In this document: piece by piece, positions 1-64,000 of the stretch
How positions within the stretch are numbered: position 1 is the first letter of the stretch
How the letters are laid out: each line of letters opens with the position of its first letter
Sequence record: MN445183.1
Length of the DNA stretch: 64,000 nt
Reading direction: 5' to 3' (one strand)
Translations under genes and position numbers: made by a program
The notes under the pieces: model-generated
Databases searched by the model: none
The model's input: only the letters and a program-made list of their open reading frames with translations
What the model was told of the DNA's origin: nothing

Positions 1-19
1 TATAGGTGAAGGTATACAC

Positions 20-1024
20 ATGAACAACGACCACCAAGTCCATATCGTAGATAGTAAGGACAGGTTCTTTGAGTTCGGATCGGATATTAAAACGTCCATC
101 TCGATACTCAGTGAGCTGCACGTCCCATTGGTGGTAAGACAACGCAATGGGGTGAGTTCTGCGATACGCCCCAAATACGGGGCTGGATATCAACCAAGCA
201 ATGTAAGAATACAGTTAGAGATCCTGGCCAAGCCAGAAGTATTTATGTACATTGATAGCCAATCTATGGAGACTCTACCAGAAGAATATCAAATCTTGTA
301 CCAAGCTATCCAAACAATGAAGGATAGAGGGATGCAATTAGGGAACATGCATTATGCACGTATATGCCTGACCTACAGCCATGAATTCTTCCAAAGACAT
401 GGCGGGCAAGTTTATTTGCCGATTGCGGATTTGTTGTTGTCCATACTCCCAATAGAGACAACCGATCTACATCCTTTTAGTGTACGTGCGATGCAGCGTC
501 AACAATCTGGTCGTCTAACCGACGACTATCAAGGACTCGCGCTTTATGCCGTCCGGTTGGTTGACCGTTACGATCAGTTAGGCCCCCGATTCATGAATAT
601 CGCTGGAGACGTATTCCGAGTCGAACCCACGTCGTTAGATGAGCTCACTGAGCAACAAACTGATGGCTTGTATATTTTGGGTACGCAGCCCATGAGTGGC
701 CCGAAGGATACCACGAACAATGCACGAACGACCTATATACCGATGGAAAAACTATTAAAGGATCCAACCCAATACGGATTATGGTCGAGCTTTGGTGAAG
801 CGCGTCATCAAGGTAATAAACAACTCGAATCCACGCAGAATGCACTAGAGGTCGCGTTGCGTGACAAAGATAAGAAAGATCGTATCATCGACGGTTTGAA
901 GAAAGATCTGGAAGAGGCCAAACAAAAGCAGAAACAAGAGGGGAGTCTTGTGATGCACAAAGGAATGACCGAACTTATTAAACTGGCCACAGCGATGATT
1001 GGCATCGTAAAATTATTAAAGTAA
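20..1024 (+). CDS. Hypothetical protein with C-terminal coiled coil and hydrophobic tail
   Basis: 334-aa ORF with RBS-like GAAGG upstream; C-terminal heptads (LEVALRDKDKKDRIIDGLKKDLEEAKQK); directly upstream of the RNAP subunit gene. Confidence 0.75.
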   Translation: MNNDHQVHIVDSKDRFFEFGSDIKTSISILSELHVPLVVRQRNGVSSAIRPKYGAGYQPSNVRIQLEILAKPEVFMYIDSQSMETLPEEYQILYQAIQTMKDRGMQLGNMHYARICLTYSHEFFQRHGGQVYLPIADLLLSILPIETTDLHPFSVRAMQRQQSGRLTDDYQGLALYAVRLVDRYDQLGPRFMNIAGDVFRVEPTSLDELTEQQTDGLYILGTQPMSGPKDTTNNARTTYIPMEKLLKDPTQYGLWSSFGEARHQGNKQLESTQNALEVALRDKDKKDRIIDGLKKDLEEAKQKQKQEGSLVMHKGMTELIKLATAMIGIVKLLK

Positions 1025-1036
1025 GGTAACATCATC

Positions 1037-2722
1037 ATGGATCCATTATTCGAAAACATAATGAAAGGGCAAATCGTTCAGATGAACCCTGATTTTTACG
1101 AAGGACTGGTTAAGCGTGAAATGGACAAAGGATTGTACTTTCTCGACCGTGTCTTCCGTAGTGCTTTTGGTAGTTTGGGATCTAACATCGAATTTCTGGG
1201 GTATCGTTGCTGCCGTCCGGATGAAGAGTATCGTTTTAAGCTGAAACGTAACGGTGGGAATTCACCGTCAAAGGTACGTTACGAATTGGCCCGCTCTGAC
1301 CTCCGTTTGGTGAAGTTCGATTTCGCAATTGATGGCAAACCTACGCACCCGTTACTGCTGTACGTACCGTACTGCGACGACACGGGGTTAATGCATTTGC
1401 GTGGCACTGCCCACACGATCTCAGCAGTCGTTGAAGATCCAGGTGTCTCCATTACGCAGGATGGTTGTTTCTTCCGCGTGACGTGTGACAAGATTGTAAT
1501 CCGGCGTACCGTGCACACGATCTGTAAAGATGAAGTCAACATCGTACAGAAGCGTAAGCGGGTACAGAAACACATTAACATCCCGTACGGTAAGATCTAT
1601 CGTGCGAAACAACAGAAAGCGAACACGAACAAGAATCCACCAATGCCTTCGCTACCGCATTATTTGTTTGCGAAGTTTGGGGTGACTGAAGCGTTCCGTC
1701 GCTTTGCGCGTGTTGAAGTGGTATACGGTACGGAATCTGAAATTACGGCGGAAGCCTATCCGGATTCTGAATGGACCCGTTATTATACAACGCGTACACC
1801 ACATCCTAACAACAAGCGACCTGCTGAGTGGGCGCCTACTACAGCTGCGATCGCGGTACGTGCAATTAACCCAAGCAACCTGGTAGAGATCATGGTCGCG
1901 GGTTATTTCTACGTTGCTGACTGCTATCCCCATGAGTTTGTCCCCGGCTTCTCTGACGAACCAGAGCACTGGCGACTGATGATGGGTAAAATGGTGTTTA
2001 ACAAACAAGTTAAGCACGTACAGATGTCTGACTATCTGCGTCCACACTTTGAGTCCTTGGATACGTATCTGGATGCGATGGCAAAAGAGAATCTGGCAGA
2101 AGAAGGGATTGTGTGTGAAGATATCTACGAAGTGATGGTGTACATCATTGCTAACCTGGATACCATGATCAACACGGTGAACTTGGCAAGTGTCTACGGC
2201 AAAAAGTTGGCTGTTCTGCCGTACGTGCTGTCGCCAATCGTGCATGGGATCTTCTACACTAAATTCAATCTAATGCAGCAGTGTAAGCAGTGGGATGTGA
2301 ACCAGGAAACCGGTGAGCGAACCATGCGTTTTACAGAAGCCAATCTGTTTGATGCATTTAACCGTAACTTGAAACCTGAAGTCATTTACAAAGTAAAAGG
2401 ATCTGACCATGGTGAAATCAGTTCGATAGCAGCACCCGGTGACAATAAACTGTTCAAGATCAACAACAAGCTGGTCCTGCAACAGAACGCGTCAGGCGGT
2501 AAAGGACGATCCAGCACGTCTCCGATGTCGGATGACTCGAAATCGTTAGATGTCAGTATCGCAGATTGTAATGCGTATCTGCACATCACCAAACCAGACC
2601 CCTCTGGGCGATCGATTGCGAACCTGTATAAGACCACGGTGAATAACCGTTATGAGCCGTCAGTCAAACATGAGCGACTGTTCACGGCCACGCAGGTCAT
2701 GATCCAACGTCGTAATATCTGA
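1037..2722 (+). CDS. Phage multisubunit RNA polymerase beta-type subunit, N-terminal part (phiKZ gp123-like, non-virion RNAP)
   Basis: 561 aa; LLYVPY..D.G.MHLRGTAHTISAVVEDPG resembles the beta N-terminal motif; size and context match the split RNAP of phiKZ-like phages (recognised from memory). Confidence 0.75.
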   Translation: MDPLFENIMKGQIVQMNPDFYEGLVKREMDKGLYFLDRVFRSAFGSLGSNIEFLGYRCCRPDEEYRFKLKRNGGNSPSKVRYELARSDLRLVKFDFAIDGKPTHPLLLYVPYCDDTGLMHLRGTAHTISAVVEDPGVSITQDGCFFRVTCDKIVIRRTVHTICKDEVNIVQKRKRVQKHINIPYGKIYRAKQQKANTNKNPPMPSLPHYLFAKFGVTEAFRRFARVEVVYGTESEITAEAYPDSEWTRYYTTRTPHPNNKRPAEWAPTTAAIAVRAINPSNLVEIMVAGYFYVADCYPHEFVPGFSDEPEHWRLMMGKMVFNKQVKHVQMSDYLRPHFESLDTYLDAMAKENLAEEGIVCEDIYEVMVYIIANLDTMINTVNLASVYGKKLAVLPYVLSPIVHGIFYTKFNLMQQCKQWDVNQETGERTMRFTEANLFDAFNRNLKPEVIYKVKGSDHGEISSIAAPGDNKLFKINNKLVLQQNASGGKGRSSTSPMSDDSKSLDVSIADCNAYLHITKPDPSGRSIANLYKTTVNNRYEPSVKHERLFTATQVMIQRRNI

Positions 2723-2790
2723 CACGTTTCTTAAACTTGTATGAGTAACGCTTGTTATCGCTTCCACATCTACATTTACGGACAACAATT

Positions 2791-5415
2791 ATGCAACCTA
2801 TTTACTCGCAGCCGCAATACGTAATGCAGCCGCAGCAGCAGATGCCGATGAACATGTACCAGCCTCAGGGCGCGCCGCAGTATTATCAGCAACAACCGAT
2901 GATGCAGCAGCCGATGATGCAACAACCCCAGGTACAAGAACAGGATGTCGCACAAGCGTTAATGAGCTTTACGGCACAAGCGGCTAACCAAACCCAGGTT
3001 GGTGCATTCCTTTATCAACGTGGTTCGCAAAGTGGTTGGCGCGATGGTGATTTCATGGGGGCTGTTGCCGTAGGTGCAGCCTTTGCAATGTTGGCACTAC
3101 GCACCGCACCTGGATTGCATCCGCAACAAGCGTTGCAGCAGGCGATTCCAGATGCCTATGAAATCATGTTCATTGCTGCGTTATCAGCTAACCCCAACCT
3201 GGTACAAACCGTACCACAGGGTACGCTGCAAAGCATTCTGCAAAATATCCCGCGTTTACAGCAACAGTTGAACACGGCGATGTCTATGCAGGGTAAACCG
3301 TCTATGACGTTGCAGATCCCTGGTTATCAGGTTCTTCAGCAAGCGCCAAACGTGGTGCCGATGCAACAGCAGTTCAATATGCAGCAGAACATGATGCCGC
3401 AGGCTTACCAACAACCGTCGTTGCAGCAGCAGTATGGCTTACCGATGCAGGGTACTCAACCGATGCAGGTTCAGGGTGCACAGCCGGGTTCTTCACAGAA
3501 CTTGGGTTACAGCAACGCCCGTGCCGTTATCCCACCCGCAGCTGGTGAAAACCATCTGGGGATGAAACCCATTGACATCGGTACGTTGAACGTCGGCGCT
3601 AACCGCGTACAACAACAAGCGGATGAAGATGTGGGGATTCGTGCACGTCAGGTAAGCTTTGGCAGCGGCAGCAACATCGAACCACTGATTAAATCTCAAC
3701 CGGCACAACAACCTCAGCAGTCCGTTGAACAAATGGCACCGATGCCTTATCAGGAAATGCCCCCGGTCACTCCGCCAGCGGGATGGAATAACGGCGTGTT
3801 GGAATCTCATTCTACCCCTACGTTAGCACAGGCTATCCAGTCTCAGCTCGCGCAACCAAGCTTTGATGCTACGCAATATCCGTCAGACATCAATTTTGAC
3901 AGTATTGCCGCACTGAGTACGGAAGATGAAGCTGCGTTGTTCAATCCACCGGCTGACCAAGCTGACCAGCCAATGCCTAGTATGCAGCAGTTGTTTGGTC
4001 ACACCTTCGGTGCGAATAAAGCTGAGCAAACCGACCCGTTTGCATTCATGGCGGTGAATCAGACCAATCCAACCTACACCCACACCCAGCCTCAGCAGGA
4101 TGAGGTGGTTGATCTGACCGCTGGTCGCGTAAATAACAACGTACCGCAATCAGCAGCGTTGAGTGAAGACGGCCTGCCTGATGGTTGGTTGTTTACCGAA
4201 CAATATTACGACGCGCCTTCTGCTGACTTCTATAATGTCATGCGTAAGGCTAAACGTCACACTACTTGTCCGTGGCCGATTGGGTACGATCGTCGCTTCT
4301 GCACGCGTCTGTATCGTTACATGGAAGATGGCTCAATCGAACAGAAAATTGTTGGAGTCCCTATGGATCGTCTTAAACATGACATCTCTCTGTTGGATAC
4401 ACCGGTTCCGACCGATGACATCTATAAAGCAGAGATGGCCGACTTTGGCCCGTTAAATGTAATGGGCGCAGCCGATGCAGTGAAGATCGTCAAAACTCCT
4501 GACGTAACGCCAGAAGTGATTAACGAGAAGCTCGGCGATAAGAGCATCTATCTCGTTGATAAGCCGATCATTGCGCTGTCTCGTCAAGAAGCCGTATTGA
4601 TGGCTGGTATGAAAGTGAAGCCGTTGATGGACAACCTGGAGAAAGGCACCCACGGCTTTGAAACGCAGATTCGTGAAATGCGCCTGATTACATCTCATCC
4701 GGATCTGAAGAGCTTCCTGGAAAACGATGTGATTAAGAACATCACCATTGATTCTGAAGCAGCAGACATTATGGAACTGTCAGAAGCAATTCGCACAATC
4801 CGTAATGATCGTCTGTTACCGGATCGTTGCCTGCGTAAAGTAACAGAGTACATGCGTGAAACTATCAACACCATGCTGTACGCTGATTACGGTTACGCCG
4901 GTGAATTGGAACTGACCGATGATCAACCGTTCGAAGATGAGCTGGTTGAATTCGTGATGTACATGAACAAGTCTGACGATGACCTGGATGTACTGAACCG
5001 TATCCACAAGAACTGGAATAACGTACGTGCTCGCCTGTGTACTGTGCTGACCGGTAAAGCGTTGGAATCTGCTCAGCAGCAGTTAGCCCGTCGTTACGCG
5101 CTGTCTGATGAAGACCGTGAAATCATGCTGGATCAGATGTCACACGCAGTTCTGCTGCAAGTGGCGTACAGCATCACCACCATGGCGCGTACCACTAAGC
5201 AGCTGCGTGCCCATGATAACCAGCCTGCGTTCGTTACCATGCGTTCTGACCGTCCGTATCTGCATCAGCTGATGACGGAAATTAAGAAACGTGGTAAGGA
5301 TGCCGGTGCGACGTTGAGTAAGCACATCATCATCACCAGCGATGGTGTCGAACTTGGCTTCTCACAAGCTGGCTTGGGTAACGGTGACACCTTCCCAACT
5401 TACTACATCAAGTAA
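2791..5415 (+). CDS. Large protein with Q/P/M-rich low-complexity N-terminal half and folded C-terminal domain
   Basis: ORF track 2752..5415; ATG at 2791 preferred; strong Gln/Pro/Met bias over the first ~450 aa. Confidence 0.8.
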   Translation: MQPIYSQPQYVMQPQQQMPMNMYQPQGAPQYYQQQPMMQQPMMQQPQVQEQDVAQALMSFTAQAANQTQVGAFLYQRGSQSGWRDGDFMGAVAVGAAFAMLALRTAPGLHPQQALQQAIPDAYEIMFIAALSANPNLVQTVPQGTLQSILQNIPRLQQQLNTAMSMQGKPSMTLQIPGYQVLQQAPNVVPMQQQFNMQQNMMPQAYQQPSLQQQYGLPMQGTQPMQVQGAQPGSSQNLGYSNARAVIPPAAGENHLGMKPIDIGTLNVGANRVQQQADEDVGIRARQVSFGSGSNIEPLIKSQPAQQPQQSVEQMAPMPYQEMPPVTPPAGWNNGVLESHSTPTLAQAIQSQLAQPSFDATQYPSDINFDSIAALSTEDEAALFNPPADQADQPMPSMQQLFGHTFGANKAEQTDPFAFMAVNQTNPTYTHTQPQQDEVVDLTAGRVNNNVPQSAALSEDGLPDGWLFTEQYYDAPSADFYNVMRKAKRHTTCPWPIGYDRRFCTRLYRYMEDGSIEQKIVGVPMDRLKHDISLLDTPVPTDDIYKAEMADFGPLNVMGAADAVKIVKTPDVTPEVINEKLGDKSIYLVDKPIIALSRQEAVLMAGMKVKPLMDNLEKGTHGFETQIREMRLITSHPDLKSFLENDVIKNITIDSEAADIMELSEAIRTIRNDRLLPDRCLRKVTEYMRETINTMLYADYGYAGELELTDDQPFEDELVEFVMYMNKSDDDLDVLNRIHKNWNNVRARLCTVLTGKALESAQQQLARRYALSDEDREIMLDQMSHAVLLQVAYSITTMARTTKQLRAHDNQPAFVTMRSDRPYLHQLMTEIKKRGKDAGATLSKHIIITSDGVELGFSQAGLGNGDTFPTYYIK

Positions 5416-5422
5416 GGTATTT

Positions 5423-5450
5423 GCGGGGGCTTAGGCTCCCGCTTATGCCG
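5423..5450 (+). terminator. Hairpin followed by TTATGCCG
   Basis: GCGGGGGC-TTAG-GCTCCCGC then TTATGCCG, just after the stop at 5415. Confidence 0.6.
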
Positions 5451-5469
5451 CTTAACAAACGAGACTCGT

Positions 5470-5655
5470 ATGACAACTGAAAAACTCATTACCGCAGAAG
5501 AAGCCGAAGCCGCTGAACAGCTCATTGCTAACAGTACTGCGTGGGTGGATCTGGACCATGACCATGAAATATGTCTGGACGGCTGGTTCACCATCACTGA
5601 CCTTGAGCACATTATCTTATTGAAACGCTATAAAAACCAGCAACAAGGATCGTAA
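5470..5655 (+). CDS. Small hypothetical protein
   Basis: 61-aa ORF fills the gap; GAG RBS-like upstream. Confidence 0.65.
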   Translation: MTTEKLITAEEAEAAEQLIANSTAWVDLDHDHEICLDGWFTITDLEHIILLKRYKNQQQGS

Positions 5656-5658
5656 ACA

Positions 5659-5982
5659 ATGAGAGATGCCAACTTCGCCGCGAACTCGCAGGTCATGCGT
5701 GAACTGTTATACGAAGTCACCACCGACGAAAACCTCACGGCACAACAACACCGTGACCATAACTATGTCATTAACGAACTGAACAAGCGCTTAAACGAGC
5801 GCTACGGTATCGTGGTGACCACGTTCAACTTAATCCCGCGTGATACTACTCATATCACCGTAGAGGCCTTAGGAGTGGGTTGTGTGCACGCACGTATAAT
5901 CGTCAGTCATTTCGCTAATACACTGTGGGTGGCTAAACGTAAACATTTTTCACTGTGGCAGATTGGATACCAGCCGGCATAA
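5659..5982 (+). CDS. Hypothetical protein
   Basis: 107-aa ORF 3 nt after the previous stop; ends at the convergent hairpin. Confidence 0.7.
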   Translation: MRDANFAANSQVMRELLYEVTTDENLTAQQHRDHNYVINELNKRLNERYGIVVTTFNLIPRDTTHITVEALGVGCVHARIIVSHFANTLWVAKRKHFSLWQIGYQPA

Positions 5983-6046
5983 AGACGTGTACCTTCCTCC
6001 CCGCTATGGGGAGGAAGGACACTGTCTCACTTATGCTTTTTTTTTT
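5975..6046. terminator. Bidirectional terminator between convergent genes
   Basis: CCTTCCTCCCC-GCTAT-GGGGAGGAAGG stem; T-run on the plus side; TTATGCCG on the minus strand (CGGCATAA 5975-5982). Confidence 0.7.
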
Positions 6047-6048
6047 GC

Positions 6049-9000
6049 TTACACGTTACCGAAATCTAAGCCGTCGTCAGAAGCTTTGTCGGCTTCTTTC
6101 TTCTTCTTAGCTTCCTTTTTCTGTGTGCGCTTCGATTTGCGGCTACGGCCTTTAGGTTTGCTATCACCGGTCTCTTCGAAATCGAGATCGTCAGCACCCC
6201 CATTACCTTCACCTTCCTCGAATTCCATGGTACCGTCGTCGGACTGGTCTTCTTCGAAGTCAAGATCACCATCATCTTGTTTGTTCTCTTCGAAGTCCAT
6301 GTCGGAGTTTTCGTCTTGACGTTCCTCTTCAAACGCATTTTCGTCAACTACAGTAGTTGCTTCAACGCCTTCTTCGAGTGCTGACGCGTCCGCCACGTCT
6401 TCGACATCGGTATTCTCCTTACCGGTATTACCTTCTTCAGCGCCTTCGATAGCATCGGAATCATCCTCATTTACAATTGGATTACCGTTTTCATCGACCT
6501 CATTTTCTTCACCCGGAACAGGTTCAATCGGGTTACCTTCATCATCCAGTTCTGGTTCAACCGGTTCGACAGGCTCACCGTTCTCATCCACCTCCGGTGC
6601 CGGGTTATCCTCGCTGGCTTCAGCCGCCAGAGGATCTACCTCAGCTGCTGCGGACATTGGTTCAACACCATCCTCACCCATCAATTCTGCTTCGACCGGA
6701 TCGGCTCCTGCCTCTGTCGTCCCCTCCGGTGTGCCATCTCCGAAATCGGATGCATCGCCACCCTCTCCGGTAATAGCATCTGCGCCGTCAGCAGCGTCAA
6801 TTGGGTTACCGAAATCATCAGTAAGGCCAGTATCGCCGTCACCCCCACCACCGCTACCATCGATCGGATTACCAAACTCGTCAACGCTTCCGTCACCGGT
6901 ATCACCAAACCCATTTTCAGCAGGATTGTTATCGAGATCCCCGTTCTCTTCTAACTTCTCAAAGGACTTGCGTACTTTGTCCTTCATCTTGTTAGAGAGT
7001 TTCAGGTATTCCATAATAGCACCCATGGTCTTCTCATTGTAAGCCACCATAGACGCCAGCAGAGTAATCGATGCGTTAGACTCATCGTCCACTTTGCACA
7101 GATCAGTAATGTCCGCATAACTACCACTGCCCGCCATCCATTCACGCATTTTATGCGCAACCAGGTTCTGACGCCATACTTCAAATTTCGAAGTGTCTGC
7201 ACCTTCACCCAGGATGTACGACAGCACGTCATCGGTAAAGAGATCCTTGAAGGAGTTCTCGTAACGCTGACGCATGGTATCGTACGCGCGGTTCTGTTCG
7301 TCGATGTCGCCTTCCATCGGTTCTGGCAACGTCAGCTCGATCGAGTTAATAAAGTTCACCAGAATAAAGTTGGCCAATGACTGATCATTGTTATCAATTT
7401 CTGGATGATCTTCTTTCAACTCTTTTAACTGCTCTTTACCTTTCTTCGATGTCGGTATCCACAGCTTCTTGTTGTCGTTGATAACGGCATACAAGTCGTT
7501 CATCAGATTACCTGATTTGGCAACGATCTTCTGCACTAGCTCCGATAAGGTTGCACACAACATGTTACGCTGCATCCCGGTAGACTTACGGAACAAGGCG
7601 TTGTTGTTAATGTGTTCAATCGCAAACTGCGTGTTGTTCTGGGATGACAACAGTGCAGGGTCAACACCCCACATGTTCCACAGCATTTCCAACAGGCGGT
7701 CGTTCCATTCAGCGTCCGGCGGTGTAACGTTACGTTTATCGTAGCTGACATCCACATCGATGTCCGGGTATCCAGGGTGACCACTGGTCTTCACAATCAC
7801 ACCAGCTTCATCCATGATGTTGATTACATCACGAGGGTTACGCGCACCGATCAATGAAGACATGGTGCGGTTGCTGTTGAGATGTGTCGTGACGATGGTT
7901 TCCACCGTGGCGTCTGGCTCAGGGTTATCCGGATCCAGGTTAATGCCCAACGTGGTCACGTTAGCGGATGCAGAGATGTTAGCCAGTGTGGTAGAAATCA
8001 CGTTAGCCATTGCCATGGAAGCATACAGACGAGAACGCTCCAGCAGTGAACGACCAATACCAAAGCGGTTGTAATCAAAGGCAAAGTACACCAATGATTC
8101 TTCCGGTAAGAACAGGACTTTGGTTTTCAGGTTACGTAACGTACGCGCAAACATCATCTGTTTGATTTCGTCAGTCATCCCCAGCGCAACTTTCTGAGCA
8201 AAGGTGCCGTTGACAATACGTTGAACCAGATCGCGTTCAATCTCTTCGTTGATCTTACGACGGAATTCCACCATAGAGAACTGATCGGATGAACCGTTCT
8301 TGTACTCTTGGGCCATTTCAATGATACCTTTGGTGCCGTCAATGGCGTTCGCCGTATCCATCTTGTTCTGCTGGATATCCTGGTACTGGTTCTCGTCCTC
8401 TGCGGTAGATAGCGGGTTACCGTCACCGTCCAGTAAAACGTAAGCACCAATACGGGCACGTGGGTTGCCTGGCAGGTGAACCGGCACAACCGATTCAAAC
8501 GGCAGATCGGTCCACAGGACTGCATCCACGTTTTCCATGGTGAGTTCGTCATCACGACGGATTTCAACCAGGTCAGTTTGCTGATAGTCGCGCGTTTTGA
8601 ACAACTGGTTATAAATGCCAACATACTGTTCTTCATTCAGCTTCTTGGCAATAGAGACATCATTACGGCTCCCGTCTTTCTGTTTCGGTTTGCCTTTGTC
8701 ATCTAATGCTTCGATACCGTAACTGCGGGTAGGACCACCGCCACGTAAACCGCGTGGCACGCGTACCTTACGGGACATGGCATTACGGGCCAGCATAAGT
8801 TTCAACTGCGGTAAACGCAGTATCGAGTCGTTATCGGTAACGGTAATGTTGTAACGGCTATCGGCAACCACCGGGTCGGTCATTGGTGGGACTTCACCGC
8901 TGATCAACGATTCCAGTGACGCACGACGCGTACCCTTGGCGATGGTCGCATCGTTATCGCCTAACCAACCACGGTTAATGAACTCACCGTCCTTGTACTC

Positions 9001-9552
9001 TTCTTCCAATGCCTCCATAGAAGCACGGACATGACCGTTAATAACGTTGTCCAGGGCTGAGCTGGATAACAGCGCAATCGCACGCCCACCTTTATAAAAA
9101 AGGATGTCTGCGACGATGTCTTGCAAACGGTCGGTAATTTTATAGTTGTTTTCTACGTAATCCTTAACCTTATCCAACAGCATCGTGTTAAGATCGTTAT
9201 TACGACCTTCGTACGTTTCCGAGGTATAGGACAGGTTGATCGTGGTTAAGTCACGTGGTGACAGGATCGCTGCTTGCAGGATACTGAGTGCTTTAAACGC
9301 ACCGGGTACCGACTCCATCAGTTCGCGGTTAGCGTCGATGGTCGTGCTGGTGATTTTAGAGATGCGTTCCAGCGTAGCCTTAGAGATCTGGTCTTTGTTA
9401 GCAGAGCTGTTAGAAGCGCCCGTCTTGTTTTTTGGTTTGTTTTCTTCGGGCGTTAACATCCCCAGGATCGATTTGGTTACCGGATCCTTATTCATCATAT
9501 TCAGCTTGGGCGTCTTTACACCAGCCACCCCAGTTAATTTTTGATCAGCCAT
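6049..9552 (-). CDS. Probable portal protein (phiKZ gp129-like) with ~300-aa acidic C-terminal extension
   Basis: 1167 aa; FGIGRSLLE resembles the portal G.S.L motif; divergent from the baseplate gene as in phiKZ-like genomes. Confidence 0.6.
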   Translation of the reverse strand: MADQKLTGVAGVKTPKLNMMNKDPVTKSILGMLTPEENKPKNKTGASNSSANKDQISKATLERISKITSTTIDANRELMESVPGAFKALSILQAAILSPRDLTTINLSYTSETYEGRNNDLNTMLLDKVKDYVENNYKITDRLQDIVADILFYKGGRAIALLSSSALDNVINGHVRASMEALEEEYKDGEFINRGWLGDNDATIAKGTRRASLESLISGEVPPMTDPVVADSRYNITVTDNDSILRLPQLKLMLARNAMSRKVRVPRGLRGGGPTRSYGIEALDDKGKPKQKDGSRNDVSIAKKLNEEQYVGIYNQLFKTRDYQQTDLVEIRRDDELTMENVDAVLWTDLPFESVVPVHLPGNPRARIGAYVLLDGDGNPLSTAEDENQYQDIQQNKMDTANAIDGTKGIIEMAQEYKNGSSDQFSMVEFRRKINEEIERDLVQRIVNGTFAQKVALGMTDEIKQMMFARTLRNLKTKVLFLPEESLVYFAFDYNRFGIGRSLLERSRLYASMAMANVISTTLANISASANVTTLGINLDPDNPEPDATVETIVTTHLNSNRTMSSLIGARNPRDVINIMDEAGVIVKTSGHPGYPDIDVDVSYDKRNVTPPDAEWNDRLLEMLWNMWGVDPALLSSQNNTQFAIEHINNNALFRKSTGMQRNMLCATLSELVQKIVAKSGNLMNDLYAVINDNKKLWIPTSKKGKEQLKELKEDHPEIDNNDQSLANFILVNFINSIELTLPEPMEGDIDEQNRAYDTMRQRYENSFKDLFTDDVLSYILGEGADTSKFEVWRQNLVAHKMREWMAGSGSYADITDLCKVDDESNASITLLASMVAYNEKTMGAIMEYLKLSNKMKDKVRKSFEKLEENGDLDNNPAENGFGDTGDGSVDEFGNPIDGSGGGGDGDTGLTDDFGNPIDAADGADAITGEGGDASDFGDGTPEGTTEAGADPVEAELMGEDGVEPMSAAAEVDPLAAEASEDNPAPEVDENGEPVEPVEPELDDEGNPIEPVPGEENEVDENGNPIVNEDDSDAIEGAEEGNTGKENTDVEDVADASALEEGVEATTVVDENAFEEERQDENSDMDFEENKQDDGDLDFEEDQSDDGTMEFEEGEGNGGADDLDFEETGDSKPKGRSRKSKRTQKKEAKKKKEADKASDDGLDFGNV

Positions 9553-9583
9553 TTATAAGGCTCCTTGTTTTCGGGAGATTCCC

Positions 9584-12046
9584 ATGAATCTAGACTATAC
9601 GATTTACGAGCAAGATAACCTGCGCTTTGCTCGTACCGTAATACTCCACTCGACACGCACAGCGGAGTTCATCAATAAGAACATGTCTATGCAGGGTTAC
9701 GTATATAATCCCGTAGACAAAAAGACCTGGAAGTACTACATGAACCTCGCTGGGGTGTACCACCCGTCTAACAAACCAATGCAGGTGCGTTCGTTAGACA
9801 ATGGCGAGATGATCGACTTCACCGTGGAGAACATGAGCATTCACGTCTCTACGGCACGCAGTTATCAGTACGGCACTGACTACTACAATGAATTAGTTGC
9901 CAAGTTCCCTGAGCAGCAAATGTTGATTAAAGGTATCTTGAACCCGATCCCATATGAAGTCTCTACTGCGGCGAAAGAGTTTGAGATTATCTGGTATGAA
10001 CGCAATCTGATCTTGACCGGGGAAGACAACGTGCTTCCGCAGTTACAGACCTGGATTTACGCGTTCGTGAAACAGAATGAGCATCTGAACTACACGAACA
10101 TAACCGATGACCTGATGCACCATTATTTCGTTGCAGCGATTACCATGCACCTGGCGATTCGGTTAATGATGATCCGTAATGAAAACATCGGCACCAACTA
10201 TGTCCATGATTTTCATATTTGGGCGCATCTGGGGTCCCATGCCAACTTGCAGCGTTATAAGCCGTATCTGACGCGTAAGCAGGTATTGTGGTTGTACCGT
10301 AACATCGTGTACCTGATTCGCAACCCGGGTAAGCGTTACGAGTTCGACCAGATCATGGAACACTTGTTGACCGAGCGCAGCATTCCACTGGCGGCGTACA
10401 ACGCCCAGCACTCCACCTTGGATATGTTGGACAACGTCAAGGCCAGTGTGCGCTTTAAGCGCGAACTGCTGAACATGCAGGATAAGATCGCCGATGATGC
10501 GTATTTCCGCACCACTCGCGAGATCATTGAAGATCAGGTGCCGTTAGCACGTGACAACATCGACGTCTATGAAGCCGCTGTTCCAGACACACAGCTGGCG
10601 GTGCGCGCAAACCGCAATGCGAACATTCCAACGAAGGTGTTGGAGTCAACCATGCGTGATTTGTCTGAATCCGTAACGTTCCCATTGTCCATGACGATCT
10701 TGAATGAATGGGCGCGCATGGCCTCTACCGGACGCTACACGGCGATTGTTTCCATGGTCAACCCAAAGAACGGGTTAACGATGAGCATGACTGTGAAAGA
10801 GGCGTTTGTGTTGTACCTGTATGCGGTGTGGATGGGGCAAGGCCAACAACTTGACATTATCCCGCACTACCAAGCGACAATGTGTCTGAAGATTCCACGT
10901 CCAACGTTTGAATACCTGAAGCGTCGTCATGGTACCCGGTTTGTTACGGATGCCTGGATTAAAGAAGCGATCAGCAATCAACCTGACATGCCGAACATCA
11001 TCTCGACGGAAACCTTCTACAATAAAGCGGTGGAAGTTAACAACGCCACGCAACGTCATCGTGATCTGTGGACGTACCGTAACTGGCATGAAGAACGTGC
11101 TGGTATCGAGAAGATGGTGCTCGACCTGTACGAAGATGTCATGTGTGATATCTGGTCAGGAACGAAGTATGAAGACTTCTTTAGTCTGCGTGGCTGGGAT
11201 CTCACTGACATTCAGCCAGAAGACTGGACCACCATCGCTGTGAATTTGATGACCACCGCAACGGGTCAGGATACCACCGACACGCAACGGATGGCTGATG
11301 TGCAAAAGGCCATGCTGGAACTGACACTGGAACTGTCATCGTACACCATCCAGGTGATTCGTAAGATCAACGACGAAGCGATCGTGATGTTGGATTACCC
11401 AACACTGCGACTGGGTGATGTAAATATCGGTACAGGCCAAACCCACTGGACACAAACCGGCGTTCGTACCGTTGATGTCAACATGAAGCGCAATGCAACA
11501 GTTGACATGGTCTCCGCAAGTAACGTCGTCGCGTCGCACGGCTCATCTACCCGTAAATGGGTCTATGACCTGAACATGACGGTCGGTGCGCAAGCGGTCG
11601 GCTATCCACGCACTACGTTCTACGCCTCCGGCGCCACCGCACGTATTCGTGATGAGGACAAAGTGGTTGAACCGGTATTGGGTAATGAACTGTTAGACGG
11701 TCTGTGGCTTAATCCGTTCACAGACGATCGTCCGGTTATTGATCAAGACCAGGTATTGGATGGCTTGTGGGTGGATCCGTCTCACGTTGGTGAACAAATG
11801 CTGGATGGCCTTTGGCGGCAACCAAAAGCCGTGGGTGAGATGATGCTGGACGGTTTGTGGGGTAACACGTTTGTGGTTGATGAGAAACTGCTGAACGGTT
11901 TAGCTCACGATGATCTGAAGGTAAATCTCCAACTGCTGAACGGTTTGTATGCCCAAACCTTACCGCGCACCATTAAGTATACTTCTTCTGATTTGGATGA
12001 AGATACGAAGAATAGTTTGAACACGGAACAGTGGGATAAGGAATAA
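9584..12046 (+). CDS. Virion structural/baseplate protein (phiKZ gp128-like) with C-terminal LDGLW repeats
   Basis: 820 aa; N-terminal WKYYMNLAGVYH segment typical of this family as I recall it; position next to the portal gene. Confidence 0.6.
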   Translation: MNLDYTIYEQDNLRFARTVILHSTRTAEFINKNMSMQGYVYNPVDKKTWKYYMNLAGVYHPSNKPMQVRSLDNGEMIDFTVENMSIHVSTARSYQYGTDYYNELVAKFPEQQMLIKGILNPIPYEVSTAAKEFEIIWYERNLILTGEDNVLPQLQTWIYAFVKQNEHLNYTNITDDLMHHYFVAAITMHLAIRLMMIRNENIGTNYVHDFHIWAHLGSHANLQRYKPYLTRKQVLWLYRNIVYLIRNPGKRYEFDQIMEHLLTERSIPLAAYNAQHSTLDMLDNVKASVRFKRELLNMQDKIADDAYFRTTREIIEDQVPLARDNIDVYEAAVPDTQLAVRANRNANIPTKVLESTMRDLSESVTFPLSMTILNEWARMASTGRYTAIVSMVNPKNGLTMSMTVKEAFVLYLYAVWMGQGQQLDIIPHYQATMCLKIPRPTFEYLKRRHGTRFVTDAWIKEAISNQPDMPNIISTETFYNKAVEVNNATQRHRDLWTYRNWHEERAGIEKMVLDLYEDVMCDIWSGTKYEDFFSLRGWDLTDIQPEDWTTIAVNLMTTATGQDTTDTQRMADVQKAMLELTLELSSYTIQVIRKINDEAIVMLDYPTLRLGDVNIGTGQTHWTQTGVRTVDVNMKRNATVDMVSASNVVASHGSSTRKWVYDLNMTVGAQAVGYPRTTFYASGATARIRDEDKVVEPVLGNELLDGLWLNPFTDDRPVIDQDQVLDGLWVDPSHVGEQMLDGLWRQPKAVGEMMLDGLWGNTFVVDEKLLNGLAHDDLKVNLQLLNGLYAQTLPRTIKYTSSDLDEDTKNSLNTEQWDKE

Positions 12047-12076
12047 CCAAATCCTATGTTATCATGTTCTTAACCC

Positions 12077-12976
12077 ATGAAGGAGTTACCTGTGACTGCA
12101 CCAATTGTGTTTCAAGCGGGTACCGACTACTACGTGGTTGATCCGTCCTTACCATCGAGTGAATTGGTGTACGGGCTGATTAATCACGATAACGGTACTA
12201 ACTACACGCCGACGACTCTACGGCTCTCTACGCCGCAGGTCAACCTTGATACTGAGAAGTATCCACGTAACAGTAAGATCTTCGCTGTAACGCGTCCGGG
12301 GGCTCCTGTACAGGGATCGACCTGGTATTACTACGACCGTATCTCACTGCCGTACTACTTGCAAAACTATCCGGAAATCCGTGTTGAGGTGCCTGAAGGC
12401 GCAACGACCATGCGTGACCTGATTCCGTTTATGAACAGCACCTTTAACATGGGGCTGCAGGCGGAAGACGTCCGTCCGGATTTGATTGACTTCGGCGTCA
12501 ATGCGGTTAACCGTTTCACCATTTCTACGGCGTCGCTGGCGTGGCAGGACTCTGTAGAGATCATCGTGGATTCAGCGAAGATCGATCTGGGAACACTGGT
12601 CGGTAACGACGAGCTGGGTATTATCCAGGTGGTAGCTGAACACCCAATGACCTACGGCGAGCTGTACGGTTACTGGACCAACACCAAGCCAATCGGACCG
12701 GTGTTGTTTGACATCCCAATCACCAAGTTGGCAGACGATGTCCTGGCCCGTGCATTAACCAGCGTGACAGGTGATTTCTGGACCCACGAGCCTAAGCTTA
12801 GCCCGTTCAACCTGTACAACGGCACGGTCCTTTATAATGGTCGTATCGTGGATCAGACTGAGTGGCCGGGTAATGCGGATAAAGGGTACATGATGGTGGT
12901 CAATGTGGATCCGACCTTCTGTAGCGAGTTCCAGAACCCGCTGGTATTGTACTACAACCGGGTGCAGGGGAGCTAA
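12077..12976 (+). CDS. Virion structural protein, paralog family member 1
   Basis: 299 aa; shares Y.R..L and L..VTG..W...FNL..G...Y.G motifs with 12979 and 14733; true start may be GTG at 12092. Confidence 0.65.
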   Translation: MKELPVTAPIVFQAGTDYYVVDPSLPSSELVYGLINHDNGTNYTPTTLRLSTPQVNLDTEKYPRNSKIFAVTRPGAPVQGSTWYYYDRISLPYYLQNYPEIRVEVPEGATTMRDLIPFMNSTFNMGLQAEDVRPDLIDFGVNAVNRFTISTASLAWQDSVEIIVDSAKIDLGTLVGNDELGIIQVVAEHPMTYGELYGYWTNTKPIGPVLFDIPITKLADDVLARALTSVTGDFWTHEPKLSPFNLYNGTVLYNGRIVDQTEWPGNADKGYMMVVNVDPTFCSEFQNPLVLYYNRVQGS

Positions 12977-12978
12977 TC

Positions 12979-13815
12979 ATGGCACAAACAACTCTACAGA
13001 ACATCATTCATAAACGCATCAATGATCTCATCGTTCCTGCGTTTAACCAAGCCTTTGGCGCCAACCTGAAAATCACCGACTTTGACTTTGTGTCGGTGCG
13101 TCCAAATACGGACCAGGGTGCAACGAAAAACACCAAAGGTATTGTGCGTGCAGTGGAAGCATCTAAAGCGTACACCGGCCAGCGCGAAGTAAAATACAAC
13201 CGTCTCGATGCGATGGAACTGTTCTACGGCGTACCGAAGTTTATTGAGCTGGCGGCTAACCAGCTGGATGAATATACCGTGGTGGGTTACCTGTCCAAAC
13301 GTTACGGTTTAGAACTTGACGTCTCGTACATTGATGCGGTGACTCTGGGCCAGGGTTATGTGGAAGTGGCGTTCGGTGACAACTCACCGATCATCATGGG
13401 TAAAGCCCGCTTCAACTACTACCTGTCTTCTATAGACCTGAGCGAACTCATCACTGACGGTGTGGTCGGTTCTCTGCACACGCCTGAGATCTCCTCGGCA
13501 GCAAATATCAGTCTGTACTCTTATCCGTTAGATTTGACATTTGTCAAATATGACATAGAGGGCCTTGCAACCAACGCTAACGCGCCGGCAGCATTGGCTG
13601 AAGTACTGAACGCTGTTACAGGTGATCCTTGGGTGATCTCTGCACAGTCGGGCGAGTTTAACCTCGGTGAAGCGAAACTGGTCTTCCAGGGTCTGTCTTC
13701 TGAGGCAAACAGCAAAGGGTATCCAGCTAACACCCACTTCCCGAAATGTGCGATTTTCCGCCTATCAAACCTGTGCACCAACTTCAGCGGTTTGCTGATG
13801 GTGAACATGTATTAA
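12979..13815 (+). CDS. Virion structural protein, paralog family member 2
   Basis: 278 aa; YNRLD and LNAVTGDPW...FNLGEAKLVFQG motifs. Confidence 0.65.
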   Translation: MAQTTLQNIIHKRINDLIVPAFNQAFGANLKITDFDFVSVRPNTDQGATKNTKGIVRAVEASKAYTGQREVKYNRLDAMELFYGVPKFIELAANQLDEYTVVGYLSKRYGLELDVSYIDAVTLGQGYVEVAFGDNSPIIMGKARFNYYLSSIDLSELITDGVVGSLHTPEISSAANISLYSYPLDLTFVKYDIEGLATNANAPAALAEVLNAVTGDPWVISAQSGEFNLGEAKLVFQGLSSEANSKGYPANTHFPKCAIFRLSNLCTNFSGLLMVNMY

Positions 13816-13830
13816 AAAGGATTGCTATAA

Positions 13831-14718
13831 ATGAAACGTAACGTCCGCACTATTTACGGTAACATGCTTCAGGTTGCCAATCAGCTGGGTATTCCACATC
13901 GTGTGTTGGAGCGCTCTACGCTGAACGAAAAGTTTGGCATGCTGCCGGGGACCATGCCCCCGTCCAGCACTAACCCGAAGATGCAATTCTTTGCTATCGG
14001 TTACGGTGGTCACTTAGGTTATCTGGGTAAGAACGGAACCTATCTGTCCACCGCCATTGACCATCAGCCTGACCACGCCGCACTGTACAAGCACATCCCG
14101 TTCATTCTGCGTGAACCGGGTAATGACCTGTCAGCGGACCAGCGTGATAAGTACCGCATGCGCACAATCTGGACAGATGAAACCACCGGTAAGAAATATA
14201 TCGCTTACTGGTTGAAAGTCATCAGTCTGGCTAACGTGGTGGTGCAGTCTAAGAAGACCGTACGTGACGAGTCTACCGGTGCATTAGTGCCGTCCGACTG
14301 GGCGCCGGATTCTAACGCACTGAACCCACAACCACCGTCACTGGATACCAATAACCTGGATCAGGTTACAACATCGTCCACGTTCTACTCTGCCAACGCA
14401 GAATTAGACATCTCCCTGACGGCGTTGGATTGTGCAGAACTGCTGAACGTGGCCCGTATCATGTTCAAAGATGAAGCGTATGCACTGGTATCTGAATACG
14501 CGCTGGTATCTGGCGTTGACCAACCGAACACCGGTGATAACGGAATGGGTGGCAGCATCCAGTACAAAGAGATCATCGCTGCGCAAGTCAACAACTTCCT
14601 GACCAACCGTGGAGCGGCAGCTGACGATTCCGATAAAGGTATCGAGTGCCTGGTGAACTACGGTGCAACCGAAGCACTGGTCGCGGATAACGCTACCAAT
14701 GCCACGTTCCTGAAATAA
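13831..14718 (+). CDS. Virion structural protein (baseplate region)
   Basis: 295 aa in the structural operon; LYKHIPFILRE...DL..QRDKYRMR segment resembles phiKZ-like virion proteins. Confidence 0.6.
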   Translation: MKRNVRTIYGNMLQVANQLGIPHRVLERSTLNEKFGMLPGTMPPSSTNPKMQFFAIGYGGHLGYLGKNGTYLSTAIDHQPDHAALYKHIPFILREPGNDLSADQRDKYRMRTIWTDETTGKKYIAYWLKVISLANVVVQSKKTVRDESTGALVPSDWAPDSNALNPQPPSLDTNNLDQVTTSSTFYSANAELDISLTALDCAELLNVARIMFKDEAYALVSEYALVSGVDQPNTGDNGMGGSIQYKEIIAAQVNNFLTNRGAAADDSDKGIECLVNYGATEALVADNATNATFLK

Positions 14719-14732
14719 GGTAAAGGTTACGG

Positions 14733-15569
14733 ATGAATATCTTTGACAAAGATCGTGAATCGTTGCTGTTCGACTTAATTGAAGAACACAACAACATCAA
14801 ACTGAATCGCACCTACGCCATTCTGACGAACTGGACGAATGGCACCGGCGTGAACGGGGTTGATGCCACGGTAGACGTGGAGTCTAACGACCCAACGTTC
14901 TATTACAACATGAAACGCATCAGCTACGGGAAGCTGGACCTGAACAACGAGTTCAAGTTACTGAACCCTACGCTGAAGTTCACCAACGCCGACACCAGTC
15001 ATACGCTGCTTCCGTTGATCAATGCGAAATACGGTTTGCTGCTGTCTACGGATGACATTCAGTTAACGCAAGTGGATACATCTACCAATCCATGGCAGAT
15101 CTATATCCGTGCAAAAGCGGATTCCCCGATTGCGAAGACTAACGTCCAGGGTGTACTCTTTAAGCTGGACACGACCAATAACCATTTGAGCGTTCCGCTG
15201 AAGAAACTGATCCTGACCGGTCTGGTTCCGCCGTCCACTGATCTGGCACGACTGCAAGGTCCGTTGATGACGTACCCGACGTTTGCTGCGGATAACTCGG
15301 CACCGGCACGCTATGCGGTAGGCCACGTGATTTCCGCACCGACGTCTGATGATTGGGCGATCGCGGATCTGTTGTCTACGGTCACCGGTGAACAATGGGG
15401 TTTCACCCAGAGTAACTACACACTGTACGGTGCGAAGGTTGCCTTTAACGGGATGACTGCGCTGGCACAGGCCAATGGTTACCATGTCAATACAGACCAC
15501 ACGTATGTATTGATTCTGGAGTGTAGCAGCGTTGGTAAGGTCGGTGGTTACATCGTAGTTCACTACTAA
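14733..15569 (+). CDS. Virion structural protein, paralog family member 3
   Basis: 278 aa; YGKLDL and LSTVTGEQW...YTLYGAKVAFNG motifs. Confidence 0.65.
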   Translation: MNIFDKDRESLLFDLIEEHNNIKLNRTYAILTNWTNGTGVNGVDATVDVESNDPTFYYNMKRISYGKLDLNNEFKLLNPTLKFTNADTSHTLLPLINAKYGLLLSTDDIQLTQVDTSTNPWQIYIRAKADSPIAKTNVQGVLFKLDTTNNHLSVPLKKLILTGLVPPSTDLARLQGPLMTYPTFAADNSAPARYAVGHVISAPTSDDWAIADLLSTVTGEQWGFTQSNYTLYGAKVAFNGMTALAQANGYHVNTDHTYVLILECSSVGKVGGYIVVHY

Positions 15570-15610
15570 GCAGTGTGGTGGGGGAAACCCCACCCACTAA
15601 GTGAGGCTGT

Positions 15611-16234
15611 ATGGTATTTCACGATCAGCGCCCTATTGAACCATTGCGCGTCGTGAGCATCGACCCCGGTACAGAAACCATGGGGGTCTCGTTGCTCGGG
15701 TTAGACCCCATCACCTTGAATCAATCTTTCATGGAAGCGTTCACCATGCGTGGTTCCATTGTGAACTACTATTGGGGAAACGTACTCTATGACGGCTTTG
15801 CACGTGATTCACGGCTATTAGCGTTAGAGGATCAGTTGGTTAATTATTTCCAACGCGTGCAACCGCATGTGGTGGTTTACGAAGACAACTATCTCGGGGC
15901 CTCACCGCAATCGTTCAAGGCTTTGATTGAAGCCTGCATGTGTATTAAACATGCAATCTGGCGATACAACCCGTATCTGGAATCGTACGCTGTGAAACCT
16001 AACCAGGCAAAATCCACGGTGAACGCTATTCCAAAACGCGGGATGGATCAGCACACACGAAAAGAATTAGTGCGACAAGGTCTGATGGCGTATCCTATCC
16101 TCAGAGTGCCTCCTGAAATCCTCATGGGATTGGACGAACACTCCGTTGACTCGGTAGCCATCGGCGCGTACGCGCTACAAGAACTCAGCAACCAAATCAT
16201 TCTTGGACAATGGAGAATGCCATGTCATCGGTAA
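15611..16234 (+). CDS. ruvC: RuvC-like Holliday junction resolvase
   Basis: SIDPG (catalytic Asp), VVYEDNY (Glu), HSVDSVAIG (Asp) with RNase H-fold spacing. Confidence 0.85.
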   Translation: MVFHDQRPIEPLRVVSIDPGTETMGVSLLGLDPITLNQSFMEAFTMRGSIVNYYWGNVLYDGFARDSRLLALEDQLVNYFQRVQPHVVVYEDNYLGASPQSFKALIEACMCIKHAIWRYNPYLESYAVKPNQAKSTVNAIPKRGMDQHTRKELVRQGLMAYPILRVPPEILMGLDEHSVDSVAIGAYALQELSNQIILGQWRMPCHR

Positions 16235-16623
16235 AAGACTACGTGGATCCAGTTGTCGAAGCAGACGATCGCGTGCTTGATGCCTTGCAGAACTCGCCTC
16301 ACGGGGTCGTGTCGAAAGCCATGGTTATCTGTGGGGTCTCTGCGGTGCTGACAGCTAACGCGTGTGCCGTGGCTTTCTTCGGTATGTGTATCATCCATGT
16401 CTGGAAGAATGGAACATGGCCGCCGAACGTAGGCTGGGGAATTACGTCTGTGGTGCTTGTCGGGCCTGTTTTAACTGGCTGGCAATTTATGGGGGTGCGT
16501 AAGATCCTCACGTCTATCTTCTCTGAGAATAACTCCTTAGGGTCTATTGTCAAAGAAGTGGTAGCTCGTAAGATGGGATTGCAGACACCTGCACCTAAAG
16601 CAACTGATGACACATCAGCATAA
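16210..16623 (+). CDS. Two-TM membrane protein, holin candidate
   Basis: Two hydrophobic segments, charged C-terminus, converges on the spanin pair. Confidence 0.5.
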   Translation: MENAMSSVKDYVDPVVEADDRVLDALQNSPHGVVSKAMVICGVSAVLTANACAVAFFGMCIIHVWKNGTWPPNVGWGITSVVLVGPVLTGWQFMGVRKILTSIFSENNSLGSIVKEVVARKMGLQTPAPKATDDTSA

Positions 16624-16625
16624 GT

Positions 16626-16666
16626 AGACCCTGGGGCCGCTCACGCAGTCCCAGGGTCTTATGCCG
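16626..16666 (+). terminator. Hairpin followed by TTATGCCG
   Basis: AGACCCTGGG...CCCAGGGTCT stem then TTATGCCG, between convergent genes. Confidence 0.65.
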
Positions 16667-16668
16667 CT

Positions 16669-17145
16669 TTATTTCTTCGGTGGTAATACACTGACTTCGT
16701 TAGACTGCTGAATAGCATTTAACAATCCGTGCGTGTACTGCAACAACGTATTATACCGCGTTGCCAAATCGTCAGCGTCTGACCCAAAGCGAATCAAGAA
16801 GATGCTGTACTGATCTGGCAGGAAGTACTCCTCGTAATCAACATTATCGTACGTGGTTGTTATAACCGGTGCGGTAGAGGTCGTCCCGGTTAACACAGCA
16901 GGTGTTTCGCTAGCGTTGAACTGGCCAAGCAGACGATCACTGTAATCGACCTTCTCTGCCTTGTCCAGCGACGCTGGAATACCTTGAACAACAATGCGTT
17001 TACTGTCCAGCACTTGCTGGGTAAGGGACTGGGTGGGTGGCGGTAACTGGTTTGCGGATCGACAACCTGAAAGCACCAGTAGACACGTCATTAACACGCC
17101 GGTTAGTAACGGTTTGATTATTTGATTTCCACGTTTCATAATCAC
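16669..17145 (-). CDS. Outer-membrane lipoprotein, o-spanin (Rz1-like)
   Basis: Lipobox LSG-C followed by Pro-rich LPPP; overlaps the 3' end of the i-spanin gene in another frame. Confidence 0.7.
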   Translation of the reverse strand: MIMKRGNQIIKPLLTGVLMTCLLVLSGCRSANQLPPPTQSLTQQVLDSKRIVVQGIPASLDKAEKVDYSDRLLGQFNASETPAVLTGTTSTAPVITTTYDNVDYEEYFLPDQYSIFLIRFGSDADDLATRYNTLLQYTHGLLNAIQQSNEVSVLPPKK

Positions 17146-17410
17146 TGTCCAATTTACGCGTCAATTCCATTTGCGCCTTAGTTATTTCCAGCATCTGATC
17201 CGATACGTGCTTGAGATCAGATAGCTGACCACGAATGGCAACCAACTCCTCACCATTTTTCTTGGTTTCAGAAGACAGTGAACCAATTCGTTCACCGATG
17301 TCCATGATCGCATTGAAACCCCAGACCACCGCAATGACAAGAAGAATTTTCTGCCAGTTAGCAGCCAGTACGCTGAGTCCACCGGTGAATAACGACGAAA
17401 TGCGTTCCAT
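17000..17410 (-). CDS. Inner-membrane spanin, i-spanin (Rz-like)
   Basis: N-terminal TM, coiled coil, DVSTGAFRLSIR resembling lambda Rz DVAAGRRRLHIK. Confidence 0.7.
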   Translation of the reverse strand: MERISSLFTGGLSVLAANWQKILLVIAVVWGFNAIMDIGERIGSLSSETKKNGEELVAIRGQLSDLKHVSDQMLEITKAQMELTRKLDSDYETWKSNNQTVTNRRVNDVSTGAFRLSIRKPVTATHPVPYPASAGQ

Positions 17411-17419
17411 AAACGGTCC

Positions 17420-18649
17420 CTAGAAAGTGGCTATCTTTAACCAATAGGCATTCGAATTCAACCACGGATCAGACATTAACGCATAGTCTGTCACGATAGG
17501 TTCATTCTTATACCCAACGGTCGTGTTAAGCGCACCACGCTTCTTGAAATGACGCGTCAGCATGCGATGACGTTTCTCACCTGGACGCAGTAGCGGTTCA
17601 GCCATTACTCCGTTATTGAGCACCACAGGGACAGGCTCGTCCGTAGGCACAGTAAACAAGCCTGGCCAGGTATGGCGTTCTAACGGAACCATTTCAAGAT
17701 ACAGTAACGGGTTGTCGAATACGACCCAGAAGCTCTGGGACAGCAGTAACCAGGACTTCAAGAAAGCATCACTCTCCAATACCTCTTTACGAATGATGTA
17801 AGGAGAGTCTGGGTTGATCTCGGCAGGGATACTGCTCAGATTGATGTAATCGCGGTCATAGAAGAACCGTTCTACCCAATCCACACGACCCGTTAAGAAG
17901 TTAGCGGTGGTATCGCTGATTAATGTTAACAGGTCGTTCTGCCAATACAGGATCCCGCCCACTACCAGCGCCACGGATTTCCCCTTGGCATTAAACGGCA
18001 GCTTTAACAGCATTTGCTCTTTCAGTGAGCTGTACTGATCAGGAGGATAGATGTCACCCTCGCTAATCGGATAGATGCTGAGGGTCGAGAGGTTGTTAAA
18101 GGTCAAAGCGCCCGTGTTAACCTCGTTTGCATGCCACGCATCACGACAGGCGTCCAGAATATAAATACCGTCATTTGACAGTGCTGAACGATGCATGTAA
18201 CCGTTTACCGTGAACAAGGTCTTGGCAAACAGCTCTTTGTAATCCACCCCTTTCTTCGTGATGAGAAGATCCTCTGCATCAGCAAAAGTGTAGTTGGTGG
18301 TTGGGTGAGACCTGATCAAGGTAGGCTTTTGATTAAACCACCAAGCATTCAGGTTAGAGAACTTAGCGTGTCGTTCCGTTAAGTTCGGCAGGGTATCGGT
18401 GGTATTCAGCGCGCGATTGCCTAATGAACTGAACCAGTCCCCAATCGTCCCGCTGAAAGCAACCAATTCAGCATAATAGTCCTGCAAGCGCAGGCACACG
18501 TTCTTAGTAAGAAACGTATTTGTGACAATGACCCGGTTCTCTGTGTAAGAGCGAACCACATCTGCCACTTGCATCGCAGAGATGTCATCGTTGACCAAAC
18601 GGGGACGGGAGCCCTTCGTCTGGGAAATGCAGGCGACATATTTGTACAT
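17420..18649 (-). CDS. Probable virion structural protein
   Basis: 409-aa ORF in the structural block; no catalytic motif recognised. Confidence 0.6.
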   Translation of the reverse strand: MYKYVACISQTKGSRPRLVNDDISAMQVADVVRSYTENRVIVTNTFLTKNVCLRLQDYYAELVAFSGTIGDWFSSLGNRALNTTDTLPNLTERHAKFSNLNAWWFNQKPTLIRSHPTTNYTFADAEDLLITKKGVDYKELFAKTLFTVNGYMHRSALSNDGIYILDACRDAWHANEVNTGALTFNNLSTLSIYPISEGDIYPPDQYSSLKEQMLLKLPFNAKGKSVALVVGGILYWQNDLLTLISDTTANFLTGRVDWVERFFYDRDYINLSSIPAEINPDSPYIIRKEVLESDAFLKSWLLLSQSFWVVFDNPLLYLEMVPLERHTWPGLFTVPTDEPVPVVLNNGVMAEPLLRPGEKRHRMLTRHFKKRGALNTTVGYKNEPIVTDYALMSDPWLNSNAYWLKIATF

Positions 18650-18726
18650 AAACCGTCCTTACATGAAATTCAATCATATGTGTTCATTGCCTAATACAAG
18701 CTATAAAATATCTTGGGAGAAATGCC

Positions 18727-19698
18727 ATGGCTGCTATTAACCTGGGTGACGTCGTTTACCCATTTAACCCGTTAGCCAAAGAGACGGGTGCTCAGATCAA
18801 GGGTGAAGATTATTCGCTCACCCCTGCTAATGGGAAGAACTACGTAACAATCATCCCACGTGCAGCGCCGTTCTTCCGTCAAGGTGTGGTGATTAAGAAT
18901 GCCGCTACCGGGGCAACACTGGTAGAAGATCGCGATTACACCTTTGGCTACATGTATAACCAGTTTTCACAGCTCTTATATAAAGGGTTGTACGGTTGTA
19001 TTACGTTCCACAATTTATCTGCACCATTAGCCGTCAAGATCGACTATGCTACGCTGGGCACACCGTTTGTATTGAACGGTGCTGCGTATGCTCAGTTGGT
19101 CGCAAACATTGTCAACAACCCGCGTGAGATCTTCTGGGAGCAGATTGTTAACCCGCCAGCAGAATACCCACCGCTGCCGCACATCCACCCGGCTTCTGAG
19201 ACCATTGATTATCAGCAGTATATTGATGCGATGAAAGTCGGTCAAAACCTGATCCTCAATGCAGTATCTCAGTACAGTGGTACTCTGAATGACCACCGTA
19301 ACCAGAAAGGTAACGTGCACGGCTTGACCACCGCGGATCTGATTCTTGAGAAGATCAAGAACTACCCAATGGCAACTAACGCGGATATCGCAGGAAACAA
19401 CGATCAGGTGTATGTCAGCCTGCTGATGGCGAAGAAGATCTACCAGTACATGTTTACTGGGCTGCCGTTAGCGGCGTTGAACTCTGCGGTGATCGGTGAG
19501 CTGTTAACTGGTCGGGCAACTACACAGTTGCTTAGTGATCTGTATGATGCCGGTTTGATGAACTCCGACGAACAGGCTAACTTTAAACTGTGGCAGCAAT
19601 ACGTGGGTGCGTTGATTGTTAAAGCCTGCGCGGGCACCGCGACCGTGGTCACCGCACCTGCACGTAACGGGATCTTCTCACGTTTACTGGGACAATAA
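18727..19698 (+). CDS. Tail-fibre-associated virion protein
   Basis: 323 aa; YPFNP N-terminus and WEQIVNPPAEYPPLPHIH motif shared with the next two genes. Confidence 0.65.
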   Translation: MAAINLGDVVYPFNPLAKETGAQIKGEDYSLTPANGKNYVTIIPRAAPFFRQGVVIKNAATGATLVEDRDYTFGYMYNQFSQLLYKGLYGCITFHNLSAPLAVKIDYATLGTPFVLNGAAYAQLVANIVNNPREIFWEQIVNPPAEYPPLPHIHPASETIDYQQYIDAMKVGQNLILNAVSQYSGTLNDHRNQKGNVHGLTTADLILEKIKNYPMATNADIAGNNDQVYVSLLMAKKIYQYMFTGLPLAALNSAVIGELLTGRATTQLLSDLYDAGLMNSDEQANFKLWQQYVGALIVKACAGTATVVTAPARNGIFSRLLGQ

Positions 19699-19701
19699 CC
19701 T

Positions 19702-20949
19702 ATGCCGTTTAATATCAAACGTTTAACGTACGACCCTTCTGGGGTCGCTGCGGCAAACAAGATCACTAATGACTTGATCGAACTTCCCGCGGTCACGATC
19801 AACCGTGCCATTGTACTCAAGTACGGGTTGTTCTACGTTAAGTCGTTGGTATTAAAGAAAGAAGACGGTACTCCTTTAACCAAATGGGTGGACTACCGTC
19901 CGGTAGTACCTTCTTCAAAAACGTACCGTGATTTGCGTAACGACACAGGGAAAGACGTGGCAGCCTGGATCATGATTGATACCAGCTACGACGGCCGTGT
20001 CATTGCGGAGTATCAAGCGGTAGGGTGGTATGAGGGGATTTCTAACGAAGACCTGATTGACATCCTGACGGCGATTGCTAACGACCGCCGGCCGTACTAC
20101 TGGGAAGACATCAAAGACCTGCCTGATGCGTTCCCACCAGCGCCACACATCCACAACGTGTCCGACTTCTTCCATTGGTATTCAGCCACCCAAGCCCTGC
20201 TGCGTTATGCCTCAGCATTGGAGAATCTGAATAAGCTGCCGACCCTGGATGATTTCGTGCCGGTGCTCAATACCATACGGAATGACATTAACGCAAAGTA
20301 TGACGACGTGTTTAACCGCTTGCAAGCACACCGTCAGTTGTATAACAACCCGCATAAAGACCTGGCAATAAATATGCCGGATGTTAACCTGCTGAAGAAC
20401 TACCCAATGGCAACGTTGGCAGAAGCTTTGGCGGGTACCGCGGGGCGTTACATGTCTCCGCTAATCGGTAACCAGGCGGCTTACCAAACGCTGTTGAAGA
20501 ATGACGGCGGCATTGTCCATATCGGCCGTGTCCCAATGCTGCAGTTTGGTGATCTTACCGCCACTGCCATTCCGTACACGGTTAACGGCTTTGTGCTGAA
20601 CATCACCGCTGACGTTCCGGCGATCATGGCGTCTAAACACTATACGCTGGCGAAAGGCACCATTAACCTGGCATCATGGATTGCGGCTCCGGCTAATAAG
20701 ACGCTATTCTTATATGTACGTATTCGTGACGGTAAAGCCACCTATGAGGTTGCCGGTGCGGCGTCACCTGAAACCACCACGTACGTCAACGTGGGTCAGA
20801 TCGTCACAGGGGCAACGGCCATTACGTCAGTTACAATCAACAAGATCTCCGGTGTGGGTACCGTACGCGTATCACCGACGAAGATCGGTTCTGCGATTGC
20901 GGTTACTACAGGTCTGCCATCTCAGCCTGGCGCTTACGCCTGGAAGTAA
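19702..20949 (+). CDS. Tail-fibre-type virion protein
   Basis: 415 aa; WEDIKDLPDAFPPAPHIH and a C-terminal domain shared with the two large fibres. Confidence 0.65.
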   Translation: MPFNIKRLTYDPSGVAAANKITNDLIELPAVTINRAIVLKYGLFYVKSLVLKKEDGTPLTKWVDYRPVVPSSKTYRDLRNDTGKDVAAWIMIDTSYDGRVIAEYQAVGWYEGISNEDLIDILTAIANDRRPYYWEDIKDLPDAFPPAPHIHNVSDFFHWYSATQALLRYASALENLNKLPTLDDFVPVLNTIRNDINAKYDDVFNRLQAHRQLYNNPHKDLAINMPDVNLLKNYPMATLAEALAGTAGRYMSPLIGNQAAYQTLLKNDGGIVHIGRVPMLQFGDLTATAIPYTVNGFVLNITADVPAIMASKHYTLAKGTINLASWIAAPANKTLFLYVRIRDGKATYEVAGAASPETTTYVNVGQIVTGATAITSVTINKISGVGTVRVSPTKIGSAIAVTTGLPSQPGAYAWK

Positions 20950-20967
20950 CAATAACAGGAGTGTCCA

Positions 20968-23900
20968 ATGAACACACCAAACTTGGAACGTTACCCGTTT
21001 GATTACACGGGTGAGGCCGAGACCAACCTGGTGGATGGTGAACTGCACGTAGTGCCACCCGGTAAGAAAGACAAGATCTTTACGTTGATGGAAGGTCCAG
21101 CGTTTAGTCGTACGATTAAGCTGCGCTACGGCAACGGCCAGTACCTGCGTCCGTGGGTTGATTTCCAACCAGTGAACCTATACCCAGAAGCCACCAACGC
21201 GGTTGGTGAGGCTTGTACCGGTATGGTCATGATCATTAACGAATCGGTTAGTGGTTACGTGTATGCTGAATACCAGGTGGTGGGTGGTAAGTATGATCAC
21301 AACAGTCGCGCGGTAGAAGATCTGCTGTGGGCGGCTGTATCCGATGACCGTCCAGTGTTCTGGCCTGATATCCTGGATCGCCCAAGTGTCTTCCCACCAA
21401 CACCACATCATCACGACATCTTTAACGACACCTACGGCTGGGAAGCACGTATTGCGTTAGTTGATAACTGGACTGTCCAGATGTTCGAACAAGGAACGTC
21501 TGAGCGCGTTGACAGCGTGATGGACGCCATTAGCGTTGTTGAGGACTATCTGACCGCTCGTCACGCGCACACCGTTGAGCTGATTGATGGTCACATCGAT
21601 ACGCACAACGCCCACGCCACCACTAAGGAACAGGCTGGTCTGGCGAAACTGGATAACCTGAAGAAAGCAACGATCAACCAGGCGCGCGCAGGTAACCGCA
21701 TTGACCTGCGTTTAACCGTAGGGGGTGCGACCGCCATCCTGACCGATGCGCTGGAAGCGTATTCTGCTAACTTGATGAAGCAGGGTATATTGCCAGTATC
21801 CCGTTGGGGTAACCTGACTTACCTGGAGCCCGGGGTATCCGGGTCGTTCGAAGGCTCTGGTCAGATTAGCACCATCGATCAACGTCCTGCGGTGTTGGAA
21901 GTAGACGGTACATTGGTGCGCTTACGTCCTGGTTCTAACGGTACATCACTGGGTGTGTATTACGACTACGCGTTGAATGCGTTCAGCGACGCAGTTAACC
22001 TGAAGATGATCAAGACCAACACTCAGTATTGGCCAGCGGCAATGGGGCGTGACTGGAAGCCATACATGATGCGTAAGTCTACTCCAGATGTGTTATGGGG
22101 TTTAGCATACCGTGTGGCTGACTACCCCGCCATCAATGCGCGTTACTTTATTGCGTTGACCGGCAACTCATTCGACTCCACCAAACATGACGTGGCTTTC
22201 GTAAATGCGTCGTACACCCATAGTGAATATGGCGTGCGAGGACTTACCGAACGGGCGACCTTAACCATTGCGGATGATTACGTTTATTGTGTGGATTATT
22301 GCCCGTGGGGGACAGGTCGTAAAGTAGGGTTTGTGCTGTTGCGTATACCAGTTGCTGATATCAAATCAAAGACTGATGTGACGTGGGAGTTCCTGAAAGG
22401 CTGGACGGCGGTTGGTGGGCCGTACGGGTCAATGACGGGCGATGCGATCTATATGGCGCCTATGGAGGTCAGCACTAACACCGCCGACAAACCTATGATC
22501 CAGATTGATCCACAAATGATAGCGACCCTGTACCGTAGTTCGTGGGGTTGTTATGTGATCTCAGATTCTCCTGGGATTTTGAAGATTGCGATTGGTGGGA
22601 TGATGCATTATTATACCACTCAGCGCATGGTCACGCAATCCATCGGTTATCGTTGTTTGGTTAACGTAACGACACGCACCGCACAGTGGGTTGACTCGCC
22701 CCAGCCGTTACGTTGCCGCATTAACAATGGCGACCTGGCGAACATCAGCATGGACACCAATGCGGCTACTCAGTTCACCCAGATGAAGATGACGGGTCAT
22801 GAGTCTGGACCAAGCGGTGATGATGAGCATGGTTTGATGTATCTGGACTTTAACTCCGGTTACTATTTCAAATCTGACATCAGTAACATTACCAACACCG
22901 CAATCTATGCGCGTGTGGGGCGCATTGTTAACTGGACCAATAAGTCAGCAGCGTGGGACATTGTTAACCGTAACATGCAGCAGATCAAAGCGTGGGCTGA
23001 TGCTCCGACGTTTGGTTCTGAAGTAGGTAACAGCTTGATGATGCCAATCGGTCTAAATGGTAATCAGTTGTTATTCCGTTGCACCGACGAAAATAACGTT
23101 GAGAAGATGGTACGGGCGTGGTGTGGTAGCGCACCGAACTACACGTACAACGTGGTTAACCTTGGGTCTATGACTGGGTTCCCACCAACCTCTCAGCGTT
23201 ATCAGGCGCCTGTGGACAGTGTAAAGACTCGCTACGTGCAATACCTGAATAACAACCAGGTCACCCACTGGGCCAGTATTTTAACGCCGTGGGCCAATAG
23301 TGCGCCGATAAATGTTAACGCGTTGGGTGAATATGATACCAGTACTTCGGTAACTTGGAATCAGAGCGAGTTACAGACGGCAGCTGAAAACTTTGCTCGT
23401 ACGTTAGACGTTGGTCCGCTCGTCACGGCCGCACGTTGTGATATTGCTGTTCCTCAAGATGCGTCGCTGCCGTTGATTGCAATGGTGTCGGTTCGCTATA
23501 CCTCAGAACGTGGTCAGAGTTTCCGTTATTACATCACGGGTGTAAACCATAGTGGTACACGCACTGGGTTAGTAACAGGATATTCATTAAAGACCAGTGG
23601 CTGGATCACCTCACAGCTGCGTACCGACGACAGCTCCGGTATTAGTAATAACAGTAATAAACAACCCGGTTTGGTCATGCATCGCGTTGGCAATAAGTTA
23701 TTCTGTGCTATGGGGGCGTCCACTCTGAGTTCGGTGCCTGGTGGTCTGCATGGTATGGCAATGATCTTCAAGTACGACTTGGTAACGGGGGTGATCACTC
23801 AGCACACCAACCAAGCCGCCATTACCATTAACCCATGGAATGGTGGCGTTGGTCCGTACCCGACAGTGCTGCCAAATTACGGGTTAGTGTGGTCGGACGA

Positions 23901-24399
23901 CAGTGTGTATTCCGGATCATACGGCACTATTCTGGCGGTGATTCCGATGGGGGCAACTGAGGCGGTCTTCGACGCCTGGTCGTACGGTGTTAAAACGGGT
24001 CGTTTCGTTGTCATGGCTCAGGAAGTAGAACAAGGCTGGATCGTGTACTTTACGGAAGAAGTGCCGGTAATCTTAAATGGTCGTGAAGGCATTGCGCCAA
24101 TCACAGCCATCGATCTGACTACCGTTAAAGCTAACCCTGCCAATACGACGTTCTATGTTTATGTGGTAGAAAACAACGGAGCGATGACTTACCGTATTGT
24201 AACCACTGAAGAAGCGCCAACGATTAGCAAGATGTTCATCGGTACGATAGTAACCACAGGTAGCGCGATCAGTAACATTGCGTTGAAGAAGCGGTCACGT
24301 ATTGGGATCTACCAGATCTCTGATACCAATTCCGGTTCGTCTATTCCGGTTTCTACCGGGATGCCGTTCCAGGTTGGCGACTGGTCATTTGATATTTAA
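20968..24399 (+). CDS. Large tail fibre protein (phiKZ gp145/146-like)
   Basis: 1143 aa, beta-rich G/S/T/N composition; paralogous to 24454..27906. Confidence 0.7.
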   Translation: MNTPNLERYPFDYTGEAETNLVDGELHVVPPGKKDKIFTLMEGPAFSRTIKLRYGNGQYLRPWVDFQPVNLYPEATNAVGEACTGMVMIINESVSGYVYAEYQVVGGKYDHNSRAVEDLLWAAVSDDRPVFWPDILDRPSVFPPTPHHHDIFNDTYGWEARIALVDNWTVQMFEQGTSERVDSVMDAISVVEDYLTARHAHTVELIDGHIDTHNAHATTKEQAGLAKLDNLKKATINQARAGNRIDLRLTVGGATAILTDALEAYSANLMKQGILPVSRWGNLTYLEPGVSGSFEGSGQISTIDQRPAVLEVDGTLVRLRPGSNGTSLGVYYDYALNAFSDAVNLKMIKTNTQYWPAAMGRDWKPYMMRKSTPDVLWGLAYRVADYPAINARYFIALTGNSFDSTKHDVAFVNASYTHSEYGVRGLTERATLTIADDYVYCVDYCPWGTGRKVGFVLLRIPVADIKSKTDVTWEFLKGWTAVGGPYGSMTGDAIYMAPMEVSTNTADKPMIQIDPQMIATLYRSSWGCYVISDSPGILKIAIGGMMHYYTTQRMVTQSIGYRCLVNVTTRTAQWVDSPQPLRCRINNGDLANISMDTNAATQFTQMKMTGHESGPSGDDEHGLMYLDFNSGYYFKSDISNITNTAIYARVGRIVNWTNKSAAWDIVNRNMQQIKAWADAPTFGSEVGNSLMMPIGLNGNQLLFRCTDENNVEKMVRAWCGSAPNYTYNVVNLGSMTGFPPTSQRYQAPVDSVKTRYVQYLNNNQVTHWASILTPWANSAPINVNALGEYDTSTSVTWNQSELQTAAENFARTLDVGPLVTAARCDIAVPQDASLPLIAMVSVRYTSERGQSFRYYITGVNHSGTRTGLVTGYSLKTSGWITSQLRTDDSSGISNNSNKQPGLVMHRVGNKLFCAMGASTLSSVPGGLHGMAMIFKYDLVTGVITQHTNQAAITINPWNGGVGPYPTVLPNYGLVWSDDSVYSGSYGTILAVIPMGATEAVFDAWSYGVKTGRFVVMAQEVEQGWIVYFTEEVPVILNGREGIAPITAIDLTTVKANPANTTFYVYVVENNGAMTYRIVTTEEAPTISKMFIGTIVTTGSAISNIALKKRSRIGIYQISDTNSGSSIPVSTGMPFQVGDWSFDI

Positions 24400-24453
24400 C
24401 TGTAAACGAGCCGGGGTGGGTAACTACCCCGGTTTCGTTGATTAGGAGGTCTA

Positions 24454-27400
24454 ATGTCACGTTATGAATCCGAAGGCTTAGAAGCCGGATCATGGGGTGA
24501 GTTCTTCGCCGCGCTTGAACACATGACGGTTCGTATGCAGAGCGCAAGATTCAATGGGCATGAAATGGCCAAGTCGCTGCTGACGCCACTGCAAGCATCA
24601 GTCGTGTCCAGCTACAACTCTGCAATTGCAAAGCTGATTGCACACACTACCGATTACACGGACACCCACTCCGTTGACCGTGAAACATTAAATCTTGGCC
24701 TGGTTGATAATAACGACATTGCTACATTGCAACAGATTGCCGACGGCGGCTACGATGATCTGTATATTGGTTCCGATGGTTTCTCTGCGTTAGCGGCGAA
24801 GGTATTCGGTGACTTTGCTGATCGTCTGCATCACCAGACCATTAACCCCATTTCTGTTTATGGCGATGTGTCCTGGTTGCCACCTGATGTTTCCGGGTCC
24901 TTTGAAGGTTCTGGTCAGGCAAGCGGTGGTAACGCCGGTGGATTTGCCCTGATCGAAGACGATGGCACGTATATCGGTTTACGCCGCGGTACAAACGGTA
25001 CGTCGCAAGGCCTGTATTATTTCTACCAGAGTAACGCCGAAGACCGTATCGATACCGACGGCCCAGTGCGTATGAACTTGCGCTATGCACCGGCTAACCG
25101 CCCTGGTGGGTTTGAATGTCTGGAAACTATCTCATCTGATGTAGATGTGATTGTCGGTAGCGGGTACGGGAACGGAACTTACGACGGATTCATCTCATTA
25201 ACTAACGGCACCATGGATGTCAGTAAACATTACACTGGGTATTTTAACATCAATGGGTCGTTTGGGCGTGGGTTTGATACTTTCTCTTCGGCGTGCGTTG
25301 CGGGCAACTATGTTTATCTCTTCATTCCTACGATTGCCGGGGCGTGGGATTACAGTGGTGAAGTGCTGGATCCGTATGATTTCCTTGTATTCCGTTGTCC
25401 TACGTCACAAATTATCGCCGGCGGGGTGGTAACGTGGGAGGCAGTGACTAACTGGAATTCAACCGGGTTGTGGGGCGGTACGGGTGTCGCGGCTAATATT
25501 CGTGTAACCCCAACCATCATCAGTGGTAACACGGCGAACAAACCGTTTATTAAACACGAGTCACGTTCTTGGACCACCACGTATAGTCCGGTTCACTCCG
25601 GCCGTCGTACGATGTGTTGTGCAAACCCAACGAATGCAAATCAGATTCGTTTAGCGGTTTATCACACTGTGTGGACGTCACTTGCGAACGGTACTGCGGT
25701 TATGCCAAACGTTGCATTCTCGCTCTTGATTAACCTCAGTGCGAAAACCGCCGTCGTTGAAGATGGGGCGACCTACATTAACCACGTATCGCCAAATCAG
25801 AACTCTGTAACATTACAATCCCCAATTGTAATGCCAGACGCCACTAAGATCACTGGGTTTAACTGGACGGGTAACTACCATGTAAACACCCTGATTACAG
25901 CACGTGGTTACATGTTAAGTCGTGGTACGGGTAACCAACCCGATGAAAACAACCGTTATTTCCGTGCGCAGATCACGAACTTCGTTAACCGCTACGATGC
26001 ATTGCGTATGCGCAACCGTGTTATTCGTCCAATCACCACAGCGAACGACCCAATGCGTACAGGTTCAGCATTTACTAACGGTTCAATGAACCCACGCATG
26101 CTTCCAGGTTTGTATCTGATGTACAACGGTACGGCGGTGTCAGGTTCTAACCAGTTCTGGTATGGTCGTGCAAAACGTCTTCAGTTTATTGGTGGCCCGA
26201 CATTCAATTACGGTACCATTAACTCAGGGGTTATCAAAGGGTGGGCACCAAACGGCACCCGTATTGAGTTCACTGACGACATTAACTTTAACCAGGCTGT
26301 GTTCATCAGTCGTGCTGCCAGTGACGGTAGCCTGGTTTGTGATGCGTCGGTAGCGTACGGACCGCAAACGCATACCAATACTGGCGGAACATCAATCAAC
26401 AAAGACCTGGTGATTTCCGGTTCCATTAACTGGTCAGCTACGGAGGGTAACAATCTCGCGATTACCATCCTGCGTCAGATCCTTGCCAGGACCAACATCT
26501 ATGCCTACGCCTGGACGTTGTACATTCCGCAAGATGCCAACCTGCCGTTAATTATGATGGTGTCTGGTTCTACCGCACGTGATGATTCTGTCGGTTTCCG
26601 TTCCACTATTGTGTTCACTGAATTGAACTACACGGGCTCGAGGTCCGGCGCGATAACAGGTTACTCACTGAAACGGGTGGTTAATTCGGTTGTTTACGAT
26701 AAGATGCCTGGCGGGGCGTATCTTCAATACGAGACCATGGGCGGGCTGCAAACGTATAAATGCGCTGATGGGACGTACCTATTGTCAGTGGGGTGTCCTG
26801 CGGTATTGCAGACGTACGGCGGTCAAACCGGACAGATTTGGTATGCGGCGGTGCGCGCGGGGACGAAGACGATAGAGGATGCGACGGTGAAACGCTATGA
26901 CCATGGGTATTACCCAATGTCGGCTAACCCATCCGGCTTTGTGCATCCTAGTTACGGTTTATGCAAAATGGATTATGCAACGAACCAGGCTAACTATAAT
27001 GCTATCCTGACCGTAGATGTGATGGCCAGCACGTACGCTGAGTTCCTTACGTGGCAGCCTAAAACGAAATACGTACTCGGGGCACAGGAGGTAGAGAAGG
27101 GGTGGGTGGTTTACTTCACTGCGGACGCACCCGTGTTCTTAGCAGGGCGTGAGTGGACGTTACCCGCAACCAGCATTGACTTACGTAACGTCAATGCTTC
27201 ACCGGGTAATAAGACGTTCTATGTTTACGTACGTCTGACCACCACCGGTATCGAGTACTTCATCACGACTGACACGTTAGCACCAACCATGACCATGATG
27301 TACATCGGGAAGATCGTGACCATTGCCACGCAGATTTCAACGATTGAAATCACGAAGAAGATTCGGGTTGAAACGTTTGAGCTATCGCCGGTGCATATTG

Positions 27401-27906
27401 GCTCTGGTATTCCAACCGGTGTGGGTGTTCCATCTCAGGTGGGTGATTTCAAAGGTTGGATTAACCCAAGCTACAAGTTCAACAACCGTCAGTACTTCCG
27501 TTTTGACGCGGTTGCTGATCTTGGTTTCATTTACAGCATCAACATCAAGACCGGTTTGGTAACGATGCAGCATAGCCGTTCGGCGTATAACTACTCGTAT
27601 AACCAAACTGATATGGTAACTGGCGCAACTTGGAACCCCGGCTTTAACTACGACGGTCCGACAGATGAGACTGCACACAACACCTATAACACGTGGTCAC
27701 GTACCATGCCGGGTATTGCTATCCCGGTTATTGATGAAGCTAAGTCAGTTTCAGCAGCACGTGTGCATATTCGTGGCCGCAGCGGCAGCTCATTGGTGCA
27801 GCAGCCGACAGCGGCAAACGGATGGGTGTTACGCATCACAGGTTCTGACGCGCCTGGTGATTCTGATCGTTACACCATTGATGTTTACCTGACCGTAAAC
27901 TGGTAA
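24454..27906 (+). CDS. Large tail fibre protein with an extra C-terminal domain
   Basis: 1150 aa; shares VSGSFEGSG and AQEVE.GW.VYFT motifs with the preceding gene. Confidence 0.7.
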   Translation: MSRYESEGLEAGSWGEFFAALEHMTVRMQSARFNGHEMAKSLLTPLQASVVSSYNSAIAKLIAHTTDYTDTHSVDRETLNLGLVDNNDIATLQQIADGGYDDLYIGSDGFSALAAKVFGDFADRLHHQTINPISVYGDVSWLPPDVSGSFEGSGQASGGNAGGFALIEDDGTYIGLRRGTNGTSQGLYYFYQSNAEDRIDTDGPVRMNLRYAPANRPGGFECLETISSDVDVIVGSGYGNGTYDGFISLTNGTMDVSKHYTGYFNINGSFGRGFDTFSSACVAGNYVYLFIPTIAGAWDYSGEVLDPYDFLVFRCPTSQIIAGGVVTWEAVTNWNSTGLWGGTGVAANIRVTPTIISGNTANKPFIKHESRSWTTTYSPVHSGRRTMCCANPTNANQIRLAVYHTVWTSLANGTAVMPNVAFSLLINLSAKTAVVEDGATYINHVSPNQNSVTLQSPIVMPDATKITGFNWTGNYHVNTLITARGYMLSRGTGNQPDENNRYFRAQITNFVNRYDALRMRNRVIRPITTANDPMRTGSAFTNGSMNPRMLPGLYLMYNGTAVSGSNQFWYGRAKRLQFIGGPTFNYGTINSGVIKGWAPNGTRIEFTDDINFNQAVFISRAASDGSLVCDASVAYGPQTHTNTGGTSINKDLVISGSINWSATEGNNLAITILRQILARTNIYAYAWTLYIPQDANLPLIMMVSGSTARDDSVGFRSTIVFTELNYTGSRSGAITGYSLKRVVNSVVYDKMPGGAYLQYETMGGLQTYKCADGTYLLSVGCPAVLQTYGGQTGQIWYAAVRAGTKTIEDATVKRYDHGYYPMSANPSGFVHPSYGLCKMDYATNQANYNAILTVDVMASTYAEFLTWQPKTKYVLGAQEVEKGWVVYFTADAPVFLAGREWTLPATSIDLRNVNASPGNKTFYVYVRLTTTGIEYFITTDTLAPTMTMMYIGKIVTIATQISTIEITKKIRVETFELSPVHIGSGIPTGVGVPSQVGDFKGWINPSYKFNNRQYFRFDAVADLGFIYSINIKTGLVTMQHSRSAYNYSYNQTDMVTGATWNPGFNYDGPTDETAHNTYNTWSRTMPGIAIPVIDEAKSVSAARVHIRGRSGSSLVQQPTAANGWVLRITGSDAPGDSDRYTIDVYLTVNW

Positions 27907-27908
27907 CA

Positions 27909-27964
27909 CGGCATAAGCAAGGCCTGGCCCTTCCCGCAAGGAAGGAGCCAGAGCCTTTATGCCG
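27909..27964. terminator. Bidirectional hairpin flanked by CGGCATAA and TTATGCCG
   Basis: Long imperfect inverted repeat between convergent genes; TTATGCCG follows the stem on both strands. Confidence 0.7.
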
Positions 27965-27965
27965 A

Positions 27966-28958
27966 TTATTGCGGGCCACCTGTTGTAGAACCACCGGACT
28001 GCACACCACCGTGACGGTGTGACATCAGACTGATACCGCCACCTACCACGTCCTTTGAAGCCGTAATGGAACCGGTTGTTGTGGTGTTACCGCCTGTGTG
28101 TGTGATAGGGCCGTTCAACTTAATCCCGCCCGGTGAATTGATCTCCGTGGTGTTGGTGTTCACCTTCCAGGATTTGGTATTAAAGGTGATTGAGTTGTTT
28201 GCCTCAACCAGCCAATCCTCACAGATCATCTGGATCTTTTTCTTAGCAGTCATCTTAATGGTGTCTTGCGCAATCATCTCGATGTTCTTCTTATCGATCT
28301 TGATCAGTGACTTATCGGTGTTCACCATTAAGAACAATGCATTAATTGAATCCAGCATAACTGTGTTGTCAAGATCATCTGCGATCGAGAACTTGCCTTC
28401 ACCAAAGTCAAACTTGGCTACGTACTGCACCACCTCACCGTTGGCTTTGGAGTTGGACATCATCAGGTGTTTCTTGTGCGATGACCATTCCACGAAATAC
28501 CAATCCCCATCCCCAATGTCTTTGTTTTCCGTGGTAGCCGGTGAACCCGAGATAGCCAATACGATTGTCTCCAGACGACGCAGATTATCGTCCAGGCCCA
28601 TTTCCGTCCAGTAGTACTTGTCCTCATCACCTACGCGCCAAACTTCAACACGCTCACCTTTCTGGACATCCGGTGCAGTTACACGGTTAGATCCGTGCGG
28701 TAACCAAATCGCTGATACCGTTGCATCGTTAACGATCTTGTCCTGGATCTGATCCCCGTTGGCAGTCTCACCCTGATACTCTAACTGCTTAGGGTCAACC
28801 TCTACCTGTCCTGACATGTACGGTGACATCTCACGCAGCGTTACCTGGATCTCACGTGAGTTAGTAGCTTTAGCTGCGGCTACCACCCCCATTGAATGGA
28901 TGTGGAGCACAGATACGTTCTGTTGCATGATGATTGTCCTAAAGTTATTATTTACCAT
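27966..28958 (-). CDS. Baseplate central spike (gpV/gp45-like; phiKZ gp164 position)
   Basis: OB-fold-like N-terminus (AIWLP...P.VQKGERVEV), beta-helix repeats, C-terminal SHRHGGVQSG metal-binding tip motif. Confidence 0.75.
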   Translation of the reverse strand: MVNNNFRTIIMQQNVSVLHIHSMGVVAAAKATNSREIQVTLREMSPYMSGQVEVDPKQLEYQGETANGDQIQDKIVNDATVSAIWLPHGSNRVTAPDVQKGERVEVWRVGDEDKYYWTEMGLDDNLRRLETIVLAISGSPATTENKDIGDGDWYFVEWSSHKKHLMMSNSKANGEVVQYVAKFDFGEGKFSIADDLDNTVMLDSINALFLMVNTDKSLIKIDKKNIEMIAQDTIKMTAKKKIQMICEDWLVEANNSITFNTKSWKVNTNTTEINSPGGIKLNGPITHTGGNTTTTGSITASKDVVGGGISLMSHRHGGVQSGGSTTGGPQ

Positions 28959-29003
28959 CCCTGATGATTGTATAAGTTACTTACAAATCCCAAAGGACGT
29001 CAA

Positions 29004-29195
29004 ATGTTAGAATTCATTATTGGCTATGAACGCCAAGAACTTCCATACTGGTTGATTGCCGCTATCAATAGCGGTAGCGTGACTGTGAAGGGTGATTCGA
29101 CCAGCGATGTGCAATACTACGAAATCAATGGCGTAACAGCCGGGCCAGAACAGCGTCTGGTGTTTGACGGGAAGACCATAACCGTAAAAGGGTAA
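29004..29195 (+). CDS. Small hypothetical protein
   Basis: AAAGGA RBS before ATG 29004; ends 3 nt before the SbcC-like gene. Confidence 0.6.
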   Translation: MLEFIIGYERQELPYWLIAAINSGSVTVKGDSTSDVQYYEINGVTAGPEQRLVFDGKTITVKG

Positions 29196-29198
29196 GCT

Positions 29199-31688
29199 AT
29201 GCGCCTTAAGTATATTGAACTATACAATTACCAGCGTCTGAAGAACAAAGGGATCAACCGCATTAAGTTGACCTTCACGGAAATCATCCAGGTCATCATC
29301 GGAAAGAATGGTGGTGGGAAGTCGTCGTTGATTCGTGAGCTTTCTCCTTTACCGCCCGATAATGCCGACTACGTTAAAGGCGGGACAAAACACGTTATTC
29401 TGGAGCACAAGGGTCAGACTTATGAACTCATGTCATTAACCGGTACACCGTCTCGTCACTCGTTTAAATGCAACGATGTGGAGCTCAATGAGTCCAAGAA
29501 CCTCAGTGCCCAGAAAGAGCTGGTAGAAATTCACTTTGGCTATACCGGCGATATCCACGAATTATTGCTGGGTTTGGTTAACGGTGTGTCGTTCACTACC
29601 ATGACCCCCGCCAAACGTAAAGAGTGGCTGATGGCGTTATACCCCAACGACCTGACGTACATCACCAATTTGCACGACAAATTTAAAACCATGCTGCGAG
29701 ATGCTAAGGGCGGTATACGCACTAGCTCGACGCATCTATCGGGGCTTTATGACCAGCGTGGTGGTTCTACGTCAGTCGATGAGCTGCAAGCGAAGATCGA
29801 CACGTTACAGCTGCGTCGTGACCGCATTGCACGTTTGGTGTCTGACCAGGTTTCTACCGAGAACCATCAACTGAACATCGACAGCACTTTTGTTGACATG
29901 CAGAAGCTGGTTAACCGTTACCGTAACCCCATCACTTTAACACGTGACTACCGTAACCGTGATCACATTGTTGAATTGATTAACGAAGCCAATGGTAAGT
30001 TACAGCAGTTAGAATACGCTCATCAAACGCACACCAAAGAACTGAAAGAGCTGTCCAACAACGAAGTCTTTAAACAGGCGGCTACAGCCGAAGATAAAGA
30101 ACGTTTGGAGCAACAACAGCGCGATCTAACTGAGCAGCTGGCCCGTGATGAAACAGATTGGGCGATTGCTGAATCCAACTTCAGTGGGTTTGCTATTTGG
30201 TCGGTCATCATGGCCATGGATGAATTCAACCAGCGTAACTTTATCAATATCAATCGCGAGTTGTTAGAGATCCTTGCTGATATGCATCCGATGGGTAACG
30301 AAGATGTTACGGTGCGGCAGTACGACACGGTCATGAAGTTAAAGTATGACCTGGGCCCTGAAATCGAGAAGCAAACTGACATCGTTAATCGCATCGCGCA
30401 CAAGTTGAAACATCTGGACTCAGCTGACCGCACGGAGTGTCCGAGTTGTCACCACAAGTGGATACCCGGGGTGTCACAGGCACAGATTGAAGAGCTTCGT
30501 CAGCGTGGGATACAAGAGCAACAAACGCTGGACAGCCTTAGCGAACGCATGGCGAAATGTGAGCAATACATCGGTACGTACGCTCAGTGGTATGCGACCG
30601 CATCAAACTTCAACCGCTTTATGGCCGGCCATTATGAACTGCGTGATATCTTTACGTGGTTGATTGACCAGAAGGTGTTGTATACCGGTGCGTCAGATTA
30701 TGTCATGCAGTTAATGGGGATAGCTGGCGCGTTACCAACGTTCCACCGTTTAGCCACAACACGGCTAGAATTGGAACAGGTAGCTGGTCGTCTGAAGATG
30801 TTTGATTCTGATGCGTTAGAATGGCACAAGCGTCGTTATCAAGAACACGAGGATGCTTTGAACCGTGTGATTGAAGAACAAGCTGCTGCCCGTATGGATT
30901 TGGCTCAACTGAACAACGACCTCAATACGGTGGACGATGCGAACCGTATGGTGATTGAACTCCAACGGCAAAAGGGATACGTAGTTGCTCAGGTCGGGGA
31001 GTACGCAGCGCAGACTATCGCTGGGCTTGCGAATACCGAGCACCGTGAATTAGGTGATGAGCAACGCACCTTAACGTCACAGTTATTTAACAGTCGTTCG
31101 TTGGAAGGCACGATCCTTAGTACAGAACAACATATTGAGTTAATGAAACAGCAGGAAGAAGTATTGAAGTTGTTGGTCAAAGCGTCTTCCCCAACTGAAG
31201 GCGTAGTCGCCGAACAGCTGGCTGAATTCATTGAATGCTTTATGGGTAACATGAATGCCGAGATCAATGAGATCTGGGATGACGTGTTACAGATCAAGCC
31301 GTGTAACATGGAGAACGGATCGCTGTCGTATAAGTTCCCGTTGTTATCCGGTGAGTTCGATTGTGAGACCGCTGACATTGCTGAATCGTCTACGGGGGAA
31401 TCACAAGTCATTAACTGGGTCTTCCGTTTGGTGGTAATGGACTATCTGGGCTTTTCCGAATACCCGCTGTATGGCGATGAGATCGGTGCCAACTTCGATG
31501 AGAAACACCGTCCTAAGTTGATGGAGTTCTTAAAGAAATGTGCATCGTCCGGTAAATACAGTCAGATCTTCCTGATATCGCACTATATCGCTCAGCACGG
31601 CGTTTTAACGCATGCAGAGGTCTGTGCGTTGTCTACGGATGGCGTGGCTCTCCCAGAGCGTTACAACGATCATGTGGTCATGTCTTAA
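29199..31688 (+). CDS. SbcC/Rad50-family SMC ATPase
   Basis: Walker A GKNGGGKSS, coiled coils, CPSC zinc hook, signature SSTGE, Walker B LYGDE, ISH loop. Confidence 0.9.
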   Translation: MRLKYIELYNYQRLKNKGINRIKLTFTEIIQVIIGKNGGGKSSLIRELSPLPPDNADYVKGGTKHVILEHKGQTYELMSLTGTPSRHSFKCNDVELNESKNLSAQKELVEIHFGYTGDIHELLLGLVNGVSFTTMTPAKRKEWLMALYPNDLTYITNLHDKFKTMLRDAKGGIRTSSTHLSGLYDQRGGSTSVDELQAKIDTLQLRRDRIARLVSDQVSTENHQLNIDSTFVDMQKLVNRYRNPITLTRDYRNRDHIVELINEANGKLQQLEYAHQTHTKELKELSNNEVFKQAATAEDKERLEQQQRDLTEQLARDETDWAIAESNFSGFAIWSVIMAMDEFNQRNFININRELLEILADMHPMGNEDVTVRQYDTVMKLKYDLGPEIEKQTDIVNRIAHKLKHLDSADRTECPSCHHKWIPGVSQAQIEELRQRGIQEQQTLDSLSERMAKCEQYIGTYAQWYATASNFNRFMAGHYELRDIFTWLIDQKVLYTGASDYVMQLMGIAGALPTFHRLATTRLELEQVAGRLKMFDSDALEWHKRRYQEHEDALNRVIEEQAAARMDLAQLNNDLNTVDDANRMVIELQRQKGYVVAQVGEYAAQTIAGLANTEHRELGDEQRTLTSQLFNSRSLEGTILSTEQHIELMKQQEEVLKLLVKASSPTEGVVAEQLAEFIECFMGNMNAEINEIWDDVLQIKPCNMENGSLSYKFPLLSGEFDCETADIAESSTGESQVINWVFRLVVMDYLGFSEYPLYGDEIGANFDEKHRPKLMEFLKKCASSGKYSQIFLISHYIAQHGVLTHAEVCALSTDGVALPERYNDHVVMS

Positions 31689-31693
31689 TTAAA

Positions 31694-31722
31694 GGGGGAC
31701 TGCTCTGCGGTCCCTTATGCCA
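31694..31722 (+). terminator. Hairpin followed by TTATGCCA
   Basis: GGGGAC...GTCCCT stem then the motif variant. Confidence 0.55.
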
Positions 31723-31740
31723 ATTTAAAAAGGAACAATT

Positions 31741-33501
31741 ATGTCTCAGCCAAAAAAGAAAAGCGGTGGGCGTTACAAATGGACGCTGGAAACCGTTAGC
31801 AAACTGAAACCGATGGTAAGTGCCAAAGAGCATATTTCCCGTCGTGTCGCTATTAAGTTGGTACAGCCAACAACCGAATGGGAGCGTCGTGAATTAGAGA
31901 AACTGCGCTCACGGGCGAACAAGGTTATCCGCGGCGAGAACATTGACATCCTGCATTACACTGTCTTTGGTGTGACTACCTGGCACCCGAGCATGAAAGG
32001 GGTAATGCAAGAGTTCGATAAGAACCTTGCTGCCTTGACTGAAGCTGAAAACTTACCGTGTAAACCTGATTTAAAAGGCGTTGAACTTATCATCCATGCC
32101 AAAGAGTATGCGTTGAACAAAGACAAAGTCCTTGGTGACGCGTACCTGGAACCCGACCACATGCTGATGGTTTGGACAGGTAAAAAGTTTGAAGAAATAG
32201 GTACTTGCGATATTGCACCTATTGACCGTACCGAACCGTTATACCAGCTGATCTTTATCAAGAACCTCCCAACCATTCACGACTTACCTGACTCAGGTAA
32301 AGACGGTGAGATGTACGGGATCATGAACGGCAACACGCGTGATGCTGACCGTTACATGATGTGGGATAAAACAGCGTGGGTGGAAATCCAGCGCAATCCT
32401 GACGCCAACGTCACGATCCAGGATGCGGTTAACCAGCAGTTCCTGAAGCTGGCACATGAACAGATCGAACAAGACCTGATCGATCGTCTCACCGGACCTA
32501 AAGTCCACGAGTCCATGAAGGCGTATGCTCTGTTGACTGGTGTTGACAAAGTGAAGTTCGTGTCTGAACTGCCGACCTATGGCTGGTTGAAAGAAACGGG
32601 TACACCGGGTGAACTGTTTGACATTGCGGATGTGGAAGACATCGGCATCGCAACAGTAGCCTGGGATGGCCTGGATTGGGTAGATGTATTTGACCCGACC
32701 CGTAAAGTACCACAGCGTCGTTATCGCGCGTACAATGATCAAGCACCTGCTGCGCGTAAGAACCCGGTGCATGTGTTGTATGCTGCAACGGATCATGCGG
32801 CTGCTGTGCTGGACTCACGGTACGGACCTATTGGTTCCAGACACGGTAGCTTTGAAGGCACTACCTTCGTTAAGTATGCCGGTATCTGGGTGGAAGGGCG
32901 TACTTACGATGAGTACATGACGGTCATGCAAGCCGAGCTCAAGCAACCGCCTCAGCTGCTGTTTGTTAGCGAAGAGTGTGTACGTAATACCCCGCTAAAC
33001 GAACTTCGCGCCGGAATCGCGTACCTGGACAAAGCCAAAGACATCATAGCCTGGATCAACAACGAATGGACCAACTTGGGCCCGGTTCGTGAAGAACTTG
33101 GTCTGTATGCCGATAGTGAAGGTTATGTTTGCACTCGTTCCGGTAAAGAGATGCTGGCTAAAAAGCTAGGATGCGAACTCACCTTCGTTAACTTCGTTAA
33201 CAGCTGGACTCACTTACCTGACGATCCAAAGAAAGGTGATTATTACATGCTCACCACCGATGGCTTGTTTGATGAAATGCCTACTGCGGCGTGGGACGGT
33301 AGTGCGTGGGTGAACACCATTCCGCCACACAACCTGATTACGTTGCCGGTGATTGCTGAACCGCTACCGCCTGCTACTGGTGATGTTATCGACACCGTGC
33401 TGAAGCGCGATGACCGTCAGGTCGATTGGTCGTTTGTTGAACCTAAGCCTAACCCGAATAGCATCTGGGCGCGTCTTGGTCGTTGGCTGGGGTTTAAATA
33501 A
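31741..33501 (+). CDS. Hypothetical protein with repeated G-(D/E)-x-Y...W-x-G-x-x-W modules
   Basis: 586 aa; at least five copies of an aromatic module seen in translation. Confidence 0.75.
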   Translation: MSQPKKKSGGRYKWTLETVSKLKPMVSAKEHISRRVAIKLVQPTTEWERRELEKLRSRANKVIRGENIDILHYTVFGVTTWHPSMKGVMQEFDKNLAALTEAENLPCKPDLKGVELIIHAKEYALNKDKVLGDAYLEPDHMLMVWTGKKFEEIGTCDIAPIDRTEPLYQLIFIKNLPTIHDLPDSGKDGEMYGIMNGNTRDADRYMMWDKTAWVEIQRNPDANVTIQDAVNQQFLKLAHEQIEQDLIDRLTGPKVHESMKAYALLTGVDKVKFVSELPTYGWLKETGTPGELFDIADVEDIGIATVAWDGLDWVDVFDPTRKVPQRRYRAYNDQAPAARKNPVHVLYAATDHAAAVLDSRYGPIGSRHGSFEGTTFVKYAGIWVEGRTYDEYMTVMQAELKQPPQLLFVSEECVRNTPLNELRAGIAYLDKAKDIIAWINNEWTNLGPVREELGLYADSEGYVCTRSGKEMLAKKLGCELTFVNFVNSWTHLPDDPKKGDYYMLTTDGLFDEMPTAAWDGSAWVNTIPPHNLITLPVIAEPLPPATGDVIDTVLKRDDRQVDWSFVEPKPNPNSIWARLGRWLGFK

Positions 33502-33525
33502 TTTCAGTACTACATTACCTTTATG
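33502..33525 (+). promoter_or_regulatory. Early-type phage promoter motif
   Basis: TTTCAGTA-CTACATTAC-CTTT-ATG; matches four other intergenic copies and resembles the phiKZ early TATATTAC consensus. Confidence 0.6.
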
Positions 33526-33557
33526 TGGGTACCCAACTAATCCATAGGAGGTAATGT

Positions 33558-33938
33558 GTGCTCTATTTATTAACGATAGCCTTTCCTGGGTTAGAAGCAT
33601 CGGTACAAGAGACCATTCAGGCAACGAACTACGCAGACATGCTGGGTTCGGCGCAATTCATTCGTGCAGCGGTCGAGCGGATCAACTGCAGCGACCACAC
33701 AGCGTTAGATGTGTTGTTTGCTTACATCAATTCGTTAGACCCTGCACTGCGTGATTGGCCGTATGAAGCTGAAGATGATTGGCTGTTGTCAGATAACCTG
33801 AAGTTACTGGCGGATCAGATTCAGTTTATCATTCGTCCAATGATGCCGATTGGTGGAGTGCCCAAGTATTACATACACACCGATGAAACCTTAACTTTGT
33901 TAATTAATACATCAGACGGGTATTATTATGCCTTTTGA
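33558..33938 (+). CDS. Small hypothetical protein (paralog cluster)
   Basis: GTG start 6 nt after GGAGG. Confidence 0.7.
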   Translation: MLYLLTIAFPGLEASVQETIQATNYADMLGSAQFIRAAVERINCSDHTALDVLFAYINSLDPALRDWPYEAEDDWLLSDNLKLLADQIQFIIRPMMPIGGVPKYYIHTDETLTLLINTSDGYYYAF

Positions 33939-34326
33939 CAATCATTTATCGGGGAATATTGCGGCTTTTTTATTAAAGCTAAAAGAAGCCCTACCGGGGA
34001 CCGATCCAGGTTACAATAAATGGGTAGCGTTGAACTACCCTAAGAACACCTGCCTTTTACAGCAACAACGTCAACGTGTTATTGGTATCGCCCTTAACTG
34101 TTACGCCGTGGTAACGGGTCGTCAACCTGACCGTGATCAGATACGCCGAGTAATTGCCTGGTCAGAGCGTAACCCGTTTATTGTGGTCGACGAACACATT
34201 GCCGTAGAGCTTTATACGCGTTTCCATTCTGACGTTCCGGTACACCGCACTATGGTGACCTCAGTGAGTCGGTTGTGTATGAAGTTCCGTTACCCGCTGG
34301 TCGTGCCAGAAGTAATTGGTAAATAG
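33928..34326 (+). CDS. Small hypothetical protein
   Basis: 132 aa, overlapped operon arrangement. Confidence 0.7.
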   Translation: MPFDNHLSGNIAAFLLKLKEALPGTDPGYNKWVALNYPKNTCLLQQQRQRVIGIALNCYAVVTGRQPDRDQIRRVIAWSERNPFIVVDEHIAVELYTRFHSDVPVHRTMVTSVSRLCMKFRYPLVVPEVIGK

Positions 34327-34339
34327 TGTAGGAGGGCTT

Positions 34340-34645
34340 ATGCCACTGATCGTCGCGCAATGCGTGGTCACGGTGCCGTCTTTGTTTGGGGCTTATGCCA
34401 CATTCGGGTTAACGAATGCAGAACTCATCCAGCTCGCTGTGGACCACGTGAATCGTGGGGATGTCACGTTTGTGGAACATCCAGAATACCAGCGCTCTGG
34501 TTGTGCGTTCAGTAACACAATTGTTGATCTGGCTGTTGAGATCTTACAGCTATTGCCGGCTGAGTTAGAAACTGATTTCGATCAGCTGGCGATCATTGAG
34601 ATTAGCGGTAATACCGTGTGTCTATCACTCGAATTCAAAGACTAG
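34340..34645 (+). CDS. Small hypothetical protein (paralog cluster)
   Basis: GGAGG RBS before ATG 34340. Confidence 0.7.
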   Translation: MPLIVAQCVVTVPSLFGAYATFGLTNAELIQLAVDHVNRGDVTFVEHPEYQRSGCAFSNTIVDLAVEILQLLPAELETDFDQLAIIEISGNTVCLSLEFKD

Positions 34646-35071
34646 GTGACTTGTATGATTCACAATAAAGTCACCCCCCGTGTGATTTGCGTGGTTTACT
34701 GTCCTGACGCAATGACGCTCATACGCGACTTTGTGGACGAACAGGGTGACAACTATAACTGGAACATGGATTGGGATTCGGTCATGAAGGCAGCTGCTGC
34801 GGCTGCACGGGGTGACACGTTCAGCCCGCGAGAGCTTATCAAGTCCTCGTTGCTGGCAAAAATGGATTCCACCGGTTACAGTAAAAAATCGTTGAAGCAG
34901 TTGACGACCTTAGCTGAAGCAATAGGGCTCGCTGTTAAACACGCACTCCCAGGAATGTATCACAAAGGCGACAGCAAACTGATTCACTGCCGTTATCTCG
35001 AAACGACCAGTCAGTACTTCGTCTTTGAAATACAATTGTCTAGACCTAACACATTAGGAGATCTTGCATAG
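34646..35071 (+). CDS. Small hypothetical protein (paralog cluster)
   Basis: 141-aa ORF abutting the previous stop. Confidence 0.65.
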   Translation: MTCMIHNKVTPRVICVVYCPDAMTLIRDFVDEQGDNYNWNMDWDSVMKAAAAAARGDTFSPRELIKSSLLAKMDSTGYSKKSLKQLTTLAEAIGLAVKHALPGMYHKGDSKLIHCRYLETTSQYFVFEIQLSRPNTLGDLA

Positions 35072-35169
35072 TTACTCGGTCATGCGTGACCGACCCAAAT
35101 GCCGTGGAGACGATAGGTTGTATGTTTTTGTCTCCACTCAAAATATCCACGACTTTGGCGAACATACAA

Positions 35170-35904
35170 ATGAAAAACACTCTTTCATTCATCCGCATTT
35201 TCCTGCTCTCGGTAGCAGTGTTGTTTACAGGGTACGCACAAGCATCAACTTCCTCAAAGAAGGTTGAATTCAATCAGGCCGGCTTCGACAAGTACAAAGC
35301 AACGTTGTTGAAAGCAAGCAGGGCAACTGGTGAATCAGCGACCACGCTAGCGGCCTATTCATCCATCGAAACTAACCTTCGTGCTAATGTCTGTAATACC
35401 ACCGGCAGCGGTGCCTGTGGAATGACGCAGTTCATGCCCCGTACATGGCGAGGTCTGGTAAAAGACAATCACCGCAAGTATGGTTTGAGTAAAAATGTAT
35501 CTCGTTCTAATGCTTACGCTAACTTGGTCATGACGGCCGAGTACATTAAGGCGAATCGTGCGATCCTTAAGAAAGCGTTAAAACGAGATGTCAGCCCATC
35601 CGAGGTATACCTTGCTCACGCGTTAGGCCCGGGCAACGCCCTGAAAGTGCTGCGTGCGAATCCAGGTAAGAAAATTACCAGTGTCATTAGTGTACACAAG
35701 GGTAATAACAACCTGATGTATTCAAAAGGCAAATCCCTTACCGTGGCTCAGTTTAAAGCCAACATGCAACGAAAGTTTACCGCCCACAGCTCAGTGTATC
35801 GCCCGGCTGTGAACAACTACGTGCTCAATCAGATGCCGAAAGAGGAAGCCCTGGATCATCTGATCGCGCAAGTATCGACGACGAGTGGTGCTCAATCTTT
35901 GTAA
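35170..35904 (+). CDS. Lytic transglycosylase (SLT-type) endolysin with N-terminal signal peptide
   Basis: Catalytic Glu in SSIET, GMTQFMPRTW, YLAHALGPGNA; MKNTLSFIRIFLLSVAVLFTGYAQA signal-like sequence. Confidence 0.85.
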   Translation: MKNTLSFIRIFLLSVAVLFTGYAQASTSSKKVEFNQAGFDKYKATLLKASRATGESATTLAAYSSIETNLRANVCNTTGSGACGMTQFMPRTWRGLVKDNHRKYGLSKNVSRSNAYANLVMTAEYIKANRAILKKALKRDVSPSEVYLAHALGPGNALKVLRANPGKKITSVISVHKGNNNLMYSKGKSLTVAQFKANMQRKFTAHSSVYRPAVNNYVLNQMPKEEALDHLIAQVSTTSGAQSL

Positions 35905-35940
35905 ATTCTTACATAGTGCACCGATAATGTACACCAACAC

Positions 35941-35969
35941 GGCGGGGCTTCGGCCTCGCCCTTATGCCG
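35941..35969 (+). terminator. UUCG hairpin followed by TTATGCCG
   Basis: GGCGGGGC-TTCG-GCCTCGCC-C-TTATGCCG. Confidence 0.65.
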
Positions 35970-35995
35970 CTTTAATAAACCCGTGAGGAATTGAC

Positions 35996-36919
35996 ATGCC
36001 AACGCGTTCACTAATCGCATTCACCGGTGGATTGGATTCCACCTATGTGTTGCATGAGGAACTCAAGAAAGGACATAACGTCGAAGTGGTATACGCGTAT
36101 GTCTTGCAGGGTGAGTCAGGTCGCTTAGCGGAACTGACCGACCGTCGACGCATTCTTAACCACTTTAAGAACCTGTTCCCAGGACAGATCAAGGAAGAAT
36201 GGATTGTACCTCATGCCAGCATGAGTATTATGCAGATGACCAGCAAACGAAGACCACAGCTGGTTCAGCAGTACAACACCATGAACGCACTGATCCAGGT
36301 GATGCTGCAAAACGAAAAGGAGATCGCCTATCGGCCTATGACCGGCTGGCACTACTTGGATGTTTTAGAGCACAACCCCAATGAAGGGCAATCCGAAGAA
36401 ACTTATCAACTGTATAAGGACATCTTCAAATCACTGGTTCGATCAATGGACCTCGAGCGTGTGATGCTGTGCAATCTGCTAACACCTGCTTGGGATGTGA
36501 GTAAGCAAGAGATGTGGGCGTCGCTAGATGAATGGACTCGGGCAAACATTACGGTATCGTATCGCCTTTCTCAGCACGAGCATCGCAACCGCACTGTTAC
36601 GTTAACTGCTGAATCGACGTCCAAGATTGACGAATACCGAAAGATAGGATTGTCGCCCATTGGTGGTACAACCACACACCTCTCGCTGTTAACCCCGCTG
36701 GATCGCTATTTCCTTGGGGCTCACGCCAATGAAGGTGATGGCATGTGCAGTATCTTCGGTGAGTGTAAGAAGTATTACACGACGTTGCAGCCAGTCGTCC
36801 TCGGTGCGGTTAATCTTGATCGTCTTGAATTTATACAGAAGATAAGAGTCAAGACTGCCGAGATTATCGAAATCGTCACCGCCAATGCCCCGGAGCTTGA
36901 GCTCGTAAGTAATAGTTAA
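35996..36919 (+). CDS. QueC-like PP-loop ATPase lacking the Zn-binding cysteines
   Basis: LIAFTGGLDST PP-loop; ELxx..I..HF, GWHYLD and TPAWDVSK match the QueC layout; no CxxCxxC motif. Confidence 0.65.
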   Translation: MPTRSLIAFTGGLDSTYVLHEELKKGHNVEVVYAYVLQGESGRLAELTDRRRILNHFKNLFPGQIKEEWIVPHASMSIMQMTSKRRPQLVQQYNTMNALIQVMLQNEKEIAYRPMTGWHYLDVLEHNPNEGQSEETYQLYKDIFKSLVRSMDLERVMLCNLLTPAWDVSKQEMWASLDEWTRANITVSYRLSQHEHRNRTVTLTAESTSKIDEYRKIGLSPIGGTTTHLSLLTPLDRYFLGAHANEGDGMCSIFGECKKYYTTLQPVVLGAVNLDRLEFIQKIRVKTAEIIEIVTANAPELELVSNS

Positions 36920-36965
36920 CATTACTCTGTCATTTTGTAGCACGATTACTCGTAAGGAATTTATT

Positions 36966-37406
36966 ATGTCTGAACAACTCGCACAGCGTGAGCTCGTTTT
37001 AATCACCAATCATGTTATCGCTGACTCGGGTCTTTCTCCAATGGAAGTCAATGGTCTGATGACCCGCTTTCATTATTGTGAACTGGGATCCCCTGAGAAA
37101 CCATCCGTAGCCGATTGGGCGCCTGCGCTGTTTACACCGCAAGACGTGCGTGACCGCATTGAGCGTTATAAGACCATCAACCACGCTGACGTCATCGCAA
37201 CCATCAGTGACCTGCGTATTGATGTGGCTGGTAACCTGGTGGGCAAAGTGCTGATCAAAGACGGACATCCGAAATCAACAACCATTAAGAAGAAGATCAT
37301 GCAACCGAAATGCGGCATCGTGGTTCATCCTCGCATTGGTTATGAATACGGGTCATTCAACCGTCGTGAGGCCAAAGTGTTCGGCTTTGATGTGGGGTTT
37401 AAATAA
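36966..37406 (+). CDS. Hypothetical protein resembling the prohead protease fold with altered catalytic positions
   Basis: YCELGSP / GKVLIKDGHP / VVHPRIG / FDV pattern parallels T4 gp21-type motifs. Confidence 0.5.
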   Translation: MSEQLAQRELVLITNHVIADSGLSPMEVNGLMTRFHYCELGSPEKPSVADWAPALFTPQDVRDRIERYKTINHADVIATISDLRIDVAGNLVGKVLIKDGHPKSTTIKKKIMQPKCGIVVHPRIGYEYGSFNRREAKVFGFDVGFK

Positions 37407-37777
37407 TGTCTAAGCTATTACCGCTGTCTGAAGTACCCACAGACAAAGTTCATCCGTTCGGCACCCTGGCCGTGATTCCAGCAATAAAGGATAACGAACT
37501 TGGCACCGCCACCCGTCATGGAAAGCCGTTTGTCTTGCAACATGATAACGGTTTTTATTATCTGATCACCCCGGCGGTTGGCGATGCGCTGTGTAAGCTA
37601 GTCAATACCCTGACGAGCACTTACGGGCCAGTGGTCACCAACGAAGTTTACAAACGCGGAATCGGGATGGTGTGGTCTAAAGGTTCACAATCACCCCATG
37701 CGTACATTACCGCTGGTGTGGACGGTAAAGTGGCTGAAGTACGTGTAAGTGCAGCTGCACTTACATTTGAAGTTTAA
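37406..37777 (+). CDS. Hypothetical protein
   Basis: 123 aa, TAATG-coupled to the previous gene. Confidence 0.7.
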   Translation: MSKLLPLSEVPTDKVHPFGTLAVIPAIKDNELGTATRHGKPFVLQHDNGFYYLITPAVGDALCKLVNTLTSTYGPVVTNEVYKRGIGMVWSKGSQSPHAYITAGVDGKVAEVRVSAAALTFEV

Positions 37778-37781
37778 CACG

Positions 37782-37814
37782 AAGGCCGGGCAATACCGGC
37801 TTTCTTTTTTTTTT
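37782..37814 (+). terminator. Intrinsic terminator
   Basis: GCCGG-GCAATA-CCGGC followed by a long T-run. Confidence 0.75.
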
Positions 37815-37828
37815 GTCATGGAGTACCT

Positions 37829-38425
37829 ATGAAAGACTTTTATATAAGCCGTGTAGGTGACTCGGTTACGAGCCTGGGCGTCCTTCGACCAAATGCGGTG
37901 TCGGTCACAGCCAAAGCGCTTAACGGAAAAGAATGGGAGTTACGTCTGTTACCGGGCTTTGATCCCTACGTTTCTATCTTGTTGGTGCGTAATGGTTTGT
38001 TAGGTCTTTATCGGTTTGATCGTCGCATGTCGGCAATGTCAGACACGAGTGAACTTAACGGGCTAGATCAAGATGCTTTGGTGGCCATTGTGGAAGAGCT
38101 GTGCTGTAACCGGTTTTCAGAAGACCCTAACATCATCTTCTTAAAACCGATCGTCGGCAAGTTAGTGTTTCCACATAGTGTGCATACGGTGGGGTCCAGT
38201 CCGGTGTATGCCGGCAGTCAACTGGTGTTCACGTTGACACAGCGGCGCTTCACCGTAAACTATACCGTAGGGTTGGGTAAAATCCCGGTCATGCAGTTAA
38301 ATCAAATGAAACGAACGATCACTGGGGTTGAGCCGGCGTTTGCTAAACTCTTTGCGAGAATGGTCCGTGCGTCTTATGGGCGTAACGTTGGTGTATCGTA
38401 CACAGATTGCATTATCAAACAATAA
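37829..38425 (+). CDS. Hypothetical protein
   Basis: 198 aa, GGAG RBS. Confidence 0.7.
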   Translation: MKDFYISRVGDSVTSLGVLRPNAVSVTAKALNGKEWELRLLPGFDPYVSILLVRNGLLGLYRFDRRMSAMSDTSELNGLDQDALVAIVEELCCNRFSEDPNIIFLKPIVGKLVFPHSVHTVGSSPVYAGSQLVFTLTQRRFTVNYTVGLGKIPVMQLNQMKRTITGVEPAFAKLFARMVRASYGRNVGVSYTDCIIKQ

Positions 38426-38438
38426 AAGGGGTTGTACA

Positions 38439-39215
38439 ATGATTGGAGTTATGCGCGGTTGGTGGGCAGATTTTAAAGAGCGTCACGGGATTTGTCATTG
38501 GGGTGAAGGCATCAAGTGGGCACGCTACCATGCGAACAGCGGTGTGAAGGAAGTGGGTGTCGAATACCACTTTGGTGTCAAGGCTAAGCGACTTATGCTG
38601 GCATTGGAAATTGACAACACCGGTGAACAACTCGTTACGCTGCGTATGGGTATTCCGCTCCTGTTCAACTTCTATTTCTTTCTTGACGCTAAACCCAATC
38701 GTTTTACCAAGTGGTTTGCAGGCGAGGATTGGATGTTGGGCGGGCGTGAAACCGGGTTCTCCATTGATAAGGAGTACGTGCGTTTGAGTTTGCACAAAAC
38801 CACCAACGGCTGGAGCAGCGACAAGAAATGCGGTTACGGCAGTATTTGGACCTGGCGTGATGTGTTCATGGGTGACCATGACAGCACCAAAGGCAATCTG
38901 CGCTTTGATGTTGCGACCGGTTCCTTGGGTCCGTCTAAAGGCGTACCTGAAGGTCACAAAGACGTCGTGTTCGATGTAAAGCTGGAAGATTACGTTAGCA
39001 GCTACAGTCGCTGGTACATGTTCTGGTATCATCCGAAATGGACACGTATTTCGTTAACCCCTCGTGCTAAGATCGTAGTGCCAGGTAAAGGTGAGAACTC
39101 TTACGACCAGGATGATGAGATCATGGGTGAGATCACGTTTGGTTGTGACACCAAAACGGTAGCACAGGCGATTGCCGAATACAACCAGTCTCTTCACCGC
39201 TACATGACACGCTGA
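38439..39215 (+). CDS. Hypothetical protein
   Basis: ORF track 38328..39215; ATG 38439 after AAGGGG avoids a 98-nt overlap. Confidence 0.7.
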   Translation: MIGVMRGWWADFKERHGICHWGEGIKWARYHANSGVKEVGVEYHFGVKAKRLMLALEIDNTGEQLVTLRMGIPLLFNFYFFLDAKPNRFTKWFAGEDWMLGGRETGFSIDKEYVRLSLHKTTNGWSSDKKCGYGSIWTWRDVFMGDHDSTKGNLRFDVATGSLGPSKGVPEGHKDVVFDVKLEDYVSSYSRWYMFWYHPKWTRISLTPRAKIVVPGKGENSYDQDDEIMGEITFGCDTKTVAQAIAEYNQSLHRYMTR

Positions 39216-39222
39216 GGTATCA

Positions 39223-39873
39223 ATGAACGTTCACATCTATTGGGATGGCGATGACGTCCTCTTTGATACCAGCACCCAGTTTTACGGCATTATGGAACAG
39301 AAGTACGGATTACGTTTGGAGCCGGATCTGTTCTTGACACCGGAAAACACCATGGGGTGTTTGAAGCCTGAGCTGGACTCCGCGGAGTTCATGCGTACGA
39401 CTCCGATTGTTCCAGATGCGGTGGCGGCGCTGAATCACATCCAGCGTAACTTCCCTACCATCAACAATAACCTTGCAACACATCGCGGTTATCATGAAGA
39501 TGGTCAGCGGTTTACGGATGAGTTGTTACATCATCATCAGATCAGCCTTCATAATCGTCTGTATATTGATCCTGCGGCGCATAAAGACAAGATGGGTGTC
39601 TTGCGCAGCATCCATTCAAAAGACGACATTGTTATCCTGGTTGATGACAACACGTATTACGATCACGACAAATACCCGAACACGTACACGGTATTAATTG
39701 ATAAACCGTGGAACAAAGACGTCGTGACCACACATCCTTACTTACGTGTAACGCCGGATAAGCTGTGCGATGTGCTGTGCTTTATCCTGCGAAAACACAA
39801 CGTTCCTGAGAGTGACTTATGGAAGAAAGACCAAGAGTTAAACTCTCCACTGAAATTGGCCGCGGGTTTATGA
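39223..39873 (+). CDS. HAD-superfamily 5'(3')-deoxyribonucleotidase-like protein
   Basis: Motif I WDGDDVLFD, motif II LATHRG, K..., motif IV LVDDN. Confidence 0.75.
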   Translation: MNVHIYWDGDDVLFDTSTQFYGIMEQKYGLRLEPDLFLTPENTMGCLKPELDSAEFMRTTPIVPDAVAALNHIQRNFPTINNNLATHRGYHEDGQRFTDELLHHHQISLHNRLYIDPAAHKDKMGVLRSIHSKDDIVILVDDNTYYDHDKYPNTYTVLIDKPWNKDVVTTHPYLRVTPDKLCDVLCFILRKHNVPESDLWKKDQELNSPLKLAAGL

Positions 39874-40250
39874 TGGCAGAACAACTCTGGTTTGATATTG
39901 ACATGTGTCAGTCAAGCCAAGGGTTGGTCGTGCCGGGTAAGAACGCACACCCAATGGAGGCGGTGAAGTACACGATCTGTCGTCATGCCTTGAATACCTA
40001 CCACGAGCGCCAAACAATGTTAACCCCTGACGGGCTGATCGAGCACATGTGGTTCACGTACGCCATGTTGCCGTGCTATTTTAACTTTGACGACGTGCCG
40101 TATGTAGCGTTGGTGTCTTTACGCGGTATCTGCTGGGTGAGCAAAGTTCCTATTGTGATTCTGGATGTCGAAGGCCCGCACTACGCACAGCTGATGACAT
40201 TGACCGACGGTGTTCGGGAGAACATCCGTACAATCATACGGCAAATGTAA
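39870..40250 (+). CDS. Hypothetical protein
   Basis: ATGA overlap with the HAD gene stop. Confidence 0.65.
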   Translation: MMAEQLWFDIDMCQSSQGLVVPGKNAHPMEAVKYTICRHALNTYHERQTMLTPDGLIEHMWFTYAMLPCYFNFDDVPYVALVSLRGICWVSKVPIVILDVEGPHYAQLMTLTDGVRENIRTIIRQM

Positions 40251-40287
40251 TTATTATGTTGTTTAACCCAAATTAAGAGAATGGATT

Positions 40288-40854
40288 ATGAACCACGTTT
40301 TTCTTGCTCGTGAGCATCTTCTGGTTATCTACACCGAAACCGGTGAATACAAAATCCCTGCCGACCACGTTGGTGACAAAGGCATCTTTGATATCACTAA
40401 CTGGCCATTTGACATCATGCGCATTAACGAAACTAACTGCATGGTGTTTGCTGACCCGAATTTCATGACTTCCATGGGTTCTGGTTTTACCAGCAACGGG
40501 GAACTGGTAACTGGAGCATTAGTGTGGCGTGACCGTTTCCTGTACCGTTACGGTATTGAAGGCGAGCTGCACCAGATTGCTGACTTCCCCGCACCGTGGA
40601 CTAACCTGGGCCGTGGTTTCTATGTCCAGAACAGCAGTGGGGAGTTGTACGATGAACTGATGCAACTGGTTACGACCGCGGACAACATCAACGATACCAA
40701 ACAGTATCAGGATGAGTTCACGGCCAAAGCGGTGCGCATCATGGTGAAATACAAAATCCCCGTGCAGTTCGCATACAGCATTAACGTACGCACCGGTGGG
40801 ATGTCTCGTGTGAACCGTAACCGCATGAAAGAGCTCGAACAGCAAGCGTCATAA
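40288..40854 (+). CDS. Hypothetical protein
   Basis: 188 aa with RBS-like AAGAG/GGA upstream. Confidence 0.7.
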   Translation: MNHVFLAREHLLVIYTETGEYKIPADHVGDKGIFDITNWPFDIMRINETNCMVFADPNFMTSMGSGFTSNGELVTGALVWRDRFLYRYGIEGELHQIADFPAPWTNLGRGFYVQNSSGELYDELMQLVTTADNINDTKQYQDEFTAKAVRIMVKYKIPVQFAYSINVRTGGMSRVNRNRMKELEQQAS

Positions 40855-40860
40855 ATCAAT

Positions 40861-40907
40861 AAGGATTAGTCCTGCGCCGCGGCGTGGGATTAATCCTTTT
40901 TATGCTG
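40861..40907 (+). terminator. Long hairpin followed by TTTTATGCTG
   Basis: AAGGATTA...TAATCCTT stem, short T-run plus motif variant. Confidence 0.6.
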
Positions 40908-40913
40908 TATTTA

Positions 40914-40938
40914 TTTTCAACCCTACATTACCGTCGTG
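40914..40938 (+). promoter_or_regulatory. Early-type phage promoter motif
   Basis: TTTTCAACC-CTACATTAC-CGTC-GTG; upstream GCTGTATTTATTTTCA is identical to the 59878 copy. Confidence 0.7.
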
Positions 40939-41007
40939 ATCTGAGATTTCAGTACTTCTAAACATAACCACTCAAAGGTATGTAACCCGTTACTGTGGAG
41001 GCCTGAC

Positions 41008-41298
41008 ATGTTAGAGCATCACATCTTTATCATTCTGGGAAAGCTATTGCTCAGCTTTACCGTCGTGGTATTAGCTGAGCGTAACCAACCTAAACCGTAC
41101 TACTACGTTGTCGAGATTCTTCTCGGCAGTGCTGTTATTGCTGCAATACCTATCACCGGTCACGTCGTCATGTACGCGGCGACCGCATGGCTATTGCGAG
41201 ATTATCCTGATGGTTTAGTTCGTGCCTGGCTATGGCCGGTAGAACTGTACCGTTCACTCGTTAAGTGTTTTACTAAACGCTACCCGTTTCGTCATTAA
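41008..41298 (+). CDS. Small membrane protein
   Basis: Two hydrophobic segments; GGAGG RBS. Confidence 0.65.
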   Translation: MLEHHIFIILGKLLLSFTVVVLAERNQPKPYYYVVEILLGSAVIAAIPITGHVVMYAATAWLLRDYPDGLVRAWLWPVELYRSLVKCFTKRYPFRH

Positions 41299-41310
41299 TA
41301 AGGGAAAGTT

Positions 41311-41856
41311 ATGTCCATTGTCGATAAGTTTAAAAACTGGCCGCAGCAGAAACAACGTAAACTGCTGGAAGAATTACTGATGATCCATGCCGGCACTGAC
41401 GGAACTAAGTTACTGTATGCCAAGCCAGAACAGCTGAACGTGGCCTGGCACGACTCACCGGAAACCATTCACCGTGCCTATTGGGATCCGGTATGTCAAC
41501 GTGAAGGCATCCCCTACGAAGAACTATTCTCTCGCATGAGTATCGAAACTGGTGACAACGGTCTGGGGGATATCGTGGGTAACACCCCTGAGCAAGTATT
41601 GGCCGGTATCCGTCAGCAAGGTTGTTGGGCGTTTACCAACTACAATGACCGGACGGTAAACCTGTGGGTCGGCAACGCAGACCAGGGCATGGTGATGCGA
41701 ATGATCATGTCTGAGGTTGCGCACTTAACGCCTGACCGTTGGGCTGATGAGCAGTTGGAAGAACTGCGCGCTGAACAGTTTGGGTATGTGGCGGACATTG
41801 CCTTGCAAATCTTTACTCAAGCGATGGAAAACCGCGCGGCTAAACTGGAGGGTTAA
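41311..41856 (+). CDS. Hypothetical protein with degenerate zincin-like SEVAH motif
   Basis: 181 aa; beta-beta-helix WAFT...VNLWV...MIMSEVAH. Confidence 0.65.
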   Translation: MSIVDKFKNWPQQKQRKLLEELLMIHAGTDGTKLLYAKPEQLNVAWHDSPETIHRAYWDPVCQREGIPYEELFSRMSIETGDNGLGDIVGNTPEQVLAGIRQQGCWAFTNYNDRTVNLWVGNADQGMVMRMIMSEVAHLTPDRWADEQLEELRAEQFGYVADIALQIFTQAMENRAAKLEG

Positions 41857-41857
41857 C

Positions 41858-42082
41858 ATGTGGTCACTGCTGTGGTATCTTTTATTGGGCTGGTTCGTTT
41901 CATCGGTCATTTTGCATTACGGCGAACGTCGGGGGATTCATACGACGAATCCACGCGCTGAACTCCCTGGCTTTATGTCGTGGTGGAACGTTTTCTCTTA
42001 TCCACTCAAAGCGATTGCTCGTACAGTCTGGGCAATCATCAGCTGGTTCTATGAACTGATCTGGCGTTTCGTAAAAGGATAA
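41858..42082 (+). CDS. Small membrane protein
   Basis: GGAGG RBS before ATG 41858; N-terminal TM, Trp-rich. Confidence 0.65.
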   Translation: MWSLLWYLLLGWFVSSVILHYGERRGIHTTNPRAELPGFMSWWNVFSYPLKAIARTVWAIISWFYELIWRFVKG

Positions 42083-42088
42083 TAATAA

Positions 42089-43192
42089 ATGTCGGCGATC
42101 TATTTGCTGATTGTCTTTATTCCAGCGATGCTGTGGGTGATCCTCAGCAAGTTCATCTTCCGGGCAACAATTACACTCAAAGAGTGGTGCATGCAGATTG
42201 GTGCGCTTATCTTGGTGTCGTTGTTGTTCTGGGGATTTATCGCAATGGGTAGCCTCACAATGTCGTATGATAGTGAGGTTTTAAATGGCTATATCACAGG
42301 AAAAGAAAGCGTCAGGGTTTCTTGCGAACACCAGTACAAGTGCGGTGAGACGTGCACACGCGACAGTAAAGGTAACGAGTCCTGTGTGCCGATTTACTGT
42401 GACGAACATCCTTACGATGTGGATTGGGATGTACATTCCACGGTTGGTGACTGGACTATCCATCGCATCAACCGCCAAGGCACGCGTGAACCACCTCGTT
42501 GGGCGCAGGTTGTCATCGGTGAACCGGCAGCCAAAGAAGCATCTGCACGCAACTACATGCTGCTGCAAGAACATCACTTTGATACTGGTGAAGCGATCAT
42601 GCAGAAGTACGAGAAGGATATCCCCAAATATCCAGAAACGTACGATTACTACCGCATCGATCGGGTGATTAACCAGACGAAAGGTGACTACGCCTGGATG
42701 AACACGTACCTGAACGATCAGCTCCGCATGCTGGGTAAAGCCAAACAGCTGAACGTGATCGTTGTAATAACGAACAAACCGTACGATTATTATACGGCAG
42801 TAAGACATGCGTGGAAAGGCACCAAGCGCAATGACGTGCAATTGTTCTACGGTTTAGACGACACCGGTAAGATCGTGTGGTTCAAAGCCGATTCATTTGC
42901 GGACGGGCAGTCAAACTCAGCAATGCTGGAATCATTACGTATTCCAACATTGGATACCATGTTGACGCCAGACGTACTGAACGAACAGCTGGTCATTATC
43001 AAAGACAAGTTTGTCCGTTTACCCAACGAGAAACTGGAGTACCTGAAAGACCAATGGTCGCCATCCATTGGGTTCATCAGTTTCCTCACCATCTTGAACC
43101 TCATTATCGCTATCGGGCTTAGTATTGTAATGCACCGAGAAGATTTATCTGAGTTCGAGTTCTTAAACAAAAATAAACGTCGTTATTATTAA
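42089..43192 (+). CDS. Membrane protein with Cys-rich extracytoplasmic loop and TPM-like domain
   Basis: 2 N-terminal TMs, CEHQYKCGETC...CVPIYC, VIVVIT...AW.G...NDVQLFYG, C-terminal TM. Confidence 0.65.
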   Translation: MSAIYLLIVFIPAMLWVILSKFIFRATITLKEWCMQIGALILVSLLFWGFIAMGSLTMSYDSEVLNGYITGKESVRVSCEHQYKCGETCTRDSKGNESCVPIYCDEHPYDVDWDVHSTVGDWTIHRINRQGTREPPRWAQVVIGEPAAKEASARNYMLLQEHHFDTGEAIMQKYEKDIPKYPETYDYYRIDRVINQTKGDYAWMNTYLNDQLRMLGKAKQLNVIVVITNKPYDYYTAVRHAWKGTKRNDVQLFYGLDDTGKIVWFKADSFADGQSNSAMLESLRIPTLDTMLTPDVLNEQLVIIKDKFVRLPNEKLEYLKDQWSPSIGFISFLTILNLIIAIGLSIVMHREDLSEFEFLNKNKRRYY

Positions 43193-43815
43193 TGGAGAGA
43201 CACATGAGCTACGCTCAACAGCAGCAGCAAGAATCTAAGAAAGGCCTGGGCGCCGGGGTCGTTGTAGCAATTATCTTTGGCGGTATCCTTGGGCTCTGTG
43301 TCCTGGTGGGCGGTATTGCAGCGATGGCGTACATTGGTGCGGCCAACAAAGGCAACCAGATGGAGAACTCCATCGATCAGCTGCGTCAGGCTTCTGCGTC
43401 CACACTCAGCAACTTAACCCAGACCATCCAGGAACAGGCTCAGGTGCCTGAGATGGCCACTGACCATTTAAAGCAAATCATTGAAGCCCAGATGACCGGT
43501 CGTTATGGTGCAGATGGTTCTAAAGCGGTGTTCCAGTTCCTGAAAGAACAGAACCTGCAAGTTGACCAGCGTATGTATCTTAACATCCAGGCAGCAATGT
43601 CAGGTGGGCGTAAAGAGTTTGAGATTTCTCAGAACCGTCTCTTATCACAATGCCGAGCCTATAAAGACGAGACCGGTAACGTTTGGTCTGGTTTCTGGTT
43701 GCGTCTGGCGGGTTATCCTAAAGCTGACCTGGCGGTAGTGTGTCGTGCTGTTACTGATACCAAAACTGATGCTGCGTTCGAAACGGGGCACCAGACTAAG
43801 ATCAGTCTGAAGTAA
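43192..43815 (+). CDS. LemA-like membrane-anchored helical protein
   Basis: Single N-terminal TM, helical body, IQAAMSGGRKEFEISQNRL...Y...NVWSGFWLRLAGYP resembling the LemA C-terminus. Confidence 0.55.
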   Translation: MERHMSYAQQQQQESKKGLGAGVVVAIIFGGILGLCVLVGGIAAMAYIGAANKGNQMENSIDQLRQASASTLSNLTQTIQEQAQVPEMATDHLKQIIEAQMTGRYGADGSKAVFQFLKEQNLQVDQRMYLNIQAAMSGGRKEFEISQNRLLSQCRAYKDETGNVWSGFWLRLAGYPKADLAVVCRAVTDTKTDAAFETGHQTKISLK

Positions 43816-43841
43816 TAATAAGAAAGTAGTGCGCTAAAACT

Positions 43842-43872
43842 GAGAGGAGGGAAACCTCCTCTCTTTATACCA
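43842..43872 (+). terminator. GAAA hairpin followed by TTATACCA (motif variant)
   Basis: GAGAGGAGG-GAAA-CCTCCTCTC perfect 9-bp stem. Confidence 0.6.
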
Positions 43873-43896
43873 AATAACTTGTTGGAGTAGTGAATT

Positions 43897-45315
43897 ATGT
43901 CTGGATATATGTCTATCGTAGAACGTTGCATGCGCGTAATCATTAACAACCCGGGTGGTGTATCATGGGCTCGTTTACACGAACGCATTGATCTTTTAGC
44001 CAAAGCAAGTAAGCGCGATAAGACACAAGTGTTTCAACATCTAAAAGGAAAGAACAATCTTTGGAACAACGATGCTGACGACATGTCAGAAACCCTGTTC
44101 ATGCTAAGCAGTGAAGCACCGCAAGAGGCCGTAACCGAAACTAGCCATACACAAGTTTCGACTACTGCTGCTGCGAAGAAAGAGCGTTTGAAGAAGTTTG
44201 AAAACATCGGGACCACCAAAACGATTGCACGTCAGCCGCACCCGATTGATGTGGTCATCAATACCGATAAGACCATGAATGTCCAACCTATCCCAACGGT
44301 GGCTAAAGTCACCCGCTTACATCCAGGTAAGAAAATGAACGATGTATTTGCTGATCATGCCGAACTCAACGAAGACGATGTCATTGCCGAAATGGCTTGG
44401 CATGTTTACGAATCCGGTGAGCATGGAATGACGTTAAACTCACTGCGCATGTCGGTACCTGAGTATTCTGAGCGTGATATGGGTGAACGCGCGTATCTGA
44501 TCAACACCATGCGTCAGCGTTACGGGATCGGGTACTATGAAAAAGAAACGATTGGTGATCGCATCATCAAAGTGCTGGCGCGTCGAGCAGGTGGCACGCA
44601 CTACGTTGAACGTCCTGAATGGTTTATCAAAATGGGACGCAAAGCATTTGAGCGTAACACTGAAGCACTGCGCGAAATCAAACCTCAGGTGGCAACCTTT
44701 GGCTCAGTAACAAACAACGCCATGGCTGATGCATTTTCTAAACTGAATGCGGTAACGCTGTTTACCAACAACGCAGGAACTGAGAATGACGAGTACGATG
44801 AGGAAGAAGACGATATCGAAGTCGATGCTGCTGAAACTGATGAAACCTTACAGCTGGCTAAACCAACCCGTGACTTCATTAACGTGTGGACCAATGAACG
44901 TCCTAATAACCCAACCGTAGCGGTCAGCGCACCGCCTGCAAGCCCGATGATGAGCGTTTCAGTTACTAAGGCGGAACACGTGATGGAATCATTCAAGATC
45001 GATGAACCGGTTAAGGCTGATACCCCTAAACCAGAGCCCGTTAATCTGTTGTCTGATAACCTTCAGCCGATGCCCGATACCGGACCGGTAACCAAAGAAG
45101 AAGTATCTCGCACAGCAGATACGCTTCGCTTGATTGCTGATCAGCTGGAAGCACAGGCACAAGTCAGTGAACGGGTACGTGAGAAGAAAGCTCGCTTTGA
45201 CCATTTGCTGAAACAAGCCCGTGTAAGCGCAATAGCTGTCCAACAGCAGCTGGATGCGCACAATGCGATTCTGAACGATTTGGAACAGGCAGCGAATGAA
45301 CTGACCTCTATCTAA
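43897..45315 (+). CDS. Hypothetical protein, possible tandem winged-helix domains plus C-terminal coiled coil
   Basis: 472 aa; acidic linker; helical C-terminus. Confidence 0.7.
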   Translation: MSGYMSIVERCMRVIINNPGGVSWARLHERIDLLAKASKRDKTQVFQHLKGKNNLWNNDADDMSETLFMLSSEAPQEAVTETSHTQVSTTAAAKKERLKKFENIGTTKTIARQPHPIDVVINTDKTMNVQPIPTVAKVTRLHPGKKMNDVFADHAELNEDDVIAEMAWHVYESGEHGMTLNSLRMSVPEYSERDMGERAYLINTMRQRYGIGYYEKETIGDRIIKVLARRAGGTHYVERPEWFIKMGRKAFERNTEALREIKPQVATFGSVTNNAMADAFSKLNAVTLFTNNAGTENDEYDEEEDDIEVDAAETDETLQLAKPTRDFINVWTNERPNNPTVAVSAPPASPMMSVSVTKAEHVMESFKIDEPVKADTPKPEPVNLLSDNLQPMPDTGPVTKEEVSRTADTLRLIADQLEAQAQVSERVREKKARFDHLLKQARVSAIAVQQQLDAHNAILNDLEQAANELTSI

Positions 45316-45327
45316 CAGGACACCGTC

Positions 45328-46113
45328 ATGACCCACCCATTACTTGTTGGAACTCCGGACCCGGAGACGCTACGTCGTCTTGCGGCGGTGTTGGAGTCGC
45401 AGACGAGTATGTCGGATTCAGAACGGATAGCAATTGATAAACTCAACCGTTGCACAACGGCGGTTGAACAATCAGCGGCCAAGCTCAACGAACTGTGGAC
45501 GAACCATTTGGCGATTCTTGCCGAACTGGAACTCCTTGGTGTTGAGCTGTCCGAGCAATTCCTGGAAGATGAACGACATCAAACCGTCACAGGCAGTATC
45601 GTCATTGACAACGTCATTGTTGAAATTGAAGTCCAGTTTCAAATCCTAACACGCAATGGTAACGCTACGCGGGCAATTAACGCGATTAGCATCAAGCGTG
45701 ACAAGGAACGTGTAGACATTGTCTCGCAGAACAGTAAAACCCTGGTGGTTTACGAAGACCAGGAACTCATCATGGATGTTGCCATTAACACCTTGACGGG
45801 AGCGACTGCGGATGATGCTTTGCGTTTTGTGATGTCATCAATCGAGCGTTGGACATTAGAACATCGTCACGATAATCATTTTGATCTGGTAATCAAGCTA
45901 CTGATCAAGTGTAAAGTGATTGTGCATCCCGAAGAGAAGGTGGTGAACCCTACCCCGGCTCCAGTTGTTGAACCTGTGAACACGGGACTGACCCGTGCAC
46001 ACCATACTCGTGAATACATCCCACATGGCACTACCTTCTGGCGTGATGGTCACTGGCGGACAAGCAGCCGTGGCAATCGCTATTGGGTAGAAGGTCACTG
46101 GGTCACTCGTTGA
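45328..46113 (+). CDS. Hypothetical protein with C-terminal GHWR/GHWV motif
   Basis: 261 aa; ends HHTREYIPHGTTFWRDGHWRTSSRGNRYWVEGHWVTR. Confidence 0.7.
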   Translation: MTHPLLVGTPDPETLRRLAAVLESQTSMSDSERIAIDKLNRCTTAVEQSAAKLNELWTNHLAILAELELLGVELSEQFLEDERHQTVTGSIVIDNVIVEIEVQFQILTRNGNATRAINAISIKRDKERVDIVSQNSKTLVVYEDQELIMDVAINTLTGATADDALRFVMSSIERWTLEHRHDNHFDLVIKLLIKCKVIVHPEEKVVNPTPAPVVEPVNTGLTRAHHTREYIPHGTTFWRDGHWRTSSRGNRYWVEGHWVTR

Positions 46114-46122
46114 TAAGGAATT

Positions 46123-46323
46123 GTGATGAAAGAAAAGTTTTCTCTGAAAGACGTAGCTAAACTGATGGGGATTAGCGTTAAGTCCATGAAGATTCGTGTG
46201 ACGACCGGTAAATTCAAACAGCCTGATGAACGGCGCGACGGTGAGCTGTATTGGAAGCGTGAATCGCTTTCTGAATACCTGACCACGACCACCGAGCCGT
46301 TTGACGAAGACGCTGTCTTCTAA
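46123..46323 (+). CDS. AlpA/excisionase-like helix-turn-helix DNA-binding protein
   Basis: FSLKDVAKLMGISVKSMKIRVTTGKFKQPD...YWKRESLSEYL. Confidence 0.7.
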   Translation: MMKEKFSLKDVAKLMGISVKSMKIRVTTGKFKQPDERRDGELYWKRESLSEYLTTTTEPFDEDAVF

Positions 46324-46325
46324 GA

Positions 46326-46366
46326 CGGCATAAGAGTAGGGTTCATCCCCCTACTCTTTTTTTTTT
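46326..46366. terminator. Bidirectional hairpin: poly-T on plus, TTATGCCG on minus
   Basis: CGGCATAA-GAGTAGGG...CCCTACTC-T-run. Confidence 0.7.
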
Positions 46367-46451
46367 ATTTGTTTTGAGTCCTACATTACTTAAGTGTACC
46401 AATCCAATCCACTTCTTTAAGGGAGCAGCGAGCTGCCCAAAGGAAACCACA

Positions 46452-47147
46452 ATGAACATATTGAACGCAGGCAAGATTGACATCAAACCAACCAGCTATT
46501 CCATGATCATCAACTCTGGCGACACAGAGGACGGGTTGTTGGACTTTAGACTTAAAGTCACTCGTCAGACAATAGGTCGCTTTCTGGGTGTGCTGCCGTT
46601 GCTTATTCCGGAAGCCCGTCGATCGTTCCAACGAGTGTCGTTCTGGCTAGACTTTCCTGTTGACATTGGATACATGACTAAACTCGACACCATGGACCTG
46701 TCTGCCAAACGCATCTATTTCAAAGCGACGGACGATGAACTACTGTGTTACGTGCCTGGTTACGATAAGGCGATCACCACCTCGGTCACTTCGTTCGTTG
46801 AATCGATTAACGAGCTGCACTCGACTATTCTTGGTAAGACGCTCGAATCGATCAAGGGCACCCTGGCTGGTTCAGTTGTAAACAAAAAGCCTGATACGTT
46901 CAGAGCCATCGGTGTTTTTACGCCTAACAGCTTTGCAGGCCATGTCATGGCAGCGTACGATGCTAATACGTGCGTTGTTTCTAATTACATATTCAACGAG
47001 AACACGAAAGTATTAGAACGGTTTAACCACCCTAAGTACATTAATTACTTCAGGAACTCTGAAGAGCATGGTTGGGATATGGCAGCAACTGTCCCGTTCT
47101 TAAGCGCTGATCTCGTTAAAGCTTCTTCTGTTTTCTGTACTTACTGA
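46452..47147 (+). CDS. Hypothetical protein
   Basis: AAGGA RBS before ATG 46452. Confidence 0.7.
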   Translation: MNILNAGKIDIKPTSYSMIINSGDTEDGLLDFRLKVTRQTIGRFLGVLPLLIPEARRSFQRVSFWLDFPVDIGYMTKLDTMDLSAKRIYFKATDDELLCYVPGYDKAITTSVTSFVESINELHSTILGKTLESIKGTLAGSVVNKKPDTFRAIGVFTPNSFAGHVMAAYDANTCVVSNYIFNENTKVLERFNHPKYINYFRNSEEHGWDMAATVPFLSADLVKASSVFCTY

Positions 47148-47167
47148 TTTAAAAAAAGGAACTTCAC

Positions 47168-48919
47168 ATGTCAGACCACGTAATTGATTTGCTGAACGAT
47201 AATGACGTAGAACTCAAACCACAAGTCATCTACAAACCGAAAGTTGCTACAGCAATAATGATTGGTTGCACCAGTCATGCCTTCGGTCGTACTTTCCATT
47301 ACACGTTGGAATTCAATCGTTACCTGTCCTCGATCTGGCAAACTCATCCAGATGGTTACCGTTACATTAACATCAAGAACATTGAAGTTAAGCAACGCCT
47401 GTCCGATGACTGTATCGGTACGTTCCGGGTGACCCTGGACATGGTGTATAACGACGGTAAATTCACGGTTAACAACGCAATCATTGAAAGTTGGAACTTT
47501 GAACACCCTGACCCGCATGTTTACGCGACGTTTGATAACCCACGTGAGTTTGTTGTCGAATCCATCACCGTGGACAATGCCCACGTTGTGGTAACGGGTC
47601 AGAAACCGGAAGAGCCGAAGGTGGCAACACCTGCTGCACCAACTGCGGTTCGTGAGGTTGTGGTGTGTAATTCATCACCCGATCGTCGTCAAGACCATAT
47701 TGTATTTGAAGTACCGCCACACCGTGGTGTGCTGCGTTATGTCAGCGATGGGTCTTCGTGTATCGAGTTTGAGAACGTTCGTCTGCAAACCCAGGTTGAC
47801 CATGAACTCCACGAGATCGGGATTACCGGGATGGTCAAGTACGTCAACAACGTACCGGTTGCTACCGACATCAAACTGGTTAACCCGAAGATGTCCGTCA
47901 AGAAGGAAGGGTCTGGTGAGTGGTCTCAGGTTGAACGTCATCGTGGCTGGGCCGGTTACATCAGTAAGCTGATGATGGACAACAATTCGGTCATCGAAGT
48001 CGACATGCCGGAGAACTATGAGCTCCATCCGTACGTTTGGCTGGAAGGGATGAACCACCATCCTGAACACATGGGTATCTGGGTGCCGTTTAACGGCTGG
48101 CGTATGAAAGACCGTTATGACCTTCAGCTGCACAACGGGGAGATCCACAAGTACTATTACCCGAATGCGTGCGCGTGGGCTAAGATGGCAGACCACGATG
48201 GTCCTGGTCGTATCGAAGACCACGAAGTTGCCATGATTCGCCAAGTACCGGATGAGGAATGCACTGAGCGATTCTTCTTCTCTGGCCAGGAACGTATCAA
48301 GCGTAACCTCAGCAGTTTCGGTGACGCAGTGCCGGATGTCTACGTGATGCCTGATGGTTCAGTGCGTTTTAAAGTTCGTCACCGTCGCTGCTTTATGGAA
48401 CGTCAGATCATTGCTGATGTATCGCCGTCTGAGTTGTTTAACCATGAAAGCACCATTGCGGGGTATGGTGATTACACACTGACAGAAGTGATGCATGTCC
48501 CATTCCGTGTAGATGAACCGTTGTTCAAATCTGCGATCCGTTATTTGAAAGGTCAGCTGGAGAACAAAGTCTATTCGGGATTCAGCCTGGTGGAAGATGC
48601 CAAGCACGGCTATGTGGGTTCACTGAATGGAGAAAGTTTTGCTGATGCTGAAGTCGACTGGGTGATTCGTCAGCTGATTCCTATTGCGCAGAATCTGCCG
48701 GGGCAACCGAAAGAGGTATTTACTGACCCGTTCCGTACCGGTAACGGCATTGGCCACGTTGATTACTCCATGAACGGTAAACCTAACAAGAACCAACGCA
48801 TCTATAATCCTAAAGCGTTTGAACCGAAAAAGCCAAAGAACAACAAAGCCCTGAAGAAAGCGGCGAAACGTGAACGCGTACGTGCAATGAAGGAGGCTCA
48901 ACGTGGCGATCAAGCTTGA
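47168..48919 (+). CDS. Large hypothetical protein with basic C-terminal tail
   Basis: 583 aa, AAGGA RBS. Confidence 0.75.
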   Translation: MSDHVIDLLNDNDVELKPQVIYKPKVATAIMIGCTSHAFGRTFHYTLEFNRYLSSIWQTHPDGYRYINIKNIEVKQRLSDDCIGTFRVTLDMVYNDGKFTVNNAIIESWNFEHPDPHVYATFDNPREFVVESITVDNAHVVVTGQKPEEPKVATPAAPTAVREVVVCNSSPDRRQDHIVFEVPPHRGVLRYVSDGSSCIEFENVRLQTQVDHELHEIGITGMVKYVNNVPVATDIKLVNPKMSVKKEGSGEWSQVERHRGWAGYISKLMMDNNSVIEVDMPENYELHPYVWLEGMNHHPEHMGIWVPFNGWRMKDRYDLQLHNGEIHKYYYPNACAWAKMADHDGPGRIEDHEVAMIRQVPDEECTERFFFSGQERIKRNLSSFGDAVPDVYVMPDGSVRFKVRHRRCFMERQIIADVSPSELFNHESTIAGYGDYTLTEVMHVPFRVDEPLFKSAIRYLKGQLENKVYSGFSLVEDAKHGYVGSLNGESFADAEVDWVIRQLIPIAQNLPGQPKEVFTDPFRTGNGIGHVDYSMNGKPNKNQRIYNPKAFEPKKPKNNKALKKAAKRERVRAMKEAQRGDQA

Positions 48920-49343
48920 ACCCTGTCCGCTGTGTGCATCGCCCGCTAAAGCCGGTAAATACGCACTGGTCTTCTGGCACGTGAAATGTACACAATGCAT
49001 GCTGACGTTGAAAGACATGCACACGTCAGAGGAAGCTGTTGCAGAAGCCTGGAACACCCGCATGACCCCACAGGACAAGCGTAACCAGGGTAAACGTTGG
49101 ACAGACAAGGATTACTTCGAAATCGTTAACCAACGCACTGGAGAGGTTCTGGTTCGTTTTCGTGAATATGACGGAGAAAACGATGAGAAGGATCTACCCG
49201 TCATTCATTTCCTGAAAGAGTATGGGTTCAACTGGGATCACTTTGACTTTGCTAAACGGACGGGTACTGATACTTCCTATAGCGGTCAACGACGCATCCC
49301 AACTGAGCTCCGCTATTACGAGGACATTAGCTGGAGAAAATAA
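48903..49343 (+). CDS. Lar (restriction alleviation)-family zinc-finger protein with C-terminal extension
   Basis: LEPCPLC...VKCTQC...EAVAEAWNTR, the Lar-family pattern. Confidence 0.7.
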   Translation: MAIKLEPCPLCASPAKAGKYALVFWHVKCTQCMLTLKDMHTSEEAVAEAWNTRMTPQDKRNQGKRWTDKDYFEIVNQRTGEVLVRFREYDGENDEKDLPVIHFLKEYGFNWDHFDFAKRTGTDTSYSGQRRIPTELRYYEDISWRK

Positions 49344-49344
49344 C

Positions 49345-49830
49345 ATGTTTGATGCAAATGCTCCAATCCTTCAGGTGGGTCATTCCTACCTGATTGGTGA
49401 ATCGCAGCGCGGTTTGCTGATTACAAACGATGTTGCGATTACGCCTGTCTGCGGCTTTCTGAACATGGGGGAAGTCACAGAGTCTGTGCTGTATCGTGCG
49501 AACATGTATGATGATCTGGCAAGCTTCCTGAACAAGGTGCATGCGGCTCAGGTGCATGTCGGTGATTTCCTGATGGTCGGTGGAAAGATCCGCATTGACT
49601 TGAACCCACGACTGGCGTCCTTATATATGGCTAAAACCTGGCCAGGAACGATTGTCAGCGTGTTTATGGCGTGTGCTCAGGGATTTGCCGTCACAGCGCT
49701 GAACGGCTCATCTGAGTCGTTTGAAGGCGATACATGGCGACCACTGCCAGCCCTGCATCATTATCAATTAAACTGGGTAGATCGCACGGGCTCGGCGCAT
49801 GCGTTTACTGACATTGTTGAGGTACAGTAA
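49345..49830 (+). CDS. Hypothetical protein
   Basis: GGAG RBS before ATG 49345. Confidence 0.65.
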   Translation: MFDANAPILQVGHSYLIGESQRGLLITNDVAITPVCGFLNMGEVTESVLYRANMYDDLASFLNKVHAAQVHVGDFLMVGGKIRIDLNPRLASLYMAKTWPGTIVSVFMACAQGFAVTALNGSSESFEGDTWRPLPALHHYQLNWVDRTGSAHAFTDIVEVQ

Positions 49831-50705
49831 TGTTCCTAAAACGTTCGTACTACTTACCGGATTACAAACATCATGTGCAGTTGCCAAAACTGTTCCTCCG
49901 TATTCGTTCTGTTGCCATTAAGTTTAAAGGCGCTCCAGAAGCGATATACATCACGCCTGATGAGAGCCACAGTATCGAAATCAGGAACATGGTGCGAATG
50001 GGTGGCACGGTAGGTTGCGATGTTAACTTGGCCATTGGCACCGTATCGTTGGCCTGGCATATTTCCGCAGGTTGGCGTAACGGCGTTTTTCAACTGTGGG
50101 TCCATGGGTTAGCGGGTGGAGTTATTCCTAAACCTGATGACGAAAGACTGGAACTCGTGTCCTGGGAAATCTACGAATACAGCCTGTACGCGGAACCCAA
50201 CAATGATCGCAAGTTTCCGTACGTCCATGACAAGCCCATTGATAACTACGACACACGTGATGAAGTCGTGCTTAATCAGAATAGGTACGGGTTTGAAATC
50301 ATGGCAAGGCTTAAAGCCCAGTACGATTACGACACGAAGACCACGGTGGACTTAGCCACATTGCAACCGAACGATGTGGTGACAACAGTTATTCTGCGTC
50401 GCCATAGACAGGTGTTGGGTTATCTGTCGTTCAAAGACGACGTCAACGCGTTTGCTATCGCGACTGAACTGCGTCGTCTGGTACCGGCTGAAGACTGGTA
50501 CGACTGTGAAGTGGAGATGATGGATATTGCTGAGTTCCTGGTGAATAGTCGTCGCTGGGATCTTTCCATTCCACGGCACAAACGTACGGCGCGGTTCAGT
50601 AGTGAATCGACACATTGTACACTCGGTAGATCCGTGTTCAGTTGTGAGGATGGCGAGCCGAAGTTTAAACTCTTCAAAGAGGACCCTACTGACGGTATTG
50701 TATAG
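49830..50705 (+). CDS. Hypothetical protein
   Basis: 291 aa, TAATG-coupled. Confidence 0.7.
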   Translation: MFLKRSYYLPDYKHHVQLPKLFLRIRSVAIKFKGAPEAIYITPDESHSIEIRNMVRMGGTVGCDVNLAIGTVSLAWHISAGWRNGVFQLWVHGLAGGVIPKPDDERLELVSWEIYEYSLYAEPNNDRKFPYVHDKPIDNYDTRDEVVLNQNRYGFEIMARLKAQYDYDTKTTVDLATLQPNDVVTTVILRRHRQVLGYLSFKDDVNAFAIATELRRLVPAEDWYDCEVEMMDIAEFLVNSRRWDLSIPRHKRTARFSSESTHCTLGRSVFSCEDGEPKFKLFKEDPTDGIV

Positions 50706-50892
50706 TAGGTAGTGTACTCTGTGACGATCAATCGTGAAAGTCACACTGGAAGGAGGTGATCAGGGTGTATCATTTGCCCGTATCTCCCACGGGGAAGGGT
50801 TAGACTCCGGTTGCGACCGCATGGTCGTATGTAGGGTTACCAAAGTCGGACGGCTCCGGTAGCTCTGCGTTACGCTGTTCTATACAACCTAC
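50694..50892 (+). ncRNA. Candidate structured RNA / sORF-containing element
   Basis: ~190-nt intergenic stretch with several hairpins, end-to-end pairing and AAGGAGGTGATC. Confidence 0.35.
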
Positions 50893-50924
50893 GGCTGGGG
50901 GTAAAACCCCAGCCTCTTATGCCG
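50893..50924 (+). terminator. Hairpin followed by TTATGCCG
   Basis: GGCTGGGG-GTAAAA-CCCCAGCC-TC-TTATGCCG. Confidence 0.65.
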
Positions 50925-50941
50925 CTTAAAAGGAAACTCGT

Positions 50942-51574
50942 ATGAAAATCATTCAACAACAAACCCTGGACGCCATTCTTTCTAGCCTTACGAATGAGAC
51001 CAAAGTAACCGATCAGCTGTTGCCGTGGAACTGGTTGGGTGATGACATCATCCAGTCATTAAACGCCGCACACGGGTTTAACTGGCCCCGTACGCCAATG
51101 GCGGGGTATTGCCTGCCTTTCGCCAGTCCGATCTCGGTGGCAACCAGTAAAGAAGTGTATTGGCTGTACTTCATTGCCAACTACCGTTACTACGACAACA
51201 CCGCAGTTGATTTGGCAGGCCTTGATTACAATTTGTTCATTGAGGGTGAAACCGAAATCATGAATATTGCATTAACTGGCTGGCAAACAGGTCGCCTTCA
51301 TGGGGAAACCAAAGCACATGGCGGGGTGACGACCGGGATCATCGATGAGAGTCGCGAAGTTATTTTCAAACGCTATCAGGCCATTCCTTTCCTGATGGAA
51401 AAGTTCAGTCACATGCTGATGACTCGTGAATTACTGCACGGGGTTCCGTATCTGGCGTGTTTCGCCACACACCACTACAACGAGATTTATCGTAACCATC
51501 CGTATCCTAATGTGGTGCGCGAACTGGAACTTCCTACTAACCGTCTTTTGAAAGATCTCGTCTGGGGTAAATAA
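50942..51574 (+). CDS. Hypothetical protein
   Basis: 210 aa, AAGGA RBS. Confidence 0.7.
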   Translation: MKIIQQQTLDAILSSLTNETKVTDQLLPWNWLGDDIIQSLNAAHGFNWPRTPMAGYCLPFASPISVATSKEVYWLYFIANYRYYDNTAVDLAGLDYNLFIEGETEIMNIALTGWQTGRLHGETKAHGGVTTGIIDESREVIFKRYQAIPFLMEKFSHMLMTRELLHGVPYLACFATHHYNEIYRNHPYPNVVRELELPTNRLLKDLVWGK

Positions 51575-51987
51575 TGACACAGGCAATTGCGTTTCTCATT
51601 AAGGATGCTGACGAACCAGAGATGTCGGGCATCTTGATCCAAACCGAACGTGAAATGGATTTCGACGACATCAAGCGTGACGTTGAGCGCATCGTTAACT
51701 ACGAAGAGCTGCAAGACAAGTTCTACTGCAACATGGCCAGTGATGAAACCACCCTCACCTTTGTTGAAGTGTTGGGCGTGCCGATGCCGGTCTTTGTGTA
51801 TCGTGACGTGAAGATGCGCGGTTGGGCACAGGCTGCGGCGGATGTGATCGCTAAGAATGCCTGTGGCTACTCGGTAACTCTGTTCACGCCAGAAGCCCTA
51901 GCCATCGCAGTAAAGAACACCATGGGTATCATGGGTATCGCTGACCTTTCAGGCCCGTTACGTGGGTTGCCTTACAAGGAGTTTTAA
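51574..51987 (+). CDS. Hypothetical protein
   Basis: 137 aa, TAATG-coupled. Confidence 0.7.
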   Translation: MTQAIAFLIKDADEPEMSGILIQTEREMDFDDIKRDVERIVNYEELQDKFYCNMASDETTLTFVEVLGVPMPVFVYRDVKMRGWAQAAADVIAKNACGYSVTLFTPEALAIAVKNTMGIMGIADLSGPLRGLPYKEF

Positions 51988-52314
51988 ATGACGGTCGAAG
52001 ATCGTGAAAATGTAAAAACTGCCGTTGAGTGGATTCGTAAACTGTTTGCACTTAATTGCATTCCCAAGAATCCTAAGCGCGATTTGTCTGATGAAGGTAT
52101 TCATCGTTTAATGGATACCAACGTTAAACAGGTTGTGGTAATGGTGGAAGAGTACGTGAACCGGGTGGGGCTTGAGTTCGATACCCGGTTTGCTACAGAA
52201 GAGCTGTGCAAGACCTATGGGATTCGCATTAGCTTTGTCCCAACCGAACAGGACTGTTGTGGCTGGGTAATGGCCAAGATGGTGACTGAGAAGGGCAGTT
52301 TCCATTACGGTTAA
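51988..52314 (+). CDS. Small hypothetical protein (T.KG...G C-terminal family)
   Basis: 108 aa, AAGGAG RBS. Confidence 0.7.
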   Translation: MTVEDRENVKTAVEWIRKLFALNCIPKNPKRDLSDEGIHRLMDTNVKQVVVMVEEYVNRVGLEFDTRFATEELCKTYGIRISFVPTEQDCCGWVMAKMVTEKGSFHYG

Positions 52315-52402
52315 AATATGTTCAGTTGTACATAACTACACCCATAATTTGAAAGGCAGGTGTGCCGATCAAACTGTTCCATTTTTCCAGTAAGGATACA
52401 TA

Positions 52403-53065
52403 ATGAGACATGTTTTACTTGGGGACCTCGAAACCGGTAGTAAGGAAAAGAATGCTGCGGTATTTAGCGTGGCGTTTCTGCTCTTTGATATCGATGATGT
52501 TGGCTCCGTTGAGCGAGCAGCTGAAGCGTTTGTTAAAGGCGAGCCGGCTGATGATTATCGCTACTTAAGATTGCACGTAGGCGATCAGTGGCTAGACGGC
52601 CGCTGCCTTGACCTGGATACTCAGGAGTGGTGGCAGCAGGATCGTCTTAAGAAACCACGTGAGGCACAAAAAGGCGGAACTGGGGATTTCAAATCCGCTT
52701 TGCAGGAAGTTGCTAAACTGGTTGACGAATTGACCAAACGTCATCAGACCATCTACGGAAAAGACAGCAAGATCGTCGTGTACTTCCGTGATCGTCAGTT
52801 CGATGACAACATTCTTCAACACGCGTCTGAACAGTACGGTGTAAAACTCAATTACATCTTTAATCAGCGCCGGGACGTAAGGACCTATATCGATACGAAA
52901 TTAGACACCACCATCGGGTATATCCCTGACTTTAAACCGTTCCCTGATCTGCCTCGTCATCACGCGATGACCGATGTGCTTCGGGATGCTGCTTCAATGA
53001 TTGAAGCGAAACGTCGTTCTTTAAGTAACACACGCAGTGTAGTATCTGAAGATAAGTCGCCGTAA
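52403..53065 (+). CDS. DEDD-family 3'-5' exonuclease (Rv2179c-like exoribonuclease)
   Basis: GDLET, FDDNIL, RDVRT, HHAMTD motifs. Confidence 0.8.
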   Translation: MRHVLLGDLETGSKEKNAAVFSVAFLLFDIDDVGSVERAAEAFVKGEPADDYRYLRLHVGDQWLDGRCLDLDTQEWWQQDRLKKPREAQKGGTGDFKSALQEVAKLVDELTKRHQTIYGKDSKIVVYFRDRQFDDNILQHASEQYGVKLNYIFNQRRDVRTYIDTKLDTTIGYIPDFKPFPDLPRHHAMTDVLRDAASMIEAKRRSLSNTRSVVSEDKSP

Positions 53066-53081
53066 TCAGGTGGCTCTTTTA

Positions 53082-53212
53082 TGCCCGTTGGATCCGTCAT
53101 CTAACTGGGCAGTTTATAGTAGTGCGGAAGCGCGTGTGCACGGAACAGGCGGGAAAGTCAAGACGAGGGACCAGTCGATGGCGAAAGCTCCAATAGCAAG
53201 CCACTATTAGGA
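53082..53212 (+). ncRNA. Candidate structured RNA / leader with GNRA-capped hairpins
   Basis: Four or more stems in ~130 nt of intergenic DNA. Confidence 0.3.
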
Positions 53213-53244
53213 GTATGAGTAACTTTAGATTCTGGAGGATCAAC

Positions 53245-53691
53245 ATGACTAACCTTAACGTTGCGAACTACTGGGCTGAAGTAAACAACCACGCCGCTAT
53301 CGGTACTTTGCGAGCGAATGATGTGAACCAGGTATTTCACCCTTTTACATTGCAAGTGATTTTACACGGGTTGGGCATCAACGATATCAAGCAACCAGGC
53401 GTGACGTACACGGGACGCTGTCTGGAGTTACCAAACATCAACACCTATCAATCTCCTATCAAGACGTTCATTTGTCGCTTTGACTTTCAAGGCACACGAA
53501 TGATTAAGTCTCTGGTGGTGACTGTGCGTATGGATCTGACCACGGGAATGGTGACATCCATGCCGTTGGTGGGTTGGGACATTCGCGGCACGTCTATTGC
53601 GGAAGCATTGGATCTGCGGGCAGGCATGGAGGTTTATGGGTCGTACGGTAACATCAAAGCATGTGCTGACTGGCTGATGGCCGCGGCATAA
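53245..53691 (+). CDS. Hypothetical protein
   Basis: GGAGG RBS before ATG 53245. Confidence 0.7.
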   Translation: MTNLNVANYWAEVNNHAAIGTLRANDVNQVFHPFTLQVILHGLGINDIKQPGVTYTGRCLELPNINTYQSPIKTFICRFDFQGTRMIKSLVVTVRMDLTTGMVTSMPLVGWDIRGTSIAEALDLRAGMEVYGSYGNIKACADWLMAAA

Positions 53692-53745
53692 AGACCAGGT
53701 GGCGCCTCTGGGGTGTTACCCCGTGGCGCTGTACCTCTTTACTTT
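53684..53745. terminator. Hairpin with TTATGCCG on the minus strand
   Basis: CGGCATAA then an imperfect GGCGCC..GGGGT-GTT-ACCCC..GGCGCT stem. Confidence 0.5.
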
Positions 53746-53747
53746 TA

Positions 53748-54203
53748 ATGGGAATCACGCTAATGCTTAAGATCTTCAATGAGTGCTTGATCGCAATTAA
53801 CAAATGCATTAAAGGTTTACTCGAAGACGGGCTGTTGAGTGTTAATCAAGAGTTCGGCCAAGTTATTGCACCTTGGCAACGCAAAGCATTAAACGGCCTG
53901 GTTGGCGATGATGCAGTCGTGGTATCTATCACAGGCTGCCATCTTCCGCAGGTCGATATTCAAGGCATGCCCACGGATTCAATGGTTGTTGGAGTCCAGT
54001 ACCAAAAGGACAACCGCTTCCATTGGACGTCGGCGCTTGTCGTTTGCAATTCGGCCACTCAATGGTCAAACGTGTCGGTGTTAGCTTCTGAATCAGTTCA
54101 GGCTGGTTTAGACGAAGACAACAACGTGATTGGTCTTGCGTATCAGCACATCGGTAAAGCCGGTGAGCTCGCCGCATTAGCATTACCTGCACGAGCAGCA
54201 TAA
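53748..54203 (+). CDS. Hypothetical protein
   Basis: 151-aa ORF filling the gap before thyA. Confidence 0.65.
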   Translation: MGITLMLKIFNECLIAINKCIKGLLEDGLLSVNQEFGQVIAPWQRKALNGLVGDDAVVVSITGCHLPQVDIQGMPTDSMVVGVQYQKDNRFHWTSALVVCNSATQWSNVSVLASESVQAGLDEDNNVIGLAYQHIGKAGELAALALPARAA

Positions 54204-54267
54204 AACTATAAATAGACTATAAACATCAATTCGTTGTTTTACTCAAAGAAAATCAGGATATAAGAAG

Positions 54268-55419
54268 ATGGATAATTATTTGCTGCTTGGCCATCAAATT
54301 ATGCGTGAAGGTCGTAAGCGCGGTGATCGCACGGGAACAGGCACTAGAAGTATTCGCAGTGCTAAACTCATCTTTGATATGCGTAAAGGCTTCCCTCTGG
54401 TTACTACCAAGAAGGTCAACCTGGAGTATGTCTTCCGTGAGCTGAAGTGGATCTTACTAGGTCGTTCAGATGTACAGTACCTGGAAGAACACGGCTGTGG
54501 TTTTATCTGGCGCGATTGGTCGCTTAGCGAGCCGGTAATGGAAGAAATCCGTTATGCCGACTGGCAACGTCTCGAAGTGCTCGAACGCAACTATCCAGAA
54601 GCATACGCGGCATGGGTAGAAGAAGGGTATGCAAAACGTCCGATTGCCGAAGGTCATGCCTTTATGGACAAGCATGGGGTTCCCACTCACTGGGAGCGCA
54701 TTAAAATCCCAGCGGGTGAAACGAATGCACCTTATGGCCCGGCGTGGCGTAAGTGGAAAGGTCGTGATGGTAAAGAAATTGATCAGATCCAGTATCTGCT
54801 CGATACTTTGCGCACGAACCCATCTAGTCGTCGTATCCTGTTGTCTGCTTGGGATCCGGCTAACTTACCTGACGAGTCCATTAGTCCTCAGGAAAACATT
54901 AAGCAAGGACGTCCGTGTCTTACTCCGTGTCACTGGGCGATCGAAATGTACACCGACGAGCTTACACTCGATGAGCGTGTGAACTGGTTAGTGGAGCGTA
55001 ATCCGTTTGCCTGGGATAAGTGGGTAGATAATGACGAGGCAAATGCTGAAGGCGCGCTGGAAGTATATTTAGACATGCACGGTGTGCCAAAGCACTTCCT
55101 GGACCTGAAGTGGCACCAGCGTTCAGTCGATACCATGATTGGGCTACCGTATAACATCGCCAGTTACGGATTGTTGCTGCTGATGTTTGCACGTACGCTG
55201 AACATGGTTCCGCGTGAGTTAGAGCTGGATGGCACGAACGTCCACATGTATTCAAATCACGTGGAAGGCTTTGTGCAGCAGTTTAGCCGCACGCCGCGCG
55301 AGCTACCAACAGTAGAACTCATTAACAAGCACGATCGGCTGGAAGACTATGAATGGGGGGATATCGCCCTGTCGAACTACAACCCTCACCCGTTCATCAA
55401 GTACGATGTATCCGTTTAA
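54268..55419 (+). CDS. thyA: Thymidylate synthase with two insertions
   Basis: DRTGTGT, FPLVTTKKV, PYG..WR.W, SRRILLSAWDP, catalytic PCH, QRSVD..GLPYNIASY. Confidence 0.95.
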   Translation: MDNYLLLGHQIMREGRKRGDRTGTGTRSIRSAKLIFDMRKGFPLVTTKKVNLEYVFRELKWILLGRSDVQYLEEHGCGFIWRDWSLSEPVMEEIRYADWQRLEVLERNYPEAYAAWVEEGYAKRPIAEGHAFMDKHGVPTHWERIKIPAGETNAPYGPAWRKWKGRDGKEIDQIQYLLDTLRTNPSSRRILLSAWDPANLPDESISPQENIKQGRPCLTPCHWAIEMYTDELTLDERVNWLVERNPFAWDKWVDNDEANAEGALEVYLDMHGVPKHFLDLKWHQRSVDTMIGLPYNIASYGLLLLMFARTLNMVPRELELDGTNVHMYSNHVEGFVQQFSRTPRELPTVELINKHDRLEDYEWGDIALSNYNPHPFIKYDVSV

Positions 55420-55424
55420 ATAAT

Positions 55425-55462
55425 GAGAAGGGTGTCTGTCCGGCACCCTTACTCTTATGCCG
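55425..55462 (+). terminator. Hairpin followed by TTATGCCG
   Basis: GAGAAGGGTGTC...GGCACCCTTACTC then the motif. Confidence 0.65.
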
Positions 55463-55485
55463 TTTAAAAGAATAAAGGAACCCGT

Positions 55486-56160
55486 ATGACTGATAACATC
55501 CAACACCAAATTAACATGTTTCCATATAGGCTAAGTCGGCTGTTGCGTAAGAAACCCGTATACAAAGATGGTGTCTATGCTGGGACTACCTATCCGACTA
55601 TAGAGGAAACGGTTAAGTACATTAACAGCACCGATGTACTGGGCGCGATTATCTTTACTGATGAACAACGTGAACTGTTGGCTAAGTACCGTGACCGGGT
55701 TAATGTGACCGAGATCATGTCAGACGCATTAACCAAAGAATTGAAGAACATTCACTACCACATTCTTTCTGCGCAATCCGAACAGGATCGCCTCGCTCGT
55801 AACCCTGCCCGTATCCTGAAACCCGAAGTGGGTGATCAGTGGAAAGCCCGTTTTGGTTCTTACGGTGATCGCGATTTCATTGTGATGCAGGTGTTTGGCG
55901 AAGACGACATTGTGGTGTGGGGCAATCACCTAATGGAAGGCAATGACCCTAACACCGGGTATTTACGTGTTAGCCGCCAATGGATCGTTGGTCATACGCA
56001 TGCAGACTGTGGCCAGGAATGTCGACTGACTGATCTTGATCCGCGGATGTGGGGGATGGACTGCCATCCGATGCCAAAAGACAGTGAGGATTACAAATCA
56101 CTCATTGAACACAACACAACGTATGACTACAGCAGCGTAGAATCGATTTTAAGAGGTTAA
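55486..56160 (+). CDS. Hypothetical protein (tandem paralog A)
   Basis: 224 aa, AAGGA RBS. Confidence 0.7.
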   Translation: MTDNIQHQINMFPYRLSRLLRKKPVYKDGVYAGTTYPTIEETVKYINSTDVLGAIIFTDEQRELLAKYRDRVNVTEIMSDALTKELKNIHYHILSAQSEQDRLARNPARILKPEVGDQWKARFGSYGDRDFIVMQVFGEDDIVVWGNHLMEGNDPNTGYLRVSRQWIVGHTHADCGQECRLTDLDPRMWGMDCHPMPKDSEDYKSLIEHNTTYDYSSVESILRG

Positions 56161-56161
56161 C

Positions 56162-56767
56162 ATGTGTGCAAGTGATCTGATGGTAGAAGATGTATTGGGC
56201 CCGCGTGTGACTGAACTCACGCCGGATAAAGACGGTTGTGCGGTTATCCCGGTTAAGGTGGACGCTATAACCTTGACACTGCTCAACGTCATTAACGACA
56301 AGAACGTGTCACTTGGCAAAGACCCCATTGATTTAAATGCGACGATCAATGAGGCGTTGGCAAGTAAGGTACGTGATTGGGCAAGGGTCAACATGACGCG
56401 TGGGGAATCACGTCAGTGGTTGAATGAAGATGGGCTACGTAATCCGCAGGTAGGGGATTCGTGGTGCGAACGTCCTGGTTCGATTGACGCAATGATTGTT
56501 TGTGTGTTTTCGCCTGACGATTTCATTATCCACACCTATGTCAGTTCAGGTGGATTAATGCCCAGTCGTTATCGCTGTAATCGTGCGTGGTTAAAAGAAC
56601 TGGTGTTGTATTCCACCGATCCGACACAGCCATTGAATTTTAAAGCTGACCGCTTTTTATGCAGTAAAGACGGGGACCGCTACAAAGAGCTGACCAACCC
56701 CGAGATCATCAAAGGTGAAATAGCGTATGCAACAGACATACGCCATCTTGATCCTAATGCTTTATAA
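56162..56767 (+). CDS. Hypothetical protein (tandem paralog B)
   Basis: 201 aa, GAGG RBS. Confidence 0.7.
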   Translation: MCASDLMVEDVLGPRVTELTPDKDGCAVIPVKVDAITLTLLNVINDKNVSLGKDPIDLNATINEALASKVRDWARVNMTRGESRQWLNEDGLRNPQVGDSWCERPGSIDAMIVCVFSPDDFIIHTYVSSGGLMPSRYRCNRAWLKELVLYSTDPTQPLNFKADRFLCSKDGDRYKELTNPEIIKGEIAYATDIRHLDPNAL

Positions 56768-56792
56768 AAATAGAATCCTATGAACAGGAGTA

Positions 56793-56826
56793 GGGGCGGG
56801 GCTAATAACCCCGCTCTTTTTTTTTT
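56793..56826 (+). terminator. Intrinsic terminator
   Basis: GGGGCGGGG...CCCCGCTCT followed by a T-run. Confidence 0.75.
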
Positions 56827-56851
56827 ACTACACAACTAGGTTACTGTACTT

Positions 56852-57169
56852 ATGGTACCTGTCTCTATTTATAGCGACATTTTGTCGCTTATCCAGTTTC
56901 TTGAATCGCATGATGGTTTGCCCTGTTCCGCCTTACGTATTACGGATAAAGCAAATCGTCGCCACTTCCCAGATGATGTCCAGGAGGCCATTTTAGAATT
57001 GCAATACCTGCTCAATGAGTATTTTAATGATCAAGCCAAAGTGGAATCGTTATTAAAATATTGCGCTGAGTATGCCTGTGTTCTGACTTATACACAGGGC
57101 AGCGAAGACACGTGGGGCTTATCAACATTCTTCCTTAATCTAACGAAGGGAAAGATCTGGTTTGGCTGA
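56852..57169 (+). CDS. Small hypothetical protein (T.KG...G C-terminal family)
   Basis: 105 aa. Confidence 0.65.
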   Translation: MVPVSIYSDILSLIQFLESHDGLPCSALRITDKANRRHFPDDVQEAILELQYLLNEYFNDQAKVESLLKYCAEYACVLTYTQGSEDTWGLSTFFLNLTKGKIWFG

Positions 57170-57177
57170 CGAATGAT

Positions 57178-57849
57178 ATGTCTTTGTTACCTGAGGAATG
57201 TCTCGTGAGTCGATCAATGACCTGGTCTAAGCTTGAAATGGTTTGGCTACTGGTCGCGTCCTTGGTGTTATCGGCCACAGCGTGTTACTACGCGGATTGG
57301 TTCTACTATGTAGCAACCCTTTCGTTAGTACTACACTTCATTCTTTTGGGGCGGGGGTATTACCTGGGGTTCTTATTTGGCGGGTTCGCGGTCGCCTTTT
57401 ATGGATTCTACTGCCACCGTCTGGGAATGGCCTTTCACTTAGGGGCGCAAGGACTGTATTTGTTAGTTAACATAGTAGGTGCTTTTATCTGGCGGTATCA
57501 ATACGCTTTTCACAAACCACAATCCTTACAGTCATTACCGTACTGGTATGACATCGCACTCACGCTGATCCTCATTGTAGGTATGGGCGCTGTGTCGTAT
57601 AACGTCATTGCCACCGGCGATGTAGTAGAATCGTTACGGCCGTTCACCATCATTGGTGCCTGCGTCGGAACGCTGATGATTATATTCGGATACCACGAAC
57701 GTTGGTGGGTTTGGATTGAAGTGTGTTCGGTGGCCACTATTTTGTGGCTGTTGTACTACTTCCAAACTGGTCACGGGTTACCCGGAATAGTCGCCTGGTT
57801 GGTTGCTTTGTTTAGCGCTGTTATTTGTCACTACACGCATCGAAAGTAA
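57178..57849 (+). CDS. pnuC: PnuC-like nicotinamide riboside transporter
   Basis: About 7 TM segments; G.Y.GFLFG...Y, QGLYL..N..G...W and ERWWVWI motifs. Confidence 0.7.
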   Translation: MSLLPEECLVSRSMTWSKLEMVWLLVASLVLSATACYYADWFYYVATLSLVLHFILLGRGYYLGFLFGGFAVAFYGFYCHRLGMAFHLGAQGLYLLVNIVGAFIWRYQYAFHKPQSLQSLPYWYDIALTLILIVGMGAVSYNVIATGDVVESLRPFTIIGACVGTLMIIFGYHERWWVWIEVCSVATILWLLYYFQTGHGLPGIVAWLVALFSAVICHYTHRK

Positions 57850-57856
57850 TGTATAC

Positions 57857-57901
57857 GACGGCGGCTTTCTCCTGCGGGAGGAGGTCCCGTCTTTTATGCC
57901 G
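57857..57901 (+). terminator. Hairpin followed by TTTTATGCCG
   Basis: GACGG...CTCC-TGCG-GGAG...CCGTC then the motif. Confidence 0.6.
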
Positions 57902-57910
57902 CCTAATTCA

Positions 57911-57934
57911 TTTTAGACCTATATTACCTAAGTG
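57911..57934 (+). promoter_or_regulatory. Early-type phage promoter motif
   Basis: TTTTAGAC-CTATATTAC-CTAA-GTG, containing an exact TATATTAC. Confidence 0.7.
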
Positions 57935-57963
57935 TATCTAAACCGTAACCCGTGAGAAAAATA

Positions 57964-58260
57964 ATGAACGAAGCCCTTATTAAGAAAGAGCGTCTGGGCG
58001 CCATGGAACGTCTAGAGCGTCAGCTTGATGAACTCTATGCCAAGAAACTTACTCTGGATCGCAATCTCAGCACAGCCCAACAAGACATGGCACTCACCAT
58101 GAGAAGGAAAGGCACTTCCGTCGACAGATTCCGTGAGATGCAAGATGCCCTTGCAGCCGCGACTCAAAACGCTAATGAGATCCATCAGTTGGAGCGTCAA
58201 CTGAAAAGAGCCCGTGAAACCTTTGAACGGGATTATCCTAATTTTGGAAGAGGAGGCTAA
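57964..58260 (+). CDS. Small coiled-coil protein
   Basis: Heptad-rich ~98 aa downstream of the promoter motif. Confidence 0.7.
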   Translation: MNEALIKKERLGAMERLERQLDELYAKKLTLDRNLSTAQQDMALTMRRKGTSVDRFREMQDALAAATQNANEIHQLERQLKRARETFERDYPNFGRGG

Positions 58261-58677
58261 ATGCAACAACCACTGATATTGTTTCGCTGTGGATGGAGTG
58301 CCACGCCGGTTAACGAAGAGAACTATTGTCATCGTCACCCACCTGGACCGAACATCATCCAGTACTGGTGCACGGGTGGTGGGTTTGACTACGACAACTT
58401 TGTAGGGATTGTCGCGGCCCCGTCCGAAGAAGAACTCATGTCGATCATCAGTCAGGATTTCCTGAATGTTCAAGATCGTGGGTTTACCCGCCTGTACGAC
58501 CCCAGTGACATTACTGATCGTTTTCAGCTACCTATAAACGAATGGGGGTATCAGCGCCTAGCGTATCTACTCAGCACAGGACAGCTGTATACACGGCCTA
58601 TCGTGGGGCATTACGAGCCAGAACCCATGGGGCCGTCCTGGTGGTGCACAACGAACATTGAGTTGTTCGACGTCTAA
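58261..58677 (+). CDS. Hypothetical protein
   Basis: 138 aa, GGAGG RBS. Confidence 0.7.
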   Translation: MQQPLILFRCGWSATPVNEENYCHRHPPGPNIIQYWCTGGGFDYDNFVGIVAAPSEEELMSIISQDFLNVQDRGFTRLYDPSDITDRFQLPINEWGYQRLAYLLSTGQLYTRPIVGHYEPEPMGPSWWCTTNIELFDV

Positions 58678-58683
58678 ACTCAC

Positions 58684-58711
58684 AAGAGGCCTTCGGGTCT
58701 CTTTTTTTTTT
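58684..58711 (+). terminator. Intrinsic terminator
   Basis: AAGAGGCC-TTCG-GGTCTCTT plus T-run. Confidence 0.8.
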
Positions 58712-58731
58712 CTATTTTTAAGTTCCAGATT

Positions 58732-58756
58732 TTTTCAGACCTATATGACCAGTGTG
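58732..58756 (+). promoter_or_regulatory. Early-type phage promoter motif
   Basis: TTTTCAGAC-CTATATGAC-CAGT-GTG. Confidence 0.65.
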
Positions 58757-58807
58757 AATGAGAGCAATAAACAATCCTTTCAATTACCTTAACTTGTGGA
58801 GTTTATC

Positions 58808-59047
58808 ATGATCAACCCAATTCGCATGGTCAAAGCAGCTATCGCCAAACGTGAAGAAGTAAAAGCAGCACGTGAAGCTAAATTGAATGCAGCCCGCGAA
58901 TCGGCTGCTCAGTTCTCTCGTCTGGAAGTTTCCGTACGTCGCATGACTCATGGTCAACTGGCTCACGCATTGTCTAACGGTTCACTGCAAGCTGCACGTG
59001 CTCAGTTCGACATCGACATGGCAACTATCCGTAACCTGTCTAAATAA
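58808..59047 (+). CDS. Small basic Ala-rich early protein
   Basis: GGAG RBS before ATG 58808; strongly biased codons (GCA/GCT, CGT, AAA). Confidence 0.75.
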   Translation: MINPIRMVKAAIAKREEVKAAREAKLNAARESAAQFSRLEVSVRRMTHGQLAHALSNGSLQAARAQFDIDMATIRNLSK

Positions 59048-59091
59048 ATTAATCCGTAATAAACATACCCTAAACCTGTGAGGATCTAAAG

Positions 59092-59310
59092 ATGGAAAAC
59101 GTAAACCTGAACAACGAAGCGCAAGTAGAAACCGTAGCCGTAGCAACCGCAACTTCTAAAATGAAGAAAGCCGCATTCTACGTTGGTGTTGGTATGGCTG
59201 CCGGTGCAATCGGTTACCATCTCTACAAAGTGTGCAAGAAAGTGAAAACAGTTGTAGACGTTGTGGCTGAAGAAGAGCCAGCGGCAACTGAAGAAACCCC
59301 GGCTGCATAA
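59092..59310 (+). CDS. Small single-TM early protein
   Basis: GAGG RBS; AAFYVGVGMAAGAIGYHLY TM segment; acidic C-terminal tail. Confidence 0.75.
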   Translation: MENVNLNNEAQVETVAVATATSKMKKAAFYVGVGMAAGAIGYHLYKVCKKVKTVVDVVAEEEPAATEETPAA

Positions 59311-59318
59311 GCCGTATA

Positions 59319-59349
59319 AATGAGGATCCATGTGGGTCCTCATTTTTTT
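59319..59349 (+). terminator. Intrinsic terminator
   Basis: AATGAGGATCC-ATGT-GGGTCCTCATT plus T-run. Confidence 0.75.
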
Positions 59350-59381
59350 ACCTTGACCTGTCAGCGCCTGAGGAGGCCACC

Positions 59382-59825
59382 ATGCATCATTACAAATTTC
59401 CTGAAATCACCCGTACTGACATTTACGGTGAAGAAGAAGACTTTGGCAGACTGGCTAAAGTAAGCATCGCAGGGGTTGACGTATACATTGCGTCACATCG
59501 TGTGGAACCTCGCTTTGGTAAGTTGGGTGAAGTTGAAGAAGTGCCGGAGTTCTTGACGGATCTGCACATCACCTGCTGTGAAACCGGTGGTAACGGTAAC
59601 AGCTATGTGTATATCACAGACAAAGCGCACATCTGGCCGGTATGCCAATACCTGTCTAAGCAGCGGGATAAGTTCTCTGACATCTTTGTGAGTGGTAGCC
59701 GTTGCTCGGTCCTGATGTCATTTAAGGATGGCGTGGGTATGAGAACACATAACCCTCATGAACAGCTTATGACCGAAGCTGAACGTGAGTATTATCGCTT
59801 ACCGGCAGCAGGCGCCGAAGCGTAA
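59382..59825 (+). CDS. Hypothetical protein
   Basis: 147 aa, GAGGAGG RBS. Confidence 0.7.
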   Translation: MHHYKFPEITRTDIYGEEEDFGRLAKVSIAGVDVYIASHRVEPRFGKLGEVEEVPEFLTDLHITCCETGGNGNSYVYITDKAHIWPVCQYLSKQRDKFSDIFVSGSRCSVLMSFKDGVGMRTHNPHEQLMTEAEREYYRLPAAGAEA

Positions 59826-59828
59826 TAA

Positions 59829-59859
59829 AGACGGGGCGGTTGCCCCTTCTTTTTTTTTT
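59829..59859 (+). terminator. Intrinsic terminator
   Basis: GGGGC-GGTT-GCCCC plus a long T-run. Confidence 0.7.
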
Positions 59860-59877
59860 GTTATTGAGCTGTATTTA

Positions 59878-59902
59878 TTTTCAGATCTACATTACTGCCG
59901 TG
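59878..59902 (+). promoter_or_regulatory. Early-type phage promoter motif
   Basis: TTTTCAGAT-CTACATTAC-TGCC-GTG. Confidence 0.7.
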
Positions 59903-59947
59903 ATAAGCAGTATTAACTTTCTATCCATAACTCGTAAGGAGTAAATC

Positions 59948-60013
59948 ATGGTTATTAATAACGATACCAATCAAGGTAATTCAATCAGCTGTTTCTTTCT
60001 GGACAAGCCGTAA
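59948..60013 (+). CDS. Candidate 21-aa early micropeptide MVINNDTNQGNSISCFFLDKP
   Basis: TAAGGAG RBS 7 nt upstream, first ORF after a promoter motif; below the ORF-track cutoff. Confidence 0.45.
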   Translation: MVINNDTNQGNSISCFFLDKP

Positions 60014-60072
60014 AGCAGTGTATCGTATAAGACCAAACCTGCGTTTATGCCGATTTTAATAAGAGAGATAAA

Positions 60073-60879
60073 ATGAACAAAGAATTGCATGCGGCCATCG
60101 TACATGGATCTACCGCGTTAGCCGTGAAGAAAAATGCGGGTAAAACCCGCCATACCCTCAATGAGATTCAGGAGCGTCGTAAGGAGCAGTTTTATACCTT
60201 ACTCAAGACTTTCCTACCGGTAGACTTTATTGATCGGGCATTGGCAGAATATAACCGTAACGATGCAGCGCATCTGGAAGACCATGCTATTGCGGTGGTG
60301 CTGAACGCCAATGACATCGTGGATAAGTTTCCGGAACTCAAATGGCATCGCAGGGTTATTCTCACAGCGGCGTTGTTGCATGATGTCAGGTGTCACGTCA
60401 ATCGTGATAAGCACCATATCCTGGGCGCGTTAGCAGTATACCGCGAATATCTGCTGGCTTACCCAGAAACCAAAACCATGTTCAGCGAGCACCAAATCAC
60501 CATGGTTGAGCAGTGCGTGTTAGAACACCGTGCGTCGTGGAAACATGAACGCTCCCATAACGCTTCAGAATGCGTTGCAGCGGCTGACAGGGGTAAACCA
60601 GACCTGTACAACTATATGCGCCGTGCAGTGCGTTTCCGTTACGCACAGCTGCCAGATGGGGTGTCTATTACGGACTCTATCAAACACCAGATCATCGACG
60701 AATCCATTAAGCATATGCAGGAGAAGTTCGGTGAGAAGGGATATGCCTGGGAAACTATGCCGAAGTACACGCTGTTGATGTACGAAGCAGAAATCCGTGC
60801 AATGAAAGAAGCGGTGGAAGAAACCACTGCTGTTACCCACGCTGAAGCGTTTAAACGTTTCGACGGTTGGGTTGTTTAA
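60073..60879 (+). CDS. HD-domain metal-dependent phosphohydrolase
   Basis: HLEDH...ALLHD...HH..GA...EHRAS...AAADR. Confidence 0.85.
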   Translation: MNKELHAAIVHGSTALAVKKNAGKTRHTLNEIQERRKEQFYTLLKTFLPVDFIDRALAEYNRNDAAHLEDHAIAVVLNANDIVDKFPELKWHRRVILTAALLHDVRCHVNRDKHHILGALAVYREYLLAYPETKTMFSEHQITMVEQCVLEHRASWKHERSHNASECVAAADRGKPDLYNYMRRAVRFRYAQLPDGVSITDSIKHQIIDESIKHMQEKFGEKGYAWETMPKYTLLMYEAEIRAMKEAVEETTAVTHAEAFKRFDGWVV

Positions 60880-60935
60880 TCCATTATCGCCGGGATTCAG
60901 TCCCGGCACTCACATGACATGTAGAGGAACAACCA

Positions 60936-61406
60936 ATGAATACTGCAACTCCCGTAGCTTCTGTAGCGAAATCTATCTTTAACTTCAAACGTCCTGACTT
61001 GCTGACGCCAAAGTCGGAAACGAAAGAAGAAACGATTGTGATTAAACTGGAACGCACGCCAGTGAAGGTAAGCAAGCCGCCGTACACCCCGGATCGACTC
61101 GTTGCGTTGTTGAATCGTCTTGAGCATCAAAACCAGGTTATCAAAGCTGTTCAGATGGGTGGCTGGGTTCTGGGCTGTCGTATGCAAGATGACATCACCG
61201 GTATCCTGGCTAAAGGTAGTGAAGATTTTGATCTTTCTCACTACGTTTGGTATGGACGTGCCGATGTATGGCAGCACGCCATGAACCTGGATGATCTGGT
61301 GGCGGAATTACAAAAACGTCACGGTACCGCGATCAAGCCTGGCTATCTTTCTGAGAAGTGCTTAGAGCTTGAATTCACAGTTCGTATTGTGATGCTTGAT
61401 CGTTAA
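60936..61406 (+). CDS. Hypothetical protein
   Basis: 156 aa, GAGG RBS. Confidence 0.7.
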   Translation: MNTATPVASVAKSIFNFKRPDLLTPKSETKEETIVIKLERTPVKVSKPPYTPDRLVALLNRLEHQNQVIKAVQMGGWVLGCRMQDDITGILAKGSEDFDLSHYVWYGRADVWQHAMNLDDLVAELQKRHGTAIKPGYLSEKCLELEFTVRIVMLDR

Positions 61407-61515
61407 TGTACTTTTGTACAAACCTGTCTCTTAGTATAGAAGCCATTATTGGTTTTTAGCGAGCTAACGCTAACGAGACAGGTTATATGACGATTACACT
61501 TAAGAGCATATACCC

Positions 61516-62049
61516 ATGAATACATTAAACGTATTACTTATTCTACTTACTATCTGCTTTATCTCAACGATGTTGATTCACATCGGCTATGTAAAGCGTG
61601 TAAGGAACCGTTATAAATTCATTAACCTGGCCTATCTGTTTTCTATGTTAGCCACGGCAACCTACAGCATCCGAATGGCAGACGTGCCGATTCAATCTAT
61701 TCCTGCGGGAAGTTGCACGGAAGATGTGAAACGGATTAATGTCATCGCGAATGCCATTATTACTTATCTTCAAAAATGGCATTATACGTTAGCCTATATG
61801 TTCACAGCATCACGATTACCCGTGATAGACATTAAGATGTCGGTTAATCATCAAACCACATTTCTTAATGACGTGGGTGAACAGGTCGCGTATGCGTTTC
61901 AGATCACTATAACGGCAGGCGACGTAATACAAAGCTTTCCGTTAGTGGTTTCAAACCAAAACGTAGAGCAGGTTGTGGGTAAGTTAGTTTACCATGCACA
62001 ACAGCTCGATCAATTAACCAGTAGCTTTATGCAACCTGGCAGTGATTAA
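61516..62049 (+). CDS. Membrane-anchored hypothetical protein
   Basis: N-terminal TM plus a second hydrophobic segment. Confidence 0.65.
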   Translation: MNTLNVLLILLTICFISTMLIHIGYVKRVRNRYKFINLAYLFSMLATATYSIRMADVPIQSIPAGSCTEDVKRINVIANAIITYLQKWHYTLAYMFTASRLPVIDIKMSVNHQTTFLNDVGEQVAYAFQITITAGDVIQSFPLVVSNQNVEQVVGKLVYHAQQLDQLTSSFMQPGSD

Positions 62050-62116
62050 TATTAACGATGATTCCGTCTACACGGCTAAGGCTGTGTAACGGAGTCACAT
62101 TTATGAGGATTTTAGC

Positions 62117-62623
62117 ATGAACGAAGGTATGGTGTTTAATCTGGCATTGGTGGCAATCGTTTTAATTTTGTCAGCCGCTATCTGGTATCGCGAGCGTAAG
62201 ACCAAAAATCCTAATCACTGTGACCCGCAGTTACAGGCGGTGCATGATTATTTGAACGAATCCATTACGACGTTGCTGGCGCAGATGGAGCGTAAGATCG
62301 AGGACCATTTCGAAGACGAGTACGACGAAGGCGATTACCTGTTACAAGAACAACTCAGGCGTCAGCGCGACATGGTAACGGATTTCAATGCATTCTGTGT
62401 GCATGTTTCTGGTTACCCTGGCTGGGGTCGGTATGTGAAAGCTATCGAAGGCATGGGTATCGATCTGGCTGAACATTGGGACTTAAAACTGACAACCAGT
62501 CCAACTGCTGTCAGTACGTTTTCTATCCCGTTGTGCAACGTTGCCCATCTGATTGATAAGTTAACGATCATCAACGACAACAATCAGATGTTGATCGATA
62601 TGATCAAAAGCAGCGAGCAGTAA
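62117..62623 (+). CDS. Membrane-anchored hypothetical protein
   Basis: N-terminal TM followed by a basic stop-transfer (RERK). Confidence 0.7.
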   Translation: MNEGMVFNLALVAIVLILSAAIWYRERKTKNPNHCDPQLQAVHDYLNESITTLLAQMERKIEDHFEDEYDEGDYLLQEQLRRQRDMVTDFNAFCVHVSGYPGWGRYVKAIEGMGIDLAEHWDLKLTTSPTAVSTFSIPLCNVAHLIDKLTIINDNNQMLIDMIKSSEQ

Positions 62624-62678
62624 AACTGAACATTGTTTGTCCATAGTTTGAGTTCTAATTTAGCATGAGGGGTAACGG

Positions 62679-63170
62679 ATGGAACTCGTGTATTTAGCGA
62701 TAGGCGTGGTATTAGGTGTTATTGCCACTGCTGTCTACTTTAATCACGACCAGGAAAAGAAACGGGCTGAGATTGTTGAACGTGCACCGATGTCATTTGC
62801 TCAGATGTATGCGTATACGTTGGAGCGTTTCAGTGATCCATCAATTCCTCGTTTACGTCAAACCCACACATTGCTGAGGGGTCAAAGAGATCTTCTGGAC
62901 GTGTTAGGTGAGGCGGGTGGTATCGTAGAACGGGTACGTGTGCTGTCCAAACAACCTGAACATTTATTGCCAAAGTTCCTGGTTAATTTGCACGATACCG
63001 AGTTTGACAGAAACGGATGTGTTGAACTCTGGGTGGATGTATCCGATGACGTGTCTGAGGTTTATTACCTACGCGGTGAGCATCTCCCTGTGGTGGTTAA
63101 TGTCCTGAGCAACATCAACGCCACTTTTAACAAGCAACTCGTGGTTATGACCAAAGGAATCGTGGAATAG
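62679..63170 (+). CDS. Membrane-anchored hypothetical protein
   Basis: N-terminal TM; GAGG RBS. Confidence 0.7.
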   Translation: MELVYLAIGVVLGVIATAVYFNHDQEKKRAEIVERAPMSFAQMYAYTLERFSDPSIPRLRQTHTLLRGQRDLLDVLGEAGGIVERVRVLSKQPEHLLPKFLVNLHDTEFDRNGCVELWVDVSDDVSEVYYLRGEHLPVVVNVLSNINATFNKQLVVMTKGIVE

Positions 63171-63238
63171 CCCGTTATAATTGCACTGCACATAGTTTGA
63201 GTTTTAACCCAATAATCAAAAACCAGTAAGGTACCGTA

Positions 63239-63508
63239 ATGTCTGTTAGTAAGCGTAAAGTAGCGAACCGTCTGTTAACGTTTCTTATTGTAGGAGGTCT
63301 GGTGTATTTGGTGGTGGCGTTTTTTCTTTTAAATGAGATTGACCAACCGAGTAAACTGGATGCTTTTAAGAAAACCAGCGTTGACAACACCCCTACCTTT
63401 AATCTTACCGAACCGCACACGCAATGTCAGTACGTGTACGACTCCGTAAACAAAAGCATCGTTCAGGCCAAAGGCTTTGAGCATTGCCAATTACCGTCTT
63501 TGAATTAA
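63239..63508 (+). CDS. Small membrane-anchored protein with a Cys pair
   Basis: Basic N-terminus, TM, extracytoplasmic C..C. Confidence 0.65.
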   Translation: MSVSKRKVANRLLTFLIVGGLVYLVVAFFLLNEIDQPSKLDAFKKTSVDNTPTFNLTEPHTQCQYVYDSVNKSIVQAKGFEHCQLPSLN

Positions 63509-63529
63509 CTTGACTCGTAGGGAATTATC

Positions 63530-63868
63530 ATGGAACAAAAGAACAACATTGCTATTCTGATTCTGGGTGATGCGGAGGCGGATAAAACAACCCTTCAACG
63601 CATCATTGGGCAGGCACTGCAAGATGCCGGGGTTAATTACACCCTTGGCACTGATAGCCAGCGTGAAAACAATCTGCTGGGTGCTCATCAGTACGACCAG
63701 GAAGCGGCAGCATTGGATCTTAACAACACCACCACGGTTGTGCTTGAGCAGATTGAAGCAGATAACATCAACAGTTTCGTAAGAGGGTCCCGTGACCCGT
63801 TAATTGGTTATAACGGTTACGAACATAGCTCGGGGTTTAAAATCATTCCGGTGTACAAAGGACTGTAA
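63530..63868 (+). CDS. Hypothetical protein with degenerate P-loop-like N-terminus
   Basis: IAILILGDAEADKTTLQRII. Confidence 0.65.
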   Translation: MEQKNNIAILILGDAEADKTTLQRIIGQALQDAGVNYTLGTDSQRENNLLGAHQYDQEAAALDLNNTTTVVLEQIEADNINSFVRGSRDPLIGYNGYEHSSGFKIIPVYKGL

Positions 63869-63870
63869 GT

Positions 63871-64000
63871 ATGACTAAACTCGATGAAGTACTCAGCCGG
63901 GTTAATGCGATTGTTCACGCTGAAAACTCCGAACGTTTTGACGAGCTACGGATTGCGGCGGTAGAATCATTTACCTTACTTGATGGATTACTGTGTAAGG
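63871..64000 (+). CDS. Partial CDS running off the window end
   Basis: ATG 2 nt after the previous stop; open to 64000 (MTKLDEVLSRVNAIVHAENSE...). Confidence 0.55.
   Translation, partial: MTKLDEVLSRVNAIVHAENSERFDELRIAAVESFTLLDGLLCK

Follow-up and report, generated by a model that had tools for sequence, protein, structure and literature searches.

What is the role of the 8-nt word TTATGCCG, which recurs just 3' of intergenic GC hairpins in a 64-kb stretch of phage DNA: does it end transcripts, start them, or mark a site of RNA processing? The window analysed here, 64,000 nucleotides long, corresponds to bases 1-64000 of the 288,012-bp genome of the Salmonella jumbo phage vB_SalM_SA002 (SA002). 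SA002 is phiKZ-like and carries multisubunit RNA polymerases of its own, with annotated RNAP beta/beta' fragments, matches to phiKZ gp55 (tblastn, 30% identity, E = 2e-55) and PhuZ (tblastn, E = 1e-29), and a capsid protein akin to those of phiKZ, 201phi2-1 and RAY.

A motif search of both strands of the window recovered 14 exact copies of TTATGCCG against 1.85 +/- 1.34 expected, a count reached in 0 of 100 shuffles. The copies lie at 544, 5443, 16659, 27957, 35962, 50917, 54552, 55455, 57894 and 60045 on the plus strand and at 5975, 27909, 46326 and 53684 on the minus strand, with variants at 31715 (TTATGCCA), 40900 (TTATGCTG), 43865 (TTATACCA) and 53079 (TTATGCCC), confirming every coordinate given for them in the earlier note. 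Beside 11 of the 12 non-CDS exact copies, folding placed a hairpin with an energy between -16.7 and -32.2 kcal/mol, 0-3 nt from the TTAT in ten and about 4 nt away at 53684. The earlier description of a weak stem at 60045 (z -0.17) and of the two in-CDS copies as chance occurrences was likewise upheld. The individual sites are as follows.

5423 to 5450, plus strand: hairpin 5423-5442 followed directly by TTATGCCG at 5443-5450 (-27 kcal/mol, z -5.6); the gene 2791-5415 stop codon lies 28 nt upstream and the gene 5470 ATG 27 nt downstream; pEa_SNUABM_48 and RAY have syntenic copies.
5975 to 6046, both strands: predicted bidirectional terminator between convergent genes 5659-5982 (plus) and 6049-9552 (minus) (-32.2 kcal/mol, z -7.3); on the minus strand, hairpin 6027-5983 then TTATGCCG at 5982-5975, which overlaps the final codons of the plus-strand gene, the complement of its TTA being that gene's TAA stop; on the plus strand, the same hairpin, TTATGC at 6031-6036 and a T-run from 6037.
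16616 to 16666, both strands: predicted bidirectional terminator between convergent genes 16222-16623 (plus) and 16669-17013 (minus) (-31.5 kcal/mol, z -7.8); GCATAA, including the plus-strand stop codon, pairs with TTATGC to give a longer stem; TTATGCCG at 16659-16666 (plus) and TTATGCTG at 16623-16616 (minus); syntenic in pEa_SNUABM_48 and RAY.
27909 to 27964, both strands: predicted bidirectional terminator between convergent genes 24454-27906 (plus) and 27966-28928 (minus), with exact TTATGCCG on each strand flanking one hairpin (-28.3 and -29.1 kcal/mol); syntenic in pEa_SNUABM_48 and RAY.
31694 to 31722, plus strand: hairpin and variant TTATGCCA at 31715-31722, downstream of gene 29199-31688 (-17.8 kcal/mol).
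35941 to 35969, plus strand: hairpin 35941-35960, a C, then TTATGCCG at 35962-35969 (-16.8 kcal/mol), downstream of a transglycosylase gene, closing a unit whose early-type promoter motif is at 33510; syntenic.
40861 to 40907, plus strand: hairpin 40861-40898 and TTATGCTG at 40900-40907 (-26.2 kcal/mol, z -5.7), with an early-type promoter motif next at 40923.
43842 to 43872, plus strand: hairpin 43842-43863 and variant TTATACCA at 43865-43872 (-18.8 kcal/mol).
46326 to 46368, both strands: one hairpin at 46334-46358 (-16.7 kcal/mol, z -6.0); on the plus strand a T10 run, the predicted canonical terminator of gene 46126-46323; on the minus strand, the antisense side, TTATGCCG at 46333-46326.
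50893 to 50924, plus strand: hairpin 50893-50914, TC, then TTATGCCG at 50917-50924 (-19.3 kcal/mol, z -3.1), 25 nt ahead of the ATG of gene 50942.
53055 to 53086, plus strand: moderate hairpin and variant TTATGCCC at 53079-53086, downstream of gene 52403-53065 (-13.1 kcal/mol, z -1.5).
53684 to 53736, minus strand: hairpin 53736-53697 then TTATGCCG at 53691-53684 (-23.1 kcal/mol, z -2.5), antisense to a run of same-direction genes, overlapping the final codons of plus-strand gene 53245-53691, whose TAA stop lies within the motif's complement.
55420 to 55462, plus strand: hairpin and TTATGCCG at 55455-55462 (-18.9 kcal/mol, z -4.1), downstream of thymidylate synthase and 31 nt ahead of the ATG of gene 55486.
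57857 to 57901, plus strand: hairpin 57857-57891 and TTATGCCG at 57894-57901 (-28 kcal/mol, z -5.1), with an early-type promoter motif next at 57919.
60045 to 60052, plus strand: exact motif with a weak stem only (-8.7 kcal/mol, z -0.2), 32 nt past an unannotated 21-codon ORF (59948-60013) and 28 nt ahead of the gene 60073 ATG; perhaps a terminator that has decayed.
544 to 551, plus strand: in-gene copy with no adjoining hairpin; chance, outside the system.
54552 to 54559, plus strand: copy within the thymidylate synthase gene with no adjoining terminator-type hairpin; chance.

The association of hairpin and motif holds across the whole SA002 genome, where a hairpin of -12 kcal/mol or stronger lies within 3 nt of 40 of the 48 exact copies and 4-7 nt from three more; among the remaining TTAT sites, just 5.4% have such a hairpin (odds ratio 88, p = 1e-40). 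In intergenic DNA, TTATGCC is enriched more than any other non-homopolymer 7-mer save fragments of the hairpin stems. The genome-wide count proposed earlier as a check revealed both strong hairpin coupling and intergenic enrichment. Among 97 non-CDS sites with a hairpin-linked TTAT, the gap is 0-1 nt in 69, the next four positions are G (0.69), C (0.69), C (0.64) and G (0.66), and exact GCCG follows in 38.

Orientation relative to genes points to transcript ends. A same-strand gene lies upstream of 55 of the 63 hairpin-linked sites in the genome, its stop typically 24-70 nt away, and downstream of 27, being absent there at the other 36; the context is terminator-only at 28 sites and promoter-only at one, and at 28 sites the motif is directed into a convergent gene from its 3' side. 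Where genes converge, most hairpins have the motif or a close variant to either side, suggesting that the element acts both ways. Antisense copies in same-direction gene arrays account for seven sites, at which there is no annotated gene for a terminator to serve. Units with early-type promoters and late structural genes alike end at the element, and both phage polymerases therefore probably respond to it.

A signal of this kind has been described before, contrary to the earlier note, which knew of no description. In phiKZ, 3' ends from ONT-cappable-seq, which could in part be processed ends, define 61 intrinsic terminators with the consensus 5'-BCCYCCCCHWWDGGGRRGGBYTTATKYYGT-3', and ARNold classes these elements as intrinsic terminators (Putzeys et al. 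2024, microLife, PMC10914365). In 201phi2-1, the main terminator motif (A) "strongly resembles" that of phiKZ, a second motif (B) lengthens the stem, and 15 terminators are bidirectional; eight terminators with these motifs were active in a reporter trap in uninfected Pseudomonas, where only the host polymerase is present, lowering reporter output to lambda T0-like levels (Poppeliers et al. 2024, PMC11512511). The activity of those eight with host polymerase alone does not support the earlier proposal of a signal specific to a phage polymerase or factor.

The SA002 element shows the same traits, namely a stable GC-rich stem-loop, TTAT directly 3' of the stem, and then K-Y-Y-G. The signal is thus already known from phiKZ and 201phi2-1, making the SA002 element a further case of a known kind of terminator; what is new here is its occurrence in SA002 with a sharper consensus. 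By position, orientation and homology, we consider it likely, at a probability of roughly 80%, that the hairpin-TTATGCCG units are hairpin-dependent, intrinsic-type terminators conserved in phiKZ-like jumbo phages. From the copies that face convergent genes, the earlier note had favored termination or 3'-end processing over promoter activity; with termination, the orientation counts, the motifs on both flanks, synteny and the 3'-end motif of phiKZ and 201phi2-1 all agree.

The same note called this a second terminator class. Distinct poly-T sites do exist, and the dual site at 46326, with T10 on one strand and TTATGCCG on the other, was confirmed. However, like-for-like criteria yielded only 12 hairpin sites with T>=6 in SA002 against 63 hairpin-motif sites, so motif terminators exceed poly-T ones by about 5 to 1 and "second class" understates what is the main predicted terminator type of this phage. 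The 7-9 nt U-tract of canonical terminators does not follow these hairpins, UUAU alone following the stem, and a T-run lies further on in a few copies (5975, 46326, 240308 and 280923).

The architecture extends to relatives, as the earlier note had proposed to check: it was found in RAY, pEa_SNUABM_48, 201phi2-1 and phiKZ, and in weaker form in Goslar. The related Erwinia phages pEa_SNUABM_48 and RAY keep a hairpin followed by TTATGCC at four positions syntenic with SA002, and the RAY stems at these positions differ from those of SA002 throughout their sequence. No such motif was found in the first 50 kb of the Seoulvirus phage SPFM17, a relative with its own polymerases. In IMG/VR, the pattern CCTCCC-loop-GGGAGG followed by TTATGCCG matched 61 stretches, of which 41 lie on contigs >200 kb; followed by T8, it matched at least 118 stretches, with one of the 80 listed on a contig >200 kb.

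How might such a terminator work? By homology with the mapped ends in relatives, the GC-rich stem-loop would form in the nascent RNA, and the transcript would end at UUAUGCCG, within 0-3 nt of the stem and with no long U-tract. At convergent ends GCAUAA, often including the stop codon of the upstream gene, would pair with UUAUGC to give a longer stem. Drawing on work with bacterial polymerases, we propose that the conserved 8 nt approximate the length of the RNA:DNA hybrid from stem base to release point, that UUAU may supply weak rU:dA pairs for the hairpin to melt, and that CC|G (YYG in phiKZ), some 7 nt beyond the stem, may serve as an elemental pause of the Y(-1)/G(+1) type, which would replace the pausing role of the distal U-tract. 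Position 5 (G) is conserved as much as positions 6-8, and the pause model leaves it unexplained.

The earlier note had also suggested that the motif doubles as a TATG restart site. In phiKZ, the non-virion polymerase recognises the late promoter TATG on the non-template strand (Yakunina et al. 2015, PMC4666361; de Martin Garrido et al. 2026, PMC12809450), and TATG within TTATGCCG could be such a start signal, with +1 at G as in phiKZ, the hairpin being merely the terminator of the previous gene or an aid to DNA opening. A start codon follows 25-34 nt after the sites at 5443, 31715, 35962, 50917, 55455 and 60045, which leaves no room for another promoter, and the site at 171181 lies in a divergent, promoter-only region. 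We nevertheless regard this as unlikely: a same-strand gene follows only 27 of the 63 sites, 28 run into a convergent 3' end, and of the 21 promoter-only regions between divergent genes the other 20 lack the hairpin-motif unit. In such regions TATG occurs 35 times, about 3-fold above the roughly 12 copies that the genome-wide rate predicts; T comes next in 17 cases and C in four, so that TATGT is favored over TATGC; the phiKZ late promoter p119L likewise has TATGT, an AT-rich upstream region and no hairpin. The variants TTATACCG and TTATAACG disrupt TATG, every position of which phiKZ needs, and a constant hairpin spacing of 0-3 nt is unexpected of an independent promoter. The restart role was therefore not borne out, given the 36 sites without a downstream gene and promoter-only regions that lack the element except at 171181. 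As a more speculative and doubtful addition to the terminator reading, the TATG of the box might be recognised in elongation by the non-template-strand pocket of the phage polymerase's beta-like subunit that also reads late promoters, one word serving as stop and start, with pausing and release past the hairpin and then, if the next gene is no more than about 30 nt away, a possible re-start at G without leaving the DNA.

Nor do we favor RNA processing, in which a host or phage endoribonuclease would cleave within UUAUGCCG or downstream of it, the hairpin shielding the new 3' end while the polymerase reads through. Conservation beyond the needs of a U-tract does suggest recognition by a factor, and in phiKZ and 201phi2-1 termination and processing cannot be fully told apart from long-read 3' ends. 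Yet this reading appears quite improbable in view of the ARNold calls in phiKZ, the loss of downstream reporter output to lambda T0-like levels with 201phi2-1 terminators in uninfected cells, and an architecture (hairpin, then a U-rich start, at gene ends and in both directions) that is that of a terminator; no candidate nuclease is known. An origin at the DNA level, as a mobile or protein-bound palindrome or as a by-product of GCA-TAA stop codons, seems least plausible of all. Some hairpins are alike (27916 and 169593; 145026 and 248551), and several genes end in (CG)GCATAA. Copies of a REP- or MITE-like palindromic repeat should, however, match along their full length, and we rejected that candidate, as most SA002 stems are unrelated to each other with only the 8-nt box in common, the RAY stems differ at the four syntenic positions, and placement tracks gene 3' ends strand-specifically. 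Stop-codon context alone is refuted by 26 same-direction cases in which neither strand is coding at the motif; moreover, the stop codon usually lies 1-2 nt outside the motif.

A GC hairpin followed by TTATKYYG thus offers a simple rule for marking the ends of transcription units in enterobacterial phiKZ-like phages without transcriptomes, and flags such phages in metagenomes, as the IMG/VR matches on large contigs illustrate. Studies of U-tract-free termination, a question that concerns minimal, sigma-embedded phage polymerases, could start more cleanly from the sharp 8-mer of SA002 and RAY than from the degenerate motif of phiKZ, and compact bidirectional terminators are useful engineering parts.

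Compared with known systems, the SA002 element is closest to the phiKZ terminator. Both place a GC-rich stem-loop (often CCYCCCC/GGGRRGG) directly before YTTATKYYGT, of which TTATGCCG fits TTATKYYG, after genes, bidirectionally at convergent pairs and with some antisense copies, in phages with their own multisubunit RNAPs. The SA002 box is much sharper (GCCG in 38 of 97), whereas phiKZ mixes G/T and C/T; SA002 stems are more varied, its host is an enterobacterium, and its ends are predicted from sequence where those of phiKZ are mapped. The 201phi2-1 hairpins, followed by TTATG(C/T)(C/T)GT, are similar, and the stem lengthening by motif B resembles the GCATAA:TTATGC pairing in SA002; those terminators are reporter-tested and RNA-seq-mapped, in contrast to the inferred ones of SA002. 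Canonical Rho-independent terminators share the GC-rich hairpin at gene ends and U-rich first bases (UUAU in SA002), and some SA002 copies have a true T-run past an extended stem, but a conserved G/C-rich GCCG stands in place of the 7-9 nt U-tract. The phiKZ late promoter has the four bases TATG in common with the box, but needs no hairpin, and the orientation of the hairpin-linked motif is unlike that of a promoter. The class II termination signal of T7 RNA polymerase is similar in that stopping a phage polymerase depends in part on a conserved sequence word and not solely on a U-tract; that signal needs no hairpin, acts on a single-subunit polymerase and differs in sequence, and its likeness to the SA002 box is one of analogy only.

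We confirmed that the exact box, TTATGCCG, occurs 14 times in the window, against 1.85 expected, with every copy exactly where the earlier note had placed it; the variants at 31715, 40900, 43865 and 53079 are likewise real. Gene context was taken from annotated minus-strand genes together with the longest plus-strand ORFs, hairpins were located by sliding RNAfold (a strict perfect-stem finder missed most of them), and each window copy was folded over the 45 nt upstream. A stable hairpin (-16.7 to -32.2 kcal/mol) was observed just 5' of TTAT in 11 of the 12 copies outside coding sequence, with a gap from stem end to TTAT of 0-3 nt in 10 of these 11 and of about 4 nt at 53684. Folding bore out that the copy at 60045 has only a weak stem, and that the copies at 544 and 54552 lie in genes and have no adjoining hairpin in the 45-nt upstream folds.

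The window matches, base for base, positions 1-64000 of Salmonella phage vB_SalM_SA002 (SA002; MN445183.1, 288,012 bp). The association with hairpins extends to the whole SA002 genome, where 40 of the 48 exact copies have a hairpin of -12 kcal/mol or lower within 3 nt. Among the remaining TTAT sites the share is 5.4% (odds ratio 88, p = 1e-40), and three further copies of the box have a strong hairpin at 4-7 nt. TTATGCC was the top enriched intergenic 7-mer once homopolymers and stem fragments were set aside. A consensus anchored only on a hairpin followed by TTAT, gave TTAT-G-C-C-G-R-T-T over 97 non-coding sites, with 0.64-0.69 at positions 5-8, versus no base preference after TTAT at the 62 in-gene sites. 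By the same criteria, only 12 hairpins genome-wide are followed by a run of at least six T, and the hairpin with its box is therefore the main terminator class of SA002: the distinct class proposed earlier is real, but it is not a second one. No Rfam family matched in the window.

To distinguish terminator from promoter placement, we considered the genes flanking 63 sites with a hairpin, TTAT and at least three of four matches to GCCG. An upstream gene on the same strand was present at 55 sites, the box typically lying 24-70 nt past its stop codon, versus a downstream gene on the same strand at only 27. At 28 sites the box faces the 3' end of an oncoming gene, where a terminator role alone fits, and a promoter-only context was found at a single site (171181). 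The earlier preference for termination over promoter activity is thus upheld, and the feature is a real and strong terminator class. Most hairpins between convergent genes carry the box or a close variant on both flanks, and there the stem is lengthened by pairing of GCATAA on its 5' flank with TTATGC on its 3' flank. In same-direction arrays, seven of the 63 sites are antisense to the genes; a T-run or TTATGC is also present on the sense strand at these places, and they are therefore predicted to be two-way terminators too. Composite two-way terminators have, on one strand, a hairpin, TTATGC(YG) and, after 0-5 nt, 7-12 T; on the opposite strand the hairpin is preceded by an A-run and GCATAA and followed by TTATGCCG.

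Composite two-way terminators
Window 5983-6046, both strands
Genome 94664-94720, both strands
Genome 107608-107662, both strands
Genome 182999-183058, both strands
Genome 229102-229160, both strands
Genome 240262-240330, both strands
Genome 280880-280945, both strands

Stop-codon context alone, which the earlier note had named as a possible source of the enrichment, was ruled out by 26 same-direction cases in which the box lies in DNA coding on neither strand. When a convergent or upstream gene is near, its stop codon usually falls outside the 8-mer, at a distance of 1-2 nt. If the box is followed by a convergent gene, or is on the antisense side of a same-direction array, the neighbour's stop (TTA on the motif strand) is very often 1-2 nt past the 8-mer, giving TTATGCCG-N-TTA; in a few genes (5982, 53691, 71594, 145024, 226401) the stop codon is the TAA inside CGGCATAA. 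A REP-like repeat was considered for the box-hairpin units and rejected, as was a sigma-70 promoter, sigma-70-like sites numbering 22 against 28.5 expected in 44001-64000. These non-enriched matches fit transcription independent of the host polymerase.

SA002 itself has several annotated RNA polymerase beta/beta' subunit fragments. Its major capsid protein is kin to those of Erwinia phages pEa_SNUABM_48/37 and the Agricanvirus group (RAY, Ea35-70), and more remotely to those of Goslar, 201phi2-1, PhiPA3 and other phiKZ-like phages. Searches by tblastn with phiKZ proteins found homologues of gp55, a subunit of the non-virion polymerase (30% identity, E = 2e-55), and of the tubulin PhuZ; phiKZ gp54 (chimallin) gave no SA002 match by tblastn. 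By its polymerase fragments, capsid kinship and gp55 and PhuZ matches, SA002 is a jumbo phage of the phiKZ-like type that encodes transcription machinery of its own, which the earlier note had assumed.

The early-type promoter word CTAYATYAC-N4-GTG occurs six times in the window, against 1.09 expected, and 21 times exactly genome-wide, always on the plus strand; five of the six window copies lie just 3' of a terminator. In form the word is close to the early promoter (that of the virion polymerase) of phiKZ-related phages, with an AT-rich TATATTA core and a start about 6 nt downstream, and we liken it to the AR9 early form, ...TATATTAT-(6N)-G. Poly-T terminators number about 12-14 in the genome, nearly all on the plus strand. 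Seven poly-T sites come first among the terminators downstream of an early-type promoter word, versus 10 of the 63 TTAT-type sites, and the two types may be split unevenly between early and late units. An unannotated 21-codon ORF (59948-60013, plus strand), whose ATG has a good ribosome-binding site (AAGGAG) 6 nt upstream, lies between the promoter word at 59887 and the weak-stem box copy at 60045.

Early-type promoter words (CTAYATYAC-N4-GTG) and T-run terminators in the window
33510, plus, promoter word
37781-37814, plus, T-run terminator
40923, plus, promoter word
46332-46368, plus, T-run terminator
46381, plus, promoter word
56792-56828, plus, T-run terminator
57919, plus, promoter word
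58684-58713, plus, T-run terminator
58741, plus, promoter word
59318-59351, plus, T-run terminator
59833-59860, plus, T-run terminator
59887, plus, promoter word

The earlier note had also suggested that the box doubles as a TATG restart site where a gene follows. Divergent intergenic regions must contain promoters and have no need of terminators, and the hairpin-box unit is absent from all but one of 21 such regions. TATG, by contrast, occurs there 35 times against about 12 expected from its genome-wide frequency, an approximately threefold excess; T follows it in 17 cases and C in 4, although C is the commonest following base genome-wide.

Examples of divergent intergenic regions
Window 18650-18726
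Genome 105159-105258
Genome 183907-183994
Genome 232072-232165

The phiKZ late promoter p119L likewise has TATGT, with AT-rich sequence and no hairpin upstream, and TATGT is likely the late-promoter word of SA002 structural genes. The TATG excess, the following T, the lack of hairpin units and the p119L match together mark the likely late-promoter word TATGT and the terminator box TTATGC as distinct signals with four bases in common. Restart at the box is a minority possibility for the few sites that precede a start codon by 25-34 nt (5443, 31715, 35962, 50917, 55455 and 60045), where the gene behind could otherwise be served only by read-through. Against restart count the orientation of the hairpin-linked sites, the difference between TATGT and TATGC, and box variants that break TATG. 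Three divergent pairs only 24-38 nt apart (window 9553-9583; genome 127521-127558 and 283968-283991) lack both the early word and TATG in the space between, and their promoters must be very small or lie inside neighbouring genes.

The element is conserved in relatives. The hairpin and TTATGCC are kept at four syntenic positions in SA002, pEa_SNUABM_48 and RAY, and the RAY stems there are unlike those of SA002 in sequence.

Syntenic positions of hairpin and TTATGCC
After gene 3
Convergent junction at 16.6 kb
Convergent junction at 27.9 kb
After the transglycosylase gene

Sequences following hairpins in the first 50 kb of each relative
RAY: 8 exact TTATGCCG
pEa_SNUABM_48: 6 exact TTATGCCG
201phi2-1: TTATG(C/T)(C/T)GT
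phiKZ: TTATGTTG, TTATGCTG, TTATACCG and similar
Goslar: a looser version of the motif
SPFM17 (Seoulvirus): T-rich tails only

SPFM17, an SPN3US-like Salmonella phage, also has split polymerase genes, yet strong hairpins in its first 50 kb have no TTATKYYG behind them; Seoulvirus may have lost the box or replaced it. A scan of IMG/VR for CCTCCC-loop-GGGAGG with TTATGCCG at most 2 nt behind it gave 61 stretches, 41 of them on contigs above 200 kb, compared with at least 118 stretches on ordinary-sized contigs when T8 follows (above 200 kb in 1 of 80 among the matches listed). By these sequence comparisons, the box is characteristic of the lineage, in phages whose hosts are Pseudomonas, Erwinia, Salmonella and Escherichia.

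The architecture of the SA002 element, its position and orientation relative to genes, and its conservation are established here. The eight conserved bases would approximate the length of the RNA:DNA hybrid, from the stem base to the release point of an intrinsic terminator, with UUAU forming a weak upstream half. Multisubunit polymerases follow a Y(-1)/G(+1) elemental pause rule in bacteria; pyrimidine-pyrimidine-G (CCG in SA002, YYG in phiKZ) would match it and may place an elemental pause about 7 nt beyond the stem. Since the element terminates units starting at the early-type promoter word and also late structural genes, both phage polymerases probably respond to it.

We found no paper on SA002 transcription signals and no mechanistic study of termination by these phage polymerases, and the sole literature match to the literal motif was a PCR primer in the phage Miami genome note. 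The box type has nevertheless been described, contrary to the earlier note. In phiKZ, ONT-cappable-seq mapped 133 termination sites, with six bidirectional termination regions and some antisense terminators (Putzeys et al. 2024, PMC10914365). In 201phi2-1, the main terminator motif, with 59 sites, is strongly similar to that of phiKZ, a second motif gives a longer stem, and 15 terminators are bidirectional (Poppeliers et al. 2024, PMC11512511). Terminators of 201phi2-1 were active in reporter traps in uninfected P. chlororaphis (eight tested), showing that a bacterial polymerase can respond, at least to 201phi2-1 elements. Both RNA 3' ends at such elements and their terminator activity are thus established in relatives. 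The SA002 box fits TTATKYYG of phiKZ exactly, and the element therefore belongs to the terminator kind mapped in phiKZ and 201phi2-1, with a sharper consensus.
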